Notes under the pieces: model-generated | What the model was told of the DNA's origin: nothing | The model's input: the letters and a program-made list of their open reading frames with translations, nothing else | The model's database searches: none | Part shown: piece by piece, positions 1 through 64,000 of the stretch | Numbering within the stretch: position 1 is the first letter of the stretch | How the letters are laid out: the number at the start of each line of letters is the position of its first letter | Made by a program: the position numbers and the translations under genes | NCBI RefSeq assembly: GCF_036588685.1 | Contig: NC_086385.1 | Location: 24,513,216 to 24,577,215 of the forward strand | Source of the DNA: Mytilus trossulus | Lineage: Eukaryota | Length of the DNA stretch: 64,000 nucleotides | Direction: 5' to 3'

Positions 1-287
1 ATGTATGGGCAACCATATAACCTTCAACAATGAGAAGAAAAAAAATACGGTATTGTCGGCTGAAAAATAGTCCATGAAATGAAAAATATGAAACAGAAAA
101 CTCACGCCCTATTTTAAAACAAGATAAATTACGAAAAACAAATATGAAAGACATCAACAAACGTCAACAACTGAACTACATGCTCCTGGATTGGATCAGG
201 CACATGCAATATATGGCGGGGTTAAACATGTTTGTGAGCGCTCAATCCTCCCCTGTAGCCCTTTTCACAAATAATCTTATTCATTTT

Positions 288-490
288 TTCACTTAAATAA
301 GGCCGTTAGTTTTCTCCTTTGAATTGTTTTACATTGTCTTATCGGGGCCTGTTATAGCTGACGATGCGGTATTGGCTTATTCATTGTTGAAGGCCGTACG
401 GTGACCTATAGTTGTTAATGTCTGTGTCTTTTTGGTCTTTTGTGGATAGTTGTCTCATTGGTAATAACACCATATCTTCTTTTTATATTA
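288..490. mobile_element. Dispersed non-autonomous repeat, family A (core gaaggccgtacggtgacctatagttgttaat)
   Basis: Same core recurs at ~19520-19650 and ~62990-63170, and in reverse at ~1-250, ~1965-2085, ~33597-33885 and ~63780-63950. The 33.6-kb copy interrupts a sequence that is continuous in the paralogous module at ~32060. Confidence 0.75.
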
Positions 491-587
491 AGTGTAAAAG
501 CAATCTTACGATAAAAATATTTAGTTGAATTGTGAAGGAATATTTGAGACATTTTACACTTAAGATTTTTTGTGAAAAGTGCTACTG

Positions 588-962
588 ACATCGGATTCGG
601 ATTTATTTTAAACTAAATTTGTTTGTGCATATTGGTGTGTGCTTGTTTATTCTACATTAGCTAGCTATCGTTGTATAGTGGGAGGGGTCAGATCTCACAA
701 AGCCCGTTTAACCCCGCCGCATTTTTGCGCCTGTCCCAAGTCAAGAGACTCCGGTTCTTATTGGTTTTTTATGTTTGTTTTTTTTTATCTTAGTTAAGTG
801 TGACGTCCATTTTCACATAACTAGTATATAATATTTTAGAGACCAGCCTCTGGTTGGGGGATTTTTCTCGTGGTGTTAAAGACCCATTTGTGACCTTCGG
901 CTGTGCACTTTGGTTAGGCTGTTGTCTCTTTTACACGTTTTTTTATTTCCATTCTCAATTTT
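588..962 (+). mobile_element. Dispersed repeat homologous to the region downstream of the Penelope-like RT remnant
   Basis: Colinear with 53403-53795 (gacatcgg..., aaccccgccgca-ttt-tgcgcctgtcccaagt, ccttcggctgt, ctcaatt). Confidence 0.7.
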
Positions 963-2461
963 ATTGATTGATTGATTGATCATTTTACTTCAAGCAAAAG
1001 TTATGATTATTTGAAAATCCTTTATTTGTATTGTAATGTTAATTTCACCAATGAAACTCGACATTAATTTTTGTCTTCATATTAAATTTCTTTGTAACGG
1101 CCGTCTGATTATAATAAGACACTCAGGAATATGAAATATGAAAACTTATTTGGCCTTCAATGTATCAACCTTTTTTAATGTGAGTAACATCATTGTTCAG
1201 TTAGATTTCGATTTTGATATTGATTTGCAAGCTTTCATAATAGATTTCCGGTAATTGTTCTGCATTAAACCCTATGGGAAAGCACATTGACTTAATTTTC
1301 CAAACGTTATTGGAACGCACTAATTTGTCAAGGGGTCGCAACCTATAATGTAAAGAAGTTACAGCCGATTGCATTGAGTGTGTAGGCAAAGGTAGCTTCC
1401 TTGATTATCTTGCTTGTTTCATTAGGTTAGGTAAACTACCCTCCTTTAAGAGAAGACTAGTTTGACAGATAAACAATCAATCTGTGCGTAGGACTAGACT
1501 CCTTCTACAAGAGGGAAGTATACCTTACCTAATAATGACTTCACGGTTCGGACATCAGCTACCCAGCTCCCCATTTTTCGACAAAAGTATTGCCGTAGAT
1601 TTTTTTGTTATTAACTTTTATGTAGTGACGAGTTAGAGTGGTACCTGCAGGGGCCGTATGCATAAAACATCTTAACTTAAGTATTCCATAAACTTCGATT
1701 TCACTAAGAATATTTCCTTAGTTACTATTAAGTAAAACTCTTAAGCGGTATGCATAAACTTACTTAAGTCTTCATACTTAAATGGGAACCTTTTTCTAAT
1801 TATCGTATGATATATACTAGTTCATCGCATGTACTCATCCGTCTAAAGTTTGTTATGATTATTGACATTTATTGACCATTGCATGCTTTTTTTGTTAAAG
1901 AGCTGGAGCTAAATTGATATTGGTATGTAAAACAATTCAATAGAACGTATCAACATAGATATAGGGAGATGTGATGTGAGTGCCAATGAAACAACTCTCC
2001 ATCCAAATAACAATTGAAAAAAGTAAACTATTATAGGTCAATGTACGGCCTTCAACACGGAGCCTTGGCTCACACCGAACAACTAACATAAAATACATTG
2101 TAATGATGAACGATTGGCTCATATAAGACAACGCTTTTTACGGTTGATGTTTTGACGGAGTTCAATTCAGAAGTCATGTGGTCTATTTTGTCTACATTAT
2201 GTTGAAAGAACACCGGGATGTTTACAAGTTGGCAATATTTACTATCAATGACTGTACAACAATTAAGGAAACATTTTACATTATAAACCGAGAAATAATT
2301 AAAATTATATACAAAACACTAATGTCAACCCTTTTTGTTTAAGTATGTAACAAAATCGACAACAGTGTTATAATTTTATTCTCTATTCTGAAGCTGACAA
2401 ATTAAAACAGTGTCATATTTTGAATGACAATTTAACAGTGCGGGATAGATAATTGAATACA

Positions 2462-2770
2462 CTTCCGTTTTTCGTTTTTTGTTTTTGTGAAATCAAAAAT
2501 GAAAAATGAAAATACTTTTGTTTTTCGTTTTTTGTTTTGTGAAATCAAAAACGAAAAACGAAAACACTTTTGTTTTTCATTTTGGTTTTTAAGAAATCAA
2601 AAACGAAAAATGAAAACACTTTCGTTTTCCGTTTTGGTTTTTAAGAAATCAAAAACGAAAAATGAAAACACTTTCGTTTTTCATTTTGTTTTTTAAGAAA
2701 TCAAAAACGAAAAATGAAAACACTTTCGTTTTTTGTTTTTTGTTTTTGATATTTCAAAACGAAAATCGAA
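2462..2770. repeat. 52-bp tandem repeat, ~5-6 units, internally palindromic
   Basis: aagaaatc recurs at 2591, 2643 and 2695. Units pair aaaaacgaaaa with ttttcgttttt. This explains ORFs 2487..2696 and 2662..2850. Confidence 0.85.
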
Positions 2771-2829
2771 TGGACGCAGATATACACGGACCTGGTTCCC
2801 ATGACAATGCTGATTGTTTGTTGAAAAAT

Positions 2830-3130
2830 GTAAAATCACAAAAAAACTGAACTCAAGGTAAATTTCTAATCGAAAAGTCCATAATCACATGGCAAAGTCA
2901 AATGACAAAACACATAAAAAACGAATGGACAAGAACTGTCATATTCCTGACTTGGTACAGGCATTTTCAAATGTAAAAAATGGTGGATTAAACCTGGATT
3001 TATAGCGCTAAACCTCTCACATTATTGACAGTCTCATCAAATTCCGTTATATTTACAATGGTGCGTGAACTAAACAGAGATAATAAATAATATAGTCGAA
3101 ATGTGGGTACAGCAGTCATCATCGTGTAAC
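2830..3130. mobile_element. Dispersed repeat, family B (core aactgtcatattcctgacttggtacagg)
   Basis: Related copies at ~23180-23500, ~28300-28440 and ~60325-60420, and in reverse at ~20090-20330. Confidence 0.75.
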
Positions 3131-3582
3131 AATGTTAAAAGGAACAATTTAACAGAACACAAAAACATCAATCTACAAACACATTCATTGATTCGCGTGT
3201 CTGACGTCAGAAAATTATATACGTCACGTATTTTTGTCGTTCAGTATTTATACAAACAATTTTAAAATTTCACATGACATTAAGACAGGGTTAAAAAGTC
3301 AATGTAAGTAAGAATTAATTTCAAAAATAGACTGAGATTTAAAATAGTCCAATTTAGACATTTGTGGTTCAACGTATTTTGTAATTCATAATAGAAATAT
3401 ATCATAATGACGAATAGTAATAGAACAATATCATACTGACGGGATCTTTTAAAGTACAGAGTCACGTTATCAGAACCAAAGAAACACAAAAAGTCGCATA
3501 TACAAACCCCACCAGCAAAAAATGACAGAGAAAACAAACATATTGACGGGATGTTTAAGTACCGAGCCACGGTAAATGGATA

Positions 3583-3914
3583 CACAGGCAAATTTCACTC
3601 ACATCAATTTCACGTAAATTTAAATTCATGTGAATCTCACTTACGTGAAATTCACATCAATTTCACCTCAAACGAGCTTATATTATTTTCATGTGAAATT
3701 CACATGATTTTTTTAAATAGATTAGTTTTTCAAATTGAATAAAAATCATGAAAAATAACATTTTTTTGAGGGGTAAATTTCACGTGAAATTCACATGAAA
3801 ATTTGCACGTTAGTTTCATGTATAGGCTCGTTTGAGGTGAATCTCACGTGAAATTTTTCATGTGAATTTCACGTGAGATTCATGTGAAATTCATGTGAGC
3901 AAACTTGGCCTGAG
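3583..3914. mobile_element. MITE with TA target duplication, rich in TCACGTGA/TCATGTGA palindromes
   Basis: ta|cacaggcaaatttcactcacat... pairs imperfectly with ...atgtgagcaaacttggcctgag|ta. TA lies at 3581-3582 and 3915-3916. Confidence 0.7.
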
Positions 3915-4114
3915 TATCACATAAAATAATCCAACAGTAAAAGTAATATTAATAATAGAACAAAGACAAATGAAAGAACAATATAACACATTGTTAAGAT
4001 GATAAACCAGATCAGTACGTAGAATCTATACATCAAGACCATCATGTATTATTTGTGAAGTTGATACACGATCTTCTCTAAGTAATAAATTCTGAATTTG
4101 GTGATTATAATGAA

Positions 4115-4470
4115 CGCATCTATACTGTGGAACTTGAGATAAAGGATACAACAGATACATTTTAGTCTTGTTTCATATCTTGACTTACACCTAGAAATAG
4201 ACAAAAGAGGTGATTTCAGCTTCCAAATAGTGAACTTTCCATTCCTATATAGCAATATTCAAGCAGCACCTGCATATGGAGTATTTATCTCCAAATTGAT
4301 AAGATATTCCATTGCTTGTGTTTTGTTAATTTCATTTTCTTGATAAAGAGTTGCTTCTCACAATGAAACTAATTTAACCAAGATTTCCAAGTGTTGGAGT
4401 TGAAATCATCCCTTCGCAAAAAATTACGAATGCCATCACAAGTTGGTTGACAGTTGTGGAATTTCTGTTT
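4115..4470 (+). mobile_element. Decayed Penelope-like retroelement RT C-terminal fragment
   Basis: Frameshifted translation gives IYTVELEIKDTTD..SYLDLHLEID..DFSFQIVNFPFLYSNI.AAPAYGVFIS.LIRYS, matching the motifs of the copy at 52.4-53.2 kb. Confidence 0.7.
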
Positions 4471-4547
4471 CAGAGATGACAATGGATAATCGTGTCCCCT
4501 TATCCCCAATGTGACCTTTTGAAATAGACATATCACCAGGTTTTTTA

Positions 4548-4787
4548 CTTAAAACAAGGAATTATTCGAATCTGGAATAATTTTGAATTCTGGAAAATTG
4601 ATGAAAAACTAACCCAACTGAATAGGGTTAGCCATGCACGCATGGCTAAGGGGGATTAGTTAGTTCATACTGAAATGGTAGTGAAAGTCAAAGAAGCCTT
4701 AGCCATGCCTATTTATTTTGGTTAGTTTTCATAGTCAATTTCCAGATTTCAAAATTATTCCAGATTGAAATAGTTCTTTGTTTTAAG
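4548..4787. mobile_element. MITE with ~55-bp terminal inverted repeats
   Basis: cttaaaacaaggaattattcgaatctggaataattttgaattctggaaaattga versus tcaatttccagatttcaaaattattccagattgaaatagttctttgttttaag. Confidence 0.75.
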
Positions 4788-4979
4788 CAACATCACAAGT
4801 GGCACATGTGGAGCAGGAGTTGTTAAACTGCCTCAGATCATCCACAGTTTATGGTATTTGTGTTTCTATTTTAGCCATGGTATTGTAAGTTTATTACACT
4901 TGTGAGTGGGAATGTCCCTTTTAGAATCGATACTTTTTTTTCCATTAAATCAAAATTATAATCTGATCATTTCATAACA

Positions 4980-7900
4980 CATTTCTTTTACCAATGGCTA
5001 ACTGTGTATCTTACAAATTTCTTTAACCAATGACAACCTGTGTATCTTACACATTTCTTTAACCAATGACTGCCTGTGTATCTTATGTATTTTCAGTGTC
5101 TTTTACCAATGACTACCTGTGTATCTTATGTTTTTGCAATGTCTTTAACCAATGACTACCTGTGTATCTTATGTATTTTCCAGTGTCTTTAACCAATGAC
5201 TACCTGTGTATTTTATGCATTTTCAGTGTCTTTAACCAGGGACTACCTGTGTATCTTACACATTTCTTTAACCAATGACTACCTGTGTATCTTATGTATT
5301 TTCAGTGTCTTAAACAAGGGACTATCGTGTATCTTACACATTTCTTAAACCAATGACAACCTGTGTATCTTATGCATTTTTAGTATCTTTAACCTATGAC
5401 TACCTGTGTATCTTATGTATTTTCAGTGTCTTTAACCAATGACTACCTGTGTATCTTACACATTTCCTTAACCAATGACAACCTGTGTATCTTATGCATC
5501 TTTATTATCTTTAACCAATGACTACCTGTGTATCTTATGTATTTTCAGTGTCTTTAATCAATGACTACCTGTGCATCTTACAAACCTCTTTAACCAATGA
5601 TAACCTGTGTATCTTATGCATTTTCAGTATCTTTAATCAATAACTACCTGTGTATCTTACAAATGTCTTTAACCAATGATAACCTGTGTGTCTTATGCAT
5701 TTTCAGTATCGTTAAGCAATCACTATCTGTGTATCTAATGTATTTTCAGTGTCTTTAACCGATGACTTCCTGTGTGTCTAACACATTTCTTTAACCAATG
5801 ACTACTTGTGTATCTTATGTATTTTCAGTGTCTCTAACCAATGACTACCTGTGTATCTTACACATTTCTTTAACCAATGCCTACTTGTGTATCTTATGTA
5901 TTTTCCAGTGTCTTTAACCAATGACTACCTGTGTATCTTATGCATTTTCAGTGTCTTTAACCAGGGACTACCTGTGTATCTTACACATTTCTTTAACCAA
6001 TGACTACCTGTGTATCTTATGTATTTTCAGTGTCTTTAACCGATGACTACCTGTGTATCTTATGTATTTTCAGTGTCTTAAAGCAGGGACTACCTGTGCA
6101 TCTTACAAATGTCTTTAACTAATGATAAGCTGTGTATCTTATGCATTTTCAGTATCTTTAATCAATGACTACCTGTGTATCTTACAAATGTCTTTAACCA
6201 ATGATAACCTGTGTATCTTATGCATTTTCAGTATCGTTAAGCAATCACTCTATGTGTATCTTATGTATTTTCAGTATCTTTAACCGATGACTTCCTGTGT
6301 ATCTAACACATTTCTTTAACCAATGACTACTTGTGTATCTTATGTATTTTCAGTGTCTTTAACCAGTGACTACCTGTGTATCTTACACATTTCTTTAACC
6401 AATGCCTACTTGTGTATCTTATGTATTTTCAGTGTCTTTAACCGATGACTACCTGTGTATCTTATGTATTTTCAGTGTATTTAAGCAGGGACTACCTGTG
6501 TATCTTACACATTTCTTTTACCAATGACTACCTGTGTATCTTATGTATTTTCAGTGTCTTTAATCAATGACTACCTGTGTATCTTACAAATGTCTTTAAC
6601 CAATGATAACCTTGGTATCTTATGCATTTTCAGTATCTTTACGCAATCACTATCTGTGTATCTTATGCATTTTTGGTGTCTTTAACCAATGACAACCTGT
6701 ATATCTTATGTATTTTCAGTATCTTTAACCAATGACTACATGTGTATCTTATGTATTTTCAGTGTCTTTAACCAATGAATACCTGTGTATCTTACATATT
6801 TCTTTAAACAATGACAACCTATTTATCTTATGTATTTTCAGTGTCTTTAACCAATGACTACCTGTGTATCTTACACATTTCTTTAACCAATGACAACCTG
6901 TCTATCTAATGCATTTTTAGTATCTTTAACCTATGACTACCTGTGTATCTTATGTATTTTCAGTGTCTCTAACCAATGACTACTTGATTATCTTACACAT
7001 TTCTTTAACCAATGACAACTTGTATACCTTATGTATTTTCAGTGTTTTTAACCAATGACTACCTGTGTATCATATGTATTTTAAGTGTCTTTAACCAGGG
7101 ACTACCTGTGTATCTTACACATCTCTTTAACCAATGACAACCTATGTATCTTATGTATTTTCAGTGTATTTAACCAGGGACTTCCTATGTATCTTTCACA
7201 TTTCTTTAACCAATGACTACCTGTGTATCTTATGTACTTTTAGTGTCTTAAACCAATGACTACTTGTGTATCTTACACATTTCTTGAACCAATGACAACC
7301 TGTGTATCTTATGCATTTTTAGTATCTTTAACCAATGACTACCTGTGTATCTTATGTATTTTCCGTGTCTTTAACCAATGACTACTCGCGTATCTTACAC
7401 ATTTCTTCAACCAATGACAACTTGTGTACCTTATGTATTTTTAGTGTCTTTAACCAATGACTACCTGTGTATCTTATGTATTTTAAGTGTCTTTAACCAG
7501 GGACTACCTGTGTATATTACCCATTATTTTAACCAATGACAACTTGTGTACCTTATGTATTTGCAGTGTCTTTAACCAATGACTACCTGTGTATCTTATG
7601 TATTTTCAGTGTCTTTAAGCAGGGACTACCTGTGTATCTTACACATTTCTTTAACCAATGACTACCTGTGTATTTTATGTATTTTCAGTGTCTTTAACTA
7701 ATGACAACCTGTGTATCTTATGCATTTTCAGTGTCTTTAACCAATGACTACTTGAGTATCTTATACATTTTTTTAACCAATGACAACCTCTGTAACTTAT
7801 GTATTTCCAGTGTATTTAACCTGGGAATACCTGTGTATCTTACACATTTCTTAACCCAATGACAACTTGTGTACCTTATGTATTTTCAGTGTCTTTAACC

Positions 7901-10900
7901 AACGAATACCTGTGTATCTTATGTGTTTTAAGTGTCTTTAACCAGGGACTGCCTGTGTATCTTACACATTTTTTTAACCAATGACAACTTGTGTACCTTA
8001 TGTATTTTCAGTGTCTTTGACCAATGACTACCTGTGTATCTTATGTATTTTCAGTGTCCTTAAGCAGGGACTACCTGTGTATTTTACACATTTCTTTAAC
8101 GAATGACAACGTGTGTACCTTATGTATTTTCAGTGTTTTTCACCAATGACTACCTGTGTATCTTATGAATTTTCAGTGTCTTTCACCAATGATTACCTGT
8201 GTATCTTATGTATTTTCAGTGTCTTAACCAATAAAAACCTGTGTATCTTATGCATTTTCAGTATCTTTAAGCAATCACTACCTGTGTATCTTATGAATTT
8301 TCGGTGTCTTTAACCAATGACAACCTGTATATCTTATGTATTTAAAGTATCTTTAACCAATGACTACCTGTGTATCTTATGTATTTTCAGTGTCTTTAAC
8401 AAGGGACTACCGTGTATCTTACACATTTCTTAAACCAATGACAACCTGTGTATCTTATGCATTTTTAGTATCTTTAACCTATGACTACCTGTGTATCTTA
8501 TGTATTTTCAGTGTCGTTAACCAATGACTTCCTGTGTATCGTACACATTTCTTTAACCAATGACAACATGTGTATCTTATGCATCTTTATTATCTTTAAC
8601 CAATGACTACCTGTGTATCTTATGTATTTTCAGTGTCTTTAATCAATGACTACCTGTGCATCTTACAAACCTCTTTAACCAATGATAACCTGTGTATCTT
8701 ATGCATTTTCAGTATCGTTAAGCAATCACTATCTGTGTATCTAATATATTTTCAGTGTCTTTAACCGATGACTTCCTGTGTGTCTAACACATTTCTTTAA
8801 CCAATGACTACTTGTGTATCTTATGTATTTTCAGTGTCTCTAACCAATGACTACCTGTGTATCTTACACATTTCTTTAACCAATGCCTTCTTGTGTATCT
8901 TATGTATTTTCAGTGTCTTTAACCGATGACTACCTGTGTATCTTATGCATCTTTATTATCTTTAACCAATGACTACCTGTGTATCTAATGTATTTTCAGT
9001 GTCTTTAATCAATGACTACCTGTGCATCTTACAAACGTCTTTAACCAATGATAACCTCTGTATCTTATGCATTTTCAGTATCTTTAATCAATAACTACCT
9101 GTGTATCTTACAAATGTCTTTAACCAATGATAACCTGTGTATCTTATGCATTTCTGTATCGTTAAGCAATCACTATCTGTGTATGTAATGTATTTTCAGT
9201 GTCTTTAACCGATGACTTCCTGTGTGTCTAACACATTTCTTTAACCAATGACTACTTGTGTATCTTATGTATTTTCAGTGTCTCTAACCAATGACTACCT
9301 GTGTATCTTACACATTTCTTTAACAAATGCCTACTTGTGTATCTTATGTATTTTCAGTGTCATTAACCGATGACTACCTGTGTATCTTATGTATTTTCAG
9401 TGTCTTTAACCGATGACTTCCTGTGTATCTTATGTATTTTCAGTGTCTTTAAGGAGGGACTACCTGTGTATCTTACACATTTCTTTAACCAATGACTACC
9501 TGTGTATCTTATGTATTTTCAGTGTCTTTAATCAATGACTACCTGTGTATCTTACAAATGTCTTTAACCAATGATAACCTGTGTATCTTATGCATTTTCA
9601 GTATCTTTACGCAATCACTATCTGTGTATCTTATGCATTTGCGGTGTCTTTAACCAATGACAACCTGTATATATTATGTACTTTCAGTATCTTTAACCAA
9701 TGACTACCTGTGTATCTGATGTATTTTCAGTGTCTTTAACCAATGACTACCTGTGTATCTTACATATTTCTTTAAACAATGACAACCTATGTATCTTATG
9801 TATTTTCAGTGTCTCTAACCAATGACTACTTGATTATCCTACACATTTCTTTAACCTATGACAACCTCTGTATCTTATGTATTTTCAGTGTATTTAACCT
9901 GGGACTTCCTGTTTATCTTACACATTTCTTTAACCAATGACAACTTGTGTATCTTATGTATTTTCAGTGTCTCTAACCAATGACTACTTGATTATCCTAC
10001 ACATTTCTTTAACCAATGACAACCTCTGTATCTTATGTATTTTCAGTGTATTTAACCTGGGACTTCCTGTGTATCTTACACATTTCTTTAACCAATGACA
10101 ACTTGTGTACCTTATGTATTTTCAGTGTTTTTAACCAATGTCTACCTGTGTATCATATATATTTTAAGTGTCTTTAACCAGGGACTACCTGTGTATCTTA
10201 CACATCTCTTTAACTAATGACAACCTATGTATCTTATGTATTTTCAGTGTATTTAACCAGGGACTTCCTATGTATCTTTCACATTTCTTTAACCAATGAC
10301 TACCTGTGTATCTTATGTACTTTTAGTGTCTTAAACCAATGACTACTTGTGTATCTTACACATTTCTTTAACCAATGACAACCTGCGTATCTTATGCATT
10401 TTTAGTATCTTTAACCAATGACTACCTGTGTATCTTAGGTATTTTCCGTGTCTTTCACCAATGACTACTTGCGTATCTTACACATTTCTTCAACCAATGA
10501 CAACTTGTGTACCTTATGTATTTTTAGTGTCTTTAACCAATGACTACCTGTGTATCTTATGTATTTTAAGTGTCTTTAACCAGGGACTATCTGTGTATAT
10601 TACACATTTTTTTAACCAATGACAACTTGTGTACCTTATGTATTTGCAGTGTCTTTAACCAATGAATACCTGTGTATCTTATGCATTTTCAGTATCTTTA
10701 AGCAATCACTACCTGTGTATCTTATGTATTTTTGGTGTCTTTAACCAATGACAACCTGTATATCTTATGTCTTTTAAGTATCTTTAACCAATGACTACCT
10801 GTGTATCTTATGTATTTTCAGTGTCTTTAACAAGGGACTACCGTGTATCTTACACATTTCTTTAACCAATGACAACCTGTGTATCTTATGCATTTTTATT

Positions 10901-13900
10901 ATCTTTAACCAATGACTACATGTGTATCTTATGTATTTTCAGTGTCTTTAACCAATGACTACCAGTGTATCTTACACATTTCATTAACCAATGACAACCT
11001 TTGTATCTTATGCAGCTTTATTATCTTTAACCAATGACAACCTATGTATCTTATGTATTTTCAGTGTATTTATCCAGGGACTTCCTGTGTATCTTACACA
11101 TTTCTTTAATCAATGACTACCTGTGTATCTTATGTATTTTCAGTGTCTTTAACCAATGACTACCTGTGTATCTTACACATTTCTTTAACCAATGACAACC
11201 TGTCTATCTTATGCATTTTTAGTATCTTTAACCAAAGACTACCTGTGTATCTTATGTATTTTCAGTGTCTCTAACCAATGACTACTTGATTATCCTACAC
11301 ATTTCTTTAACCAATGACAACCTCTGTATCTTAATTATTTTCAGTGTATTTAACCTGGGACTTCCTGTGTATCTTACACATTTCTTTAACCAATAACAAC
11401 TTGTGTACCTTATGTATTTTCAGTGTTTTTAACCAATGACTACCTGTGTATCATATGTATTTTAAGTGTCTTTAACCAGGGACTACCTGTGTATCTTACA
11501 CATCTCTTTAACCAATGAAAACCTATGTATCTTATGTATTTTCAGTGTATTTAACCAGGGACTTCCTATGTATCTTTCACATTTCTTTAACCAATGACTA
11601 CCTGTGTATCTTATGTACTTTTAGTGTCTTAAACCAATGACTACTTGTGTATCTTACACATTTCTTTAACCAATGACAACCTGTGTATCTTATGCATTTT
11701 TAGTATCTTTTACCAATGACTACCTGTGTATCTTATATATTTTCCGTGTCTTTAACCAATGACTACTTGCGTATCATACACATTTCTTCAACCAATAACA
11801 ACTTGTGTAACTTATGTTTTTTTAGTGTCTTTAACCAATGACTACCTGTGTATCTTATGTATTTTAAGTGTCTTTAACCAGGGACTACCTGTGTATATTA
11901 GACATTTTTTTAACCAATGACAACTTGTGTACCTTATGTGTTTGCAGTGTCTTTAACCAATGACTACCTGTGTATCTTATGTATTTTCAGTGTCTTTAAG
12001 CAGGGACTAACTGTGTATCATACACCTTTCTTTAACCAATGACTACCTGTTTATCTTATGTATTTTCAGTGTCTTTAACCAATGACAACCTGTGTATCTT
12101 ATGCATTTTCAGTGTCTTTAAACAATGACTACTTGAGTATCTTATACATTTTTTTAACCAATGACAACCTCTGTATCTTATGTATTTCCAGTGTATTTAA
12201 CCTGAGAATTCCAGTGTATCTTATGTATTTTAAGTGTCTTTAACCAGGGACTGCCTGTGTATCTTACACATTTTTTTAACCAATGACAACTTGTGTACCT
12301 TATGTATTTTCAGTGTCTTTGACCAATGACTACCTGTGTATCTTATGTATTTTCAGTGTCCTTAAGCAGGGACTACCTGTGTATTTTACACATTTCTTTA
12401 ACGAATGACAACGTGTGTACCTTATGTATTTTCAGTGTTTTTCACCAATGACTACCTGTTTATCTTATGAATTTTCAGTGTCTTTCACCAATGATTACCT
12501 GTGTATCTTATGTATTTTCAGTGTCTTTAACCAATGACAACCTGTTTATCTTATGCATTTTCAGTATCTTTAAGCAATCAATACCTGTGTATCTTATGTA
12601 TTTTTGATGTCTTTAACCAATGACAACCTGTATATCTTATGTCTTTTAAGTATCTTTAACCAATGACTACCTGTGTATCTTATGTATTTTCAGTGTCTTT
12701 AACAAGGGACTACCGTGTATCTTACACATTTCTTTAACCAATGACAACCTGTGTATCTTATGCATTTTTAGTATCTTTAACCAATGACTACCTGTGTATC
12801 TTATGTATTTTTAGTGTCTTTAACCAATGACTACCTGTGTATCTTACACATTTCTTTAACCAATGACAACCTGTGTTTCTTATGCATCTTTATTATCTTT
12901 AACCAATGACTACCGTTGTATCTTATGTATTTTCAGTGTATTTTACCTGGGACTTCCTGTGTATCTTACACATTTCTTTAACCAATGACAACTTGTGTAC
13001 CTTATGTATTTTCAGTGTCTTTAAGCAATGACTACTTGAGTATCTTATACATCTCTTTAACCAATGACAACCTCTGTATCTTATGTATTTTCAGTGTATT
13101 TTACCTGGGACTTCCTGTGTATCTTACACATTTCTTTAACCAATGACAACTTGTGTACCTTATGTATTTTCAGTGTCTTTAACCAATGACAACCTGTATA
13201 TCTTATGTATTTTTAGTATTCTTAACCAATGACTACCTGTGTATCTTATGTATTTTCAGTGTCTTTAACCAATGACTACCTGTGTATCTTACACATTTCT
13301 TTAGCCAATGACAACCTGTGTATCTTATGCATTTGTAGTATCTTTAACCAATGACTACCTGTGTATCTTATGTATTTTCAGTGTCTTTAACCAATGAATA
13401 CTTGAGTATCTTACACATTTTTTTAACCAATGACAACCTCTGTATCTTATGTATTTCCAGTATATTTAACCTGGGACTTCCTGTGTATCTTACACATTTT
13501 TTTAACAATGACAACTTGTGTACCTTATGTATTTTCAGTGTCTTTAACCAACGACTACCTGTGTATCTTATGTATTTTAAGTGTCTTTCACCAATGACTA
13601 CCTTTGATCTTATGTATTTTCAGTGTCTCTAAGCAGGGACTACCTATGTATCTTACACATTTCTTTAACCAATGACAACCTGTGTACCTTGTGTATTTCC
13701 AGTGTCTTTAACCAATGACTACCTGTGTATATTATGTATTTTCAGTGTCTTAATCAATGACTACTTGTGTATCTTGCACATTTCTTTATCGAATGACAAC
13801 GTGTGTACCTTATGTATTTTCAGTGTTTTTCACCAATGACTACCTGTGTATCTTATGTATTTTCAGTGTCTTTCACCAATGACTACCTGTGTATCTTATG

Positions 13901-16479
13901 TATTTCCAGTGTATTTAACCTGAGAATTCCAGTGTATCTTATGTATTTTAAGTGTCTTTAACCAGGGACTGCCTGTGTATCTTACACATTTTTTTAACCA
14001 ATGACAACTTGTGTACCTTATGTATTTTCAGTGTCTTTGACCAATGACTACCTGTGTATCTTATGTATTTTCAGTGTCCTTAAGCAGGGACTACCTGTGT
14101 ATTTTACACATTTCTTTAACGAATGACAACGTGTGTACCTTATGTATTTTCAGTGTTTTTCACCAATGACTACCTGTTTATCTTATGAATTTTCAGTGTC
14201 TTTCACCAATGATTACCTGTGTATCTTATGTATTTTCAGTGTCTTTAACCAATGACAACCTGTTTATCTTATGCATTTTCAGTATCTTTAAGCAATCAAT
14301 ACCTGTGTATCTTATGTATTTTTGATGTCTTTAACCAATGACAACCTGTATATCTTATGTCTTTAAAGTATCTTTAACCAATGACTACCTGTGTATCTTA
14401 TGTATTTTCAGTGTCTTTAACAAGGGACTACCGTGTATCTTACACATTTCTTTAACCAATGACAACCTGTGTATCTTATGCATTTTTAGTATCTTTAACC
14501 AATGACTACCTGTGTATCTTATGTATTTTTAGTGTCTTTAACCAATGACTACCTGTGTATCTTACACATTTCTTTAACCAATGACAACCTGTGTTTCTTA
14601 TGCATCTTTATTATCTTTAACCAATGACTACCGTTGTATATTATGTATTTTCAGTGTATTTTACCTGGGACTTCCTGTGTATCTTACACATTTCTTTAAC
14701 CAATGACAACTTGTGTACCTTATGTATTTTCAGTGTCTTTAAGCAATGACTACTTGAGTATCTTATACATCTCTTTAACCAATGACAACCTCTGTATCTT
14801 ATGTATTTTCAGTGTATTTTACCTGGGACTTCCTGTGTATCTTACACATTTCTTTAACCAATGACAACTTGTGTACCTTATGTATTTTCAGTGTCTTTAA
14901 CCAATGACAACCTGTATATCTTATGTATTTTTAGTATTCTTAACCAATGACTACCTGTGTATCTTATGTATTTTCAGTGTCTTTAACCAATGACTACCTG
15001 TGTATCTTACACATTTCTTTAGCCAATGACAACCTGTGTATCTTATGCATTTGTAGTATCTTTAAACAATGACTACCTGTGTATCTTATGTATTTTCAGT
15101 GTCTTTAACCAATGAATACTTGAGTATCTTACACATTTTTTTAACCAATGACAACCTCTGTATCTTATGTATTTCCAGTATATTTAACCTGGGACTTCCT
15201 GTGTATCTTACACATTTTTTTAACAAAGACAACTTGTGTACCTTATGTATTTTCAGTGTCTTTAACCAACGACTACCTGTGTATCTTATGTATTTTAAGT
15301 GTCTTTCACCAATGACTACCTTTGATCTTATGTATTTTCAGTGTCTCTAAGCAGGGACTACCTATGTATCTTACACATTTCTTTAACCAATGACAACCTG
15401 TGTACCTTGTGTATTTCCAGTGTCTTTAACCAATGACTACCTGTGTATATTATGTATTTTCAGTGTCTTTAATCAATGACTACTTGTGTATCTTGCACAT
15501 TTCTTTATCGAATGACAACGTGTGTACCTTATGTATTTTCAGTGTTTTTCACCAATGACTACCTGTGTATCTTATGTATTTTCAGTGTCTTTCACCAATG
15601 ACTACCTGTGTATCTTATGTATTTTCAGTGTCTTTAAGCAGGGACTACCTGTGTATCTTACACATTTCTTTAACCAATGACAACCTGTGTACCTTGTGTA
15701 TTTTCAGTGTCTTTAACCAATGACTACCTGTGTATCTTATGTTTTTTCAGTTTCTTTAACCAATGACAACCTGTGTATCTTATGTATTTTCAGTATATTT
15801 AACCAATGACTACCTGTGTATCTTATGTATTTTCAGTGTCTTTAATCAATGACTACTTGTGTATCTTACACATTTCTTTAACCAGTGACAACCTCTGTAT
15901 CCTATGTATTTTCAGTGTATTTAACCTGGGACTTCCTGTGTATCTTATGCATTTCTTTAACCAATGACTACCTGTGTATCTTATGTATTTTCAGTGTCTT
16001 TAACCAATGACTTCCTGTGTATCTTACACATTTCTTTAACCAATGACAAATTGTGTACCTTATGTATTTTCAGTGTCTTTAACCAATGACAACCTGTGTA
16101 TCTTATGTATTTTCAGTATATTTAACCAATGACTACCTGTGTATCTTATGTATTTTCAGTGTCTTTAATCAATGACTACTTGTGTATCTTACACATTTCT
16201 TTAACCAGTGACAACCTCTGTATCCTATGTATTTTCAGTGTATTTAACCTGGGACTTCCTGTGTATCTTATGCATTTCTTTAACCAATGACTACCTGTGT
16301 ATCTTATGTTTTTTCAGTGTCTTTAACCAATGACAACCTGTGTATCTTATGTATTTTCAGTATCTTTAACCAATGACTACCTGTGTATATTATGCATTTC
16401 TTTAACCAATGACTACCTGTGTATCTTATGTATTTCTTTTACCAATGACAACCTGTGTATCTTATGTATTTCAGTGTCT
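4980..16479 (+). repeat. ~11.5-kb satellite of interspersed 43-bp and 36-bp subunits with higher-order duplications
   Basis: Long unit taaccaatgactacctgtgtatcttatgtattttcagtgtctt (43 bp). Short unit taaccaatgactacctgtgtatcttacacatttctt (36 bp). A 1718-bp higher-order duplication is marked by cctgagaattcc at 12201 and 13919 and by near-identical ORFs at 13351 and 15069. Confidence 0.98.
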
Positions 16480-16563
16480 GTTGCAGCCAAATGGTTAAAA
16501 GGATGGACAGAAACAAAGAAAGGATCAACAGATGGAATGAAGGAATACAAAAAGAACAAATAA
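16475..16563 (+). CDS. Probable terminal coding exon of an unidentified upstream gene (..SVAAKWLKGWTETKKGSTDGMKEYKKNK*)
   Basis: Acceptor tatttcag at 16467-16474, then an abrupt switch to non-repetitive purine-rich open frame ending in TAA at 16561-16563. An AT-rich 3'-UTR-like tract follows, with AATAAA at ~17933. No upstream exon was found in the window. Confidence 0.45.
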
Positions 16564-16786
16564 CAAGCCTTTTACTGTGATATTTGTTGAAGAGTGTTAC
16601 CTCATATTGTGTCAAAGTTTGTTATGAGTCTTTCTGTTGATTCTTTGGATATTTTCATTTGATATAAGGGATTTCTCTGGATTAAGGGAAAAGATTTTCT
16701 AAACGTTTGATTTTGATGAATTATACTTGTACACTTCTACTTATATACATGGCATACCAATTTAAATTCCACCAAAAAAGACAAGT

Positions 16787-16929
16787 CAGGGGCGGATCTA
16801 GCCATTTAAAAAAAGGGGGGTTTCAACCCAGAGTAATTGGGGGGGTCCAATTATATGCTTCCATTCAAATGCATTGATCGTCCAAAAAAGGGGGTTCCAA
16901 CCCCCCAACCCCTCTTGGATCCGCAAATG
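16787..16929. mobile_element. Short MITE (CAGGGGCGGATC...GATCCGC type)
   Basis: Imperfect TIR caggggcggatc / gatccgcaaatg, flanked by a direct caagt at 16782-16786 and 16930-16934. Confidence 0.65.
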
Positions 16930-18359
16930 CAAGTCCATGAATGTAAGACTTTTTTAAACTTTACATACATATAAAAGGGTTGAATATGAATGGATAAAGA
17001 TAGATAAGAATTGAGATACTATTTGTATTCAGATGATATATTTTGATACATTTTTCTGGATTGACCTTCAACGGAAACGATGAACTTCAGTTATGGTTAG
17101 AGATCATTGAACATTCCAAATTTGAGAGAAACAAAAATGCATGTCATGACTTTCTGAAAACAAAATATTTCATTGAAACCGATGTCAGATACTAAACGGA
17201 ATTTATACAATATTGACCTGAACACCACATTTTGGTTCAAACATTTTGAAAAGGTTAACAATTCAAGTTACATTTATACTTAATTTTGTTACATTTTCAT
17301 ACTAGATCATCTTCGTCTGTTGTCATTTGTTAATGTTTATATTTTTTTACGCCATTTTGAGGATATTTTTTTTTTTTAGTTAGATGAATTTTATTATCTT
17401 TCTGAAACCAAACAATATCATTTCTGTTAGCATTTTGAATCAGTATAAAAAGCATAATTTGTTGAACTATTTGATGATTATTACTTGATTTATTGTACTT
17501 GTTTAGTTATAGCTTAAAACCAAAACATAATTCAAAGATGCTTCATTTTAAATGAAGGGCTTTGGGATTATTTTTTACAACATGTATTTGCTAGCTATAA
17601 GCTATATATGATTATAAGAAAATGACTTTTTTTAATGGAGACCATTTGTTGACCAATAATTTTGTTGCTCTTTTAGTTATTGTTAGGTAGTGATAATCTT
17701 CTGTTCTTGTTATTATAGTGCTATAGATATTAATAAAAAAAATGAGCTAGAAGTATCTAATCTACTTAAGTTATAAACCATCATGTAATTCCTTTCATAT
17801 ATTTGTTGGTACATATTTGATAGCAAGTTGTGTATTTGCTAATGACTGAATTGTGTGTTTTTCACCTTGTTGCCTTGAATGCTTTTGTTGATTTATGAAG
17901 TTTCAATTGATATGTGCCTTTTTATTGCAATGAATAAAAAACCAATATGTTGTTTATAAAATGAGTGTGTGGTAGCATGATTGCCCTGAGTGAGGAAGGT
18001 CAAGAATTCGCATTCGAACTGGGATATAATAAAGACTTTTAAGATTGGTATTTATTAATTGCACATGCTGCATTAAGGAGTAAGAGCAGGAAAATTTCAG
18101 CTTAGGGAAGGAAAAATGTGTCTAGGCAGGTTGACATATCTTCCAGATATTATAGTGTTTCCTTCTGTACTAGCATGTTAAAAAAAATGATGATATTACA
18201 AAAACATATTTTTGTTCAGAATCAATATATTTGTCACATGACATTCTGCAGCCATTCACCATCATTATCGCAATATCAAATTGCACATTTTATCAATTTA
18301 ACATATTGAAATCTTTTATCAGACCCCCCTGCTGGTAGAGATTAAGAAAGTCAGATGAA

Positions 18360-19270
18360 AAGATATGTAACAGTACTATACCACTGATCAATAGTCATTA
18401 ATGAGTTAAGCGAAAACAAATCCGGGTCACAAACAGAGGGATATACATCATCTGTATATAACCGTGCTTAAGTTTGGAATTTAGATTATTGAGCTCATTA
18501 CAGATTTATATGACAAATAAAAGATTTTATTAAAATGATTCTAAAAACAAACAAAAATGATATTTGTTTGAATATTATTATAACATTAAAATGACAACAT
18601 TACACGACAGGGTTACAATAAATAAATAGATAAATAGGAGAAAAAAATATATAGGGCAGAGAAACAAACGAATAATAGCCATCAAAAGGTAACAGGTTAA
18701 ACAATATTTTTATACGCCAGAAGCTCGATACGTCCACACAGAACTATGCTCAGATGTAAAATGTTTGAAATCCAACAACTACAAAGTTGAAGATCGCCGA
18801 GGACCAAAAGTTCGAAACAGTTGAGAGGCCAAGGTTATCCACCGGGGACAAAAACATAATTATTATCAGGAATAATACATATTTTTGCAAACAGTGAATT
18901 TCATAAAATGACTATGTAATAGATATACATGATTAAACTGAAGTGGTGATTATCTAAAGTATAAAAACGAATACATTACAAAACCACAGCACTGTTAGAC
19001 ATATTCAATGCAACGCCCAAAGTGACGTCACATTTAAATTTCTGAAACTTGTTTCGAAAATTAAGAAAGAATTTGGATGAAATTCAAAATTAGATTTGTA
19101 TTACTTATCTAACATATCTAACTTATATAAATAAACAGTGATAATTATAATGCTAACTAATATGTAATTGTAGTAGTAATTAGATAATTAATTGCATTGC
19201 AAACCAAATATATCGTGTAAATTTCGTTGATCCAAAATTAAATCTACCAAAGGACTGGATGAGTAGTTAT
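18360..19270 (+). mobile_element. Composite dispersed repeat, family C
   Basis: Colinear with ~60235-61410 (aaacaaatcc.ggt, acgacagg.ttacaata, gaggaccaaaagt, tttgcaaacagt, gaagtggtga, aagtgacgtcacattt). A partial copy lies at ~23075-23750. Confidence 0.7.
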
Positions 19271-22200
19271 CCCCAACACAACACAAAAATACAACAGAAA
19301 AATCTGGCGTGTGTCCTATAACTGTGTAGAAAATACTTGTACGTTAATACTTTGATACTTGTTAAATTCTTAATACCAAACAAACCACTAGATAAACAAT
19401 CCATTGAAATCACAAGATGGTACTTGTAAACGGAAATGTTAGAAGTAGATTACTTGTGAACTCTTTAGACAGAATTCTTCAATGATACAAAAACGAAAGA
19501 TGTTGAAAAAAATGTATATCTTATAGCTGACTATGCGGTATATGCTTTTCTCATTGTTGAAGGCCGAACGGTGACCTATAGTTGTTAATTTCTGTGTCAT
19601 TGTAGTCTCTTGTGGAGAGTTGCCTTATTGACAATCATACCACATCTTCTTCTTTTTAAATACCTTAATTTTTAACAAAGCAAAAATAAAAAACTTGTAA
19701 CTGCTAGTTAAAATTACGAGGCGCTTGGAATCATTAAAACCAGTATTTGTATGTCTGACTACGATCTTATGTATGGACGACGTTTTATGTTATTTGTCTC
19801 CCTCTGGTATTTTTTTCCGTCTCAGGGTAATGTTTTAGTTAGAGGATTATTATACAATGTATAGCTTTGGTCACAACAACAGGCATTGTAGTATTTTAAG
19901 ATATTGTTGATAAATATTCAGTATCAACTTCGCAAATAATACACGATGGTTTAAGTATAGTTTCTGCGTACAGACGTTGTTTATCATCTTAATAACGTGT
20001 TATAGTATTGTTTTATTTGTCTTTATAAATATTACTTTAACTGTTTAGTACTTTTACATGTTTACCAGTTATGTCTGTTATATCTGTTCACACATCGTTG
20101 TCAATTTAATGGAATTTGATGTGGCTGCCAAACGATTCAGATGTTTAGCTAGCTATAAAACAAGGTTTAATCCACCATTTTCTACTGATGAAAATGGCTG
20201 TACCTAGTCAGGAATATGACCATTTTGTTGTCCATTCGTTTGATGTGTTTGAGCTTTTATTTTGCCATTTTATTAGGGCTTTCCGTTCTGAACTTTCTTC
20301 TGAGTTCAGTATTTCTTTGATTTTCTTTTTCATTTGAATCAGGCAATAACAAATTATTTAAATTGAAAGAAGAAGGAGACATAAAATTTCCCAAGCAACC
20401 AAAATGATGTACACAGTTAAATAACATCAAAATATAATCGGCAATACTAGACAGTTGTCCATTCAATACGTGAATCTCTACATCGCACTTAGTGAAGCAA
20501 GTATAGTTAAACAAAATTTGTCAAGCGTTAGAAAGATTGCGTCATCAACACCAACATTATATAGCAAGGTTTCAATTTATGCAGTCACACTTAACAAAAC
20601 AGATTATTTGAAAGGTTTAACTAGTGCGGAAATACTACTGTTTATCCTCTATAAACTTTCTCAATGTCAATGTAATTGACCTTGTTTCATACAAATAACA
20701 ATTAGCCCACTGTACAAACAATCGATGATGGTACTTATAAAATATAAACATATTTCTTGTGCATGACTTAAAGAGAAGTCAACAATGATACATTCATATC
20801 CGTATTGAATACAAACGTATTAACGTAAACTTCTAATAAAGCAGAAAACAAAAACTGTAGCTATCTGAAATATTTTATATGCCCGACTGTGATATTATGG
20901 ATAGATCACGTGTTCAGTAATGTCATTCATACCAGGCTACGGTGTTGGTTGGAAGATTATTAAACAACTTTGATTGCATTGCAGGAGTATTGTTCATCAT
21001 AAAGTGTTTATTATTGCATCACAATTATAGATTCTGACCCCGTAATTTGTCCGTTAATAAATTTTTAAACTGTTAGAATCAAGGTATCAACTTCCTCAGG
21101 CAAAAGTGACCTTGGATGGATTTGGCTATTTTCGAGTCTTTTTTTTTTTATAATATAGGTCATAAACAGTTACTTTTTTAGTAAATATTTGACCTTCAAA
21201 TATTCATCTTTGATCGTTTGTGAGCAAATTCCAAATAACAGTACCGACGCATTACTTTTTTTTAACAAGATATACTACTGACATTTTTCGCAGTATCTGA
21301 TATTTCCTGTTTTTTAAGACCTCAGTTCAACATGTACATAGTAAGATAGCTTAAGTGTGAAAGTGTGCATCCAGAAAACAAATAGATATTTTCATTTTGT
21401 CTTAACATTTAGTTTATAGATTTTATTATTCATTTTTGTATTTGCTTATTTTTTCTCGCTTTACTTATCTGTAATAAATAGAAAAAGTATGATAAAATTA
21501 AGAAGATTGTCAAATTTGAATTGAGCTTAGTAGTGTAAATTATTTTTAAAAATACTTGTGAAATGTCATGGAATTCATTTTGCTATATCCGACATAATTC
21601 ATTAAAAAATAGAACATAATTTAAACAAATGTGGGTTGTTCACATTGTTTCGTACGAAAAAGTCACTTTCAACACGTATTGAGCGAAGGGGTGAAAAAGT
21701 TTGATCTGGTACTGCAAAGTTTTTTTGGGAAATTGAGTTCTAATTAACTAACAACCCTCCCTTCAGACGTACTGGAATTAAAATTACGTTCATACGGAAT
21801 ATAAATTATTTCTATATAACCCTGCATAATGACGATGCTGAAAGTGCTTAAAAATACTTTAATAGAGCAGGGATACAGGCGCGCCATCTATCTGGTAAAT
21901 GATTGATGTCATAAAGGCGTGCGAAATTGACAATATTTTCCGGTGAGAGACATGATCCAGAAATGACGTATCATATCCAAGGGTGTCATCGGTTCTGCAG
22001 TCAGGAATTCCGTACTGACATGATTTTCTAAACCGCCCAGTTAGTCTTTGTTAATCTGTCTTACAATAATTAAGAAACTTTGCCTCCAAATTCCATCAAA
22101 CTAAGTTGACCAAAGATAAATAAAGGCAACAGTATTCTACCGCTGTTCGAAAGTCATCCATCGATTGAGAGAAAAACAAATATGGGTAACAAATAAAACC

Positions 22201-23759
22201 AAGGGAACATATCAAATATGAACAACGAAACAACAGAAATACTAAAGTGCTAAAATTAGCTTTTATTTAGGTCATTTTTGTAATATACCTCTTTTAAAAT
22301 GTGTATCTGAGCCGATTCACCGTTCATCTATTATTTTTTGGCTTCGGCAGTTCCTGAACAAATGTTAGTAATTATAAAATGTATGACGGGTATTTTTATG
22401 TTGTTGTTTTATACATCCTACACTGCATTTTAGAAAAGTTTTAAAGTAGCTCATACTAAAACAATAGAGATATACATAGAAGCAAAAGTACATAACGGAA
22501 ATACAATTGAGAAGTGTTAAAACATTTACACCATAGAAAGTCATTGTTGGCAAATAGTCTTTACAATTAACTAAAAGTGTCAGGTTATATCTTTATAGAT
22601 CAAAATGTAAGTAAATATCTTCTTTTATTTGATTGTTAATATGTAATTATAAAAAGCTTTGAATATTACAAATATATAAAGAAAATCAAAAATTATCTTC
22701 TTACATATTATTGAGACAGTATTGTGTTCATGGTTCATTCGGATCAAGTCTATATTGAAATTTGAAATCTTCATCACACAAATTTGAATTTTCTTTTGAA
22801 TTCCACCGTTGTTGCAAATACGCAATGGAAAATGTGTCTTTAAAATACTTGACTTTACCGTGATTTGTTTTGATTTATAAATGTAATAATCGATTAGAAA
22901 CTGAAAGACAGTTATGGCTCTCACATATAATTGCAACTTTTGATCATGTAAATATACTCATTTATTTTGTGCCAGGTTCTTGAAATGTTGCTTTTTTACA
23001 ATGAATACAAGTTTTTAAATATGCATGTTAAAATATCAAATAATTCATCATTATTCGTAGCAATAATAATAATTATCAAAGTTATCAGGATTATAATTTA
23101 ATACGCTAGACGGGCGTTTTGTCCACATAAGACCCATCAGTGACGCTCAGATCAAAATAGTTATAAAGCCAAACAAGTACAAAAAAGTAAAATAAAAAAA
23201 AAAACTACTCAGAGGAAAATGAAAAACGAAAAGTCCCTGATCAAATAGCAAAATCAAATGATAAAATACATCAAACAAATGGACAACAACTGTCATATTC
23301 CTGACTTCGTACAGGAATTTTCAAATGTAGAAAATTGTAGATTGAACCTGTATTTTATAGAGCTTAACCTTTCACTTGTATGACAGTCGCATCAAATTTC
23401 ATAATAGTTACAACGATGCGTGAACAAAACAGACATACAATATTAAATAGTTAAAATAGTGGTGCAGCAGTCATCAATGTGTCACAATTTCAAAACAAAC
23501 AAATATGAAATTGAAGAGCATTGAGGAACCAAAATTCCAAAAAAGTAATGTCAAATACGACTAAGGTAATCTATTCCTGGGATAATAAAATCCTTAGTTT
23601 TTCGTAAAATTCAAAGTAAAAACAGGAAATTTATAAAAATGACCATATAAATGATATTCATGTCAACACCGAAGTGCTGACTACTGGGCTGTTGAAACCT
23701 TCGGGGACTTAACGTCCACCAGCAGTGTCATGGAAACACTGATGTAAATAAGTCCAATG

Positions 23760-26160
23760 AAATTGTGCATTTCTTTTGGTTACCCCGGATATGTGAGTTC
23801 CTTACAGCCAAGCAAGGTCGTTTAGCACTTCAGTAGTAGTATTATCGAATGAATTTTTGGCTGTGGGTGAATAATATGTATCATAAACGTTAGTTTCGAC
23901 TTTTATTTCAACTCCTGACAACCGTTGTAGGATGATAAGTAAACTTTCTACAGTTAATGACATGATTATACATTTGTAAATGTAAATTGTTTCCTTGTTT
24001 TTTGTTGTAATACTGTTGAAATGCATTTTAGAACTTTCCAAAGTATCTAATATAAATTGTCAGAATTCAAAAATTCTAAGCATTGATACATTTATCTAAC
24101 ACGAATTCACTGATTTAAAAAATTCTCATCACCAGTCTAAGAGCTAGAGTCAGACATAAACTAATTTACGTGAACATTTATCTACACTGGTAAAAATATC
24201 GTTATTCATTAAATAAAGAAACGCACAAATACGTTTGTTTTAGTGGGAAGACAGGAACGTTTTTCCCAGTTCAACTTTTGATTTACAATGGTAATTGTGT
24301 CACAGCTCATTATGTTCTTCCCTGTATACTTGAACAGTATTTTTTTTTCATTTTTATCTATTGTTTTTCATTTATTATATTACAGAAATCTTATCGCATT
24401 TTGTTCAGTTTCACATATAAGTATTTGGGACCGTTGTTTCTATTTCCGCGTGCATCAAGTGAGTTGCACTTTGTTTTTGTTGCCTGCATAGTTATTTTTA
24501 TCATTTTCTATGAGTGCAACATGCAGATTTGATGTACATGCTTGTGTTTATGAATTTTGTTTGTCAATATCTTATTTCAGTTGGGTTTATTTATAAACGA
24601 TTTGAAGAGTTAAGAGGAACAATAGTAGATCTTCTCTAAAATATAAATGTCAAAATGACATGCAAATCTTTCTAATTTTTTAAGTTTAGAAGAATAATTT
24701 ATGTTTATTGTTTCCTCTTTAATGATATTCACCAAATATTTAAATCAAGATTGAATTTCAAGAACACTCTATTTGTCACTTAATTGACAAACAGTTCTAC
24801 AAATATTAGAAATTGGATAATCATTAGTTTTGTTTAACAACTGGAACTGCATGATGAATATAACAGGTTACATATACAAAGTGCAACTCGACTGGTGCAC
24901 ACAGAAATAGAAAAAAAAGTCTCGAAATTTGTATATGAAACTATAAAATGCGATCAGATTACTAAATATATAATAAATGAAAACCAAAAGATTAAAAAAC
25001 GAATTAAACTATTGTTTAAGTACATACGAAATAAAATCTAGATTTTTTTTTACATCAAGTGTTACACTTCATTCTTTATCAAACGCGAACTTCTGGGAGC
25101 ATATTCCTGTCTTCCCACTAATACACACTTTATTCGTGTGTTTTTTTTATTCAATTACTAACAGATACTTATACTAGTGTAGACAAATGTGCATTTAAAT
25201 AAATACATGTCTGACTCTTATACCAGTGTAGATAAATTTTTAGCTTAATAAATTCATGTCGAAGTCTTGTACTGGTGATGAGATTTTTTGTCATCAGTCA
25301 ATTTATGTCATATACCTGTACCAATGATTAGATTGTTTTTTTTAATTTCTTTTGGAAGCATTTAAATGCATTACAACAGTATTGAGACAAAGAAACAAGT
25401 TAACAGATCACATATAAAGATTTATAATTATGGCATTAAAAGGATTTTACTTATCATGCTAAAACGGTTGTTAGGAGCTGAGATGACAGTCAGAACTAAT
25501 GTTTTTTGAAAGGATAAAATTGTTCTCTCACAGCCAAAAATCATTCGATACTACTACTACTGAATTGTTTAACGACATTGATTGGCTGTAAGGAACTCGC
25601 ATAGTCGGGATAATCATTAGATACAACTACTACTGAATTGTTTAACGACATTGATTGGCTATAAGGAACTCGCATAGTCGGGATAATCATTAGATACAAC
25701 TACTACTGAATTGTTTAACGACATTGATTGGCTATAAGGAACTCGCATAGTCAGGATAATCATTAGATACTACTACTATTGAATTGTTTAACGACATTGA
25801 TTGGCTATAAGGAACTCGCATAGTCGGGATAATCATTAGATACTACTACTACTGAATTGTTTAACGACATTGATTGGCTATAAGTAACTCGCATAGTCAG
25901 GATAATCATTAGATACAACTACTACTGAATTGTTTAACGACATTGATTGGCTATAAGGAACTCGCATAGTCGGGATAATCATTAGATACTACTACTACTG
26001 AATTGTTTAACGACATTGATTGGCTATAAGGAACTCGCATAGTCGGGATAATCATTAGATACTACTACTACTGAATTGTTTAACGACATTGATTGGCTAT
26101 AAGGAACTCGCATAGTCGGGATACTCATTAGATATGTTCAATTCCATTGGTCTTATTATT
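23760..26160. repeat. Large degenerate inverted repeat (fold-back structure)
   Basis: 23790-24480 is the reverse complement of ~24870-25610, e.g. gagttccttacagccaa..cagtagtagta..tcgaatga versus tcattcga..tactactactgaa..ttggctgtaaggaactc. A third related copy lies at ~27090-27580. Confidence 0.75.
25548..26134 (+). repeat. 73-bp minisatellite, 8 near-identical units
   Basis: Unit atactactactactgaattgtttaacgacattgattggctataaggaactcgcatagtcgggataatcattag starts at 25548, 25621, 25694 and so on. Confidence 0.95.
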
Positions 26161-29100
26161 GCTACGAAATATGGTGGATCGTTTGATACTACTACTACGG
26201 AAGTGCTAAACGCTAGTTAAACGACTTTAACACTTGTTTGACAATTTAAATGAAAAAAACAAATGTTTGAAATTTGTTCTACAATAGTTTTGTTAAACGC
26301 CTCGAATTGCATTATTAAAGGAATAATACATGTCTTTGTTATGGTCAATATTGTCATTTGGTCGATGTTTCATGATCGTGAAACCAAAAAAACTATATTT
26401 GATTGTTACTTACTGGTCGATCAATATAGTTGAAGTGTATACATTCATTTGATTACAAACTTTTCATTTTGAATTTTTCTCGGAGTTCATTATTTTTGAT
26501 CATTTTTGTGATTTTACTTTTCACTTGTCAGACATTTGAAGGAAGTTCTATTTTATTCTATTTAAAAAAAAAGCAAAATACAGTGTTCGGACTTTGTAGC
26601 TAGGAAGAATAGCACTATAGTATTGTGAGCTGAACGAAAGCATGTTTTGTCTTTTATTTGTACATAAGTTACAAGGATCTCCTTCTTTTTAAAAATCAAT
26701 TAATTTATTCTGAGAAGACAAATAAAAAGGTAGATCTCTGGTTTTAATAAATAAGAGGCAATTCACTAAACATAAGATTGAATTACTTTAAAAAAAAAGG
26801 CATATACACATTAAATTGATGTCATACATGTATTAGACAAATGAACAGCTACGACCGTTAAACACCAATTCAAGCATCAAAATTCCTAAAAGAGTGATTT
26901 ATTTAAAACAATATGTATTTTACTTGATATTTTGTTATACATATACGTCATATTTGATATGACCGTATCCATGGTCTCGTGTAAGAGTTATACCAAGTGT
27001 GTTATCCATTCAAACACGTTAGTTCTGGCTGTCGTTAACGCTCGTCTGGCGTAAATTCAAAATTTGATCCTGATATCTATGATGAGTTTATTTTCAGCTC
27101 CTGACAGCCGTTTTAGCATGAGGAGTAAACTTGCATTCTGCCATACTTAAACATGTGAACACGTTATTATTTAAGACCGGTGTGATGCATTTAAATACTT
27201 CCATCATATATTAATTGACTGAACTGAAACATTCTAATTACTGGTTAATGTATCTTGCATGAATTGACTGAAGTTAAAAATTCTCATCACCAGTATATTA
27301 GAGTCAGACATGAATTCGTTTAAGTGTAAATTTATCTAAACTGGTAATAATATCTGATATTTTCTTTATAAAGACACTAACAAATATAATATGTATAAGT
27401 GTAAGACAGGAAAATTTCCCCCATAAGATCGACATGTGATTAACAATGAAGATAGCGACCAGTTGATGTACAATTATCTTGAATATCTTCCCTGTGTACT
27501 TGAACAATAGTTTTATCAGTTATTTTCATCTTTTGTTTTTCATTTCTTTTATTTTAGGCATCTGATCGCATTTTATTTTATACCTGCATGGATATTTTCA
27601 TTATGTAATTCGAGTTGTTTAACAAAACTAATGAAGAACAAATTTCAAATAGTTGTTTCTCATTTAAAATTGATTGTCAATCAAGTAAGAACCAGGGTAC
27701 TCTTTAAATTAGATTTTAATTTATGAATTAGATGAATGTCAGTAAAGGGGAAACCATAAAAAATAAATTATTCTGCTAAACTCAAAGAATGGGAAATATT
27801 TCATGTCATTTTGAAATTTATATGTCAAAAGGAGATCTGCTAATGTTTCTCTTTATTTTATTCAGAACGTTTATATATAGACACACATACTACAGACTGT
27901 TACCTTGTGAACTTCATGTGACACGTTGAAACTCCGGCTGAGCATGTCTATCTAGTAAACAGTAAGGGTATTATTCAAAGCTCATTTTCAACATGTTCTC
28001 AGCCTTAATATGCATGCAATTTTCCGCTGGACATTAAATGGCCATCCATCATCATCTTCTACATACTTGATAAAGTCAAACAAGTTTAATCTTCTCAAAG
28101 TATTACAAACACAGTGAAACCTAACATCCGTTGATTCCCTCATATTCAAATGAAACATTACAATGATTTGTTAACTGCTGTTGCAAAGTTTACATATAGA
28201 TTCAGAAAAAAAACCTCCTATAGTTAAATCAAGGTAGTAAATAAATATACGTTAATAGCATCATACATGAAGCAATCAATGCCTAAACAAATTGAGGAAA
28301 AAGTAAAATAACAACAATACCGAAATCCAAGGAAAATTAAAAACGGAAAGTTCCTTACCAATTGGCAAAATCAAAAGCTCAAACACGTCAAACATGTCAA
28401 ATGAATGGGAAATGACTGTCATATTCCTGACTTGGTACACTACATCCACAAAATAACTCATCTTTAGAATGAAAATAACATTTTATGAATATTGTGCGAC
28501 CGAAAAAGTTTCTGGACTGACTTTTTCCAAGATTGCTCACACTCAAAAATATGAAAGCCAAGGATGTATAACTACTCTGATACTTCATGACCTTTCTGGC
28601 AAAACAGAAGTCTAAATTAAAAGCCAAAACCACCTTTAAATGAATCATTTTAATCATAAAGTAATTGTTTTTTCTGGATCTTAATTTTAATTTTTCTTAA
28701 GTTTTTTTTAATAATTAAGTTGATCATCATCTCTTGACCCAACGAATGGTTTGATTAATGTGTCGTAGCTATAAATCTTCCACTCTGTTGTAAGATTATC
28801 AATTGAAATGGAAATGATTGTTGATGTATGTTACATGAACACATTTGAAAGCAAAAGAAAACTTTAGAAATTTCGTATAGGAAACTCCCTCCCTCCCTTC
28901 CCCCCCAAAAAAAAAAGTTTAACCCACCACTCTTTTTGAAAAATGCAAGTAAGGGATACGACCGTTGTTTTGTTCACTGTTCCCATGTATGATAACGTTT
29001 GATTCCGTCAGTTTTTATAGACTTTTCCTTCTTTTAATTTACCTTAGATTTCGTTTTTTTGTTATACTCTTTTGTTATGTAAATATGCATTTTACACGTC

Positions 29101-29653
29101 TGTATGTCTGCATACTAATGATATAATAGAAGAAACTTAATGTGAAGTATACAAGTCATCATATTCTTAAGTCATTATGCCTGCATGTGAACAGGTTTTA
29201 TGAGACTGCCAATTTTGCGCAATAATTCCAACTTGCGCAACAAACAAACTTATGTATAAACTTACTGCTTATCAAGTTAGTAACAATAAGCCACGACAAG
29301 CAAAATTTAAAGGTTTTCTTCAAGATATAAACTATTTTCTTTTTGTTGATAAAAATTCGAAAATACGAATTAATTCGATGTTATTTAGAACGTTTTGTTT
29401 TATAAAGACAGAAAATAAGATTTTATGGACAACATAATAATGAAATGAATATATGATGGATATGATTGAATTATTCTCTAAGTGACTGGTTTTTTTTATA
29501 ATAAAGCAAAATAGTTATTTTTTTCAGTTTCCGTGGATTTTTTAACAAATCTTGAATGCAAAGATCATATTTAGTATGTTTGACAATATTCACTAATTAT
29601 ATTTCATACATAAGAAGTACTTAACACAGTTATGGATATTTTTCAGGCGTATC

Positions 29654-29808
29654 ATGGAGAAAATCTACAGTATACTTTTCATAATGGCATGCACTGTCAC
29701 CGTCAATGGATGCCCTACCTTGTGTAGATGCTTGGAGACGCTTGTTCGTTGCGACTCCAGATCTCTTAAGACAGTTCCATCAAATATACCCAGCTCAACA
29801 ACTTTATT
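29654..29808 (+). CDS. LRR gene, first coding exon: signal peptide + LRRNT cap
   Basis: Acceptor tttcag at 29641-29646, ATG at 29654 in context atcATGg. Translation: MEKIYSILFIMACTVTVNG-CPTLCRCLETLVRCDSRSLKTVPSNIPSSTTL(L), with a hydrophobic N-terminus and the CPxxCxC..VxC..L..VP..IP LRRNT motif. Donor gtaagt at 29809, phase 2. Confidence 0.92.
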
Positions 29809-31278
29809 GTAAGTATTTATTTTTAAAAGTGTTTCTTTAACTAAAAACAACATACGATACGTATTTTAGTGCTGATGAACAATCTTTATTTCGATGTCCA
29901 CAACAAAAGTCTTTTCAATTAGATATTGTTGTAAATACACTATGTTGCTACAATCTAGAATACGCGTTGCAGTATAACTGAAGGATGTATTTTCCCTCAC
30001 TTGGTAATTATTAGTAACATTTTGGACATTTTAATGTCAATATTTGAAGTATTAACGTTAACAATAAAAAGAAAGAAAGAAAAGGACGACTGTATTTTGA
30101 CGCTTTGTACGTGGCAATCTTGTCGTGAAAAAAAATGTTCACGTGCAAACAAAATTTCAGGAAAATGAAAAAGGTTTAACGAAAAGTAGAAGCTAAAAAA
30201 ATAAAGAAAATACTTTTTTCAAAATTATAATAATTTTTTTAGTAGCGTCAAAACTAACCAAATGAGAGTGTATGCAGTTATTTTGATCTTTTTCGAAACA
30301 ACATTATACATATTATGATGTTAACGTATTTGTACTTGTTCATATGCATTTAATTGTTTTAAAAATAGTCTGTAATATTTGAATACTTACACCATATCAA
30401 ATAAAAGTTGCTTTATTACGTAATGAATAAATTATCAATCAAAGACCAAAAGAGAATTAAAAATCACTCGACTCAAAAATTATCCTGAACGACACCTTAA
30501 CGTAAGATTTAAAAGGCTTCTGACCCACTTAAAGTTCTTTTATATTCTGTTTGTAAGTCTTCTAGTCGAAATTAACAAATAAAGAAGTTATCATGAACAT
30601 TTGTTATACCTGTGATACATTCAGTTTGCTTGACAAAGTCGAGAACTCGATGTTTCTTCTTCCTATCGTTTTAAATTTTGTAAGAATTCAATGATATATC
30701 ATTAATAGGTTGGTTCAAATATTCACTTTCTTTTACTAGATTCAATTTAGAGCTTAGAATATTGTTTAGTCACATTTTAATCCTTCAAGATAATACGTTT
30801 CCAATATATGTCTTTTTGTTTTATGTCTCATTGTCTCATTTTCAATTATTGTGTCTCATTAATTATTTAATCGCCAAACAGTCTAATTATTTACATGCAA
30901 ATCACAAAAATATTCAATAAATTATCGACCTTACTAACCACAAAGCATGATTAACCATAATTACAGGCAGTATTCATTATTTATCAGTTTTGTCCATTTG
31001 TCCCTTTTGAAATATGTTATTCATGCTTTCAATCGTTCTTTTTTTTGTGCATACATTTCAAATGATATTGACATGATTGAAAAGGGAATCAATTTTTGAT
31101 GTTAGTGGATTTTTCTAAATTTTAGAGCAGGCCTTGATATTGTTCTCATTTTTCTTTAATCAATTACGCTATAAATGTATAATTACTATTTATCATATAA
31201 ATTAACCAGTGTTCAATCATCTCTGCCTCAATTCCAGTAGCCTCATTTCTATTCCATACTGTGTGTATCGCTAAATTA

Positions 31279-31300
31279 CAAGGCTTGACTCAAGATACTT
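31279..31300 (+). pseudogene. 3' remnant of an LRR exon
   Basis: caaggcttgactcaagatactt|gcaagt resembles GGTTTGACGGCTCTTCAATACTT|gtaagt. It is followed by the post-exon motif (gccat..tggtttgctgtt) and by intron sequence like 34300-34430. Confidence 0.4.
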
Positions 31301-32479
31301 GCAAGTAAATTGATTTGGCAAAAAAAACAATATTTGCCATCATTTGCTGATGGTTTGCTGTTACATTGAATGTATATTGAGTTAAGGTAATTCTGTAATG
31401 ATTTAACTTATCATTTTAAAAACAGTTCACATTTAAAAAGACAAATTTGTTCTAATAAGTTTTGTACATAAAAATATGTTGATTACTTTTTTTTTTAAAT
31501 TAGGAATTCAAGTTTATATAATTGAAGTGAAAATATAATGTGAGTGATTCGAATTTTGTTTATCGAGATGTTACTGGCAATATATATTACTGGAACAGGA
31601 TTGACTATATTCCTATTGAAATTGAGAACAATATCCCGAAAGAGGAACAATACCCCTAACAGCCGGGTGATATACATATTCGGTTGGTAATTAACATTTT
31701 CAGAACAACCAAACAATTGTGTTTTAAACAAGTTTCATGTGACTCTTTTTAAATTTGTCTTTTTTTTTTTTTTAAACAGGAATCGACTCGATTCCAAGTT
31801 GATATAAAACAAAAATCAATGAATATCGATGCATTACCAAAAAAAAAAAATCAATAATAAACATGTTTTTTATCAATTATAGCTGTAAATGTGCGAGCAA
31901 CTTGTCAAAGTTTTTGGTTAGTAACTGCTGCATGAAGAAGGCAAGCCTATATTTCTTTGCCAAAACACAACGAAACTTTTACGCAAACTATTTTATACTC
32001 ATAAATGTTTTGAAGGACTCCACAGGAACAACTTAGGTAACTGAATTGAAAATTGATGGCTGATATTCTTATTGTTTGCCAACACTTGTAATTGACGCAT
32101 AGTTAGCTGTTGTAAAAATATGTTCAAAAAGATAAATGTGTGTGTATTAAATTTCTTCAACTATAATGGGATAAGTTTTTAGATAGCTTACCCTTACATC
32201 TGTGTCCCATGAACACTTTCTTCATTTTTTTAATTTGTGTTTTGGAGAAATAATGAAAATTTCATAGAGATTGGTAAAAACTGGGACTATTATACTAATA
32301 TATCGTATAATAGTCCCAGGTAAGATTTAAAAATTAATTGAATTTTCCCACCGACCCACTTGCTTAAAACAGGTGGATGATCATCTACACATAAAATTGA
32401 TGTGGCCATACTGGAACTTTTTGAAAACACAGAATGAAAAACATAATTGAAAAATATGAAATATAATATTTTCGACGCT

Positions 32480-32965
32480 ATTTATAGAAGTGTCTTCTAA
32501 TAGTACGATGAAATGGTATTGTAGTGTAATCAAATAGTATACTGGTATATAAATGGCACCTCATGGTATAAGAAAATGGTAGCTTGGTATTAAAATCTGT
32601 CTTCATAAGATAGTAATATGACAGAATAGTATGAAAAAGTTGCTCCAAGTTATATCGAAATGATTGTATAGTATACAAATTTATCGTGATAAGATAGTAT
32701 AATGACATAAGTGTATAGTGAATTGACAAAATAGTATGACAAAGTTGCTCAATGTTATTTAAAGAAGTCTTTATAGTATAAAATGTATTTTTATGAGATA
32801 TAGCGATATCGCCTAATAGTATAGTAAAATGACAAAATAGTATGAAAAGGTAGCTCCGTGTTATATCAAGATGTCTTCATAGTATAAAAGAATGTCTTCG
32901 AGACAAAGAAAAATGATAGAATAGTATGGAAGGATAGCTCCATGTTATATCAAAACGTCGTCATA
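32480..32965. repeat. Degenerate tandem repeat (aatagtatgaaa..g.tgctc..gttatatc)
   Basis: The motif recurs at ~32626, 32731, 32837 and 32921. Confidence 0.6.
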
Positions 32966-34195
32966 AGGCAGCTGTGGCGTTCCATAGAGAAGTTTAATCT
33001 GCCATTTTCTAATATTAATTATTGCTTTCCTAAAATTATTTGCTAAACGCATATAAAGAAAACCATTGTGAAAAGTATGTTATATGCGTTTAGAATTAAG
33101 GGTTCCTACGGACAACTTATATAACTTAATTGAAATGTGTGATTGATATTCCTTACCAGCATTCTTCGCTATACATCTTCGATTGGGAATTATCGTTTTC
33201 ATAACAATAAACACATTGTGTTTAGGATTGTTTCCAACTAACTTGTTTCTGCGTTGTCCTATTTTAAGGTTAATCGGTTTGATTTCGTGTTAATTCAACA
33301 GGTATCAACAAATATTGATATATTACGGTAAAAGTGAGAATTTGGTTTAGTTTGCAATGTTTCTTACATTTTAAAATAAATATTTTTCAATTATAGATAT
33401 CTGTATGTGAACAAGTTGGCAATTATTTTGTTTGTAACTACTGCATGAGGGACCCAAACCATTTCAAACCAATAGCTATTTGTAAAAAACTAAAAACAAA
33501 CCTGATGCGTAAACTATCTTATACAACACACATGCTTATATGACCTCTAAGTTACAAATGAGGTAACTTAATCAAAATTTGACGATTGATATTCTAAGAA
33601 TAAACAAGAAGATGTGGTATGAGTGCCAATGAAACAACTCTCCATGCAATTCACAATGTATAAACAGTTAACAATTATAGGTCAAAGTACGGCATTCAAC
33701 ACGGAGCCTTGGCTCACACCGAACAGCAAACTATAAAGGGCCCAAAAATGACTTGTGTAAAACAATTAAAACAGGAAAACCAACGGTCTAAGCTATATAA
33801 AAAAAAAACAGAAACGAGAAACACATTTGACCCACACCAACAAACGACAACAACTGAACAACATGCTACTGAAAAGGACAGGTGAATTAGTGTCTGCAAA
33901 CACTTCTATTGACCTACCTGTTGTGAAATATGGTCTAAAAGAATTTTTGTTGGTATTTAAATTAATTGACAATAATGTGGTTAAACGGTTTGAGAATACA
34001 AGTTTTAAGGTTTAGGAACAGATCTTCAAAATGTAATTCTCCGCCTTGGATATTTAAGCTTTATTTAAAAATGGCTTTTTTTTTTATTGCATTTATTATA
34101 TGTATGCTACCTTTAAACCAGTTTTCAAACTGATGCCTTTTATTTTTAGAAAATTAATGTAATGTAAAACTCAATTTTTAAAATGTCATTTTCAG

Positions 34196-34267
34196 GTATT
34201 TGTTTGATAATTCAATTACCCAGATAGATGCAAACGCCTTTGACGGATTATCGGCACTTACACGTTT
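34196..34267 (+). CDS. LRR gene, intact 72-nt LRR exon
   Basis: ttttcag|...|gtaagt, phase 2-2. Translation (L)YLFDNSITQIDANAFDGLSALTR(L) fits the 24-aa typical LRR consensus. Confidence 0.93.
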
Positions 34268-34496
34268 GTAAGTATATAAAAACAGTTACAAACACAAATG
34301 TCGCCATGTGTTACTGGTTTGCTGTTGCATTATATCGTACACCCCTGTAGTTAATTGCTCCATGTTAATGTATATTTTGTGAAGGTAATATCTTTTGCCA
34401 TTTCACCTATCCTTTGGAAAAGTTAATTTCAACTTTTCTACAAAATGCAGTTGAATAAATTTATCAATGTGTTACTTTACATCTTCTATTATTAGT

Positions 34497-37290
34497 TCGT
34501 CACATCAAGGATTTATTAACCACATTGCGACGCACGTGTTTGAAACAAACTGTTGAATTTTTATCCTTTATCTTTGATATAGATAATTGATTTGAGAGGG
34601 TAATTTAAAGGTCATGTGTTTCAAGCATAGTTTTACGTCTCGCCTTTTTCATTTACGATGGTCCAAAAAAGAAAACTTCAACAGGTTTGGAACAACCTTC
34701 TCCTTAAATGAGGGATCAATTGCAAGTGATAAAAAATGTTGTTTTGTTGTAAAAACCACTTTTAGTACAAAAGGGCACATATTTATATTATTTGAAGAAA
34801 CTTTTCCCAAAGAACTATTCATCTATCTGGTATTAATATATGGTCAAAACATGTCCAATAATTTTGTAATATTCCTGGACCCCTCCTTTAGAAAAGTTGT
34901 TCCAAATAAAATGAATTATTCCCCTTTTAAGATAAGTTTAAGATATTAATCATAGACAACAATGGGAAGGAAAATTGTAAACGAAAAATGTATTAATGGT
35001 ACTTGGCGAAAACACAATTATAGTGGCGAAATATAGATGGTTTTGGCGAAAGAGGTGGCGAAAACAATAATTGACCCATGGGATACCCTATGCGACTGAC
35101 TTTCAAAGCTTTATCAGAATAAATCTGCATGTAATAAGAAATCCGAAAAACAGCTGTTTTATTTAACCATATGATACAATCATGAAAGTGCATATAAAGA
35201 CTCATGTCGGTGATTGCAATCGATTGAACAAGAGTGTATGACTTTTAAATCAGCTGCTGATAGTATTTTGACAGTTACTTTTACTTATTACCATTCCAAG
35301 AAATAGCTTACAATAGTTTGAAATAACACCTTGAAGTTTAATATCAAAATAAGATGTGGTATGATCACCAATAACACAACTATCCACAGACCAAAACCGA
35401 GATATGTAAACATTTACGCCTATGAAAAACTGGAAAACCTAAAATTACCTCCACACAACCCCCTTTCAACCCTAACATTTCCAAAAATGGACATTGCGTG
35501 ATGATGATGATATGTTCAATGGTAACAACTAAATTTTTATTGTGTATGAAACACGACATTAAGTTTGCAGTTAAAGTAAAATCAAGATTGATTTTGATAA
35601 TTTCCATTAAATTATAATTACGTAAACAAAACATGAATAGCTAAACTGTTTTGTGTATTGATAATGCATATTTATTGTCAACATTGATGTAATTTCAACC
35701 ATTTTCAAGTTGCCTACTATTCTCAACGTTTATCTGTTTGAATTGATTAATATGAAAATTAAAATAAGTAAAATAATTGTACTGCATATATATATATATT
35801 AATTTAGAAAATGTTATTTGTGAGTGAGAATTAAATAACTAAACAGATCTACATATTCTTTTAAGTTTGGCGGTTCTTAAAAAATCTGATTTCAAAAAAC
35901 AAATATGCCGTCAGGTGTTGCTGATGTTCTGTCCCATTAAATCATTCGTCTCCTTTTATTTATTATTTCAAGTAAAATAAGTTTTGCCAACTCATCCGCC
36001 TTTTCACCAAATGTGCCCTTCCGAATTAGACTCGTCGCAGGGTGTTCTTACATGAGCAACACGACGGATGCCTTATGAAGAGGAGGACCTGAAGTCACCC
36101 TGTTTTTTTCCTTTTCTTTTCTTTTTTCTTTTTTTTTAGAAGTGGGATCAGGGGTCGGGGGTCTGCGGCGGTGTTCGTATTGCTCAGTCTTTATTTTTGT
36201 ATGTTGTTGTTTGTGTTTTGGTCTATTTGAAAATGTGGCCTGGCGTTGTAAATTTGATTTTAGAGCAATGCAGAGGTTTTCTTTTATCTTAAAATGACAA
36301 GATTGTAATCTTGAGAAGAGATAGACAAATTATGCCTAAATTGAGACCAATACAAAAGAAGATGATGACAATGAGACAACTATCCACCAGAAACATTATA
36401 ACGTAGAAGTTAGCATCGTTAGGTCAGCATATGACCATTAACAATGACCAAAACCGACATCGAGTAGCAAGACATAAAAGGCCATGAAATGAAAATGTAC
36501 AATAGTTGGTAAAAAAAAACAGTAATGCAAAATACCATCACTGCTTTAATGATTTTTTGGGGTTCATTTGAAAAAAAAATCTTAATGGATTTGAAAAAAA
36601 TTGACCGATTGTCTTTGCATTTTTTGCATTCAAACTAGCCTAAACATATTGCCATTTTATTTTGACATGATTAAATATGGGAATCACTCTTTGTTGTCAG
36701 AAGATCCCACATAAAGTCTACAAACCCAAGTTTCGCGATAGCTGTTGTGAAATATGGCCAATAAGATAATTATTTAAGTTCATATATGCATAAGTACTAT
36801 TTATTGTATCATAAACTTCTTTGAGTATGTATGCAATGTATTAACAATTTTCTAGCATCTCTACATCTTTCCAGTTGACTTATATTTTGACTTCAAGATG
36901 TTTGTATTTCTGAATAAGGAAAATAATAGGAGAAATAAATTTCCAAAAATGTTATTTTTCAGGAACCTTGACAACAATCGAATTTCCACATTGAATGGCA
37001 ATCTATTTCGGGAATTAACGGCTCTTAAAGACTTGTAAGTAAACAGATATATCAAATAAAGATTTGTCGCCATATATTGTTGGTTTGCTGTTTTAGTATA
37101 TCACAAATATCTGTTTATACATTTGTTCGGGTAAAATAAGATTTAATGATTGTAATTTGTAACGGCATTTGTTTTCTTCTTTTGAAACCATTTCACAGCA
37201 AAAATATAATATCATTACATTCGATATTACCTTAATGGTTTACCATTTATAAGATACCAGAACGTTTAGATATATTTGTTAATGAATTGA
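34497..37290 (+). repeat. Segmental duplication, copy 1 (intron + LRR exon cassette)
   Basis: Nearly identical to 42599-43877 plus 46794-48440. Paired spurious ORFs occur at 35380..35634 and 43578..43832. Confidence 0.95.
36963..37034 (+). CDS. LRR gene, intact 72-nt LRR exon
   Basis: ttttcag|...|gtaagt, phase 2-2. Translation (L)NLDNNRISTLNGNLFRELTALKD(L). Confidence 0.93.
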
Positions 37291-37629
37291 TCAGACTTTT
37301 GTTAATTACTAAATGAGAAAGACACACTATTTTAAACCATTATTACTTTAAGTAGTTTAATCAAAACATTGCGCGATATGAAATAAGTGTTTCCTTATTG
37401 TGTTCAGAAGATCCGAAATAAAATATACAAACACTGATATCGACGCAGCTGTTATTATCATATTTACAAATAATTTGTAATCATTGACAATACAGTAAAA
37501 CTCTTTGAATACCTTAAATATGTAATTTTTTACTTAAACCATTGAATTTCTTTTTTTAAGTGAATTTGTTTGCATTAATGAAATTATTTATCTTATGCAC
37601 AACTGCATTTCAAGAAATTTATTTTGAAG

Positions 37630-37692
37630 GTTCCTGTACAACGATCAAATTAAAAAAGAAAATCTTTCGTTGTTTCACGGTTCCACAATTTT
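37630..37692 (+). pseudogene. Degenerate LRR pseudo-exon
   Basis: ttttgaag|G TTC CTG TAC AAC GAT CAA ATT (FLYNDQI), then a deleted or frameshifted NLFRxxTxL-like remainder. No GT donor. Conserved flanking intron motifs are present. Confidence 0.55.
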
Positions 37693-38090
37693 ATAAAACT
37701 AATGTTGCCTCGTGTGTTGCTAGCTTGCTGTCGCAATGATTTAGTTTTTTGTTCTACTGGACAACTTTTCTTTGAAAAGTTTCTACTAAGATTTATCAAT
37801 TTGGGTGAATTTAGTTTGGTATTACATGTAAAGTGTGCAATTATCAATAAGTCAAAAAATCAAGACGTTGCAATCTATTTTATTGATTTCTTAAAATAAT
37901 TTTAGGTAATACGTGTGTGTCAATGGTTAGGTTATCCTGTATCAGCTATCTAATAAGGATAAGATATTAAAGTAGTGCAGATCTTCTTAAAATATAGATC
38001 ACATCTTGCTTTGAGGAATAGCATTATCGATCTCAGGCTACATATTTGCACTTTTTTTCTATTACTACTACATATTTCCATTACAATAAA

Positions 38091-38113
38091 GGTTTGACGG
38101 CTCTAACAACATT
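38091..38113 (+). pseudogene. 3' remnant of an LRR exon (GLTALTTL)
   Basis: ggtttgacggctctaacaacatt is nearly identical to 54358-54380 and is followed by the post-exon motif tgtgttgctggtttacttttgcaatgat. Confidence 0.65.
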
Positions 38114-39656
38114 GATAGAATCTGTTTCTACAAAGTGATAATTGTCTTCCTGTGTTGCTGGTTTACTTTTGCAATGATTTTAATGTTCTTTTTGAATTAC
38201 AGTTGCAATTTTCTTCAAAACATCTATTAATTTGTGTTAATTTAATTTGGTATTACATATAAAGTGTACAGTTAAAAATTGCAAATATGGACATTCATTT
38301 TTTTTTATTGGAGTGCTAATATAACTTAGAGGGGTTTGGATTTTGCCAGTTGAGAGGTTGCTTTTTTTAGGACAAGCTAGTTTACATAATCAGGGATGAA
38401 GTTATTCTTTAGAGGTTGTTTCTTTTAGGACAAGCTAGTTTATATAATGAGGGATGAAGAAATTCTTAACAAATACGGAATATCATTATCGGTTTGGTGC
38501 TATTCATTTGTGTATTTTATCAGTATTACATATTTTCAGACAAAAAAAACTTTGGACTTTAGACTACTTCAAATTGAATTTCTTGTATGCTGTTCCAAAA
38601 TAGAAAATGAAGATCAATGAAGGAATTGAATATCTATAGTTATGTATAATTTTCTTTTTGCACTATTTCTAAAAATATGTAAATTTTGTTTTGATTTAAT
38701 TTGTTACTGTTTTCACGAAATAATCATTAAGACAGTTTATAGTTATGTTATTTGCTTGATAAGACAGTTAAGGTCAGCTGAATTCCTTCATTCTTGTAAT
38801 ATGACATATCGTAGTGTAATGGACTAGATTCTATGTAAACATATATGAACAAATCGATATATTACAATACAGTTCTGATTGTGATCAAGTTCTGAAATTG
38901 ATATAAAACTAAAATGAAAATTGTTCATTCAATCCTCGAAAACAGTATCCCATTTGGTAAAGTTGTCGTTACTTAGTCCTGAATAAGGAAGGCAGAAAAT
39001 TATCAGAACAATATCACGATTACTAAATCCTTCTTTAAAACCCAATTTGAAGGAAATCTGTATACAAAATATATTATAAGCGTAAAGGAATTTAAAAGAT
39101 TTATGAGGATAATTTAGGAAACTGAACTGAAAATGTTGTGTCAGCATCCTATCGCGGTTATGTCTACGTGTAAACAACTACGACCTAGGTGATGCCATCG
39201 TTGATGTTTAGACTCTAATTACATGTTGTGCCAGGATCCTATACAGGCTGTTGTCTGCATGAACTCCAACTACTACCTAGGTTATGCCATCGCTGATGGC
39301 TACGACCCTAATTAAAGTAGGGTAAACATTTTACACGTCCAAAGTCCGTACTTTAACTCTGATCATTTAGACATTTGTGTGTATTCAAATTGATCATATT
39401 AAAATTGTCGGTGAATAACCTTGATTTTTTAAGATTTAAGACTAGACATTGAAAATATGGTTGTGTTTCATGATAATAATGTTAGCCATATATGGATAAG
39501 ATAGATATCTTTGTTATATTATAAAAATCTGTCAGTATGTATGTACCAATCAACATGATATACAACACTTCCTTTTGCCCATTATTAACAACCTAGTCGG
39601 TTTGCATTGATGAATATGCAGGATGTAATGCAGAAATACGTTACATTATTTTGTAT

Positions 39657-40394
39657 GTACCTACATACCAAACAGATAACAAAAGTTCCCATATGTTCCT
39701 AGTTTACTGTACCTACAGACCAAACAGATAACAAAAGTCCCCATATGTTCCTAGTTTACTGTACCTACAGACCAAACAGATAACAAAAGTCCCCATATGT
39801 TCCCAGTTTACTGTGCCTACAGACCAAACAGATAACAAAAGTCCCCATATGTTCCTAGTTTACTGTACCTACAGACCAAACAGATAACAAAAGTCCCCAT
39901 ATGTTCCTAGTTTACTGTACCTACAGACCAAACAGATAACAAAAGTCCCCATATGTTCCCAGTTTACTGTACCTACAGACCAAACAGATAACAAAAGTCC
40001 CCATATGTTCCTAGTTTACTGTACCTACAGACCAAACAGATAACAAAAGTTCCCATATGTTCCTAGTTTACTGTACCTATAGACCAAACAGATAACAAAA
40101 GTCCCCATATGTTCCTAGTTTACTGTACCTACAGACCAAACAGATAACAAAAGTCCCCATATGTTCCTAGTTTACTGTACCTACAGACCAAACAGATAAC
40201 AAAAGTCCCCATATGTTCCTAGTTTACTGTACCTACAAACAAAACAGATAACAAAAGTCCCCATGTGTTCCTAGTTTACTGTACCTACAGACCAAACAGA
40301 TAACAAAAGTCCCCATATGTTCCTAGTTTACTGTACCCACAGACCAAACAGATAACAAAAGTCCCAATATGTTCCTAGTTTACTGTACTTACAG
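39657..40394 (+). repeat. 52-bp minisatellite, 14 units, derived from a deleted LRR exon
   Basis: Unit gtacctacagaccaaacagataacaaaagtccccatatgttcctagtttact starts at 39657, 39709, 39761 and so on. A single-copy homolog lies at 62365-62415. Confidence 0.93.
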
Positions 40395-42164
40395 TGACCA
40401 TTAGTGAGGGTATTGTTAATAAATATACTTGTATAAAACTAGATACCACTAGAATTAGAATTTTTCTCCAGTTTACAGTGAAAGTGTTCTGTATATTTTA
40501 TTGAAAATGGGTAAAAGATAACAACCTTATGGCTGCTGATTTGCAAATGTTCGCGGGAAGGAATCATGTCATTAATTATCCTGCGTATAACATTCCATTT
40601 CTCAAGCATTTATTTTTTTAATAAAATAGGTTCAAGCGACCATATTCTTCAACAATTATTCCAAATAATGAGAAATTTTAATAGAATACCAAATAATTGT
40701 TAATTCTATATATATTATTATATTGTCATTAAAAGTCTGTTAAAGGTGATAAGTTAAATGCTCAAGCCCGTCTATTGCGAATAATGCCTTTTTAAATATT
40801 GATCTTAAATGTTCCGATTGACACTATAGTTTACCTTTTCGTCTTTGCAAACAAGGGAGACCATTGAAAACTTCATTATTTTTTGTATATTCAAAAATGC
40901 ATTGTTCTGTATTTCTACCTTCATAGTATCTTCGGTCACAAATCATCGAGTATATACTTTCTTTTAGAAATCGAGACTTTCAGACCTTTTAATAAAACAT
41001 GTAAAACGGGATAAAGTTTTCGCCAGCACACGAAATACCTCAATTTGTCAGAAACTATTTCGACAGATATCGATGCAGCGAAGGTTGCAGCCATAAAAGA
41101 AAAAGATAAAGAGACATTCAACTTTGAGAATTAAATTCTGATGTATGAGGTTAAATATCTGTATAATTATGTAATAAGGACTCCAAATCATTAAATTGAT
41201 ATGGGTTGGATTTAACCAATATTATTTTAACCTTACCTATTCACCTCCTCATCTCTTAATCTTTTCAATAAAAATTTGTTTATTACTTTGTGTATGGGTT
41301 CCGATTAGAAAATAAATAGATTTCAACTAGATAAGAAGGTTTAGATTAAAAACTTGCCTTCTCGCAATTATCAGAGAAATACTTCTTGATAAATGTTCGA
41401 AAAAACAGAAACCACTCACTTGCATGTCAAAATATGTCATACATACTTGATTGTTTTTTCTTATACGTTATTTATTGTATCTGTTATATCTTAACGTTCA
41501 TCTCAACTTAACTGATATTAACAGGCAATCGGATTGCCATTAGTGTTTAAGCTTTATCGTAGGTTTATTTAACAGCAGTTAATACGACAATGTATTTGTC
41601 ATAAATCCATTTGTATCTATTGTTTTAAATGGTATACAGAGAAAACAGATACATATCAGATACATTTAGTTATATGAAATAGGATTGTTAGTATGAATAA
41701 TTTTGAAATCCACGGCTTATCATACTAATAGTTTACCATCACCAAATGAGACCATTCTTTAAAATAGCTGAAAATTGACATTGTCAAGTTGTCTAAAATA
41801 ACACAGTCATGTTTACTATAAGGAAAAGGTCATGTGGCATAATAACAAATAAGACAACCGTCCATAGACCTGTTATCTAAAAGGATCAAGAAAGAAATGA
41901 TCGATTAGATCTTAATAGTGATAAACTTTTTGGAACGAAATCGACTTTGTTTTAACTTTCTCGGACATATTTTTTGGTTAACGATGAAACAATTAACATA
42001 TACTGATATTTGTACTTCTGGATATCTCGCAGTTTATTTTATCTAAAAAAATGATGATATCGTTTCGGTTGTTGTGTTTACATCTATCTTACTTAAATGA
42101 TGTTTCCAGACAAGGGGAGGAGTACATTTATATTTTCAGTGTGTAGTTCGTCTAAGGTTACAGG

Positions 42165-43249
42165 CAGGGTTTCCGCTGGTGGTCGCCATTTTTGCATTTT
42201 GCGAAAAAAATAATAATTGTAGCGATATCCATTCACCATTTGCGAAAGAATTTGGCGAAAGAAATTTATATGGTCACATCCTATTATTTCGTACGTCATA
42301 TACATTCGTATTATGCATGCTTTTTCAATGGAAGTTATGACGACTCAATGCATTCTTAATAGCACGAAAACCCATGACTCGAGGATATATAACTATTTAA
42401 TTTCATCCATCTTGTTTATTTATTATTTTTTGGGTTTCTCGAACTTTACCTGATCAGACAATACTCGGAATCCACATTGAACTCGTTACAATTTTGACAG
42501 AAAATCCAAAATCAGCTGATTGCTTTTTATAGGACTAATAAATAAAGGTTTTGATTGTTTGTATGACAAAATGGTATGGTTAAATGGCGTCCATCAGACG
42601 TCACATCAAGGATTTATTAACCATATTGCGACGTCAGTGTTTGAAACAAACTGTTGAATTTTTATCCTTTATCTTTGATATAGATAATTGATTTGAGAGG
42701 GTACTTTAAAAGGCATGTGTTTCAAGCATAATTTTACGTCTCGCCTTTTTCATTTACGATGGTCAAAAAAAGAAAACTGTCGTTATGAAGAAATATATTC
42801 AACAGGTTTTGAACAACCTTCTCCTTAAATGAGGGATCAATTGCAAGTGATAAAAAATGTTGTTTTGTTGTAAAAACCACTTTTAGTACAAAAGGGCACA
42901 TATTTATATTATTTGAAGAAACTTTTCCCAAAGAACTATTCATCTATCTGGTATTAATATATGGTCAAAACATGTCCAAGAATTTTGTAATATTCCTGGA
43001 CCCCTCCTTTAGAAAAGTTGTTCCAAATAAAAGGAATTATTCCCCTTTTAAGATAAGTTTAAGATAATAATCATAGACAACAATGGGGCAAAACAGATTT
43101 TTTTTTGGGGGGAGGGGGTAGAAAGAAGGAAAATTGTAAACGAAAAATGTATTAATGGTACTTGGCGAAAACACAATTATAGTGGCGAAAAATATATGGT
43201 TTTGGCGAAAGAGATGGCGAAAACAATAATTGACCCAGGGGATACCCTG
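42165..43249. mobile_element. Non-autonomous hAT-like DNA transposon
   Basis: TIR cagggtttccgctgg / ccaggggataccctg. Perfect 8-bp TSD gttacagg at 42157-42164 and 43250-43257. Subterminal ggcgaaa repeats are present. Confidence 0.88.
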
Positions 43250-43877
43250 GTTACAGGTTCTCTATACGACTTACTTTCAAAGCTTTATCAGAATAAATCT
43301 GCATGTAATTAGTTCGAAAAAAATATAGAAAAGAAATCCGAAAAAAACAGCTGTTTTATTTAACCATATGATACAATCATGAAAGTGCATATAAAGATTC
43401 ATGTCGGTGATTGCAATCGATTGAAAAAGAGTGTATGACTTTTAAATCAGCTGCTGTTAGTATTTTGACAGTTTACTTTTTCTTATTACCATTCCAAAAA
43501 CAAGCTTACAATAGTTTGAAATAACACCTTGAAGTTTAATATCAAAATAAGATGTGGTATGATCACCAATAACACAACTATCCACAGACCAAAACCGAGA
43601 TATGTAAACATTTACGCCTTTGAAAAACTGGAAAACCTAAAATTACCTCCACACAACCCCCTTTCAACCCTAACATTTCCAAAAATGGACATTGCGTGAT
43701 GATGATGATATGTTCAATGGTAACAACTAAATTTTTATTGTGTATGAAACACGACATTAAGTTTGCAGTTAAAGTAAAATCAAGATTGATTTTGATAATT
43801 TCCATTAAATTATAATTACGTAAACAAAACATGAATAGCTTAACTGTTTTGTGTATTGATAATGCATATTTATTGTC

Positions 43878-46793
43878 GAATATATATATATACTTTATAT
43901 ACTTTATTTCTCATAAAACTACAATTACATAGTTATAGAGAACATACATAAATATAACTATAAGGTACAATTTTTACAAGCATGTGTGAACAATACAATG
44001 AAATTAACTTGGAGGACTGACTTTCACATTTATAACTTTGATAAATTTACATAGTTTTTCTAATATTACAATATTACATGAATTAAATAGTTGATCAAAC
44101 TTATAGATATTAGGGTTAGACCAGCAGTATGTAGGTAAAAATTTCTTTCTTTCAAACATAAAAGATCCACAATTCATAATATAATGGTATTCGTCACCGA
44201 TGTCGTTTGAGTCACAGAGACGGCAGATTCTGTCTTCTCTCTGTAAACCCTGCCACCTTCCGGACTCAATCGGCAAGTGGTGACTACCACATCTATATTT
44301 GCATAATGTATATATGAATTTGTAAGGTAAAACAGAAAAATATTTTTCCAATTGAAAATTATTTTTAAAAATACGATAACATAAAGTTTTAGGTGATTCG
44401 GCAACAAATGCAAAGCATTCTTGTTGAAACTGATCTTTAAGTTTTTGCTCAATACATTTTAACACCCATTTATCAGCAAACTGTGCATTCCATATATTGG
44501 ACATACCACAATTATCAAAAATATTTTTAATACATGATATCCACTTAGTGTTTATTCCGTAATCATTATAATATAAAAATACAAGCTTATATAATACAGC
44601 ACAAATTTTACTTTCTTTTCCATTAAGAAGTCTACTCCAGAAATTAATCATTCGCAGTTTTACAGTCACAGTAATAGGGTATCTGCCAAGTTCTGCATAC
44701 ACTATGAAATTTGGAGTAGACTGTTTTAAATGTAAAATCATTTTACAAAATTGTAAATGTACACGTTCAAGAATATCTATATTTTCAAAACCCCATATTT
44801 CTGATCCATATAAAAATATTGGTACAACCATTTTGTCAAATAAATCAAGTTGACATTCTATTGACAAATTGTTTTGTCTACCTTTTTTTAAAACGCTATA
44901 CATAGCTTTTGTTGCTTGTTCTTTTAAATATTTTTTATTTGATAAAAAGGATCCACTTCTAGAAAATAAAATACCTAAATATTTGTATTCTTTTACAATT
45001 TCAATGTCGTTACAATTACCTGTGAACTTGAGATTTGCTGGCATTCTGCCACTCGAAAAGATCAAAACTTTAGTTTTATTTGTATTTATTTTCATTTTCC
45101 ATTCGTCACAATATTCGTAAAATGTATTTAACATGTATTGTAGATCAGTGCTATTTTCTGCTAATAAAACAGTGTCATCTGCATATAAAAGTAAAAACAA
45201 TTTCAAAAATACTGTCAGCTCATTTTCGATTTCTTGTGATATAGATTTTAAGCCTGTTATGTTTTTCTTTTCAAAAAAAGTTTGAAGATCATTTAAAAAT
45301 ATAGAAAACAAAGCAGGTGAAAGATTTTCCCCTTGCCGAACCCCCATCTCACAAGGAAAGAAATCAGATGTTTTACCCTGATGTATAATACGCGATTTGG
45401 CATAATCATACATACTCTGAATAACTCGAAAAAATTTCCCATTTACTTCATTCTGCAATAATTTGAACAGAAGTAAATTTCGCTGTAGAGAGTCAAACGC
45501 TTTTTCAAAGTCGATAAAAGCACAATGTAACTTTTTCTTTCCCAATTTTAACAATTCAAATAAAATATGTATATTAAAAATATGTTCAGTCGTAGAATAA
45601 TTCCTTCTGAAACCTGCTTGGTTTTCATTCAATATACACAATTCATCAAGATAATTACATAATCTTGTGTTCAATATTGAGGTAAAAAGTTTACCCAGAG
45701 TAGACAATAACGTTATAGGCCTATAGTTTTGTGGATCACTTTCAGAGCCTTTGTTTTTAAACAATGGAATTACATTTCCTATTAACCATGCCTCAGGCAA
45801 CAATCCTGTGTCAAAAACAAGATTAAATAAACACACATAAACATCAATAAAAAATTCAATAGACGAGCATATATACTCATTTACAATAAGATCATCACCA
45901 GGGGTCTTATTATTTTTCAGGCTTTTTATTGCCTTCAATATTTCATCTTTTGTAATACAAGCATTAAGAAATACATTTGAAGAATTTTCGTTTACATCAT
46001 TTTCTAAAATATACCGATCATTTGTTTCTTTATTTTTATTCAGATCCTTAAAAAAAGAAAACAAATCTTCAATATTAATATCATTTTTTTTCTTTCGTTT
46101 ACCCCGATTAATAATTTTCCAAAATTCTTTCGGGTTTTTTGTTCGCATCTTTTTCATCTTTGAACGTAAATCAACGTTAAATGATCTAATATTTTTATCC
46201 ATAGTTTTTTTATATAAAGTCTCACTACGCCTCAAACGTTCCTTGAATATACGTGAACCATATCGTTTATATAACCTTTTTGATTTTCTAAACGCCCTCC
46301 TTTCCCGGCGGCATTCTGTGTTAAACCAATCACGGTGATTTTGTTTCCCTCCCGTGTAATCAAATCCATAAGTTTTCTGTACGAACTCCCCAAATGTATT
46401 TCTAGCAGAATTGAGTAAAACATCTCTTATTTCATTTACAATTTCATCAATAGTATTTTTATCAACATTTTGAACATTTTCAGTTTTTGTCATAATAAAA
46501 GATAACAATTGAGATATACTTTCTTTGTCAAGATTGTCTTTATATTCATTAACTTGATCATGATTCCATTTTTCAATATATGTATTATTTTCACCAGATT
46601 CTACATTTATATTTACATTTGATTGCTTAGTATTACTACAATTGAGTACTAATTCGAGTGGACAATGGATATCAGAATATAAACTGCTAAATGGTAGAAC
46701 ATCAAAATTTTCTACTAAATACAATACATCTGCAGTACTTATTGCATAGTCTACGACACTGGTATTCTTGCTCGTAGGTTTACCTACTTCATC
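43878..46793 (-). mobile_element. 5'-truncated non-LTR retrotransposon (LINE, RTE-X-like)
   Basis: Boundaries are defined by the empty paralogous site. On the - strand the 3' end carries AATAAA followed by a (TA)n tail. No clear TSD, only a 2-nt tc overlap. The clade assignment is from motif recall. Confidence 0.92.
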
Positions 46794-46901
46794 AACATTG
46801 ATGTAATTTAAACCCTTTTCAAGTTGCCTACTATTCTCAACGTTTATCTGTTTGAATTGATTAATATGAAACTTAAAATAAGTAAGATAATTGTACTGCA
46901 T
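44004..46901 (-). CDS. LINE ORF2: C-terminal part of the APE endonuclease, reverse transcriptase, C-terminal Cys/His motif
   Basis: Motifs SVVDY..SDIHCP (APE end), KTPGDD, NYRPITLL, QAGFR, FIDFEKAFD, GVRQGENLSP, YADD, YKYLG and CRLC..DEYH...C. The first ~36 codons (46794-46901) are host flanking DNA. Confidence 0.93.
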   Translation of the reverse strand: MQYNYLTYFKFHINQFKQINVENSRQLEKGLNYINVDEVGKPTSKNTSVVDYAISTADVLYLVENFDVLPFSSLYSDIHCPLELVLNCSNTKQSNVNINVESGENNTYIEKWNHDQVNEYKDNLDKESISQLLSFIMTKTENVQNVDKNTIDEIVNEIRDVLLNSARNTFGEFVQKTYGFDYTGGKQNHRDWFNTECRRERRAFRKSKRLYKRYGSRIFKERLRRSETLYKKTMDKNIRSFNVDLRSKMKKMRTKNPKEFWKIINRGKRKKKNDINIEDLFSFFKDLNKNKETNDRYILENDVNENSSNVFLNACITKDEILKAIKSLKNNKTPGDDLIVNEYICSSIEFFIDVYVCLFNLVFDTGLLPEAWLIGNVIPLFKNKGSESDPQNYRPITLLSTLGKLFTSILNTRLCNYLDELCILNENQAGFRRNYSTTEHIFNIHILFELLKLGKKKLHCAFIDFEKAFDSLQRNLLLFKLLQNEVNGKFFRVIQSMYDYAKSRIIHQGKTSDFFPCEMGVRQGENLSPALFSIFLNDLQTFFEKKNITGLKSISQEIENELTVFLKLFLLLYADDTVLLAENSTDLQYMLNTFYEYCDEWKMKINTNKTKVLIFSSGRMPANLKFTGNCNDIEIVKEYKYLGILFSRSGSFLSNKKYLKEQATKAMYSVLKKGRQNNLSIECQLDLFDKMVVPIFLYGSEIWGFENIDILERVHLQFCKMILHLKQSTPNFIVYAELGRYPITVTVKLRMINFWSRLLNGKESKICAVLYKLVFLYYNDYGINTKWISCIKNIFDNCGMSNIWNAQFADKWVLKCIEQKLKDQFQQECFAFVAESPKTLCYRIFKNNFQLEKYFSVLPYKFIYTLCKYRCGSHHLPIESGRWQGLQREDRICRLCDSNDIGDEYHYIMNCGSFMFERKKFLPTYCWSNPNIYKFDQLFNSCNIVILEKLCKFIKVINVKVSPPS

Positions 46902-48107
46902 ATATATATATATATTAATTTTTAAAATGTTATTTGTGAGTGAGAATTAAATAACTAAACAGATCTACTTATTCTATTAAGTTTGGCGGTTCTTAAAAAA
47001 ATCTGATTTCAAAAAACAAATATGCCATCAGGTGTTGCTGATTTTCTGTCCCATTAAATCATTCGTCTCCTTTTATTTATTATTTCAAGTAAAATAAGTT
47101 TTGCCAACTCGTCCGCCTTTTCACCAAATGTGCCTTTCTGAATTAGACTCGTCGCAGGGTGTACTTACACGAGCAACATGACGGATGCCTTATGAAGAGG
47201 AGGACCTGAAGTCACCCTGTTTTTTTTTTCCTTTTCTTTTCTTTTTTCTTTTTTTTTTAGAAGTGGGATCAGGGGTCGGGGGTCGGCGGTGGTGTTCGTG
47301 TTGCTCAGTCTTTATTTTTGTATGTTGTTGTTTGTGTTTTGGTCTATTTGAAAATGTGGCCTGTCGTTGTAAATTTGATTTAAGAGCAATGCAGAGGTTT
47401 CCTTTTATCTTAAAATGACAAGATTGTAATCTTGAGAAGAGATAGACAAATTATGCTCAAATTGAGACCAATATAAAAAGAAGATGATGACAATGAGACA
47501 ACTATCCACCAGAAACATAATAACGTAGAAGTTAGCATCGTTAGGTCAGCATAAGACCCTTAACAATGACCAAAACCGACATCGAGTTGCAAGGCATAAA
47601 AGGCCATGAAATGAAAATGTACAATAGTTGGTAAAAATAAACAGTAATGCAAAATACCATCACTGCTTTAATGATTTTTTGGGGTTCATTTGAAAAAAAA
47701 ATCTTAACGGATTTGAAAAAAAATGACCGATTGTCTTTGCCAATATCCTTTTTGACATGTTTTTTTTTTGGCATTCAAACTAGCCTTAACATATTGCCAT
47801 TTTATTTTGACATGATTAAATATGGGAATCACTCTTTGTTGTTAGAAGATCCCACATAAAGACTACCAACCCAAGTTTCGCGATAGCTGTTGTGAAATAT
47901 GGCCAATAAGATAATTATTTAAGTTCATATATGCATAAGTACTATTTATTGTATCATAAACAACTGTGAGTATGTATGCAATGTATTAACAATTTTCTAG
48001 CATCTCTACATCTGTCCAGTTGACTTAAATTTTGACTTCAAGATTTTTGTATTTCTGAATAAGGAAAATAATAGGAGAAATAAATTTCCAAAAATGTTAT
48101 TTTTCAG

Positions 48108-48179
48108 GAGACTTGACTACAATCAAATTTCCACATTGGCTGGCAATCTATTTCGGGGATTAACGGCTCTTCAATACTT
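48108..48179 (+). CDS. LRR gene, intact 72-nt LRR exon (paralog of 36963-37034)
   Basis: ttttcag|...|gtaagt, phase 2-2. Translation (L)RLDYNQISTLAGNLFRGLTALQY(L). Confidence 0.93.
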
Positions 48180-48446
48180 GTAAGTAAACAGATATATCAA
48201 ATGAAGATTTGTCGCCATATGTTGTTGGTTTGCTGTTTTAGTATATCACAAATATCTGTTTAAACATTTATTCGGGTAAAATAAGATTTAATGATTGTAA
48301 TTTGTAACGGCATTAGTTTTCTTCTTTTGAAACCATTTCACAGCAAAAATATAATATCATTACATTCGGTATTTCCTTAATGGTTAACCATTTTTAAGAT
48401 ATCAGAACGTTGAGATATTTGTAAATGAATTAATTGATCAGGTAAA

Positions 48447-48806
48447 TACACTATTTTCATATTACCGACTTTTAACTCAGCAGTTTATATTTTTTCGACA
48501 GGTTACCTTCCCTGTGGTAGGACATCCTGGTACCAAGTCAAGTAACAGCAACATAAATAAGTAAACTCATGCTTTCAATCGCAACAATTTTTTGGTTGAA
48601 ATTAACTGCTTCAAATTTTCTTTACACGACAAAATCATCGGAATACAGTACATTTCCCCCTAAAATTACACAGATTGAAAGTTTGATTTTACTTATTTTG
48701 GTTGCTCTTACTTGACAGAGTACCAGGATGTCCTACCACAGAAAATGTAACATGTCGAAAAATTATAGAATCTGGAGTAAAACGTCGGTAATATGAAAAT
48801 AGTCTA
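48447..48806. mobile_element. MITE with ~130-bp imperfect TIRs
   Basis: actattttcatattaccgac..tgtggtaggacatcctggtac versus gtaccaggatgtcctaccaca..gtcggtaatatgaaaatagt. Confidence 0.8.
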
Positions 48807-49515
48807 TTGAAGTGGTTTGAATTGTTTTACTTATTTTGTCCAGTATATTTTAAGACAAGATTGTAACTGGAATAAGGAGTACCAAATTGTTATCAAATTG
48901 AGACAAGTCATACTAATTAGACGCAACCTACGATTTAGCAATTTGCAAATTTGATAAAGACCAAACATTTTACTTTGGACTTTCTTCTATTTTGTTCTTT
49001 TTTGGGTTATAAACTTGATTCCATGATAATATATATAGGTATCAACCAATATTGATATACTAGTATAACAATCAATTATATTTCAAAACGGTACCAATTT
49101 TGACAAATTGAAGATTGATACTCTAGAATGAGAGGAGCAAATCATTTTATACCAATATTACTTCCCCAAAATGTAGGTCTGCAAAACTGGTATCGATCTA
49201 ACTACTGTATAGCAACAACTTGGATTACTAAGACTATAGCTTTTGTATTTAGATTCATCATTAGAAAAAAAATTGTAATTTCATGTTTTGGGGTTTTAGA
49301 GCCGTGGTTAAAGTTTAAATATCCCTTTAATTTAGTCATTAAACAGGTTACAGCTATATCAAACTACATGTAGTTATTTAGATTAAAACATATATAAGTA
49401 TACATGCAATATTTTACCTAGTTTACAAGCAGCACTCATTCACTTCCAGTTGTCCTCTTTTTTTAGTACATGAAGAATGTAATGCATGAATACGTTTCAA
49501 AAATGTAATTTACAG

Positions 49516-49590
49516 GGACTTGTCTTCTAAGAAGAAATGTACCACTCTATATATAAATTTATAACGAGGTTTAACGGCTTACTAATAGTT
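49516..49590 (+). pseudogene. LRR pseudo-exon with in-frame stops
   Basis: tttacag|G GAC TTG TCT TCT..ACC ACT CTA TAT ATA AAT TTA TAA CGA GGT TTA ACG GCT (DLSS..TTLYINL*RGLTA). It is preceded by the conserved aatacgtttcaaaaat motif. Confidence 0.7.
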
Positions 49591-52394
49591 GTTTAACTTT
49601 GATCCCCCTTGCTTTCTGTCATATTATACCACACATCTCTCTTTATTGTTTTTGTCTTATACAATGATTTGTTTTGGAAGTTAATATCTGTACCGACTTA
49701 ACATCTTTTTGAAATGTTTGTTACAAAGTAGTATATATTGTATCAATCTAATTTGATATTATAAGTTAAGTGTATCAATTATGTTTCAAAATTTTGGAAA
49801 CACCTTGCAATATTCATAGAAATATACCCATTTCGTTATAATTTCATTTTGTGCCATGTTTTAGAAAAAAAAAGACAATAACGTTTACATTTCGGTTATC
49901 GAATTGATTAGGGCACTTTCCGTCTCCTCTATTCTGATTTTTTGTATTTATGCTATCATTTTGTAATTAACTAGATATCGTGGTAATATACAACATGTAT
50001 CAACACATATCGATATATTGCGATACCATTACTAATAGTGATCAAGTTGGCAAATTATTGTAAAACGGAAATTGAATTGTTCAAACATTGCTCTTAAATG
50101 GTACCCATTTAGGGATAGGTGTCGTTAGATACTCATGAATGAGGAAGAAACAAACATTTTTAGACCGATATTCTTTTAAAAAAAAACCACTTGTTTAAAA
50201 AAGGCATTGTGCTAAATGTAATATATGCTTTATGGATTTGATGAAGTTACAACGGCAAAATTAGTTAACTAAATCAAACTATTTGAATGTCATTTTTAAC
50301 AAGCATCCTTTGCAAACTTGTGTCTGCTTACATGTATCTCTATCTAATTTAACGGCATCACATACACATGATGAAATGAGAATATTAATCTTTGCCGATA
50401 GAAGGTCCCTAATCAAGGTATTGACCGAGCTGTAGCAAACATATTGTAACTTAGAAAATAGTTTGTTGTATTCATATTAAACATTGATAAAGTGATACAG
50501 TTGTATGAGAACGAAATAGATTTGAATAGGTGTAAGTACCGACCTTAAAGATTCCTTGAACATTAATATTTTAAGTCATACATGCATATTTATTAGTTAA
50601 TGTTTTATCTGTCATACTGGCATTCAACATATTAACCAGTTCTAGATATTGAGCTACTCCAGCTATTAAAATTTCACAATATATGCAAATGCAAATGGAC
50701 GTGTGACAGCTGTTTCAAACATATCAATTCTTTTTTCAATCTTTTTCTGAAATGCATATTTTCCTATACTACTAAATTTTTTGAGAGGTAATATTTATTA
50801 CATTCTTTTTTTTTCTTTTTTGAGGATCTTTTCATTTTTCCAAATACATTTTTGAAGTTGTTTTTAATTTATTAGGTGTTTTTTTTAAGTGTACCAATTT
50901 TTGAAGAAATAAATATTCTTGAAAAAGAAATTGCCTTCCTTTGTTGCTGATTTGCTTTTGCAATGATGTAATTTATATTTTTCAAGAAAAAATTTGCAAT
51001 TTCCTTCCAAAAATAATTCAATTTGTGTCGATTTTATTTAATATAACATGTAAATGTACAATTTTAACTAAATAACAATAAGGACCTTTAGATATTTGTT
51101 ATTGGAGTGCTGTTATAACTTAAGGCGATATGTATGGTCAGCATTTGTTTAGGACGAGCTAGTTTACATTTGCAGGGCTGCCAAAATGTATTAAAAATTG
51201 AGACCAAAGCTTACCAGAGAGAAATAGCATTTTTGATCTGATGATATATTTTTGTGCAATTACCCCAAATTAAAATGAAGACCTGGGAACGCTAATCCAT
51301 TGTCGGTTATAGTTCTATGTTGAAAAACGTTCTGCACTATACATGTTTATTTTTTATTCGTTACTGTTTCTAAGAAATAATCAATAAGAAAATTCGGAAT
51401 TATGTTGTTTAATTGATAAGACAGTTTAAGGTCAGCTGAAATATGACTTTCTTGTAATTTGACATATCGCAGGGTAATGAACTAGATTATATGTGATTTT
51501 AAACAGATATGCACAACTCAATATATTACGATAAAGTTTTGAGTGTGATCAAGTTGATATCCTCAAAAACGATCCTATTTGGTACTGTTGTGGTTACTTA
51601 CTGCTGAATGAGAAAATTATCAGAACAAGATAACAATTACAAAGAGAAAAACAATAAAATGGAAATCATTATGCAAAATATAGTTTAAGCGTAAATGAAT
51701 TTAAAATGTTTCTGAAGACAATTTAGGCCACTAAACTGAAAGTTTTGAGCCAGCATTCTATACAGGCTGCTGTTTGCATGAACACAACTACGATCTAGGT
51801 TATGCCATCACTGATGGCTACAACACTTATTAAACGAGGGTATACATTGTACAGGTTAAAAGGTCGTACTTGAAACCTACTAAATCTGTTGTAAAATATG
51901 GTCATTAAGATGTTTATTTTTTTGTATTCAAATTAATTATTATTGACATTGTCTGAGAACAACCTTGCTTTTCATAGATTTTAGTCTAGACATTAAAGAT
52001 GTTTATGTCTTATGAAAATAATGTTAGCCATAGATGAATAATATCTCTTTATTATATTATAAAAATCTGTCAGTAAGTATGTACTAATCCACCAGTTTTC
52101 AAACAAATATGGAACACTTCCGTTTGCCCATTATTGAAAACATCAACCTGTCTGCATTGATGAATATGCCAATCAATGTAATATGCATACAAACGTATAC
52201 ATATATGATTATAAATTACAACAGTCCCCATATATAACCGGTTTCCTGTTGCATAATATTCCTCTCTACATTAATACATTTCATTTGTTTTCAAAGAAAA
52301 ATAGGTGTTTGTGAAAACAATATTTATAGTTACTGTTTTATCATTGTTTGCAATAACTATTAAAACTGATGTGCTTTAACGTTTAAAATAGACC

Positions 52395-53795
52395 AATTGA
52401 AATTCCAATGGGGACTGACTGTGCACCACTTTTTGCGGACCTGTTTTTGAATTGTTATGAGTTACAATTGATGACTAAAATCAGCAAAGACCCTTCGAAA
52501 CAACATTTGATACAAAACATTAACAATACTTTTGGATATTTGGATGATATATTGGCTCTCAATAATGACGACTTGAGTATGTATACTAAAAAATGTAATC
52601 CTGTTGAACTTACTTTAAATAAGGCTAATACTAGCAATGACCACTGCCCTTTCCTCGATCTTGATATCTATATCATTAAAGGGAAGCTTAGTACAAAACA
52701 AATTATGATAAAATAGATGATTTTTCATTTCCTATCGTTAATTATCCATTTTAGATGGTGACGTTTCCTTGTCACCATCTTATGGTGTTTATATATGTCA
52801 ACTTGTACGATTCGCTCGTGTATGTAACAACGTATTAGATTTAAGCGAGAGAAATTTATGTATTACTGAAAAATTATTACACCAGGGTTTTCGATATCAC
52901 AAACTACTCAAAACATTTACAAAATTTTAGATAATTCGTAAATATAACTCAACATGCAGACATCTTATACGTGCAGGTATTTCACATCCAATATTGTATG
53001 GTAATATTCTTTATACAGCACAAACATGTCAGTATTCACCTCAAAAGCTAACAAAACCTTTAAACAGACTTATTAAGAAGGGATATAGTTACGATACTGT
53101 TGTCAGGTCATTAAAGATTGCATATTTTGACTTTAATATTGATTCACTTATAGGGTCTTTGCATCGGAATTAAACACATTTATTCCAAAAACTAGTTGTT
53201 GGCATGATACTGGTTATGTTTCTCATATATTTCATGATGGTATAATACTAAACCCCTAACAGGAGGGATTGTGACTGATATTCATATTATGAAGACATAA
53301 TCTTTCAATCAGTTTAGGTCTGGAGCTGGCATGGGTGTAACTGCTAGTAGTCTGTTGTTATGTATGTATTATTGTATTTTTTTTTATTTTTTTTAATATT
53401 CTGACATCAGACTCGGACTTCTCTTAAACTGAGTTTTACTGTGCGTAGTAGTGCGTTTGTTTTTTCTACATTGGCTAGAGGTATAGAGGAAGGGTTGATA
53501 TCTCGAAAACATGTTTAACCCCGCCGCAATTTTGCGCCTGTCCCAAGTTAAGAGCCTCTTGCCTTTGTTAGTCTTGTATGATTTTTAATTTTAGTTTCTT
53601 TTGTATAATTCGTAGTTTAGTATGACGTTTCATTATCGCTGAACTAGTATACATATTTGTTTAGGGGCCAAGTGGAGGCCTCCGGGTGTGGAAGTTTCTC
53701 GCTACATAGAAGACCAATTGGTGGCCTTCGGCTGTTGTTTGCTCTATAGTCGGGTTGTTATCGCTTTAACACATTCTCCATTTCCTTTCTCAATT
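52395..53795 (+). mobile_element. Decayed Penelope-like retroelement (RT fragment plus downstream repeat)
   Basis: IPMGTDCAPLFADLFL, YLDDILALN, CPFLDLDI, then frameshifted DDFSFPIVNYPF and SPSYGVY.CQLVRFARVC. It interrupts an intron module that is continuous at ~59420-59640. Confidence 0.85.
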
Positions 53796-54308
53796 ATATC
53801 AGTTTTATAAAATTTATCACGAAGAGGTTATCCTTCATCTTTCAAAACATTGTACTCTGCTATAAGTTTTGTATTCAATTTCGACATTTTGTTATGTTGT
53901 AAAACTCTCCGAAGACCTGATTTTTTTTCAGATTTGATAACAGATCTTGACCATGCTATTTTTTAGAATATCTAATTTAAGTCCGACTAGAATATTGGTA
54001 CAATGTATCTATTGTATTATAGACATCTCTCAGTATGTGTACAATAGTACAACCAGTTTGCTTACAGATATGCTACACTTCCATTGGTCTTCTTTTCCCA
54101 AGGTAAATATGTTTGCATTGATGAATATGCGCAAATTTATGCATTAATATGTACTATTTTCAAGAATTCAATGATAAGGAATTTAAGTAAAATGATATTG
54201 GATAAATAAGATGGCTAAACTTAAAATGAAATGTTCTCAGTGATGATGTTACCCTGTATCTGCTAAATGTTACCCTGTATCTGCTAAAGACAAGATATTT
54301 CACGGAAG

Positions 54309-54380
54309 AAGATATGAAAACAATCGAATCACAACACTTGAAGTAAATCTCTTTCGAGGTTTGACGGCTCTCACAACATT
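54309..54380 (+). pseudogene. Full-length open 72-nt LRR cassette lacking a GT donor
   Basis: Translation RYENNRITTLEVNLFRGLTALTT(L). It is followed by ataaga instead of gtaag, and the acceptor context is weak (cacggaag). Confidence 0.8.
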
Positions 54381-54649
54381 ATAAGAGATTTGATTCTGAA
54401 AAAAAAATGCCTTTCTAAATTGCTGATTTCCTCCTTCAATGATTACATTTATTTGTACAACAATAAAATTACAAAACAATTCTTTCGAGATTTGACGGAT
54501 ACATGATTCTGCAAAAATAAATTTCCTTGATGTGTTGCTACAGATCGGTGCCGTCCTAACCTTGACAAAAGTTAACATGGAGCAGACTTGTTGACTGCTT
54601 TCTAAGTTAACTTTTTAAGCAGTCAAGCAAGTTAATTTCGTCGTTTTTG

Positions 54650-54940
54650 GACCAGACCTACGGTCTGCTTTTTTAGGGCTGCTGCAGACCTATCGACAGG
54701 TCTGCTCTAGACCAGACCTTTGGACAAGTCTGCTTTTAACCAGTCCTGAGGACAGGTCTGCCCCAGACCAGACCTGTAGACAGGTCTGCTTATGACCAGT
54801 CCTGAGCACAGGTCTGCCTCAGACCAGACCTATGGACAGGTCTGCTCCTGACCAGACCTGAGGACAGGTCTGCTTTTGACCAGACATGTGGACAAGTCTC
54901 CTATTGACCAGACCTGAGGACAGGTTTGCTTATGACAGAT
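54650..54940. repeat. Subterminal ~30-bp palindromic repeats (accagacctg..gacaggtctgc)
   Basis: About 9 copies lie inside the left end of the TIR element. An aagttaac cluster lies at the right end (58540-58860). Confidence 0.8.
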
Positions 54941-55829
54941 TATCGTTATAAGAGTTTTCTTATCAGACTTGAGCCTTAATTAAAATATTTAAACAACATT
55001 CGCATTGTTTTTCCACAGATATCATTTATTATTTACTCGCTAGACTCTACTAGATATTATACAAATTCTCTCTTTTATTTGATATACATGTATTCTTAAA
55101 CGAATAAAAAATGGCTATACAATCACATAGAGATTTTTTTTTTTTTTATTAGAAGGTGGATAGAAAGGTTATCCAACGCATCGGAACAATATTCTTATAT
55201 CACGGGATATCGACAACATTGTCTACGATGCTTCGTTCCCCGTTTCTTACCTGTCCCTTCCTAAATTTTCCTTTATGCATTAATTTATACATGCATGGTT
55301 ATTTCATTGTTATTCAACTTGTTTGCATTGGATTTACTATTCTATTTCACGCAGAATATTCTGACAGAAATTATACATTGTCCGTAAGCATACGGTGTTG
55401 TAATTAAAACTATCAACAATCTCGTCAAATTCGTCAGATTTATCGAGAGATTTGTCTTTGCCGATATATGGGACGTCCCAAAATTATACTCTATGCGCAC
55501 TTTAATGAAATAGTTGCCACTTGACGTTTAACTATAAACAAAATCAATCAACTGACATAAGAGAGAAGAGAACCTCGTATACATACTTTTTTTTATTAAA
55601 TCAGTGTAAATAGAACTCAGACATGTCAGTGTTGGTACTTTGATGATGTAGCATAATAGTTTTGTTTTACACACCAACATGAACTACTATACATTGTATA
55701 TGTAGTGACTGTTATTTTGAATAAAGAGATGAAATGCTGACACTCTCAATTTATGCGGATTTTTTTTTGCATTTATATAGTTTTCCAATATTATTGATTA
55801 CATGTACATTTATGGTCCTAGTAAAAACT

Positions 55830-58137
55830 CCGGATATTAAAAACATTGCTGATTAACTATGCAGGTATATAGATTTACAATTTAAAGTTCACATATTTTG
55901 TTCACACCGCCAGTTTTGGTTGATGCGGTCAAACAATTTTGTTGTTGTAAAGTCAGCATGAGGTATCAAAACTACTGACATTTTGTTACATATCAACATT
56001 TGAGTAAAAGGAGGACATGCTGTTATCCTAAATTTATGCGAACAAAAATGTGTTCTTATTATATTGCAATATTGCTGTCGATTGTAATTATACAATATAT
56101 CCCAACATTAAAAATTTGGCTGATTAACGATGCAGGTATATAGATTTACAAATTAAAGTTCACAGATGGTCAGTTTTGGTCAATGCGGTCAAATAATGGT
56201 GTTGTACAAGTAAGCTTTAGGTATGAAAACTACTGAAATTTTGTGACGTATCAGTATTTTGGGTAAAAAGAGGATATGCTGGCACACTAAATTAATGCGA
56301 ACAAAAATTTGTTCTTATTATATTGGAATATTGCTGTTCATTGTATTAGACATTGAATCCTGACATAAAAAATATGGCTGATTTACTATGCGGGTATATA
56401 GATTTACAAATTAAAGTGCACATATGGTCGGTTTTGGTCAATGCGGTCAAAAATATTTGATGTACAAGTCAGCATGAGGTATCAAAACTACTGAAATTTC
56501 GTTACGTATCAGTATTTTAAGTAAAAAGAGGACATGATGGCACCCTAAATTTATGCAAACAAAAAATTGTTCTTATAATATTGCAATATTGCTGTCCATT
56601 GTATTATACATTGAGTCCTGACATAAAAATATGGCTGATTTACTATCATGACTATGCATTATGCTATGCGGGTATATAGATTTACAAATTAAAGTGCACA
56701 TATGGTCAGTTTTGGTCAATGCGGTCAAATAAATTTGTTGTACAAGTAAGCTTGAAGTATGAAAACTACTGAAATTTTGTTACGTATCAGTATTTTGAGT
56801 TAAAAGAGGACATGCTGGCACCTTAAATTCATGCAAACAAAAATTTGTTCTTATTATATTGGAATATTGCTGTTCATTGAATTATACATTGAATTCTGAC
56901 ATAAAAAATATGGCTGATTTACTATGCGTGTATATAGATTTACAAATTAAAGTGCCTATATGGTCAGTTTTGGTCAATGCGGTCAAATAATTTTGATTTA
57001 CAAGTCAGCATGAGGTATCAAAACTACTGAAATTTTGTTACGTATCAGTATTTTGGGTAAAACGAGGACATGCTGGCACCCTAAATTTATGCAAACAAAA
57101 ATTTGTTCTTATTATATTGCAATATTGCTGTCCATTGTATTATACATTGAATCCTGAAATAAAAAAATATGGCTGATTTACTCTGCGGGTATATAGATTT
57201 AGAAATTAAAGTGCACATATTGTCAGTTTTGGTCAATGCTGTCAAATAATTTTGTTGTACGAGTCAGCATGAGGTATCAAAACTACTGAAATTTTGTTAC
57301 ATATCAGTATTATGAGTAAAAAGAGGACATGCTGGCACCCTGAATTCATGTAAACAAAAATTTGTTCTTATTATATTGGGATATTGCTGTCCATTGTATT
57401 ATAAATTGAATCCTGACATAAAAAATATGGCTGATTTGCTATGCGGGTATATAGATTTACAATTTAAAGTTCACATATGGTCATTTTTGTCAATGCGGTC
57501 AAATAATTTTGTTATACAAGTCAGCTTGAGGTATGAAAACTACTGAAGTTTTGTTACGTATCAATATTTTGAATAAAAAGAGGACTTGCTGGTATCCTAA
57601 ATTTATGGGAACAACAATTTGTTCTTATTATATTGTTATATTGCTGTCCATTGTATTATACATAGAAAACTGGCATAAAAAATATGGCTGATTTATTAAA
57701 GATGTATAAATTAAAGTGCACATATGGTCAGTTTTGGTCAATGCGGTCAAATAATTTTGTTGTACAAGTCAGCATGAGGTATGAAAACTACTGAAATTTT
57801 GTTACGTATCAGTATTGTGAGTAAAAATAGGACATGCATGCTGGCACTCTAAATTTATGTGAATAAAAATTTGTTCTTATTATATTGGACTATTGTTGTC
57901 CATTGTATTATACTTTGAATCCTGACTTAAAAAAAATATGGCTGATTTACTATGCGGGTACTATATAGATTTACAATTTAAAGTTCACATATGGTCAGTT
58001 TTGGTTGATGCGGTCAAATAATTTTGATGTACAAATCAGCTTGAGGTATCAAAACTACTGAAATTTTGTTACGTATCAATGTTTTGAAGAAAAGCCGGAC
58101 ATGCTGACACCCGAAATTTATGCAAACAAAAATTTGT
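55830..58137 (+). repeat. ~259-bp tandem repeat, ~9 units, internal to the TIR element
   Basis: gtatatagattt recurs near 55864, 56135, 56393, 56671, 56930, 57188 and 57446. Confidence 0.93.
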
Positions 58138-59302
58138 AGTCATGTGTTTAAATGAATTAAACTATTGCAGATTGTGACTGCATAGTTCAAGGATGTATTT
58201 CTAACAAGAACGTATACAACTAACATCAAATATACTTCTTTCCAAAGATATACATAATAAAGTGCAAATATGGATGAATTTGATAGGTAATGGAATATAT
58301 ATATTCAGTGCTTGTTATCATTGTAACCAAGATCGTTTTTATAATTGATAGATAGTCAGATCACAGATACATTTGTGTTACAAGCAACGTTTCATGCGTA
58401 CTTAATTTTCAAATAATTCATTTTGTATTTAATACTGTTTATAAAACGGAAGTATTCATTTTACTTTATTTTCGATGTTTACACTACGAAACAAAGATAT
58501 TAAAAATATTTTTAAAAAATCGTATAGAGCGGTCCTGGTTACAAGTTAACTTAGTGTTGAGCAGACCAGTCAAAGTTAATTTGGGAACAGGTCTGGTTTT
58601 GATCGGATTTTTTAAACAAAAGTTAACTTTGTGGCAGGACTGGTTTCGAAGTTAACTTTTGACAGTACTGGTTCGAAGTTAACTTATATCATTAGCGGAC
58701 CTGTTTGCAAGTTAACCTTTTGGCAGACATAAAAACAGTCCTAGGACCAAGTCCGCTTTTCAAGTTTACTAGATTTTGGTCCTAGGGCTGGCCAGAGCAG
58801 TCATAAGTTCTGTCACAGGTGAACTTTGACCAGTCCAAATGACTGGTTATCAAGTTAAGTTGTTGTACAGGTTAGGACTGCACCCATCTGTAATTTGCTT
58901 TCGCAATGATTTATTATTTCGTCTTAAAAACTCTTTGATATTTTCCTAATTATTTTTATAAATGTACGTCATTTTAATCTGGCATTACATGTAAAGTGTA
59001 CAATTTTCCAGAAATCGAAAATAAGAACGTTCAGATCAATATTAATGGCTGATGTGTATGAGCTTTTGAATGTGCCGTTTGATAAGGGACTTTCCGTTTT
59101 GAATTTTCCTAGGAGTTTGCTATTTTTGCTATTTTTGCTATCTTACTATTTATATTTATGTTAATAAATTGATTAGACTGCTTAATGTCATCTGAATTCG
59201 GACTTCCGTGTATTTTGCGCTATCTTAAGGTAATCAACTGGATCTCATGTTTTAAACATGTATCAACTAATATTCATATATTACGATTAAATTCTGCTTG
59301 TG

Positions 59303-59374
59303 GTACCTACACATCAATTGTATTACAACGCTGGACATAAATATATGTAAAGGTTTGACGGCTCTTACAAAACT
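59303..59374 (+). pseudogene. Full-length open 72-nt LRR cassette lacking an AG acceptor
   Basis: Translation YLHINCITTLDINICKGLTALTK(L). Donor gtgggt is present, but the acceptor position reads tg (cttgtg|g). Confidence 0.8.
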
Positions 59375-59939
59375 GTGGGTGACTTGATTCATTTAAAAAA
59401 AAAGGTAAAACAAGTTTTTTTGAAAGCAATATTTATAGTTAGTGTTTTTGTTATTTGTTTGCAATTTTCCTAAAGATGGTTAAATATCGTTTTAATTTAT
59501 TTACTATAGCGTTTAAAATATACCAGGTTCAATTGCAAGAAATAAGAAAAGGTCATTTAAAATTGATGTAATTGAATAGATAAGAGAGCTAAAGGTCATA
59601 TTATTATTGTCAATGAAGAGGTTACCCTGCATCTTTTAGAAAATACATACTATTGTATTGTGTGTTCAAATTCGTTATTTGGTTCATCAGTAAAAAAGTC
59701 TAAAGACCAGATTTTTTAGATGTTATAGCAGACCTAGAACATACTATGTTTAACATTAATCATTAAAGTCAGACGTAAGTCATGCTATTCATTTTAGTAA
59801 AAAAAACATTTGTCAGTATGTATGCAATATGTTACCAAGTTTTCAAACAGATATATTACACTTCAAGAGTAAATAAGTTTCCGTTGATGATTATGACATA
59901 ATTTATACAGAAATACGTTTCAAAAATATTATTTTGCAG

Positions 59940-59979
59940 GTACCTGAATAACAATCGAGTTACGACACTGGACATAAAT
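59940..59979 (+). pseudogene. 5' half of an LRR exon with intact acceptor
   Basis: ttttgcag|G TAC CTG AAT AAC AAT CGA GTT ACG ACA CTG GAC ATA AAT (YLNNNRVTTLDIN), after which similarity ends. Confidence 0.8.
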
Positions 59980-61000
59980 CATAAAACATGCATTTTGTTA
60001 AATCAAAAAACTGTGATTGAGAAGAGATGACATAATTTTTATTGAAATTGAAGGCAATTCTTGCAAAAAGCAGTCATCATAATCAATCTGGTGCTATAAA
60101 TAAGTACATCTTTTATTAGAAATCCACATTATCGGAACAGTAAAATCTTTACAATTTGGACTACTAAAATTTGACTTTCTTTTTTTTGTCCCAAAACTAA
60201 CTAATTGTTGAAGGTTGTATGGTTGCCTCTAAAGACAAGAGTAGTATACCGTTGTTCGAAATTCATAAATCGATTGAGGAAAAAACAAATCCAGGTTACT
60301 AACTAAAACTATATATATAACAATGTCCATTTTCCTGACTTGGTACAGGACATTTTAAGAAAAAATGGTGGGTTGAACCTGGTTTTGTGGCTAGCCAACC
60401 CTCTCGCTTTTACGGCCATGTTCAATATAACATTAAAATGACAATACCACATGACAGGACTACAATACAATTACATGGGAGAACATACAGGACAGAGAAA
60501 CACACAAACAATAGCTATCAGGTTTATAATTTAATACGCCGTTTCGTATACATAAGACTCATCAGTGATGCTCCGATGAAAAAAGTTCGAAAGCCAAAAC
60601 AAGTAAAAAGCCGAAGAGCACTGAGGACCAAAAGTACCACAAAGTTGTGCCAAATACTGCTAAGGTTATCTGCCTGGGATAAGAAAATCCTTAGTATTTA
60701 GAATAATTTATGCAATATGATGTCATACTTTTGCAAACAGTAAATTTATATAAAAAAAGACTATATAATAGATATACATGTTTAACACCGAAGTGGTGAC
60801 TAACTACAGAAAAAAAACGAATACGTAAAACAATCAGCAAATAAAAAAGGCACAGCCGAACATCGTATTATATGTTAGCCGAAGAGATCAACGCACAAAA
60901 GTGACGTCACATTTTCCAAAAAAAATGGATAGAGTTCAAGATTAAATTTGTAATACTGATATTGCATGTATTAATAACAATGAAAATTACAATACATATT

Positions 61001-61280
61001 ATTATCGCTATTTTGTGCCTTTTTCCTTTGGTCTTTTTTTGTGATAATTTTCATATCATGCTTCTCGCTAGATATGTAAAAATTATCACTAGAAACTAAG
61101 GAGACCACGTGGCGTTGCTAACGAAATTGACATTGAAATTGACAACGTCGTCATAGGTAAAACAGCGATAAACAGATTATCATTGGTCATCTCAACTCGA
61201 TTGCTTTTCTCACTTTCGCTGTTCCAGCTCAAGCGAGAAAAATCAATCTCGTTGAGATAATCAACGATAATCTATAAATA
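61001..61280. mobile_element. Short insertion ending in a long imperfect hairpin
   Basis: agattatcattggtcatctcaactcgattgcttttctc pairs with gagaaaaatcaatctcgttgagataatcaacgataatct. It is absent from the related repeat copy near 19150. Confidence 0.6.
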
Positions 61281-62364
61281 TAAAATAGTGGTAGTACTTA
61301 GATTATTTGTATTATCTAGCCGTGTCGGTATTTCTTCTGAATCAAACTGTAAACCAAATACATCCTTTAAATTTAATTGACCCAAACTAAAATCTTATAA
61401 TTGAACTGGGTGTTTAATAGAACATAAAAAAATAATAAGATTAACTACTACAAACGAGAAGACATTCGACAAAATCCGATGAGAATAACAAGTATAACAT
61501 CAAAACTAAATACATGAATTTTGGATAGAAACATACCGTGACACGTCTTATAGAAAGCTTACATCCACTTCATTTGAACTTTCGTGGATAGTTGTCTCAT
61601 TGGCATACCACACCTCCTTTTTTGCACATTATATGACCTTATCATTTGATACAGCCATCTGAATTATGAGTTTCTTCTAGTATGTCCTATTTCAGAGTCA
61701 TTAACAAGATATAATTCAAGACAGAATGTGTAGAAAGAAATATCAATCTATAATTCTGATTCTGATCAAGCGCAACAGTTATATTTGTTCCATTGTACAT
61801 TTGTAGCTTTAACATGGTACACACATTTTCTAAGTTGCGTTTATTTTATCCTGCATATGAAAGGCATACCATATTTATACCAATATTACTTTGTTAACAA
61901 CAATACTAAGGAAACCATTGAGCAAATTGTGACATAAGAGTCAAAGAAAGTATAGCTGCTAGCTATGGACCTGATTAAATGAGGTTATAAATTTAACACG
62001 TGATACGACCTTTCTGAAAGTCTTTCATCACCCTTGTATTGACCTATCTATTTTAAAATATGGTCCATTTGATATTTGTTTTTGCTAGCTTATCATAAAT
62101 GACACGGTCAAACAGTGTGAATACAAAATTGATTTTCATAGACTTTACAGCAAACCTTAAAGATGTCTTCGTCTTGTGTTAATTATTTGAGCCATTGATG
62201 AATAATAACTATTTATTATATTATGTAATCTTTCAGTACGAATACAATATACTAACCAGTGTTTAAAAAGATATACTGCACTTCCGTTGATCTATTAATG
62301 TATTTTTGTTTACATTGATGATGATGCTAGTTGCAATGCAGAAATGCGTTATGTTATTTTGAAG

Positions 62365-62389
62365 TTACCTACAGATCAATCAAATTAAA
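62365..62389 (+). pseudogene. 5' remnant of an LRR exon (YLQINQIK) fused to the post-exon intron motif
   Basis: ttttgaag|T TAC CTA CAG ATC AAT CAA ATT AAA, then ttccccatatgttgctgatttgct. Confidence 0.65.
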
Positions 62390-64000
62390 TTCCCCATATG
62401 TTGCTGATTTGCTATTCCATTATATCACCCTCTCCTTTATGTTTTTTCTTTAAATGTGAAACACCATTTTTTTTTGTAAAAGCATAAAGTCAGTATTTCA
62501 TCATTTCGAGAACTATTACCAATTTTCCCAAAGATGATTAAATATTGTTTTAAATTATTTGGCATAACTTCTAACGTGTATCATTGCATGGTTTTGTCTT
62601 ACTGTTATTGACGTCTTTACGTATATCCATAGGGTGGTGAATGTGTACTGATTGATTTTTAGTATTCGATTCATGATTTTTATTAGTAGTTATTGGCTTT
62701 GTACTAGCATTCAGTAACTGCGAGGTACTTTCATATCTGTACTGTGTGTCTTTTGTGTTTATTTGAAATACTTATGTGTGCTTTGTATCGATCATATGAG
62801 TTAAGCCCATATAAACTGAGTGTTATAGTTTGCTGTTATAGTGTCCTGCTAACCAGCTTTGGCGCAAGCAGACATGTTTAAACATGTTTAACCACTCCAT
62901 ATTCTGTTTCTGTATGTTCCAAGGCAGGAGCCTGTAATTCAGTGGTTGTTGATGTTTATCATTTTTGTTTTTCGTTTATTGTTTTGTTCACAAACAAGTT
63001 CGTTAGTTTACTCTTTTGAATTGTTTTTCATTCGTCATATTGGGGACTTTTATAACTTACTATACAGTATGGTTTTTGCTCATTGTAGAAGGCTGTATTG
63101 TGAGTATAGTTATTAACTTCCACATCATTTGATATCGAAAGGAGAGTTGTATCATTTGCAAGCATACCAAAAAAAAAAGTAGGTCGTTTAAATTAATGCA
63201 ATTGCATATATTAGTCAACTTAAGCTCATCTAAATATTGTCAATGGGGTAGTTGCCCTGTATCTGTATTATTGTTTACGAAACAATAGTTAGCTGGACCA
63301 GAAATGACAATTTTTTCATATAATTTAGACTCTTTCTAAAAAGGAGTGCACTTATCAATCCGGTTATCAACGTCTACGAAGAGCAATTCAGTTTTTCAGA
63401 CTAGCATAAACGCTGTACTTTGTTTTCAGTTGACTGTTTTATATTTTGCCCAAACACTAGAATAGATTTGTACGAAGAATTTAATGTCTAAAATTATTTC
63501 TAGTTTATCCTGGTGTATGTTTATTAATAAAATATATACGCAAAAGTTTTACAGTAGTGAATAATTTCGTTTTAATTTGAGTTGGTACCATTTGTAAGAC
63601 GTAAATAGTAAGAACAATAAGATGTGGTGAATTGATTTGATTATATAACTTAGGTGATATGAATTTGATCGATGTAGAGATTCTCTTATTTTTTTTAAAG
63701 ACAAGATAGTTAACTGGAGCAAAGATGACAAAAATGTCCTGATAAAATTGAGACTTATTCAAAAATTGGAACTTTAAGATCACCATACGGCCTTCAAAAA
63801 TTAGCAAAACCCATATCACATAACAAGCTATGAAAGGCCCCGACAATACGAACGTAAAACAATTCAAACGAGAGAACTAAGGCCTTTAAACAGAAAACGA
63901 AAAACAAGTATGATATATGTATATAGCAATAAATGACAACCTTTGAATAATGTTCTAACATTGGACTAAAAGGATTAAATTCTTGTCTAAGTCGTTAACA

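Follow-up and report, generated by a model that had tools for sequence, protein, structure and literature searches.

A stretch of 64,000 nucleotides of Mytilus trossulus DNA (the window) carries 72-nt exons that each encode a single leucine-rich repeat (LRR), interspersed with damaged copies of the same cassette. The question raised by such a locus is whether it is a hidden library from which receptors may be diversified, a possibility raised by an earlier note on this DNA, or one gene in whose introns duplicated exons have decayed.

Anatomy of the gene and its family

The N-terminal exons were confirmed to be as first described. Coding exon 1 (29654..29808, + strand) starts with the ATG at 29654, specifies a signal peptide, an LRRNT cap and a first half-repeat, and ends in intron phase 2 with gtaagt directly after 29808. 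Its product, a hydrophobic leader followed by a CPxxCxC...VxC cap, scored 29.4 bits against the Pfam LRRNT family PF01462 (cut-off 25.8), and was 56-83% identical to the N-termini of the Mytilus family proteins P0007, P0014 and P0058. The AG at ~29646, just before exon 1, suggests a separate 5'UTR exon further upstream. Three intact LRR exons follow on the + strand, namely exon 2 (E2, 34196..34267; exon-profile E 5e-14), exon 3 (E3, 36963..37034; exon-profile E 4e-19) and exon 4 (E4, 48108..48179), a duplicate of E3; each is exactly 72 nt long, with AG/GT flanks, an open +1 frame (intron phase 2) and one LxxLxLxxNxI repeat.

The 3' end of the gene, rightly placed outside the window by the same note, was located past the window end. 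Two further intact LRR exons, E5 (L012:7359-7430) and E6 (L014:3308-3379), are succeeded there by a putative LRRCT exon (L014:9386-9540), a Ser/Thr stalk exon (L016:3065-3130) and a last exon encoding a transmembrane segment plus tail (L016:4278-4885). The candidate LRRCT exon was recognised by an NPxxCxxC...C...C pattern and a 44-51% alignment to the cap region of P0007 and P0058, Pfam LRRCT giving no match to it at E <= 0.01. The last exon begins, as judged by inspection, with a ~24-residue hydrophobic stretch followed by GKKY, and 187 of its positions align to the transmembrane-plus-tail region of P0058; after the single transmembrane helix comes a tail of ~175 residues with Tyr motifs. A Pfam search with the 201 residues of this exon returned no family at E <= 0.01. 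A Toll-like receptor was rejected on the grounds that no TIR domain was found in those residues, and of the exons sought downstream the putative LRRCT (by its Cys pattern) and transmembrane exons were present and a TIR was not. An LGR-type LRR G-protein-coupled receptor (GPCR) was likewise rejected, the sole hydrophobic segment being followed by a hydrophilic tail up to the stop codon, with no 7TM region.

Overall, nine coding exons separated by introns of 2.7-33 kb extend over 89 kb and comprise 1344 nt in frame, equivalent to 448 codons. All nine have open frames bounded by canonical AG/GT sites, no junction creates a stop codon, and the five intact LRR exons each encode one 24-residue LxxLxLxxNxI/L repeat. 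As read from the DNA, the gene would be a complete type I LRR membrane receptor and not an incomplete germline gene; the invertebrate LRR receptor with symmetric 72-nt exons that had been proposed was borne out as a Mytilus gene with one LRR per exon. The notion of a hidden cassette library was not upheld, the germline gene having all its parts and canonical splice sites.

One spliced E1-E2-LRR RNA contig was recovered from run X24, its splice point coinciding with the 3' end of E2, joined to the next LRR. The contig differs from this allele at the 5' end of E2, the sequence of its next exon has no match in this assembly when up to 2 mismatches are allowed, and the contig stems from a close relative or a divergent allele, not from this allele. 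No annotated product of the locus was found; P0086, encoded on the same chromosome, is a different paralogue. With neither an RNA match to this allele nor an annotated product, the gene could be unexpressed; we infer both the expression of this allele and the joint use of all five LRR exons.

At least 30 E1-like and at least 13 LRRCT-like places are present in the genome, and the annotated Mytilus proteins P0058, P0057 and P0023 have the same architecture as this gene. LRR_8 matches in Mytilus family proteins, which were searched in place of the joined model, had E values of 1e-19 to 1e-29. The best non-Mytilus protein matches were 25-37% identical, no one-to-one orthologue was found outside Mytilus, and the gene appears to belong to a Mytilus-specific multigene family. 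Some Mytilus relatives have been automatically named 'vasorin-like', 'LGR4-like' or 'peroxidasin homolog', names that reflect generic LRR similarity only.

Cassette relics and nested duplications

An exon-only DNA profile, run against both strands of 164 kb, matched only on the + strand inside the gene, bar one match at E 2.7; a second profile comprising exon plus flanks was used to test the listed relics. All relics lie on the + strand, from window 31.3 kb to ~36 kb past the window end, and dead cassette copies outnumber live ones by ~5 to 1. What can be read from their sequence is that splice dinucleotides are missing, stop codons and frameshifts have appeared and cassettes are truncated; to call the array mostly 'silenced' is an interpretation. 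Seven of the approximately ten dead or partial cassettes listed in the earlier note were supported (E 2e-5 to 4e-36), and three, at 39657, 52205 and 62365, were weak.

Two of the supported relics are full-length and stop-free. That at 54309..54380 (exon-profile E 8e-12; exon-plus-flank match 54264-54501, E 4e-36) has its donor GT changed to AT, and its downstream copy has acquired a frameshift through a 1-nt deletion; that at 59303..59374 (exon-plus-flank match 59266-59495, E 3e-31) has its acceptor AG changed to TG, a change common to its downstream copy and to the copy in a collinear paralogue on contig C10, the latter also containing a stop. The cassette at 37630..37701 (within the match 37590-37754, E 1e-9) has kept its acceptor, lost its donor and gained an in-frame stop near its 3' end, and that at 49516..49587 (match 49476-49579, E 2e-5) still has an AG acceptor but no donor, and its frame contains stops. 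At 59940..60011 (exon-profile E 0.002; exon-plus-flank match 59899-59980, E 3e-12) the acceptor and 5' half are intact, with unrelated sequence as the 3' half and no GT at +72. Two remnants are shorter: at 31295..31371 (exon-plus-flank E 2e-10) the 3' end of a cassette, its donor now GC, is followed by the downstream intron motif, and at 38088..38194 (E 3e-12) the intron motif follows the final ~25 nt of a cassette. The exon-plus-flank profile also detected relics absent from the first list, at 46981-47106, at 50918-50971, and at 35789..35989 (E 2e-14), the last being a heavily decayed cassette-plus-flank with copies at 46981-47106 and beyond the window.

The weak relics at 52205..52267 (exon-plus-flank E 0.055), at 62351..62434 (the 5' end of a cassette joined to the intron motif; E 0.011-0.11) and at 39657, the basis for which is 76% blastn similarity to 62308-62402 plus the upstream intron motif only, are one deletion derivative in which the first ~25 nt of a cassette are fused to intron sequence. 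A minisatellite of 14 units of 52 bp (39656..40394, + strand) recurs in both the downstream duplicate and the C10 paralogue. Its unit looks like the 5' end of a cassette joined to intron; a cassette origin is plausible and statistically unsecured. Remnants of acceptor tracts and donors, and of the intron motifs downstream of them, are still recognisable in the relics, which therefore originated as copies of an exon together with its intron.

The corresponding duplications were apparent as nested exon-plus-intron blocks of 92-95% identity, all on the + strand. Block A (34498..37288), which holds E3, matches block B (42599..48431), which holds E4, at 93-94%, with a third copy beyond the window; block B is interrupted at 43877-46792 by a 2.9-kb retroelement. 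An intact reverse transcriptase (RT) ORF is found inside one duplicate. E3 is the oldest of the E3/E4/E5 triplet. A large block (38720..59750), containing E4 and the relics at 49516, 54309, 59303 and 59940, is repeated 31-35 kb downstream at window-equivalent 69791-89425, past the window end, with 92-95% identity. The C10 paralogue is 87-96% identical, introns included, and the relics at 37630, 38088, 49516, 59303 and 59940 are dead at its corresponding sites; the cassette at window-equivalent 65654, dead here, is intact in C10, and the C10 counterpart of the live E2 has a TG acceptor. Cassette birth-and-death, one of the modes of diversification first suggested, is supported by these ~94% nested duplications and by the different survivors in the gene described here (C13) and in the C10 paralogue, and the dead cassettes are probably remnants of nested exon-plus-intron block duplications.

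Substitution pattern and competing explanations

Comparison of E3, E4, E5 and C10_90468 revealed that all 12 variable columns were nonsynonymous. E4 differs from E3 at 9 of 72 bases, every one nonsynonymous, with flanks that differ by 5.1%; for E3 against the other copies, exon divergence was 12.5-15% as compared with 5.1% in the flanks (p 0.002-0.015). Exon 1 gave a pN/pS of ~2.1, the putative LRRCT exon 0.5 and the tail, against the C10 paralogue, 0.4. The substitution tests are based on few sites (12 LRR-exon columns, and 14 nonsynonymous plus 2 synonymous changes in exon 1). The tail exon is 97.8% identical between the two genes amid intron at 88-89%, a figure that does not distinguish which copy is constrained. 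Micro-conversion between cassettes could imitate an excess of exon divergence. The rapid turnover earlier ascribed to the receptor was supported, for its recognition end, by these values, and a fast-changing recognition end with a conserved tail would fit a receptor with a ligand-binding face under diversifying pressure, for which we infer an immune or recognition role. Conversion from pseudo-cassettes, also previously suggested, found no such backing: the base set distinguishing E3 from E4/E5 was carried by no relic, so that no conversion donor was seen.

The structure of the gene, its duplications, the decay (in part shared with C10, in part differing from it) and the pattern of substitutions are matters of observation. 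The explanation favoured for them, and considered distinctly probable, is that the window contains the 5' half of one complete, recognition-type receptor gene of the Mytilus family, which grew by block duplication and in which most copies have decayed. Its predicted product would consist of a signal peptide, LRRNT, five 24-residue LRRs, LRRCT, a short Ser/Thr stalk, a transmembrane helix and a ~175-residue tail with conserved Tyr motifs. The gene would have been enlarged by successive unequal crossovers, in which exon-plus-intron blocks of anything from a single unit to ~33 kb were duplicated; most duplicated exons would since have been truncated, been deprived of a splice site or acquired a stop, so as now to drift as intron, and two minisatellites may have been seeded by exon fragments. 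In the surviving exons and exon 1, amino-acid changes outpace change in the flanks, with the tail being conserved.

Combinatorial splicing, also suggested in the earlier note, was not supported. There is a small but real chance that transcripts differ in which of the frame-neutral exons (E3/E4/E5 in particular) they include, in which event one gene would yield receptors with 2-5 LRRs and differing binding faces. The five LRR exons are all 72 nt and run from phase 2 to phase 2, so that any subset keeps the frame, the differences among E3, E4 and E5 are confined to amino-acid-changing sites, and a relic beyond the window (L013:5532-5603) remains 72 nt long, AG..GT-flanked and open. Family isoforms P0023 and P0041 differ by one duplicated 22-residue stalk exon, and other annotated family isoforms differ in their C-termini. 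However, the sole RNA junction seen, in a relative's contig from one run, was a plain E2-to-next-LRR join, and the annotated relative P0014 uses near-identical repeats consecutively, not alternatively.

That the whole locus is instead a dying, unexpressed paralogue, the open frame of which has by chance still not been hit, is unlikely. Decay throughout the introns, and the failure to find either a transcript of this allele or an annotated product, would accord with such a fate, but the 1344 nt of open frame in nine exons, each with canonical AG/GT sites, do not, and the tail exon is better conserved than the introns relative to C10, at a pN/pS of 0.4, although either copy may be the constrained one.

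Still less likely, the window 38.7-59.8 kb and its copy at window-equivalent 69.8-89.4 kb could be alleles placed in tandem by the assembly. The two align collinearly at 92-95% identity, heterozygosity is high in Mytilus genomes, and contig-level read data cannot give copy number. Against this stand their 4-5% divergence and private kb-scale insertions (an intact retroelement and a 258-bp satellite); moreover, the smaller A/B duplication inside the window and the equally diverged C10 copies mean that duplication in the family is real regardless, and even such an artefact would remove no more than E5 and part of the relics beyond the window.

Finally, a system like that of the variable lymphocyte receptors (VLRs), in which dead or partial cassettes serve as a donor library through somatic copy-choice or germline patch conversion, would match the partial cassettes around the gene, the order of LRRNT, LRRs, LRRCT and stalk, and the presence of VLRs among the solved proteins nearest in sequence to the family, but is hardly credible in the face of a complete, spliceable germline gene, of intronic relics in a single orientation with splice-site and intron-motif remains, of five relics dead alike in C10 and copies that acquire frameshifts, of E3- or E4-specific base sets found in no relic, and of a similarity to VLRs no greater than that to IGFALS, LRRC15, LRIG1, Slit2 and LGR4.

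Comparison with known systems

When P0058 was compared with solved structures, the best matches (E 1e-23 to 1e-44) were small extracellular LRR proteins, a group comprising IGFALS, LRRC15, LRIG1, Slit2, the LGR4 ectodomain, FLRT3, LRRTM, chondroadherin and the Nogo receptor. The mussel receptor resembles them in its Cys-capped solenoid of 24-residue 'typical' LRRs and its type I membrane topology, and differs in having only about five LRRs and a tail without a known domain (TIR, 7TM, Ig or EGF; Pfam). One 24-residue LRR per symmetric 72-nt exon is likewise the arrangement in SLIT, LRIG and LGR4-6; however, these developmental genes are conserved and do not vary in exon number, whereas the mussel gene and its paralogues differ in their live cassettes.

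Lamprey and hagfish VLRs share with the mussel gene a signal peptide, LRRNT, few LRRs, LRRCT (putative in the mussel), a Thr/Ser stalk and a hydrophobic C-terminal part, together with partial LRR cassettes nearby and variable residues at the x positions of LxxLxLxxN. However, the VLR germline gene has no LRR modules between its caps, whereas that of the mussel is complete, with ordinary introns; VLR donors are free of splice signals, occur in both orientations and are usable, whereas the mussel cassettes are decayed intronic exon copies in one orientation; and in place of a GPI signal the mussel receptor has a transmembrane helix proper, followed by a long tail. Nothing points to donor use of the kind made by a lamprey-style assembly system.

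Tandemly duplicated, frame-neutral exons for a binding surface are also a feature of Dscam-type arrays, as compared with which the mussel gene has only three similar live exons, readable additively. The ciliate system of 90-bp exons resembles the mussel gene in that exons of constant length hold one LRR-type repeat each and are extremely symmetric in phase 2, that whole exon-plus-intron units have multiplied by unequal crossing over, and that in-paralogues differ in exon number; a LINE-like element adjoins the ciliate repeat units, and an intact RT ORF lies inside one mussel duplicate. The ciliate exons are 90 bp, with short uniform introns, and mostly live, whereas those of the mussel are 72 bp, separated by introns of up to tens of kilobases, and mostly dead.

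Anatomy of the predicted receptor gene

Within the 1.30-Gb assembly (~31% GC), in which the window occupies C13:24513216-24577215, the signal peptide/LRRNT exon (E1) recognised in the earlier note was borne out on the + strand at 29654-29808, where an ATG start leads into a hydrophobic leader and then a CPxxCxC...VxC cap, scoring over the Pfam LRRNT cut-off and followed by gtaagt at a phase of two codon bases. The three intact LRR exons proposed at 34196, 36963 and 48108 on the same strand (E2, E3 and E4) proved equally sound, each being exactly 72 nt in length, bounded by AG and GT, open in the frame dictated by E1, and encoding one 24-residue repeat. The 3' end of the gene, correctly placed beyond the window, was sought in contig C13 sequence up to 24,677,215. 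Two further intact 72-nt exons were located there, E5 (L012:7359-7430, L012 to L016 being successive pieces of C13 past the window end) and E6 (L014:3308-3379), together with three exons located via homologues found with E1: a probable LRRCT exon (L014:9386-9540), a 66-nt Ser/Thr stalk exon (L016:3065-3130), and a last exon (L016:4278-4885) coding for a transmembrane stretch, a basic stop-transfer sequence and a hydrophilic tail. Of the downstream domains anticipated, a probable LRRCT exon and a transmembrane exon were consequently present and TIR was not. The tail, which contains the conserved motifs YQxLLP and YTNLYxxI/L, returned no domain in a Pfam search, and membership of the TLR and LGR families was rejected.

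The coding lengths (155 + 5 × 72 + 155 + 66 + 608) sum to 1344 nt, equivalent to 448 codons, and the codons formed at successive junctions are TTG on five occasions, then CTG, GAA and CGT. Because these lengths and joining codons accompany a full set of domains, the gene is predicted to encode a complete type I LRR receptor extending over 89 kb, the reading-frame check comprising exon lengths and junction codons only, with exons searched singly rather than as a joined model.

Beyond the window, at L014:3363-5277 (C13:24610578-24612492), a minisatellite of 48 bp × 40 begins 17 nt into live E6; its unit consists of the E6 3' end plus a GTAAGT donor, thereby placing ~40 tandem donor copies directly after the real donor. 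Reading through the first E6 donor leads to an immediate stop.

An annotated product of the locus was not found when E1 was searched against a library of 1.84 billion proteins, which returned paralogues only, nor with the annotated Mytilus family protein P0014 as query, which returned no Mytilus kin; equivalent queries with P0011 (region 1-200) and with another such protein, P0058, recovered P0058, P0057 and P0086 rather than the locus itself. P0086 is coded for on the same chromosome, yet matches the tail at only 75%, and is therefore a different paralogue.

Duplication, decay and survival of cassettes

Self-comparison revealed two direct duplications, one of 34498-37288 against 42599-48431 (93-94%), the other of 38720-59750 against a block 31-35 kb downstream (92-95%). 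The duplications are nested, the relics (dead or partial cassettes, a cassette being one 72-nt LRR exon) fall into matching sets, and E3, E4 and E5 are copies of a single exon. Two insertions, a 2.9-kb reverse-transcriptase element and a 258-bp satellite, are confined to copy B. The former is an intact non-LTR retroelement ORF on the - strand at 44004-46901 (965 residues; RVT_1, 120.7 bits); the duplicated intron block exists in three copies, of which one alone carries the element, indicating an arrival later than the duplication. The latter (8.6 copies, 85% matches) occupies 55911-58137 within a 4.3-kb insertion that is present in the window copy of the large duplicate and missing from the downstream copy. 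That the downstream duplicate is a haplotype artefact of assembly is considered improbable. Two tandem arrays were also recorded upstream: an 11.4-kb satellite at 5056-16479, 13 kb from the gene, whose periods of 43, 79 and 122 bp are nested (73-78% matches) and whose GC and AT skew is strongly negative, and a young array at 25539-26134 with a 73-bp unit (8.2 copies, 97% matches).

An exon-only DNA profile, applied to both strands of the window plus 100 kb downstream, gave matches on the + strand only and between 34 and 97 kb, save for one match at E 2.7. A wider profile, comprising the exon with flanks of ~45 nt on its upstream and ~130 nt on its downstream side, secured seven of the relics first listed (31.3, 37.6, 38.1, 49.5, 54.3, 59.3 and 59.9 kb; E 2e-5 to 4e-36) and disclosed three absent from that list (35.8, 47.0 and 50.9 kb); those at 39657, 52205 and 62365 were only weakly matched, and represent a single recurring deletion form. 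Neither the 29 kb preceding the gene nor the 60 kb following it gave a cassette match. The locus is unusual in having ~5 live exons against at least 25 relics, and also in two minisatellites plausibly seeded by exon fragments. One copy of relic 54309 carries a 1-nt deletion. A copy of relic 59940 past the window (L013:5532-5603) retains AG and GT at a spacing of exactly 72 nt and is open in frame, but its 3' half is not LRR-like; it is possibly a cryptic exon.

A paralogue at 7.52-7.64 Mb of another contig, C10, aligns collinearly along the entire gene, in introns as well as exons, at 87-96% identity, and all comparisons of the C13 gene with C10 refer to this one paralogue. Five cassettes dead in the C13 gene (37630, 38088, 49516, 59303 and 59940) are also dead at the corresponding places in C10, the AG-to-TG acceptor change of relic 59303 being common to both copies. 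P0058, a family protein from M. edulis, employs as live LRRs sequences that are closest to dead cassettes 54309 and 59303. Since the paralogue's copies are dead at matching places and this kin uses similar LRRs live, the relics appear to be old, inherited and drifting. One cassette is intact in the C10 paralogue and dead in the C13 gene (acceptor AA, in-frame TAG), and the C10 counterpart of live E2 has no acceptor, so that the set of surviving cassettes evidently varies, as judged from these two genes, from one gene to another. The nested duplications, shared relics and different survivors uphold the cassette birth-and-death proposed in the earlier note. By such a process, exon-plus-intron units would be copied, of which few would survive and alter residues of the binding face, the others becoming intron filler or minisatellites.

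The family is represented in the assembly by at least 30 E1-like and at least 13 LRRCT-like places, and the sequence at C10:1.49 Mb encodes one LRR of M. trossulus XP_063402467 without a single difference. At C10:7.52-7.95 Mb, at least three paralogous genes of like architecture, each of at least 100 kb, are clustered; E1 copies occur at 7520819 (+), 7678425 (-) and 7833354 (+), and LRRCT copies occur at 7626624 and 7952528. In the paralogue examined, E1 and the E2 counterpart are 57 kb apart, a distance that includes its own ~29-kb internal duplication.

Substitution pattern, transcripts and potential sources of diversity

Alignment of E3, E4, E5 and the C10 copy shows twelve variable columns, every one of which alters the amino acid; with synonymous sites at ~24%, the chance of recording no synonymous change among the 12 is ~0.04. 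When flanks were kept inside the homologous block, the divergence of E3 from its sister copies was 12.5-15% within the exon and 5.1% over 1.2 kb of flanking sequence (Fisher p 0.002-0.015). Of the eight residue positions that vary, five would correspond, in the standard LRR register, to an x of LxxLxLxxNx, on the concave face. Values of pN/pS between the C13 and C10 genes were about 2.1 for E1 (14 nonsynonymous versus 2 synonymous changes), 0.5 for LRRCT, 0.2 for the stalk and 0.4 for the tail, the exon for which is 97.8% identical compared with 88-89% for its introns. These counts, small and all in one direction, suggest that the ectodomain changes fast and that the tail is constrained.

No run recorded as RNA contained the stretch. 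Contigs from X24, a sequencing run in which 5% of sampled words were present, whose RNA status is a guess and whose species code is that of X1, the DNA source matching the stretch best, were compared with 34150-40149. In one contig, E2 ends exactly at 34267 and is succeeded by the start of an LRR exon differing from E3 at 3 of 30 bases; at a second loose end, an E1-like end is joined to the start of E2. The transcript letters agree with P0058 and not with the C13 allele, the 30-nt sequence of the next exon is absent from the assembly at up to two mismatches, and no E2 among the C10 paralogues matches the transcript. Absence of the 30-mer and of a matching C10 E2 renders the transcript unassignable to the C13 allele; its fit to P0058 argues that a very close relative, or else a divergent allele, employs the splice pattern predicted. 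Over E1, E2 and the next LRR, the transcript is closer to P0058 than to any assembly locus, a mismatch that may point to a paralogue with presence/absence variation or to a highly divergent allele. DNA contigs of three coded organisms span the whole 6 kb, relics included.

Combinatorial splicing of the LRR exons is possible, if unlikely, every one of them being frame-neutral, but the near-identical repeats of the annotated relative P0014 are used in series; family isoforms on record differ by a duplicated stalk exon or C-terminus. It is doubtful that the gene generates diversity across both populations and transcripts: on that account, unequal crossover plus presence/absence alleles would leave individuals with different counts of live E3-like cassettes, and frame-neutral exons deployed in varying subsets would equip each mussel with its own repertoire of short LRR receptors. 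The near-relative in X24 fits such an account, having no exact counterpart in the assembly despite the common species code. Conversion from pseudo-cassettes, also entertained initially, gained no support from a search among 21 cassettes, which revealed no donor, no relic carrying the set of bases that separates E3 from E4/E5 and the best having 6 of the 9. A donor library like that of the variable lymphocyte receptors (VLRs) of lamprey and hagfish was not supported, and VLR membership itself was rejected, the gene being complete, the relics decayed exon-plus-intron copies in one orientation, and a donor lacking.

Relationship to known LRR systems

The gene is a real, complete, fast-evolving and lineage-specific LRR receptor whose history of exon turnover is instructive, and the locus provides a clear, datable example of single-repeat gain and loss in such a receptor. 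Bivalves possess large and variable innate-immune gene sets, and a family of ~90-kb genes so built helps to explain the joint origin of recognition diversity and long introns. For annotators and scanners the locus serves as a caution that LRR-like pseudo-exons arrayed about a gene need not signify VLR-like assembly. Literature searches turned up no account of the Mytilus family or of its pseudo-exons. By sequence, the family belongs with the Cys-capped extracellular LRR proteins. Its nearest solved counterparts are IGFALS, LRRC15, LRIG1, VLRs, Slit2, LGR4, FLRT3 and NgR, among which the VLRs do not stand out, and the best matches outside Mytilus are 25-37% identical. The nearest described genomic analogue of the mussel gene is the LRR gene set of Tetrahymena, in which arrays of 90-bp phase-2 exons have spread by unequal crossing over beside LINE-like elements (PMC6564038).

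What the first reader, a model, noticed from the sequence alone, without database searches (positions are those of the whole stretch)
36963..48179. Twin LRR exons differ only at non-synonymous sites while their introns are ~97% identical
Manual alignment of 36963-37034 with 48108-48179 gives 9 differences in 72 nt, in 7 codons, all amino-acid changing (N>R, N>Y, R>Q, N>A, E>G, K>Q, D>Y), with no purely synonymous codon difference. The 122 nt upstream show 3 differences and the ~125 nt downstream about 4. Five of the seven changes fall on x positions of the xxLxLxxNx segment, which forms the ligand-binding concave face in LRR proteins, and the structural L/N/F residues are untouched. An exon more divergent than its introns indicates diversifying selection or exon-restricted conversion. 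The sample is small.
Basis: partly seen in the sequence, partly recalled or inferred. Interest (0 to 1): 0.85.

Follow-up and report, generated by a model that had tools for sequence, protein, structure and literature searches.

The report
Twin mussel receptor exons diverging fast
Two copies of a 72-base exon in a large mussel cell-surface receptor gene sit in almost identical introns. They differ at nine protein-changing bases, mostly on the predicted binding face. This fits selection for new binding surfaces, a pattern already known from other immune-type receptors.

Summary
Exon A (36963-37034) and exon B (48108-48179) differ at 9 of 72 bases in 7 codons, all amino-acid changing. The 2.7 kb of duplicated intron around them differs at 3.4% (Fisher p=0.001).

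Three more copies of the cassette elsewhere in the genome show that the excess lies on one branch. Copy A carries 7 private changes inside the exon, against 15 in 1294 flanking bases (p about 3e-5). The other four exons change at roughly the intron rate. All 14 changes among the five exons are non-synonymous (p about 0.01), and 8 fall in the six concave-face codons.

No donor sequence for A's patch exists in the assembly.

The exons belong to a roughly 89-kb gene of Mytilus trossulus. It has a signal peptide, an LRRNT cap, one LRR per 72-base exon, and probably a membrane-spanning tail. The fold of a close relative best matches lamprey and hagfish VLRs and Slit.

Best reading: episodic diversifying selection after exon duplication. 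This is a known kind of event in an apparently undescribed gene family.

A splice-dead cassette family also shows a weaker twofold excess. This scan had already reported the same pattern on other pieces of this genome.

The parts
29654..29808 (+). First coding exon: start codon, signal peptide and four-cysteine LRRNT cap. It ends two bases into a Leu codon before a GTAAGT donor.
   Evidence: Pfam LRRNT match of 29.2 bits, above the cut-off, at window 29708-29791. Translation and donor read directly. The phase matches the 72-nt exons.
34196..34267 (+). 72-nt phase-1 LRR exon X, lying just outside the duplicated block.
   Evidence: Splice-aware scan and exon HMM. AG acceptor and GTAAGT donor.
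34498..37288 (+). Duplicated block A, 2.8 kb of intron around exon A. It is an extra copy placed ahead of the spacer.
   Evidence: Self-BLAST and MAFFT. Homology to chromosome C10 starts only at 37299.
36963..37034 (+). Exon A, the outlier copy, with 7 private substitutions between 36965 and 37030.
   Evidence: Five-copy alignment. The nearest private flank changes are at 36869 and 37076.
37299..42584 (+). Spacer intron between the two blocks, including a 52-bp minisatellite. It is collinear with the C10 paralogs.
   Evidence: BLAST against loci L043 and L045 at 93-95% identity. Tandem Repeats Finder.
42599..43877 (+). Duplicated block B, left part.
43878..46791 (-). Retrotransposon inserted in block B only. 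An open frame of 980 aa (44007-46946) runs through it and past its right-hand end.
   Evidence: Pfam RVT_1, E=9e-35. Absent from blocks A, L004 and L005.
46792..48431 (+). Duplicated block B, right part, containing exon B.
   Evidence: Homology to copies C and L004 continues beyond 48431.
48108..48179 (+). Exon B, close to the family consensus, with one private change (Tyr at x8).

Best explanation
Exons A and B are consecutive single-LRR exons near the 5' end of a roughly 89-kb Mytilus trossulus gene. The gene encodes a type I surface protein: signal peptide, LRRNT, a run of 24-residue LRRs each on its own 72-nt symmetric exon, and probably a stalk, membrane span and tyrosine-motif tail.

The cassette was copied together with about 2.8 kb of intron, giving three copies in this gene and one in each of two paralogous genes on C10. 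After copying, the exon on the branch leading to copy A took up 7-8 amino-acid replacements. These are mainly on the solvent-exposed residues of the concave beta-sheet, while the introns drifted at the neutral rate. This is episodic positive (diversifying) selection for a new binding surface on an added repeat.

Shown here: the duplication, the exon-bounded excess, the absence of synonymous change and the position bias. Inferred: that the exons are spliced into one mRNA, that the concave face binds a ligand, and that selection rather than an unseen donor produced the patch.
For: The genome holds five cassettes.

Excess on the A branch: A-private changes number 7 of 72 in the exon against 15 of 1294 in the flanks, Poisson 2.7e-5 and Fisher 7.6e-5. 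The cluster is bounded by the exon. No other 72-column window holds more than 3 A-private changes.

No synonymous change: all 14 changes on the five-copy tree are non-synonymous. The intron mutation spectrum predicts 28% synonymous, giving p=0.011.

Position bias: 8 of the 14 changes lie in codons x2, x3, x5, x7, x8 and x10, p=0.005. Pooled over five intact cassette families there are 19 concave, 9 other-x and 1 structural replacement, p=0.001.

Other explanations tested: base composition predicts only a 4% higher mutability for the exon. No sequence closer than the four known paralogs matches exon A anywhere in the 1.3-Gb assembly.

Gene context: an intact first exon, canonical splice sites in all five copies, and an open 215-codon tail exon 89 kb downstream, arranged as in the two C10 paralogs.

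Structure: the AlphaFold model of a close relative has pLDDT 86-97 over the ectodomain and places x3-L4-x5 in the beta-strands.
Against: No RefSeq protein for this locus turned up among relatives of 130-710 aa.

Pooled over five intact families, omega is about 1.9 with p=0.085. Within the AB family, concave against other non-structural positions is 8 against 5, p=0.07.

Cassette family E2 has TG in place of the AG acceptor in every copy. It still shows exon divergence about twice that of its flanks (15 of 72 against 67 of 611, p=0.015), including a stop codon and hits at structural residues. Selection on a spliced exon cannot explain that.

Several cassettes downstream of B are splice-disabled.
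Confidence: 0.6

Rival explanations
1. Exon-limited gene conversion. A short tract of 66 to at most 206 nt was copied into block A from a related cassette that is missing from this assembly. The donor could be lost, lie on the other haplotype, or be a presence-absence variant.
For: The seven private changes form one compact patch bounded by unchanged flanks at 36869 and 37076. This size is typical of conversion tracts (established knowledge). The locus is a mosaic of segmental duplications shared between C13 and C10. Block A has the shortest private flank branch of the five copies, as if its flanks had been homogenised.
Against: No donor exists in the 1.3-Gb assembly, and partial matches of about 20 nt or more would have been listed. 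Cassettes of other families differ from this one at many synonymous sites, yet A imported none. A donor with seven replacements and no silent change would itself need diversifying selection, so this rival only moves the selection elsewhere.
Confidence: 0.15
2. No selection. A local burst of mutation, or chance, acted in a relaxed or decaying locus, and the all-non-synonymous pattern is luck.
For: The splice-dead E2 family also has an exon-centred excess with a neutral-looking 3:10 ratio of silent to replacement changes. Many neighbouring cassettes are disabled. The intactness of the five copies is only weakly improbable under neutrality (my estimate, about 0.1). Seven of seven non-synonymous has p about 0.10.
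Against: The rate excess on the A branch is p about 3e-5. The changes are of mixed types rather than one strand-coordinated class, and only one of them involves a CpG. No structural Leu, Asn or Phe was hit, there is no stop and no indel. The concave-face bias is seen across five families. The E1 cassette shows the opposite pattern, with the exon more conserved than its flanks, so LRR sequence is not intrinsically hypermutable.
Confidence: 0.12
3. Assembly artefact: the two copies are alleles or haplotigs wrongly placed in tandem.
For: The flank divergence of 3-4% is within the range of allelic divergence in mussels (from memory). Read depth could not be checked.
Against: The duplicated block is only 2.8 kb and sits in non-homologous surroundings on both sides. 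Block B alone carries a retrotransposon. B is collinear with both C10 paralogs while A is not. The window has no gaps.
Confidence: 0.03

Closest known systems
Diversifying selection on solvent-exposed xxLxLxx residues of LRR receptors (plant R genes, vertebrate and sea-urchin TLRs, mussel TLR ectodomains; PMC10279657)
   Same: Replacements concentrate on the concave beta-strand x positions while the Leu, Asn and Phe scaffold is kept. The setting is young paralogs in an expanded invertebrate receptor family.
   Different: No TIR domain was seen near the locus among the listed hits, so this is not a TLR. Here the neutral yardstick is the co-duplicated intron rather than synonymous sites. The signal is one episodic branch, not pervasive.
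Brown-algal ROCO genes with one LRR per 72-bp exon (PMC11378527, citing Zambounis et al. 2012)
   Same: One LRR per symmetric 72-nt exon, growth by tandem exon duplication and shuffling, and positively selected sites on the concave face. Orphan LRR exons lie in the genome.
   Different: That family is cytoplasmic LRR-ROC-COR GTPases with phase-2 exons. This one is an animal secreted or membrane LRRNT protein with phase-1 exons in introns of many kilobases. Alternative splicing is shown there and untested here.
Lamprey and hagfish variable lymphocyte receptors
   Same: The best structural match of the family's ectodomain is hagfish VLR 2o6r, TM 0.90 normalised to the target, rmsd 2.1 A, 36% identity. 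Shared features are LRRNT, 24-residue LRR modules, LRRCT and a Ser/Thr stalk, hypervariable concave residues, and arrays of 72-nt cassettes, some without splice sites.
   Different: The cassettes studied here carry canonical splice sites and would be joined by splicing. There is no sign of an incomplete germline gene or of somatic copy-choice assembly. The family tail is a transmembrane segment plus a cytoplasmic region.
Slit and vasorin type extracellular LRR proteins
   Same: NCBI's automatic names for relatives are vasorin-like and slit homolog-like. Slit2 LRR domains are among the top fold matches. The LRRs are encoded by separate exons of about 72 nt (from memory for Slit).
   Different: No EGF, laminin-G or FN3 domains were seen in the close relatives. 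The ectodomain is short (4-6 LRRs), and the family is large (at least 30 first-exon paralogs) and evolves fast.
Mutually exclusive tandem exons (Dscam type)
   Same: Tandem duplicates of equal length and phase within one gene.
   Different: Including both keeps the reading frame. A RefSeq model of a relative in M. galloprovincialis contains near-identical twin LRRs in series. The copies are 11 kb apart. Exclusivity is untested.

Membership tests
Extracellular LRR protein with LRRNT cap (typical 24-residue LRR) | LxxLxLxxNxL repeats of 24 residues | tested here: met
   Exon HMM hits at 34197, 36964 and 48109 with E of 1e-15 to 1e-17. The scaffold residues are invariant in all five copies.
Extracellular LRR protein with LRRNT cap (typical 24-residue LRR) | Signal peptide plus four-cysteine LRRNT | tested here: met
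   Pfam PF01462 scores 29.2 bits, above the cut-off, at window 29708-29791. A hydrophobic N-terminus precedes it.
Extracellular LRR protein with LRRNT cap (typical 24-residue LRR) | LRRCT cap, stalk and membrane anchor in the same gene | tested here: inconclusive
   An open tail exon lies at C13:24631489-24632040 on the same strand, 45% identical to the tail of relative P0043. The C10 paralogs have the same layout. No LRRCT exon was located for this gene, and the link to exon 1 is inferred.
LRR receptors under diversifying selection at the binding face | Non-synonymous change exceeds the neutral rate | tested here: met
   On the A branch, 7 of 72 in the exon against 15 of 1294 in the intron, p=3e-5. 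Across the five copies, 0 synonymous against 14 non-synonymous, p=0.011.
LRR receptors under diversifying selection at the binding face | Replacements enriched on concave x positions | tested here: met
   8 of 14 changes, p=0.005. Pooled families give 19 against 9 against 1, p=0.001. The strands include x3 and x5 in the model of a relative.
LRR receptors under diversifying selection at the binding face | Signal recurs across paralogs | tested here: inconclusive
   Non-A copies change at the intron rate (ratios 0.4-1.6). Pooled omega is about 1.9, p=0.085.
VLR-type somatically assembled receptor | Incomplete germline gene completed by copying flanking cassettes | tested here: not met
   Exon 1, X, A and B have canonical donors and acceptors in matching phase.
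VLR-type somatically assembled receptor | Somatically rearranged copies in DNA reads | not testable with these tools
Brown-algal ROCO-type LRR exon shuffling | One LRR per symmetric 72-nt exon with tandem exon duplication | tested here: met
Brown-algal ROCO-type LRR exon shuffling | ROC-COR GTPase domains | tested here: not met
   Pfam on relatives P0007, P0011, P0014, P0023, P0034, P0037 and P0033 shows LRRNT and LRR families and no ROC or COR.
Mutually exclusive tandem exons | Only one of the duplicates is used per transcript | not testable with these tools
   No RNA data were obtainable.

The most novel reading that the evidence does not exclude
The cassette arrays on C13 and C10 may undergo a diversification process aimed at LRR cassettes themselves. 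This could be templated micro-conversion or targeted mutagenesis, acting on spliced and splice-dead cassettes alike. Silent cassettes would then serve as a reservoir of variants, making this an invertebrate germline analogue of VLR or chicken-pseudogene diversification. The exon-centred excess in the acceptor-less E2 family is the only hint.
Probability: 0.06. Interest if true: 0.85.

Novelty: new member of a known kind. Interest (0 to 1): 0.45.

Why it matters
The co-duplicated introns provide an internal neutral clock. The case therefore shows cleanly that an added LRR repeat can be re-tuned at its binding face within about 3% of neutral divergence.

It also points to a family that my searches of the held papers did not find described. 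The family consists of giant mussel genes of about 90-130 kb, with one LRR per exon, relic cassettes, a VLR-like ectodomain fold and a tyrosine-motif tail. Such a family could add to the large innate recognition repertoire of bivalves.

The principle itself, diversifying selection on LRR concave residues, is well established. The scan had already met it elsewhere in this genome.

Tried and rejected
Donor search: the 72-nt exon A and its peptide were searched against the whole genome. Only the four known paralogs came back (87-90% identity), and the next hits were 64% or less at protein level. Short shared words with other families (8-12 nt) are no more than family resemblance.

Composition and CpG as a cause: rejected. 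The predicted effect is +4%, and only one of seven changes involves a CpG.

First flank statistics with fixed 600-nt flanks were contaminated by non-homologous sequence. They were replaced by HSP-limited counts.

TLR identity: no TIR hit near the locus among the 150 listed of 499 candidates, so this is not conclusive. The LRRCT Pfam search gave only 5 genome-wide hits, none nearby.

A RefSeq model for this locus was not found among homologues of P0007 and P0043. The chromosome C13 hit P0058 belongs to another gene at 12.8 Mb.

Searches were made exon by exon by reference, and the fold used a database relative.
Full report
**The observation**

Both exons are 72 nt and phase 1, with identical polypyrimidine-AG acceptors and GTAAGT donors. 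They differ at 9 bases in 7 codons. Every difference changes the amino acid, and five lie at LRR positions x2, x3, x5, x8 and x10.

Self-comparison shows a duplicated block, 34498-37288 against 42599-43877 plus 46792-48431. Copy B is split by a 2.9-kb insertion through which an open 980-codon reverse-transcriptase frame runs on the minus strand. Over the whole duplicate the introns differ at 92 of 2717 aligned sites (3.4%) against 12.5% in the exon, Fisher p=0.00095. The only other 72-nt window with as many mismatches is a T-rich tract beside a 4-nt indel, which is an alignment effect.

**More copies**

A search of the window's own genome found five cassettes with homologous flanks. They are A and B, a third copy C about 33 kb downstream of B on the same chromosome, and two copies on chromosome C10.

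Aligned together, exon A is the outlier. It has 7 private substitutions between 36965 and 37030. The nearest private flank changes are at 36869 and 37076. Over 1294 flanking sites where all five copies align, A has only 15 private changes. The expectation for 72 nt is 0.83, giving Poisson p=2.7e-5 and Fisher p=7.6e-5.

The other four exons differ from each other by 2-6 bases, about the intron rate, with ratios of 0.4-1.6. B and C differ by two bases.

**Quality of the changes**

All 14 variable exon columns are non-synonymous. A mutation spectrum taken from flank singletons predicts 28% synonymous changes, so the probability of none in 14 is 0.011. Base composition raises the exon's expected mutability by only 4%.

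Eight of the 14 changes fall in the six concave-face codons, p=0.005. No scaffold Leu, Asn or Phe is touched.

Four further intact cassette families were available. Pooled replacements are 19 concave, 9 other x and 1 structural, p=0.001 against an even spread over non-structural positions. Pooled omega is about 1.9 and not significant, p=0.085.

**Donor test**

Exon A as DNA and as peptide finds nothing closer than the four paralogs. Cassettes of other families differ at many silent sites that A did not import. Conversion from an extant donor is therefore not supported. A donor absent from this assembly cannot be excluded.

**Gene context**

A Pfam LRRNT hit lies in the window. It belongs to a first coding exon at 29654-29808 with a start codon, signal peptide and four cysteines. 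Its donor leaves two bases of a Leu codon, the same phase as the 72-nt exons. The order of exons is exon 1, X (34196), A, B.

Downstream cassettes at about 54.3, 59.3 and 59.9 kb, and one just past the window, lack a canonical splice dinucleotide or are truncated.

A phmmer search with exon 1 reached Mytilus proteins. One sits on a contig whose length equals this genome's C10, which identifies the genome as Mytilus trossulus.

The relatives share one architecture: signal peptide, LRRNT, 4-6 LRRs, an LRRCT-like Cys motif, a Ser/Thr stalk, a transmembrane segment and a tail with Tyr motifs.

Mapping the M. edulis relative P0043 onto the genome gave an open 215-codon tail exon at C13:24631489-24632040, 89 kb downstream of exon 1 on the same strand. 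The two C10 paralogs have the same layout over 119 and 127 kb, and each holds one AB-type cassette. Assigning this tail to the gene is an inference.

The AlphaFold model of P0043 is confident over the ectodomain, with beta-strands every 24 residues covering x3-L4-x5. Its best solved matches are hagfish and lamprey VLRs, followed by Slit2 domains.

**Duplication history**

B is collinear with the C10 copies: spacer 37299-42584 followed by the block. Block A is an extra copy joined 230 nt after exon X and directly before the spacer. These different surroundings, the retrotransposon in B only, and the absence of gaps argue against a haplotype artefact. Read support could not be obtained.

**Caveat from a control**

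Cassette family E1 has an AT donor in all copies and is more conserved than its flanks. Family E2 has TG in place of the AG acceptor in all copies and is about twice as divergent as its flanks: 15 of 72 against 67 of 611, p=0.015. Its changes include a stop codon and hits at scaffold residues. This unexplained excess in an apparently dead cassette keeps a non-selective contribution open.

**Literature**

Episodic positive selection in mussel TLR ectodomains is published (PMC10279657). Brown-algal ROCO genes show the same design of one LRR per 72-bp exon, with exon shuffling and selected concave sites (PMC11378527). My searches of the held papers found none that describes this mussel family.

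**Earlier notes of this scan**

One search shows that the scan already reported the same exon-against-intron pattern and a giant LRR receptor gene on other pieces of this genome. I used those notes as leads and re-derived the species, the gene start and the pattern independently.

**Verdict**

This is a real and statistically solid case of a duplicated LRR exon evolving faster than its introns at binding-face codons. It is best explained by episodic diversifying selection: a known kind of event in an apparently undescribed gene family.

Noticed in passing
window 4975-16490: An 11.5-kb satellite array with a 43-bp unit (higher-order periods of 79 and 122 bp) and strong GC and AT skew. It lies between the upstream family gene and this gene.
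   Followed up: no
window 44007-46946 (-): An open 980-codon frame with an RVT_1 domain. It runs through the insertion that interrupts block B only and looks like a young retrotransposon copy.
   Followed up: partly
window 54309-54380 and copies L041:4355, L021:1494, L046:5332, L027:196: Cassette E1 has an AT (ATAAG) donor in every copy. Even so, its exon-like part is 2-5 times more conserved than its flanks, which is odd for a dead exon.
   Followed up: partly
window 59303-59374 and copies L048, L049, L050: Cassette E2 has TG in place of the AG acceptor in all copies. Differences among close copies cluster in the first 50 nt of the cassette, about twice the flank rate, and include a stop codon. 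One x8 site shows all four bases among five copies.
   Followed up: partly
L040:1654-1725 (C13, just past the window) versus L044:4347-4418 (C10): The same cassette is intact on C10. On C13 it has an AA acceptor and a stop at the first codon, so the exon was lost in this gene after duplication.
   Followed up: no
L039:5632-6145 (C13:24498808-24499308, + strand, upstream of the window): A tail exon 84-87% identical to the C-terminus of M. edulis P0043. P0043's N-terminus best matches this window's exon 1, which lies 44 kb downstream. This is either a rearrangement between the species or a chimeric gene model.
   Followed up: no
window 39656-40394; also L043, L045, L040: A 52-bp minisatellite in the spacer is present in the C10 and C13 paralogous spacers as well, so it predates the segmental duplications.
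   Followed up: no
window 55911-58137 and 25539-26134: A 258-bp satellite (8.6 copies) separates cassettes E1 and E2 here, while in other copies they lie about 600 nt apart. A 73-bp tandem repeat (8 copies, 97% identical) lies upstream of the gene.
   Followed up: no
proteins P0014 (M. galloprovincialis) and P0007 (M. trossulus, C10): RefSeq models of relatives contain near-identical twin LRRs in series that differ mainly at x positions. This suggests duplicated cassettes are co-included in this family.
   Followed up: partly
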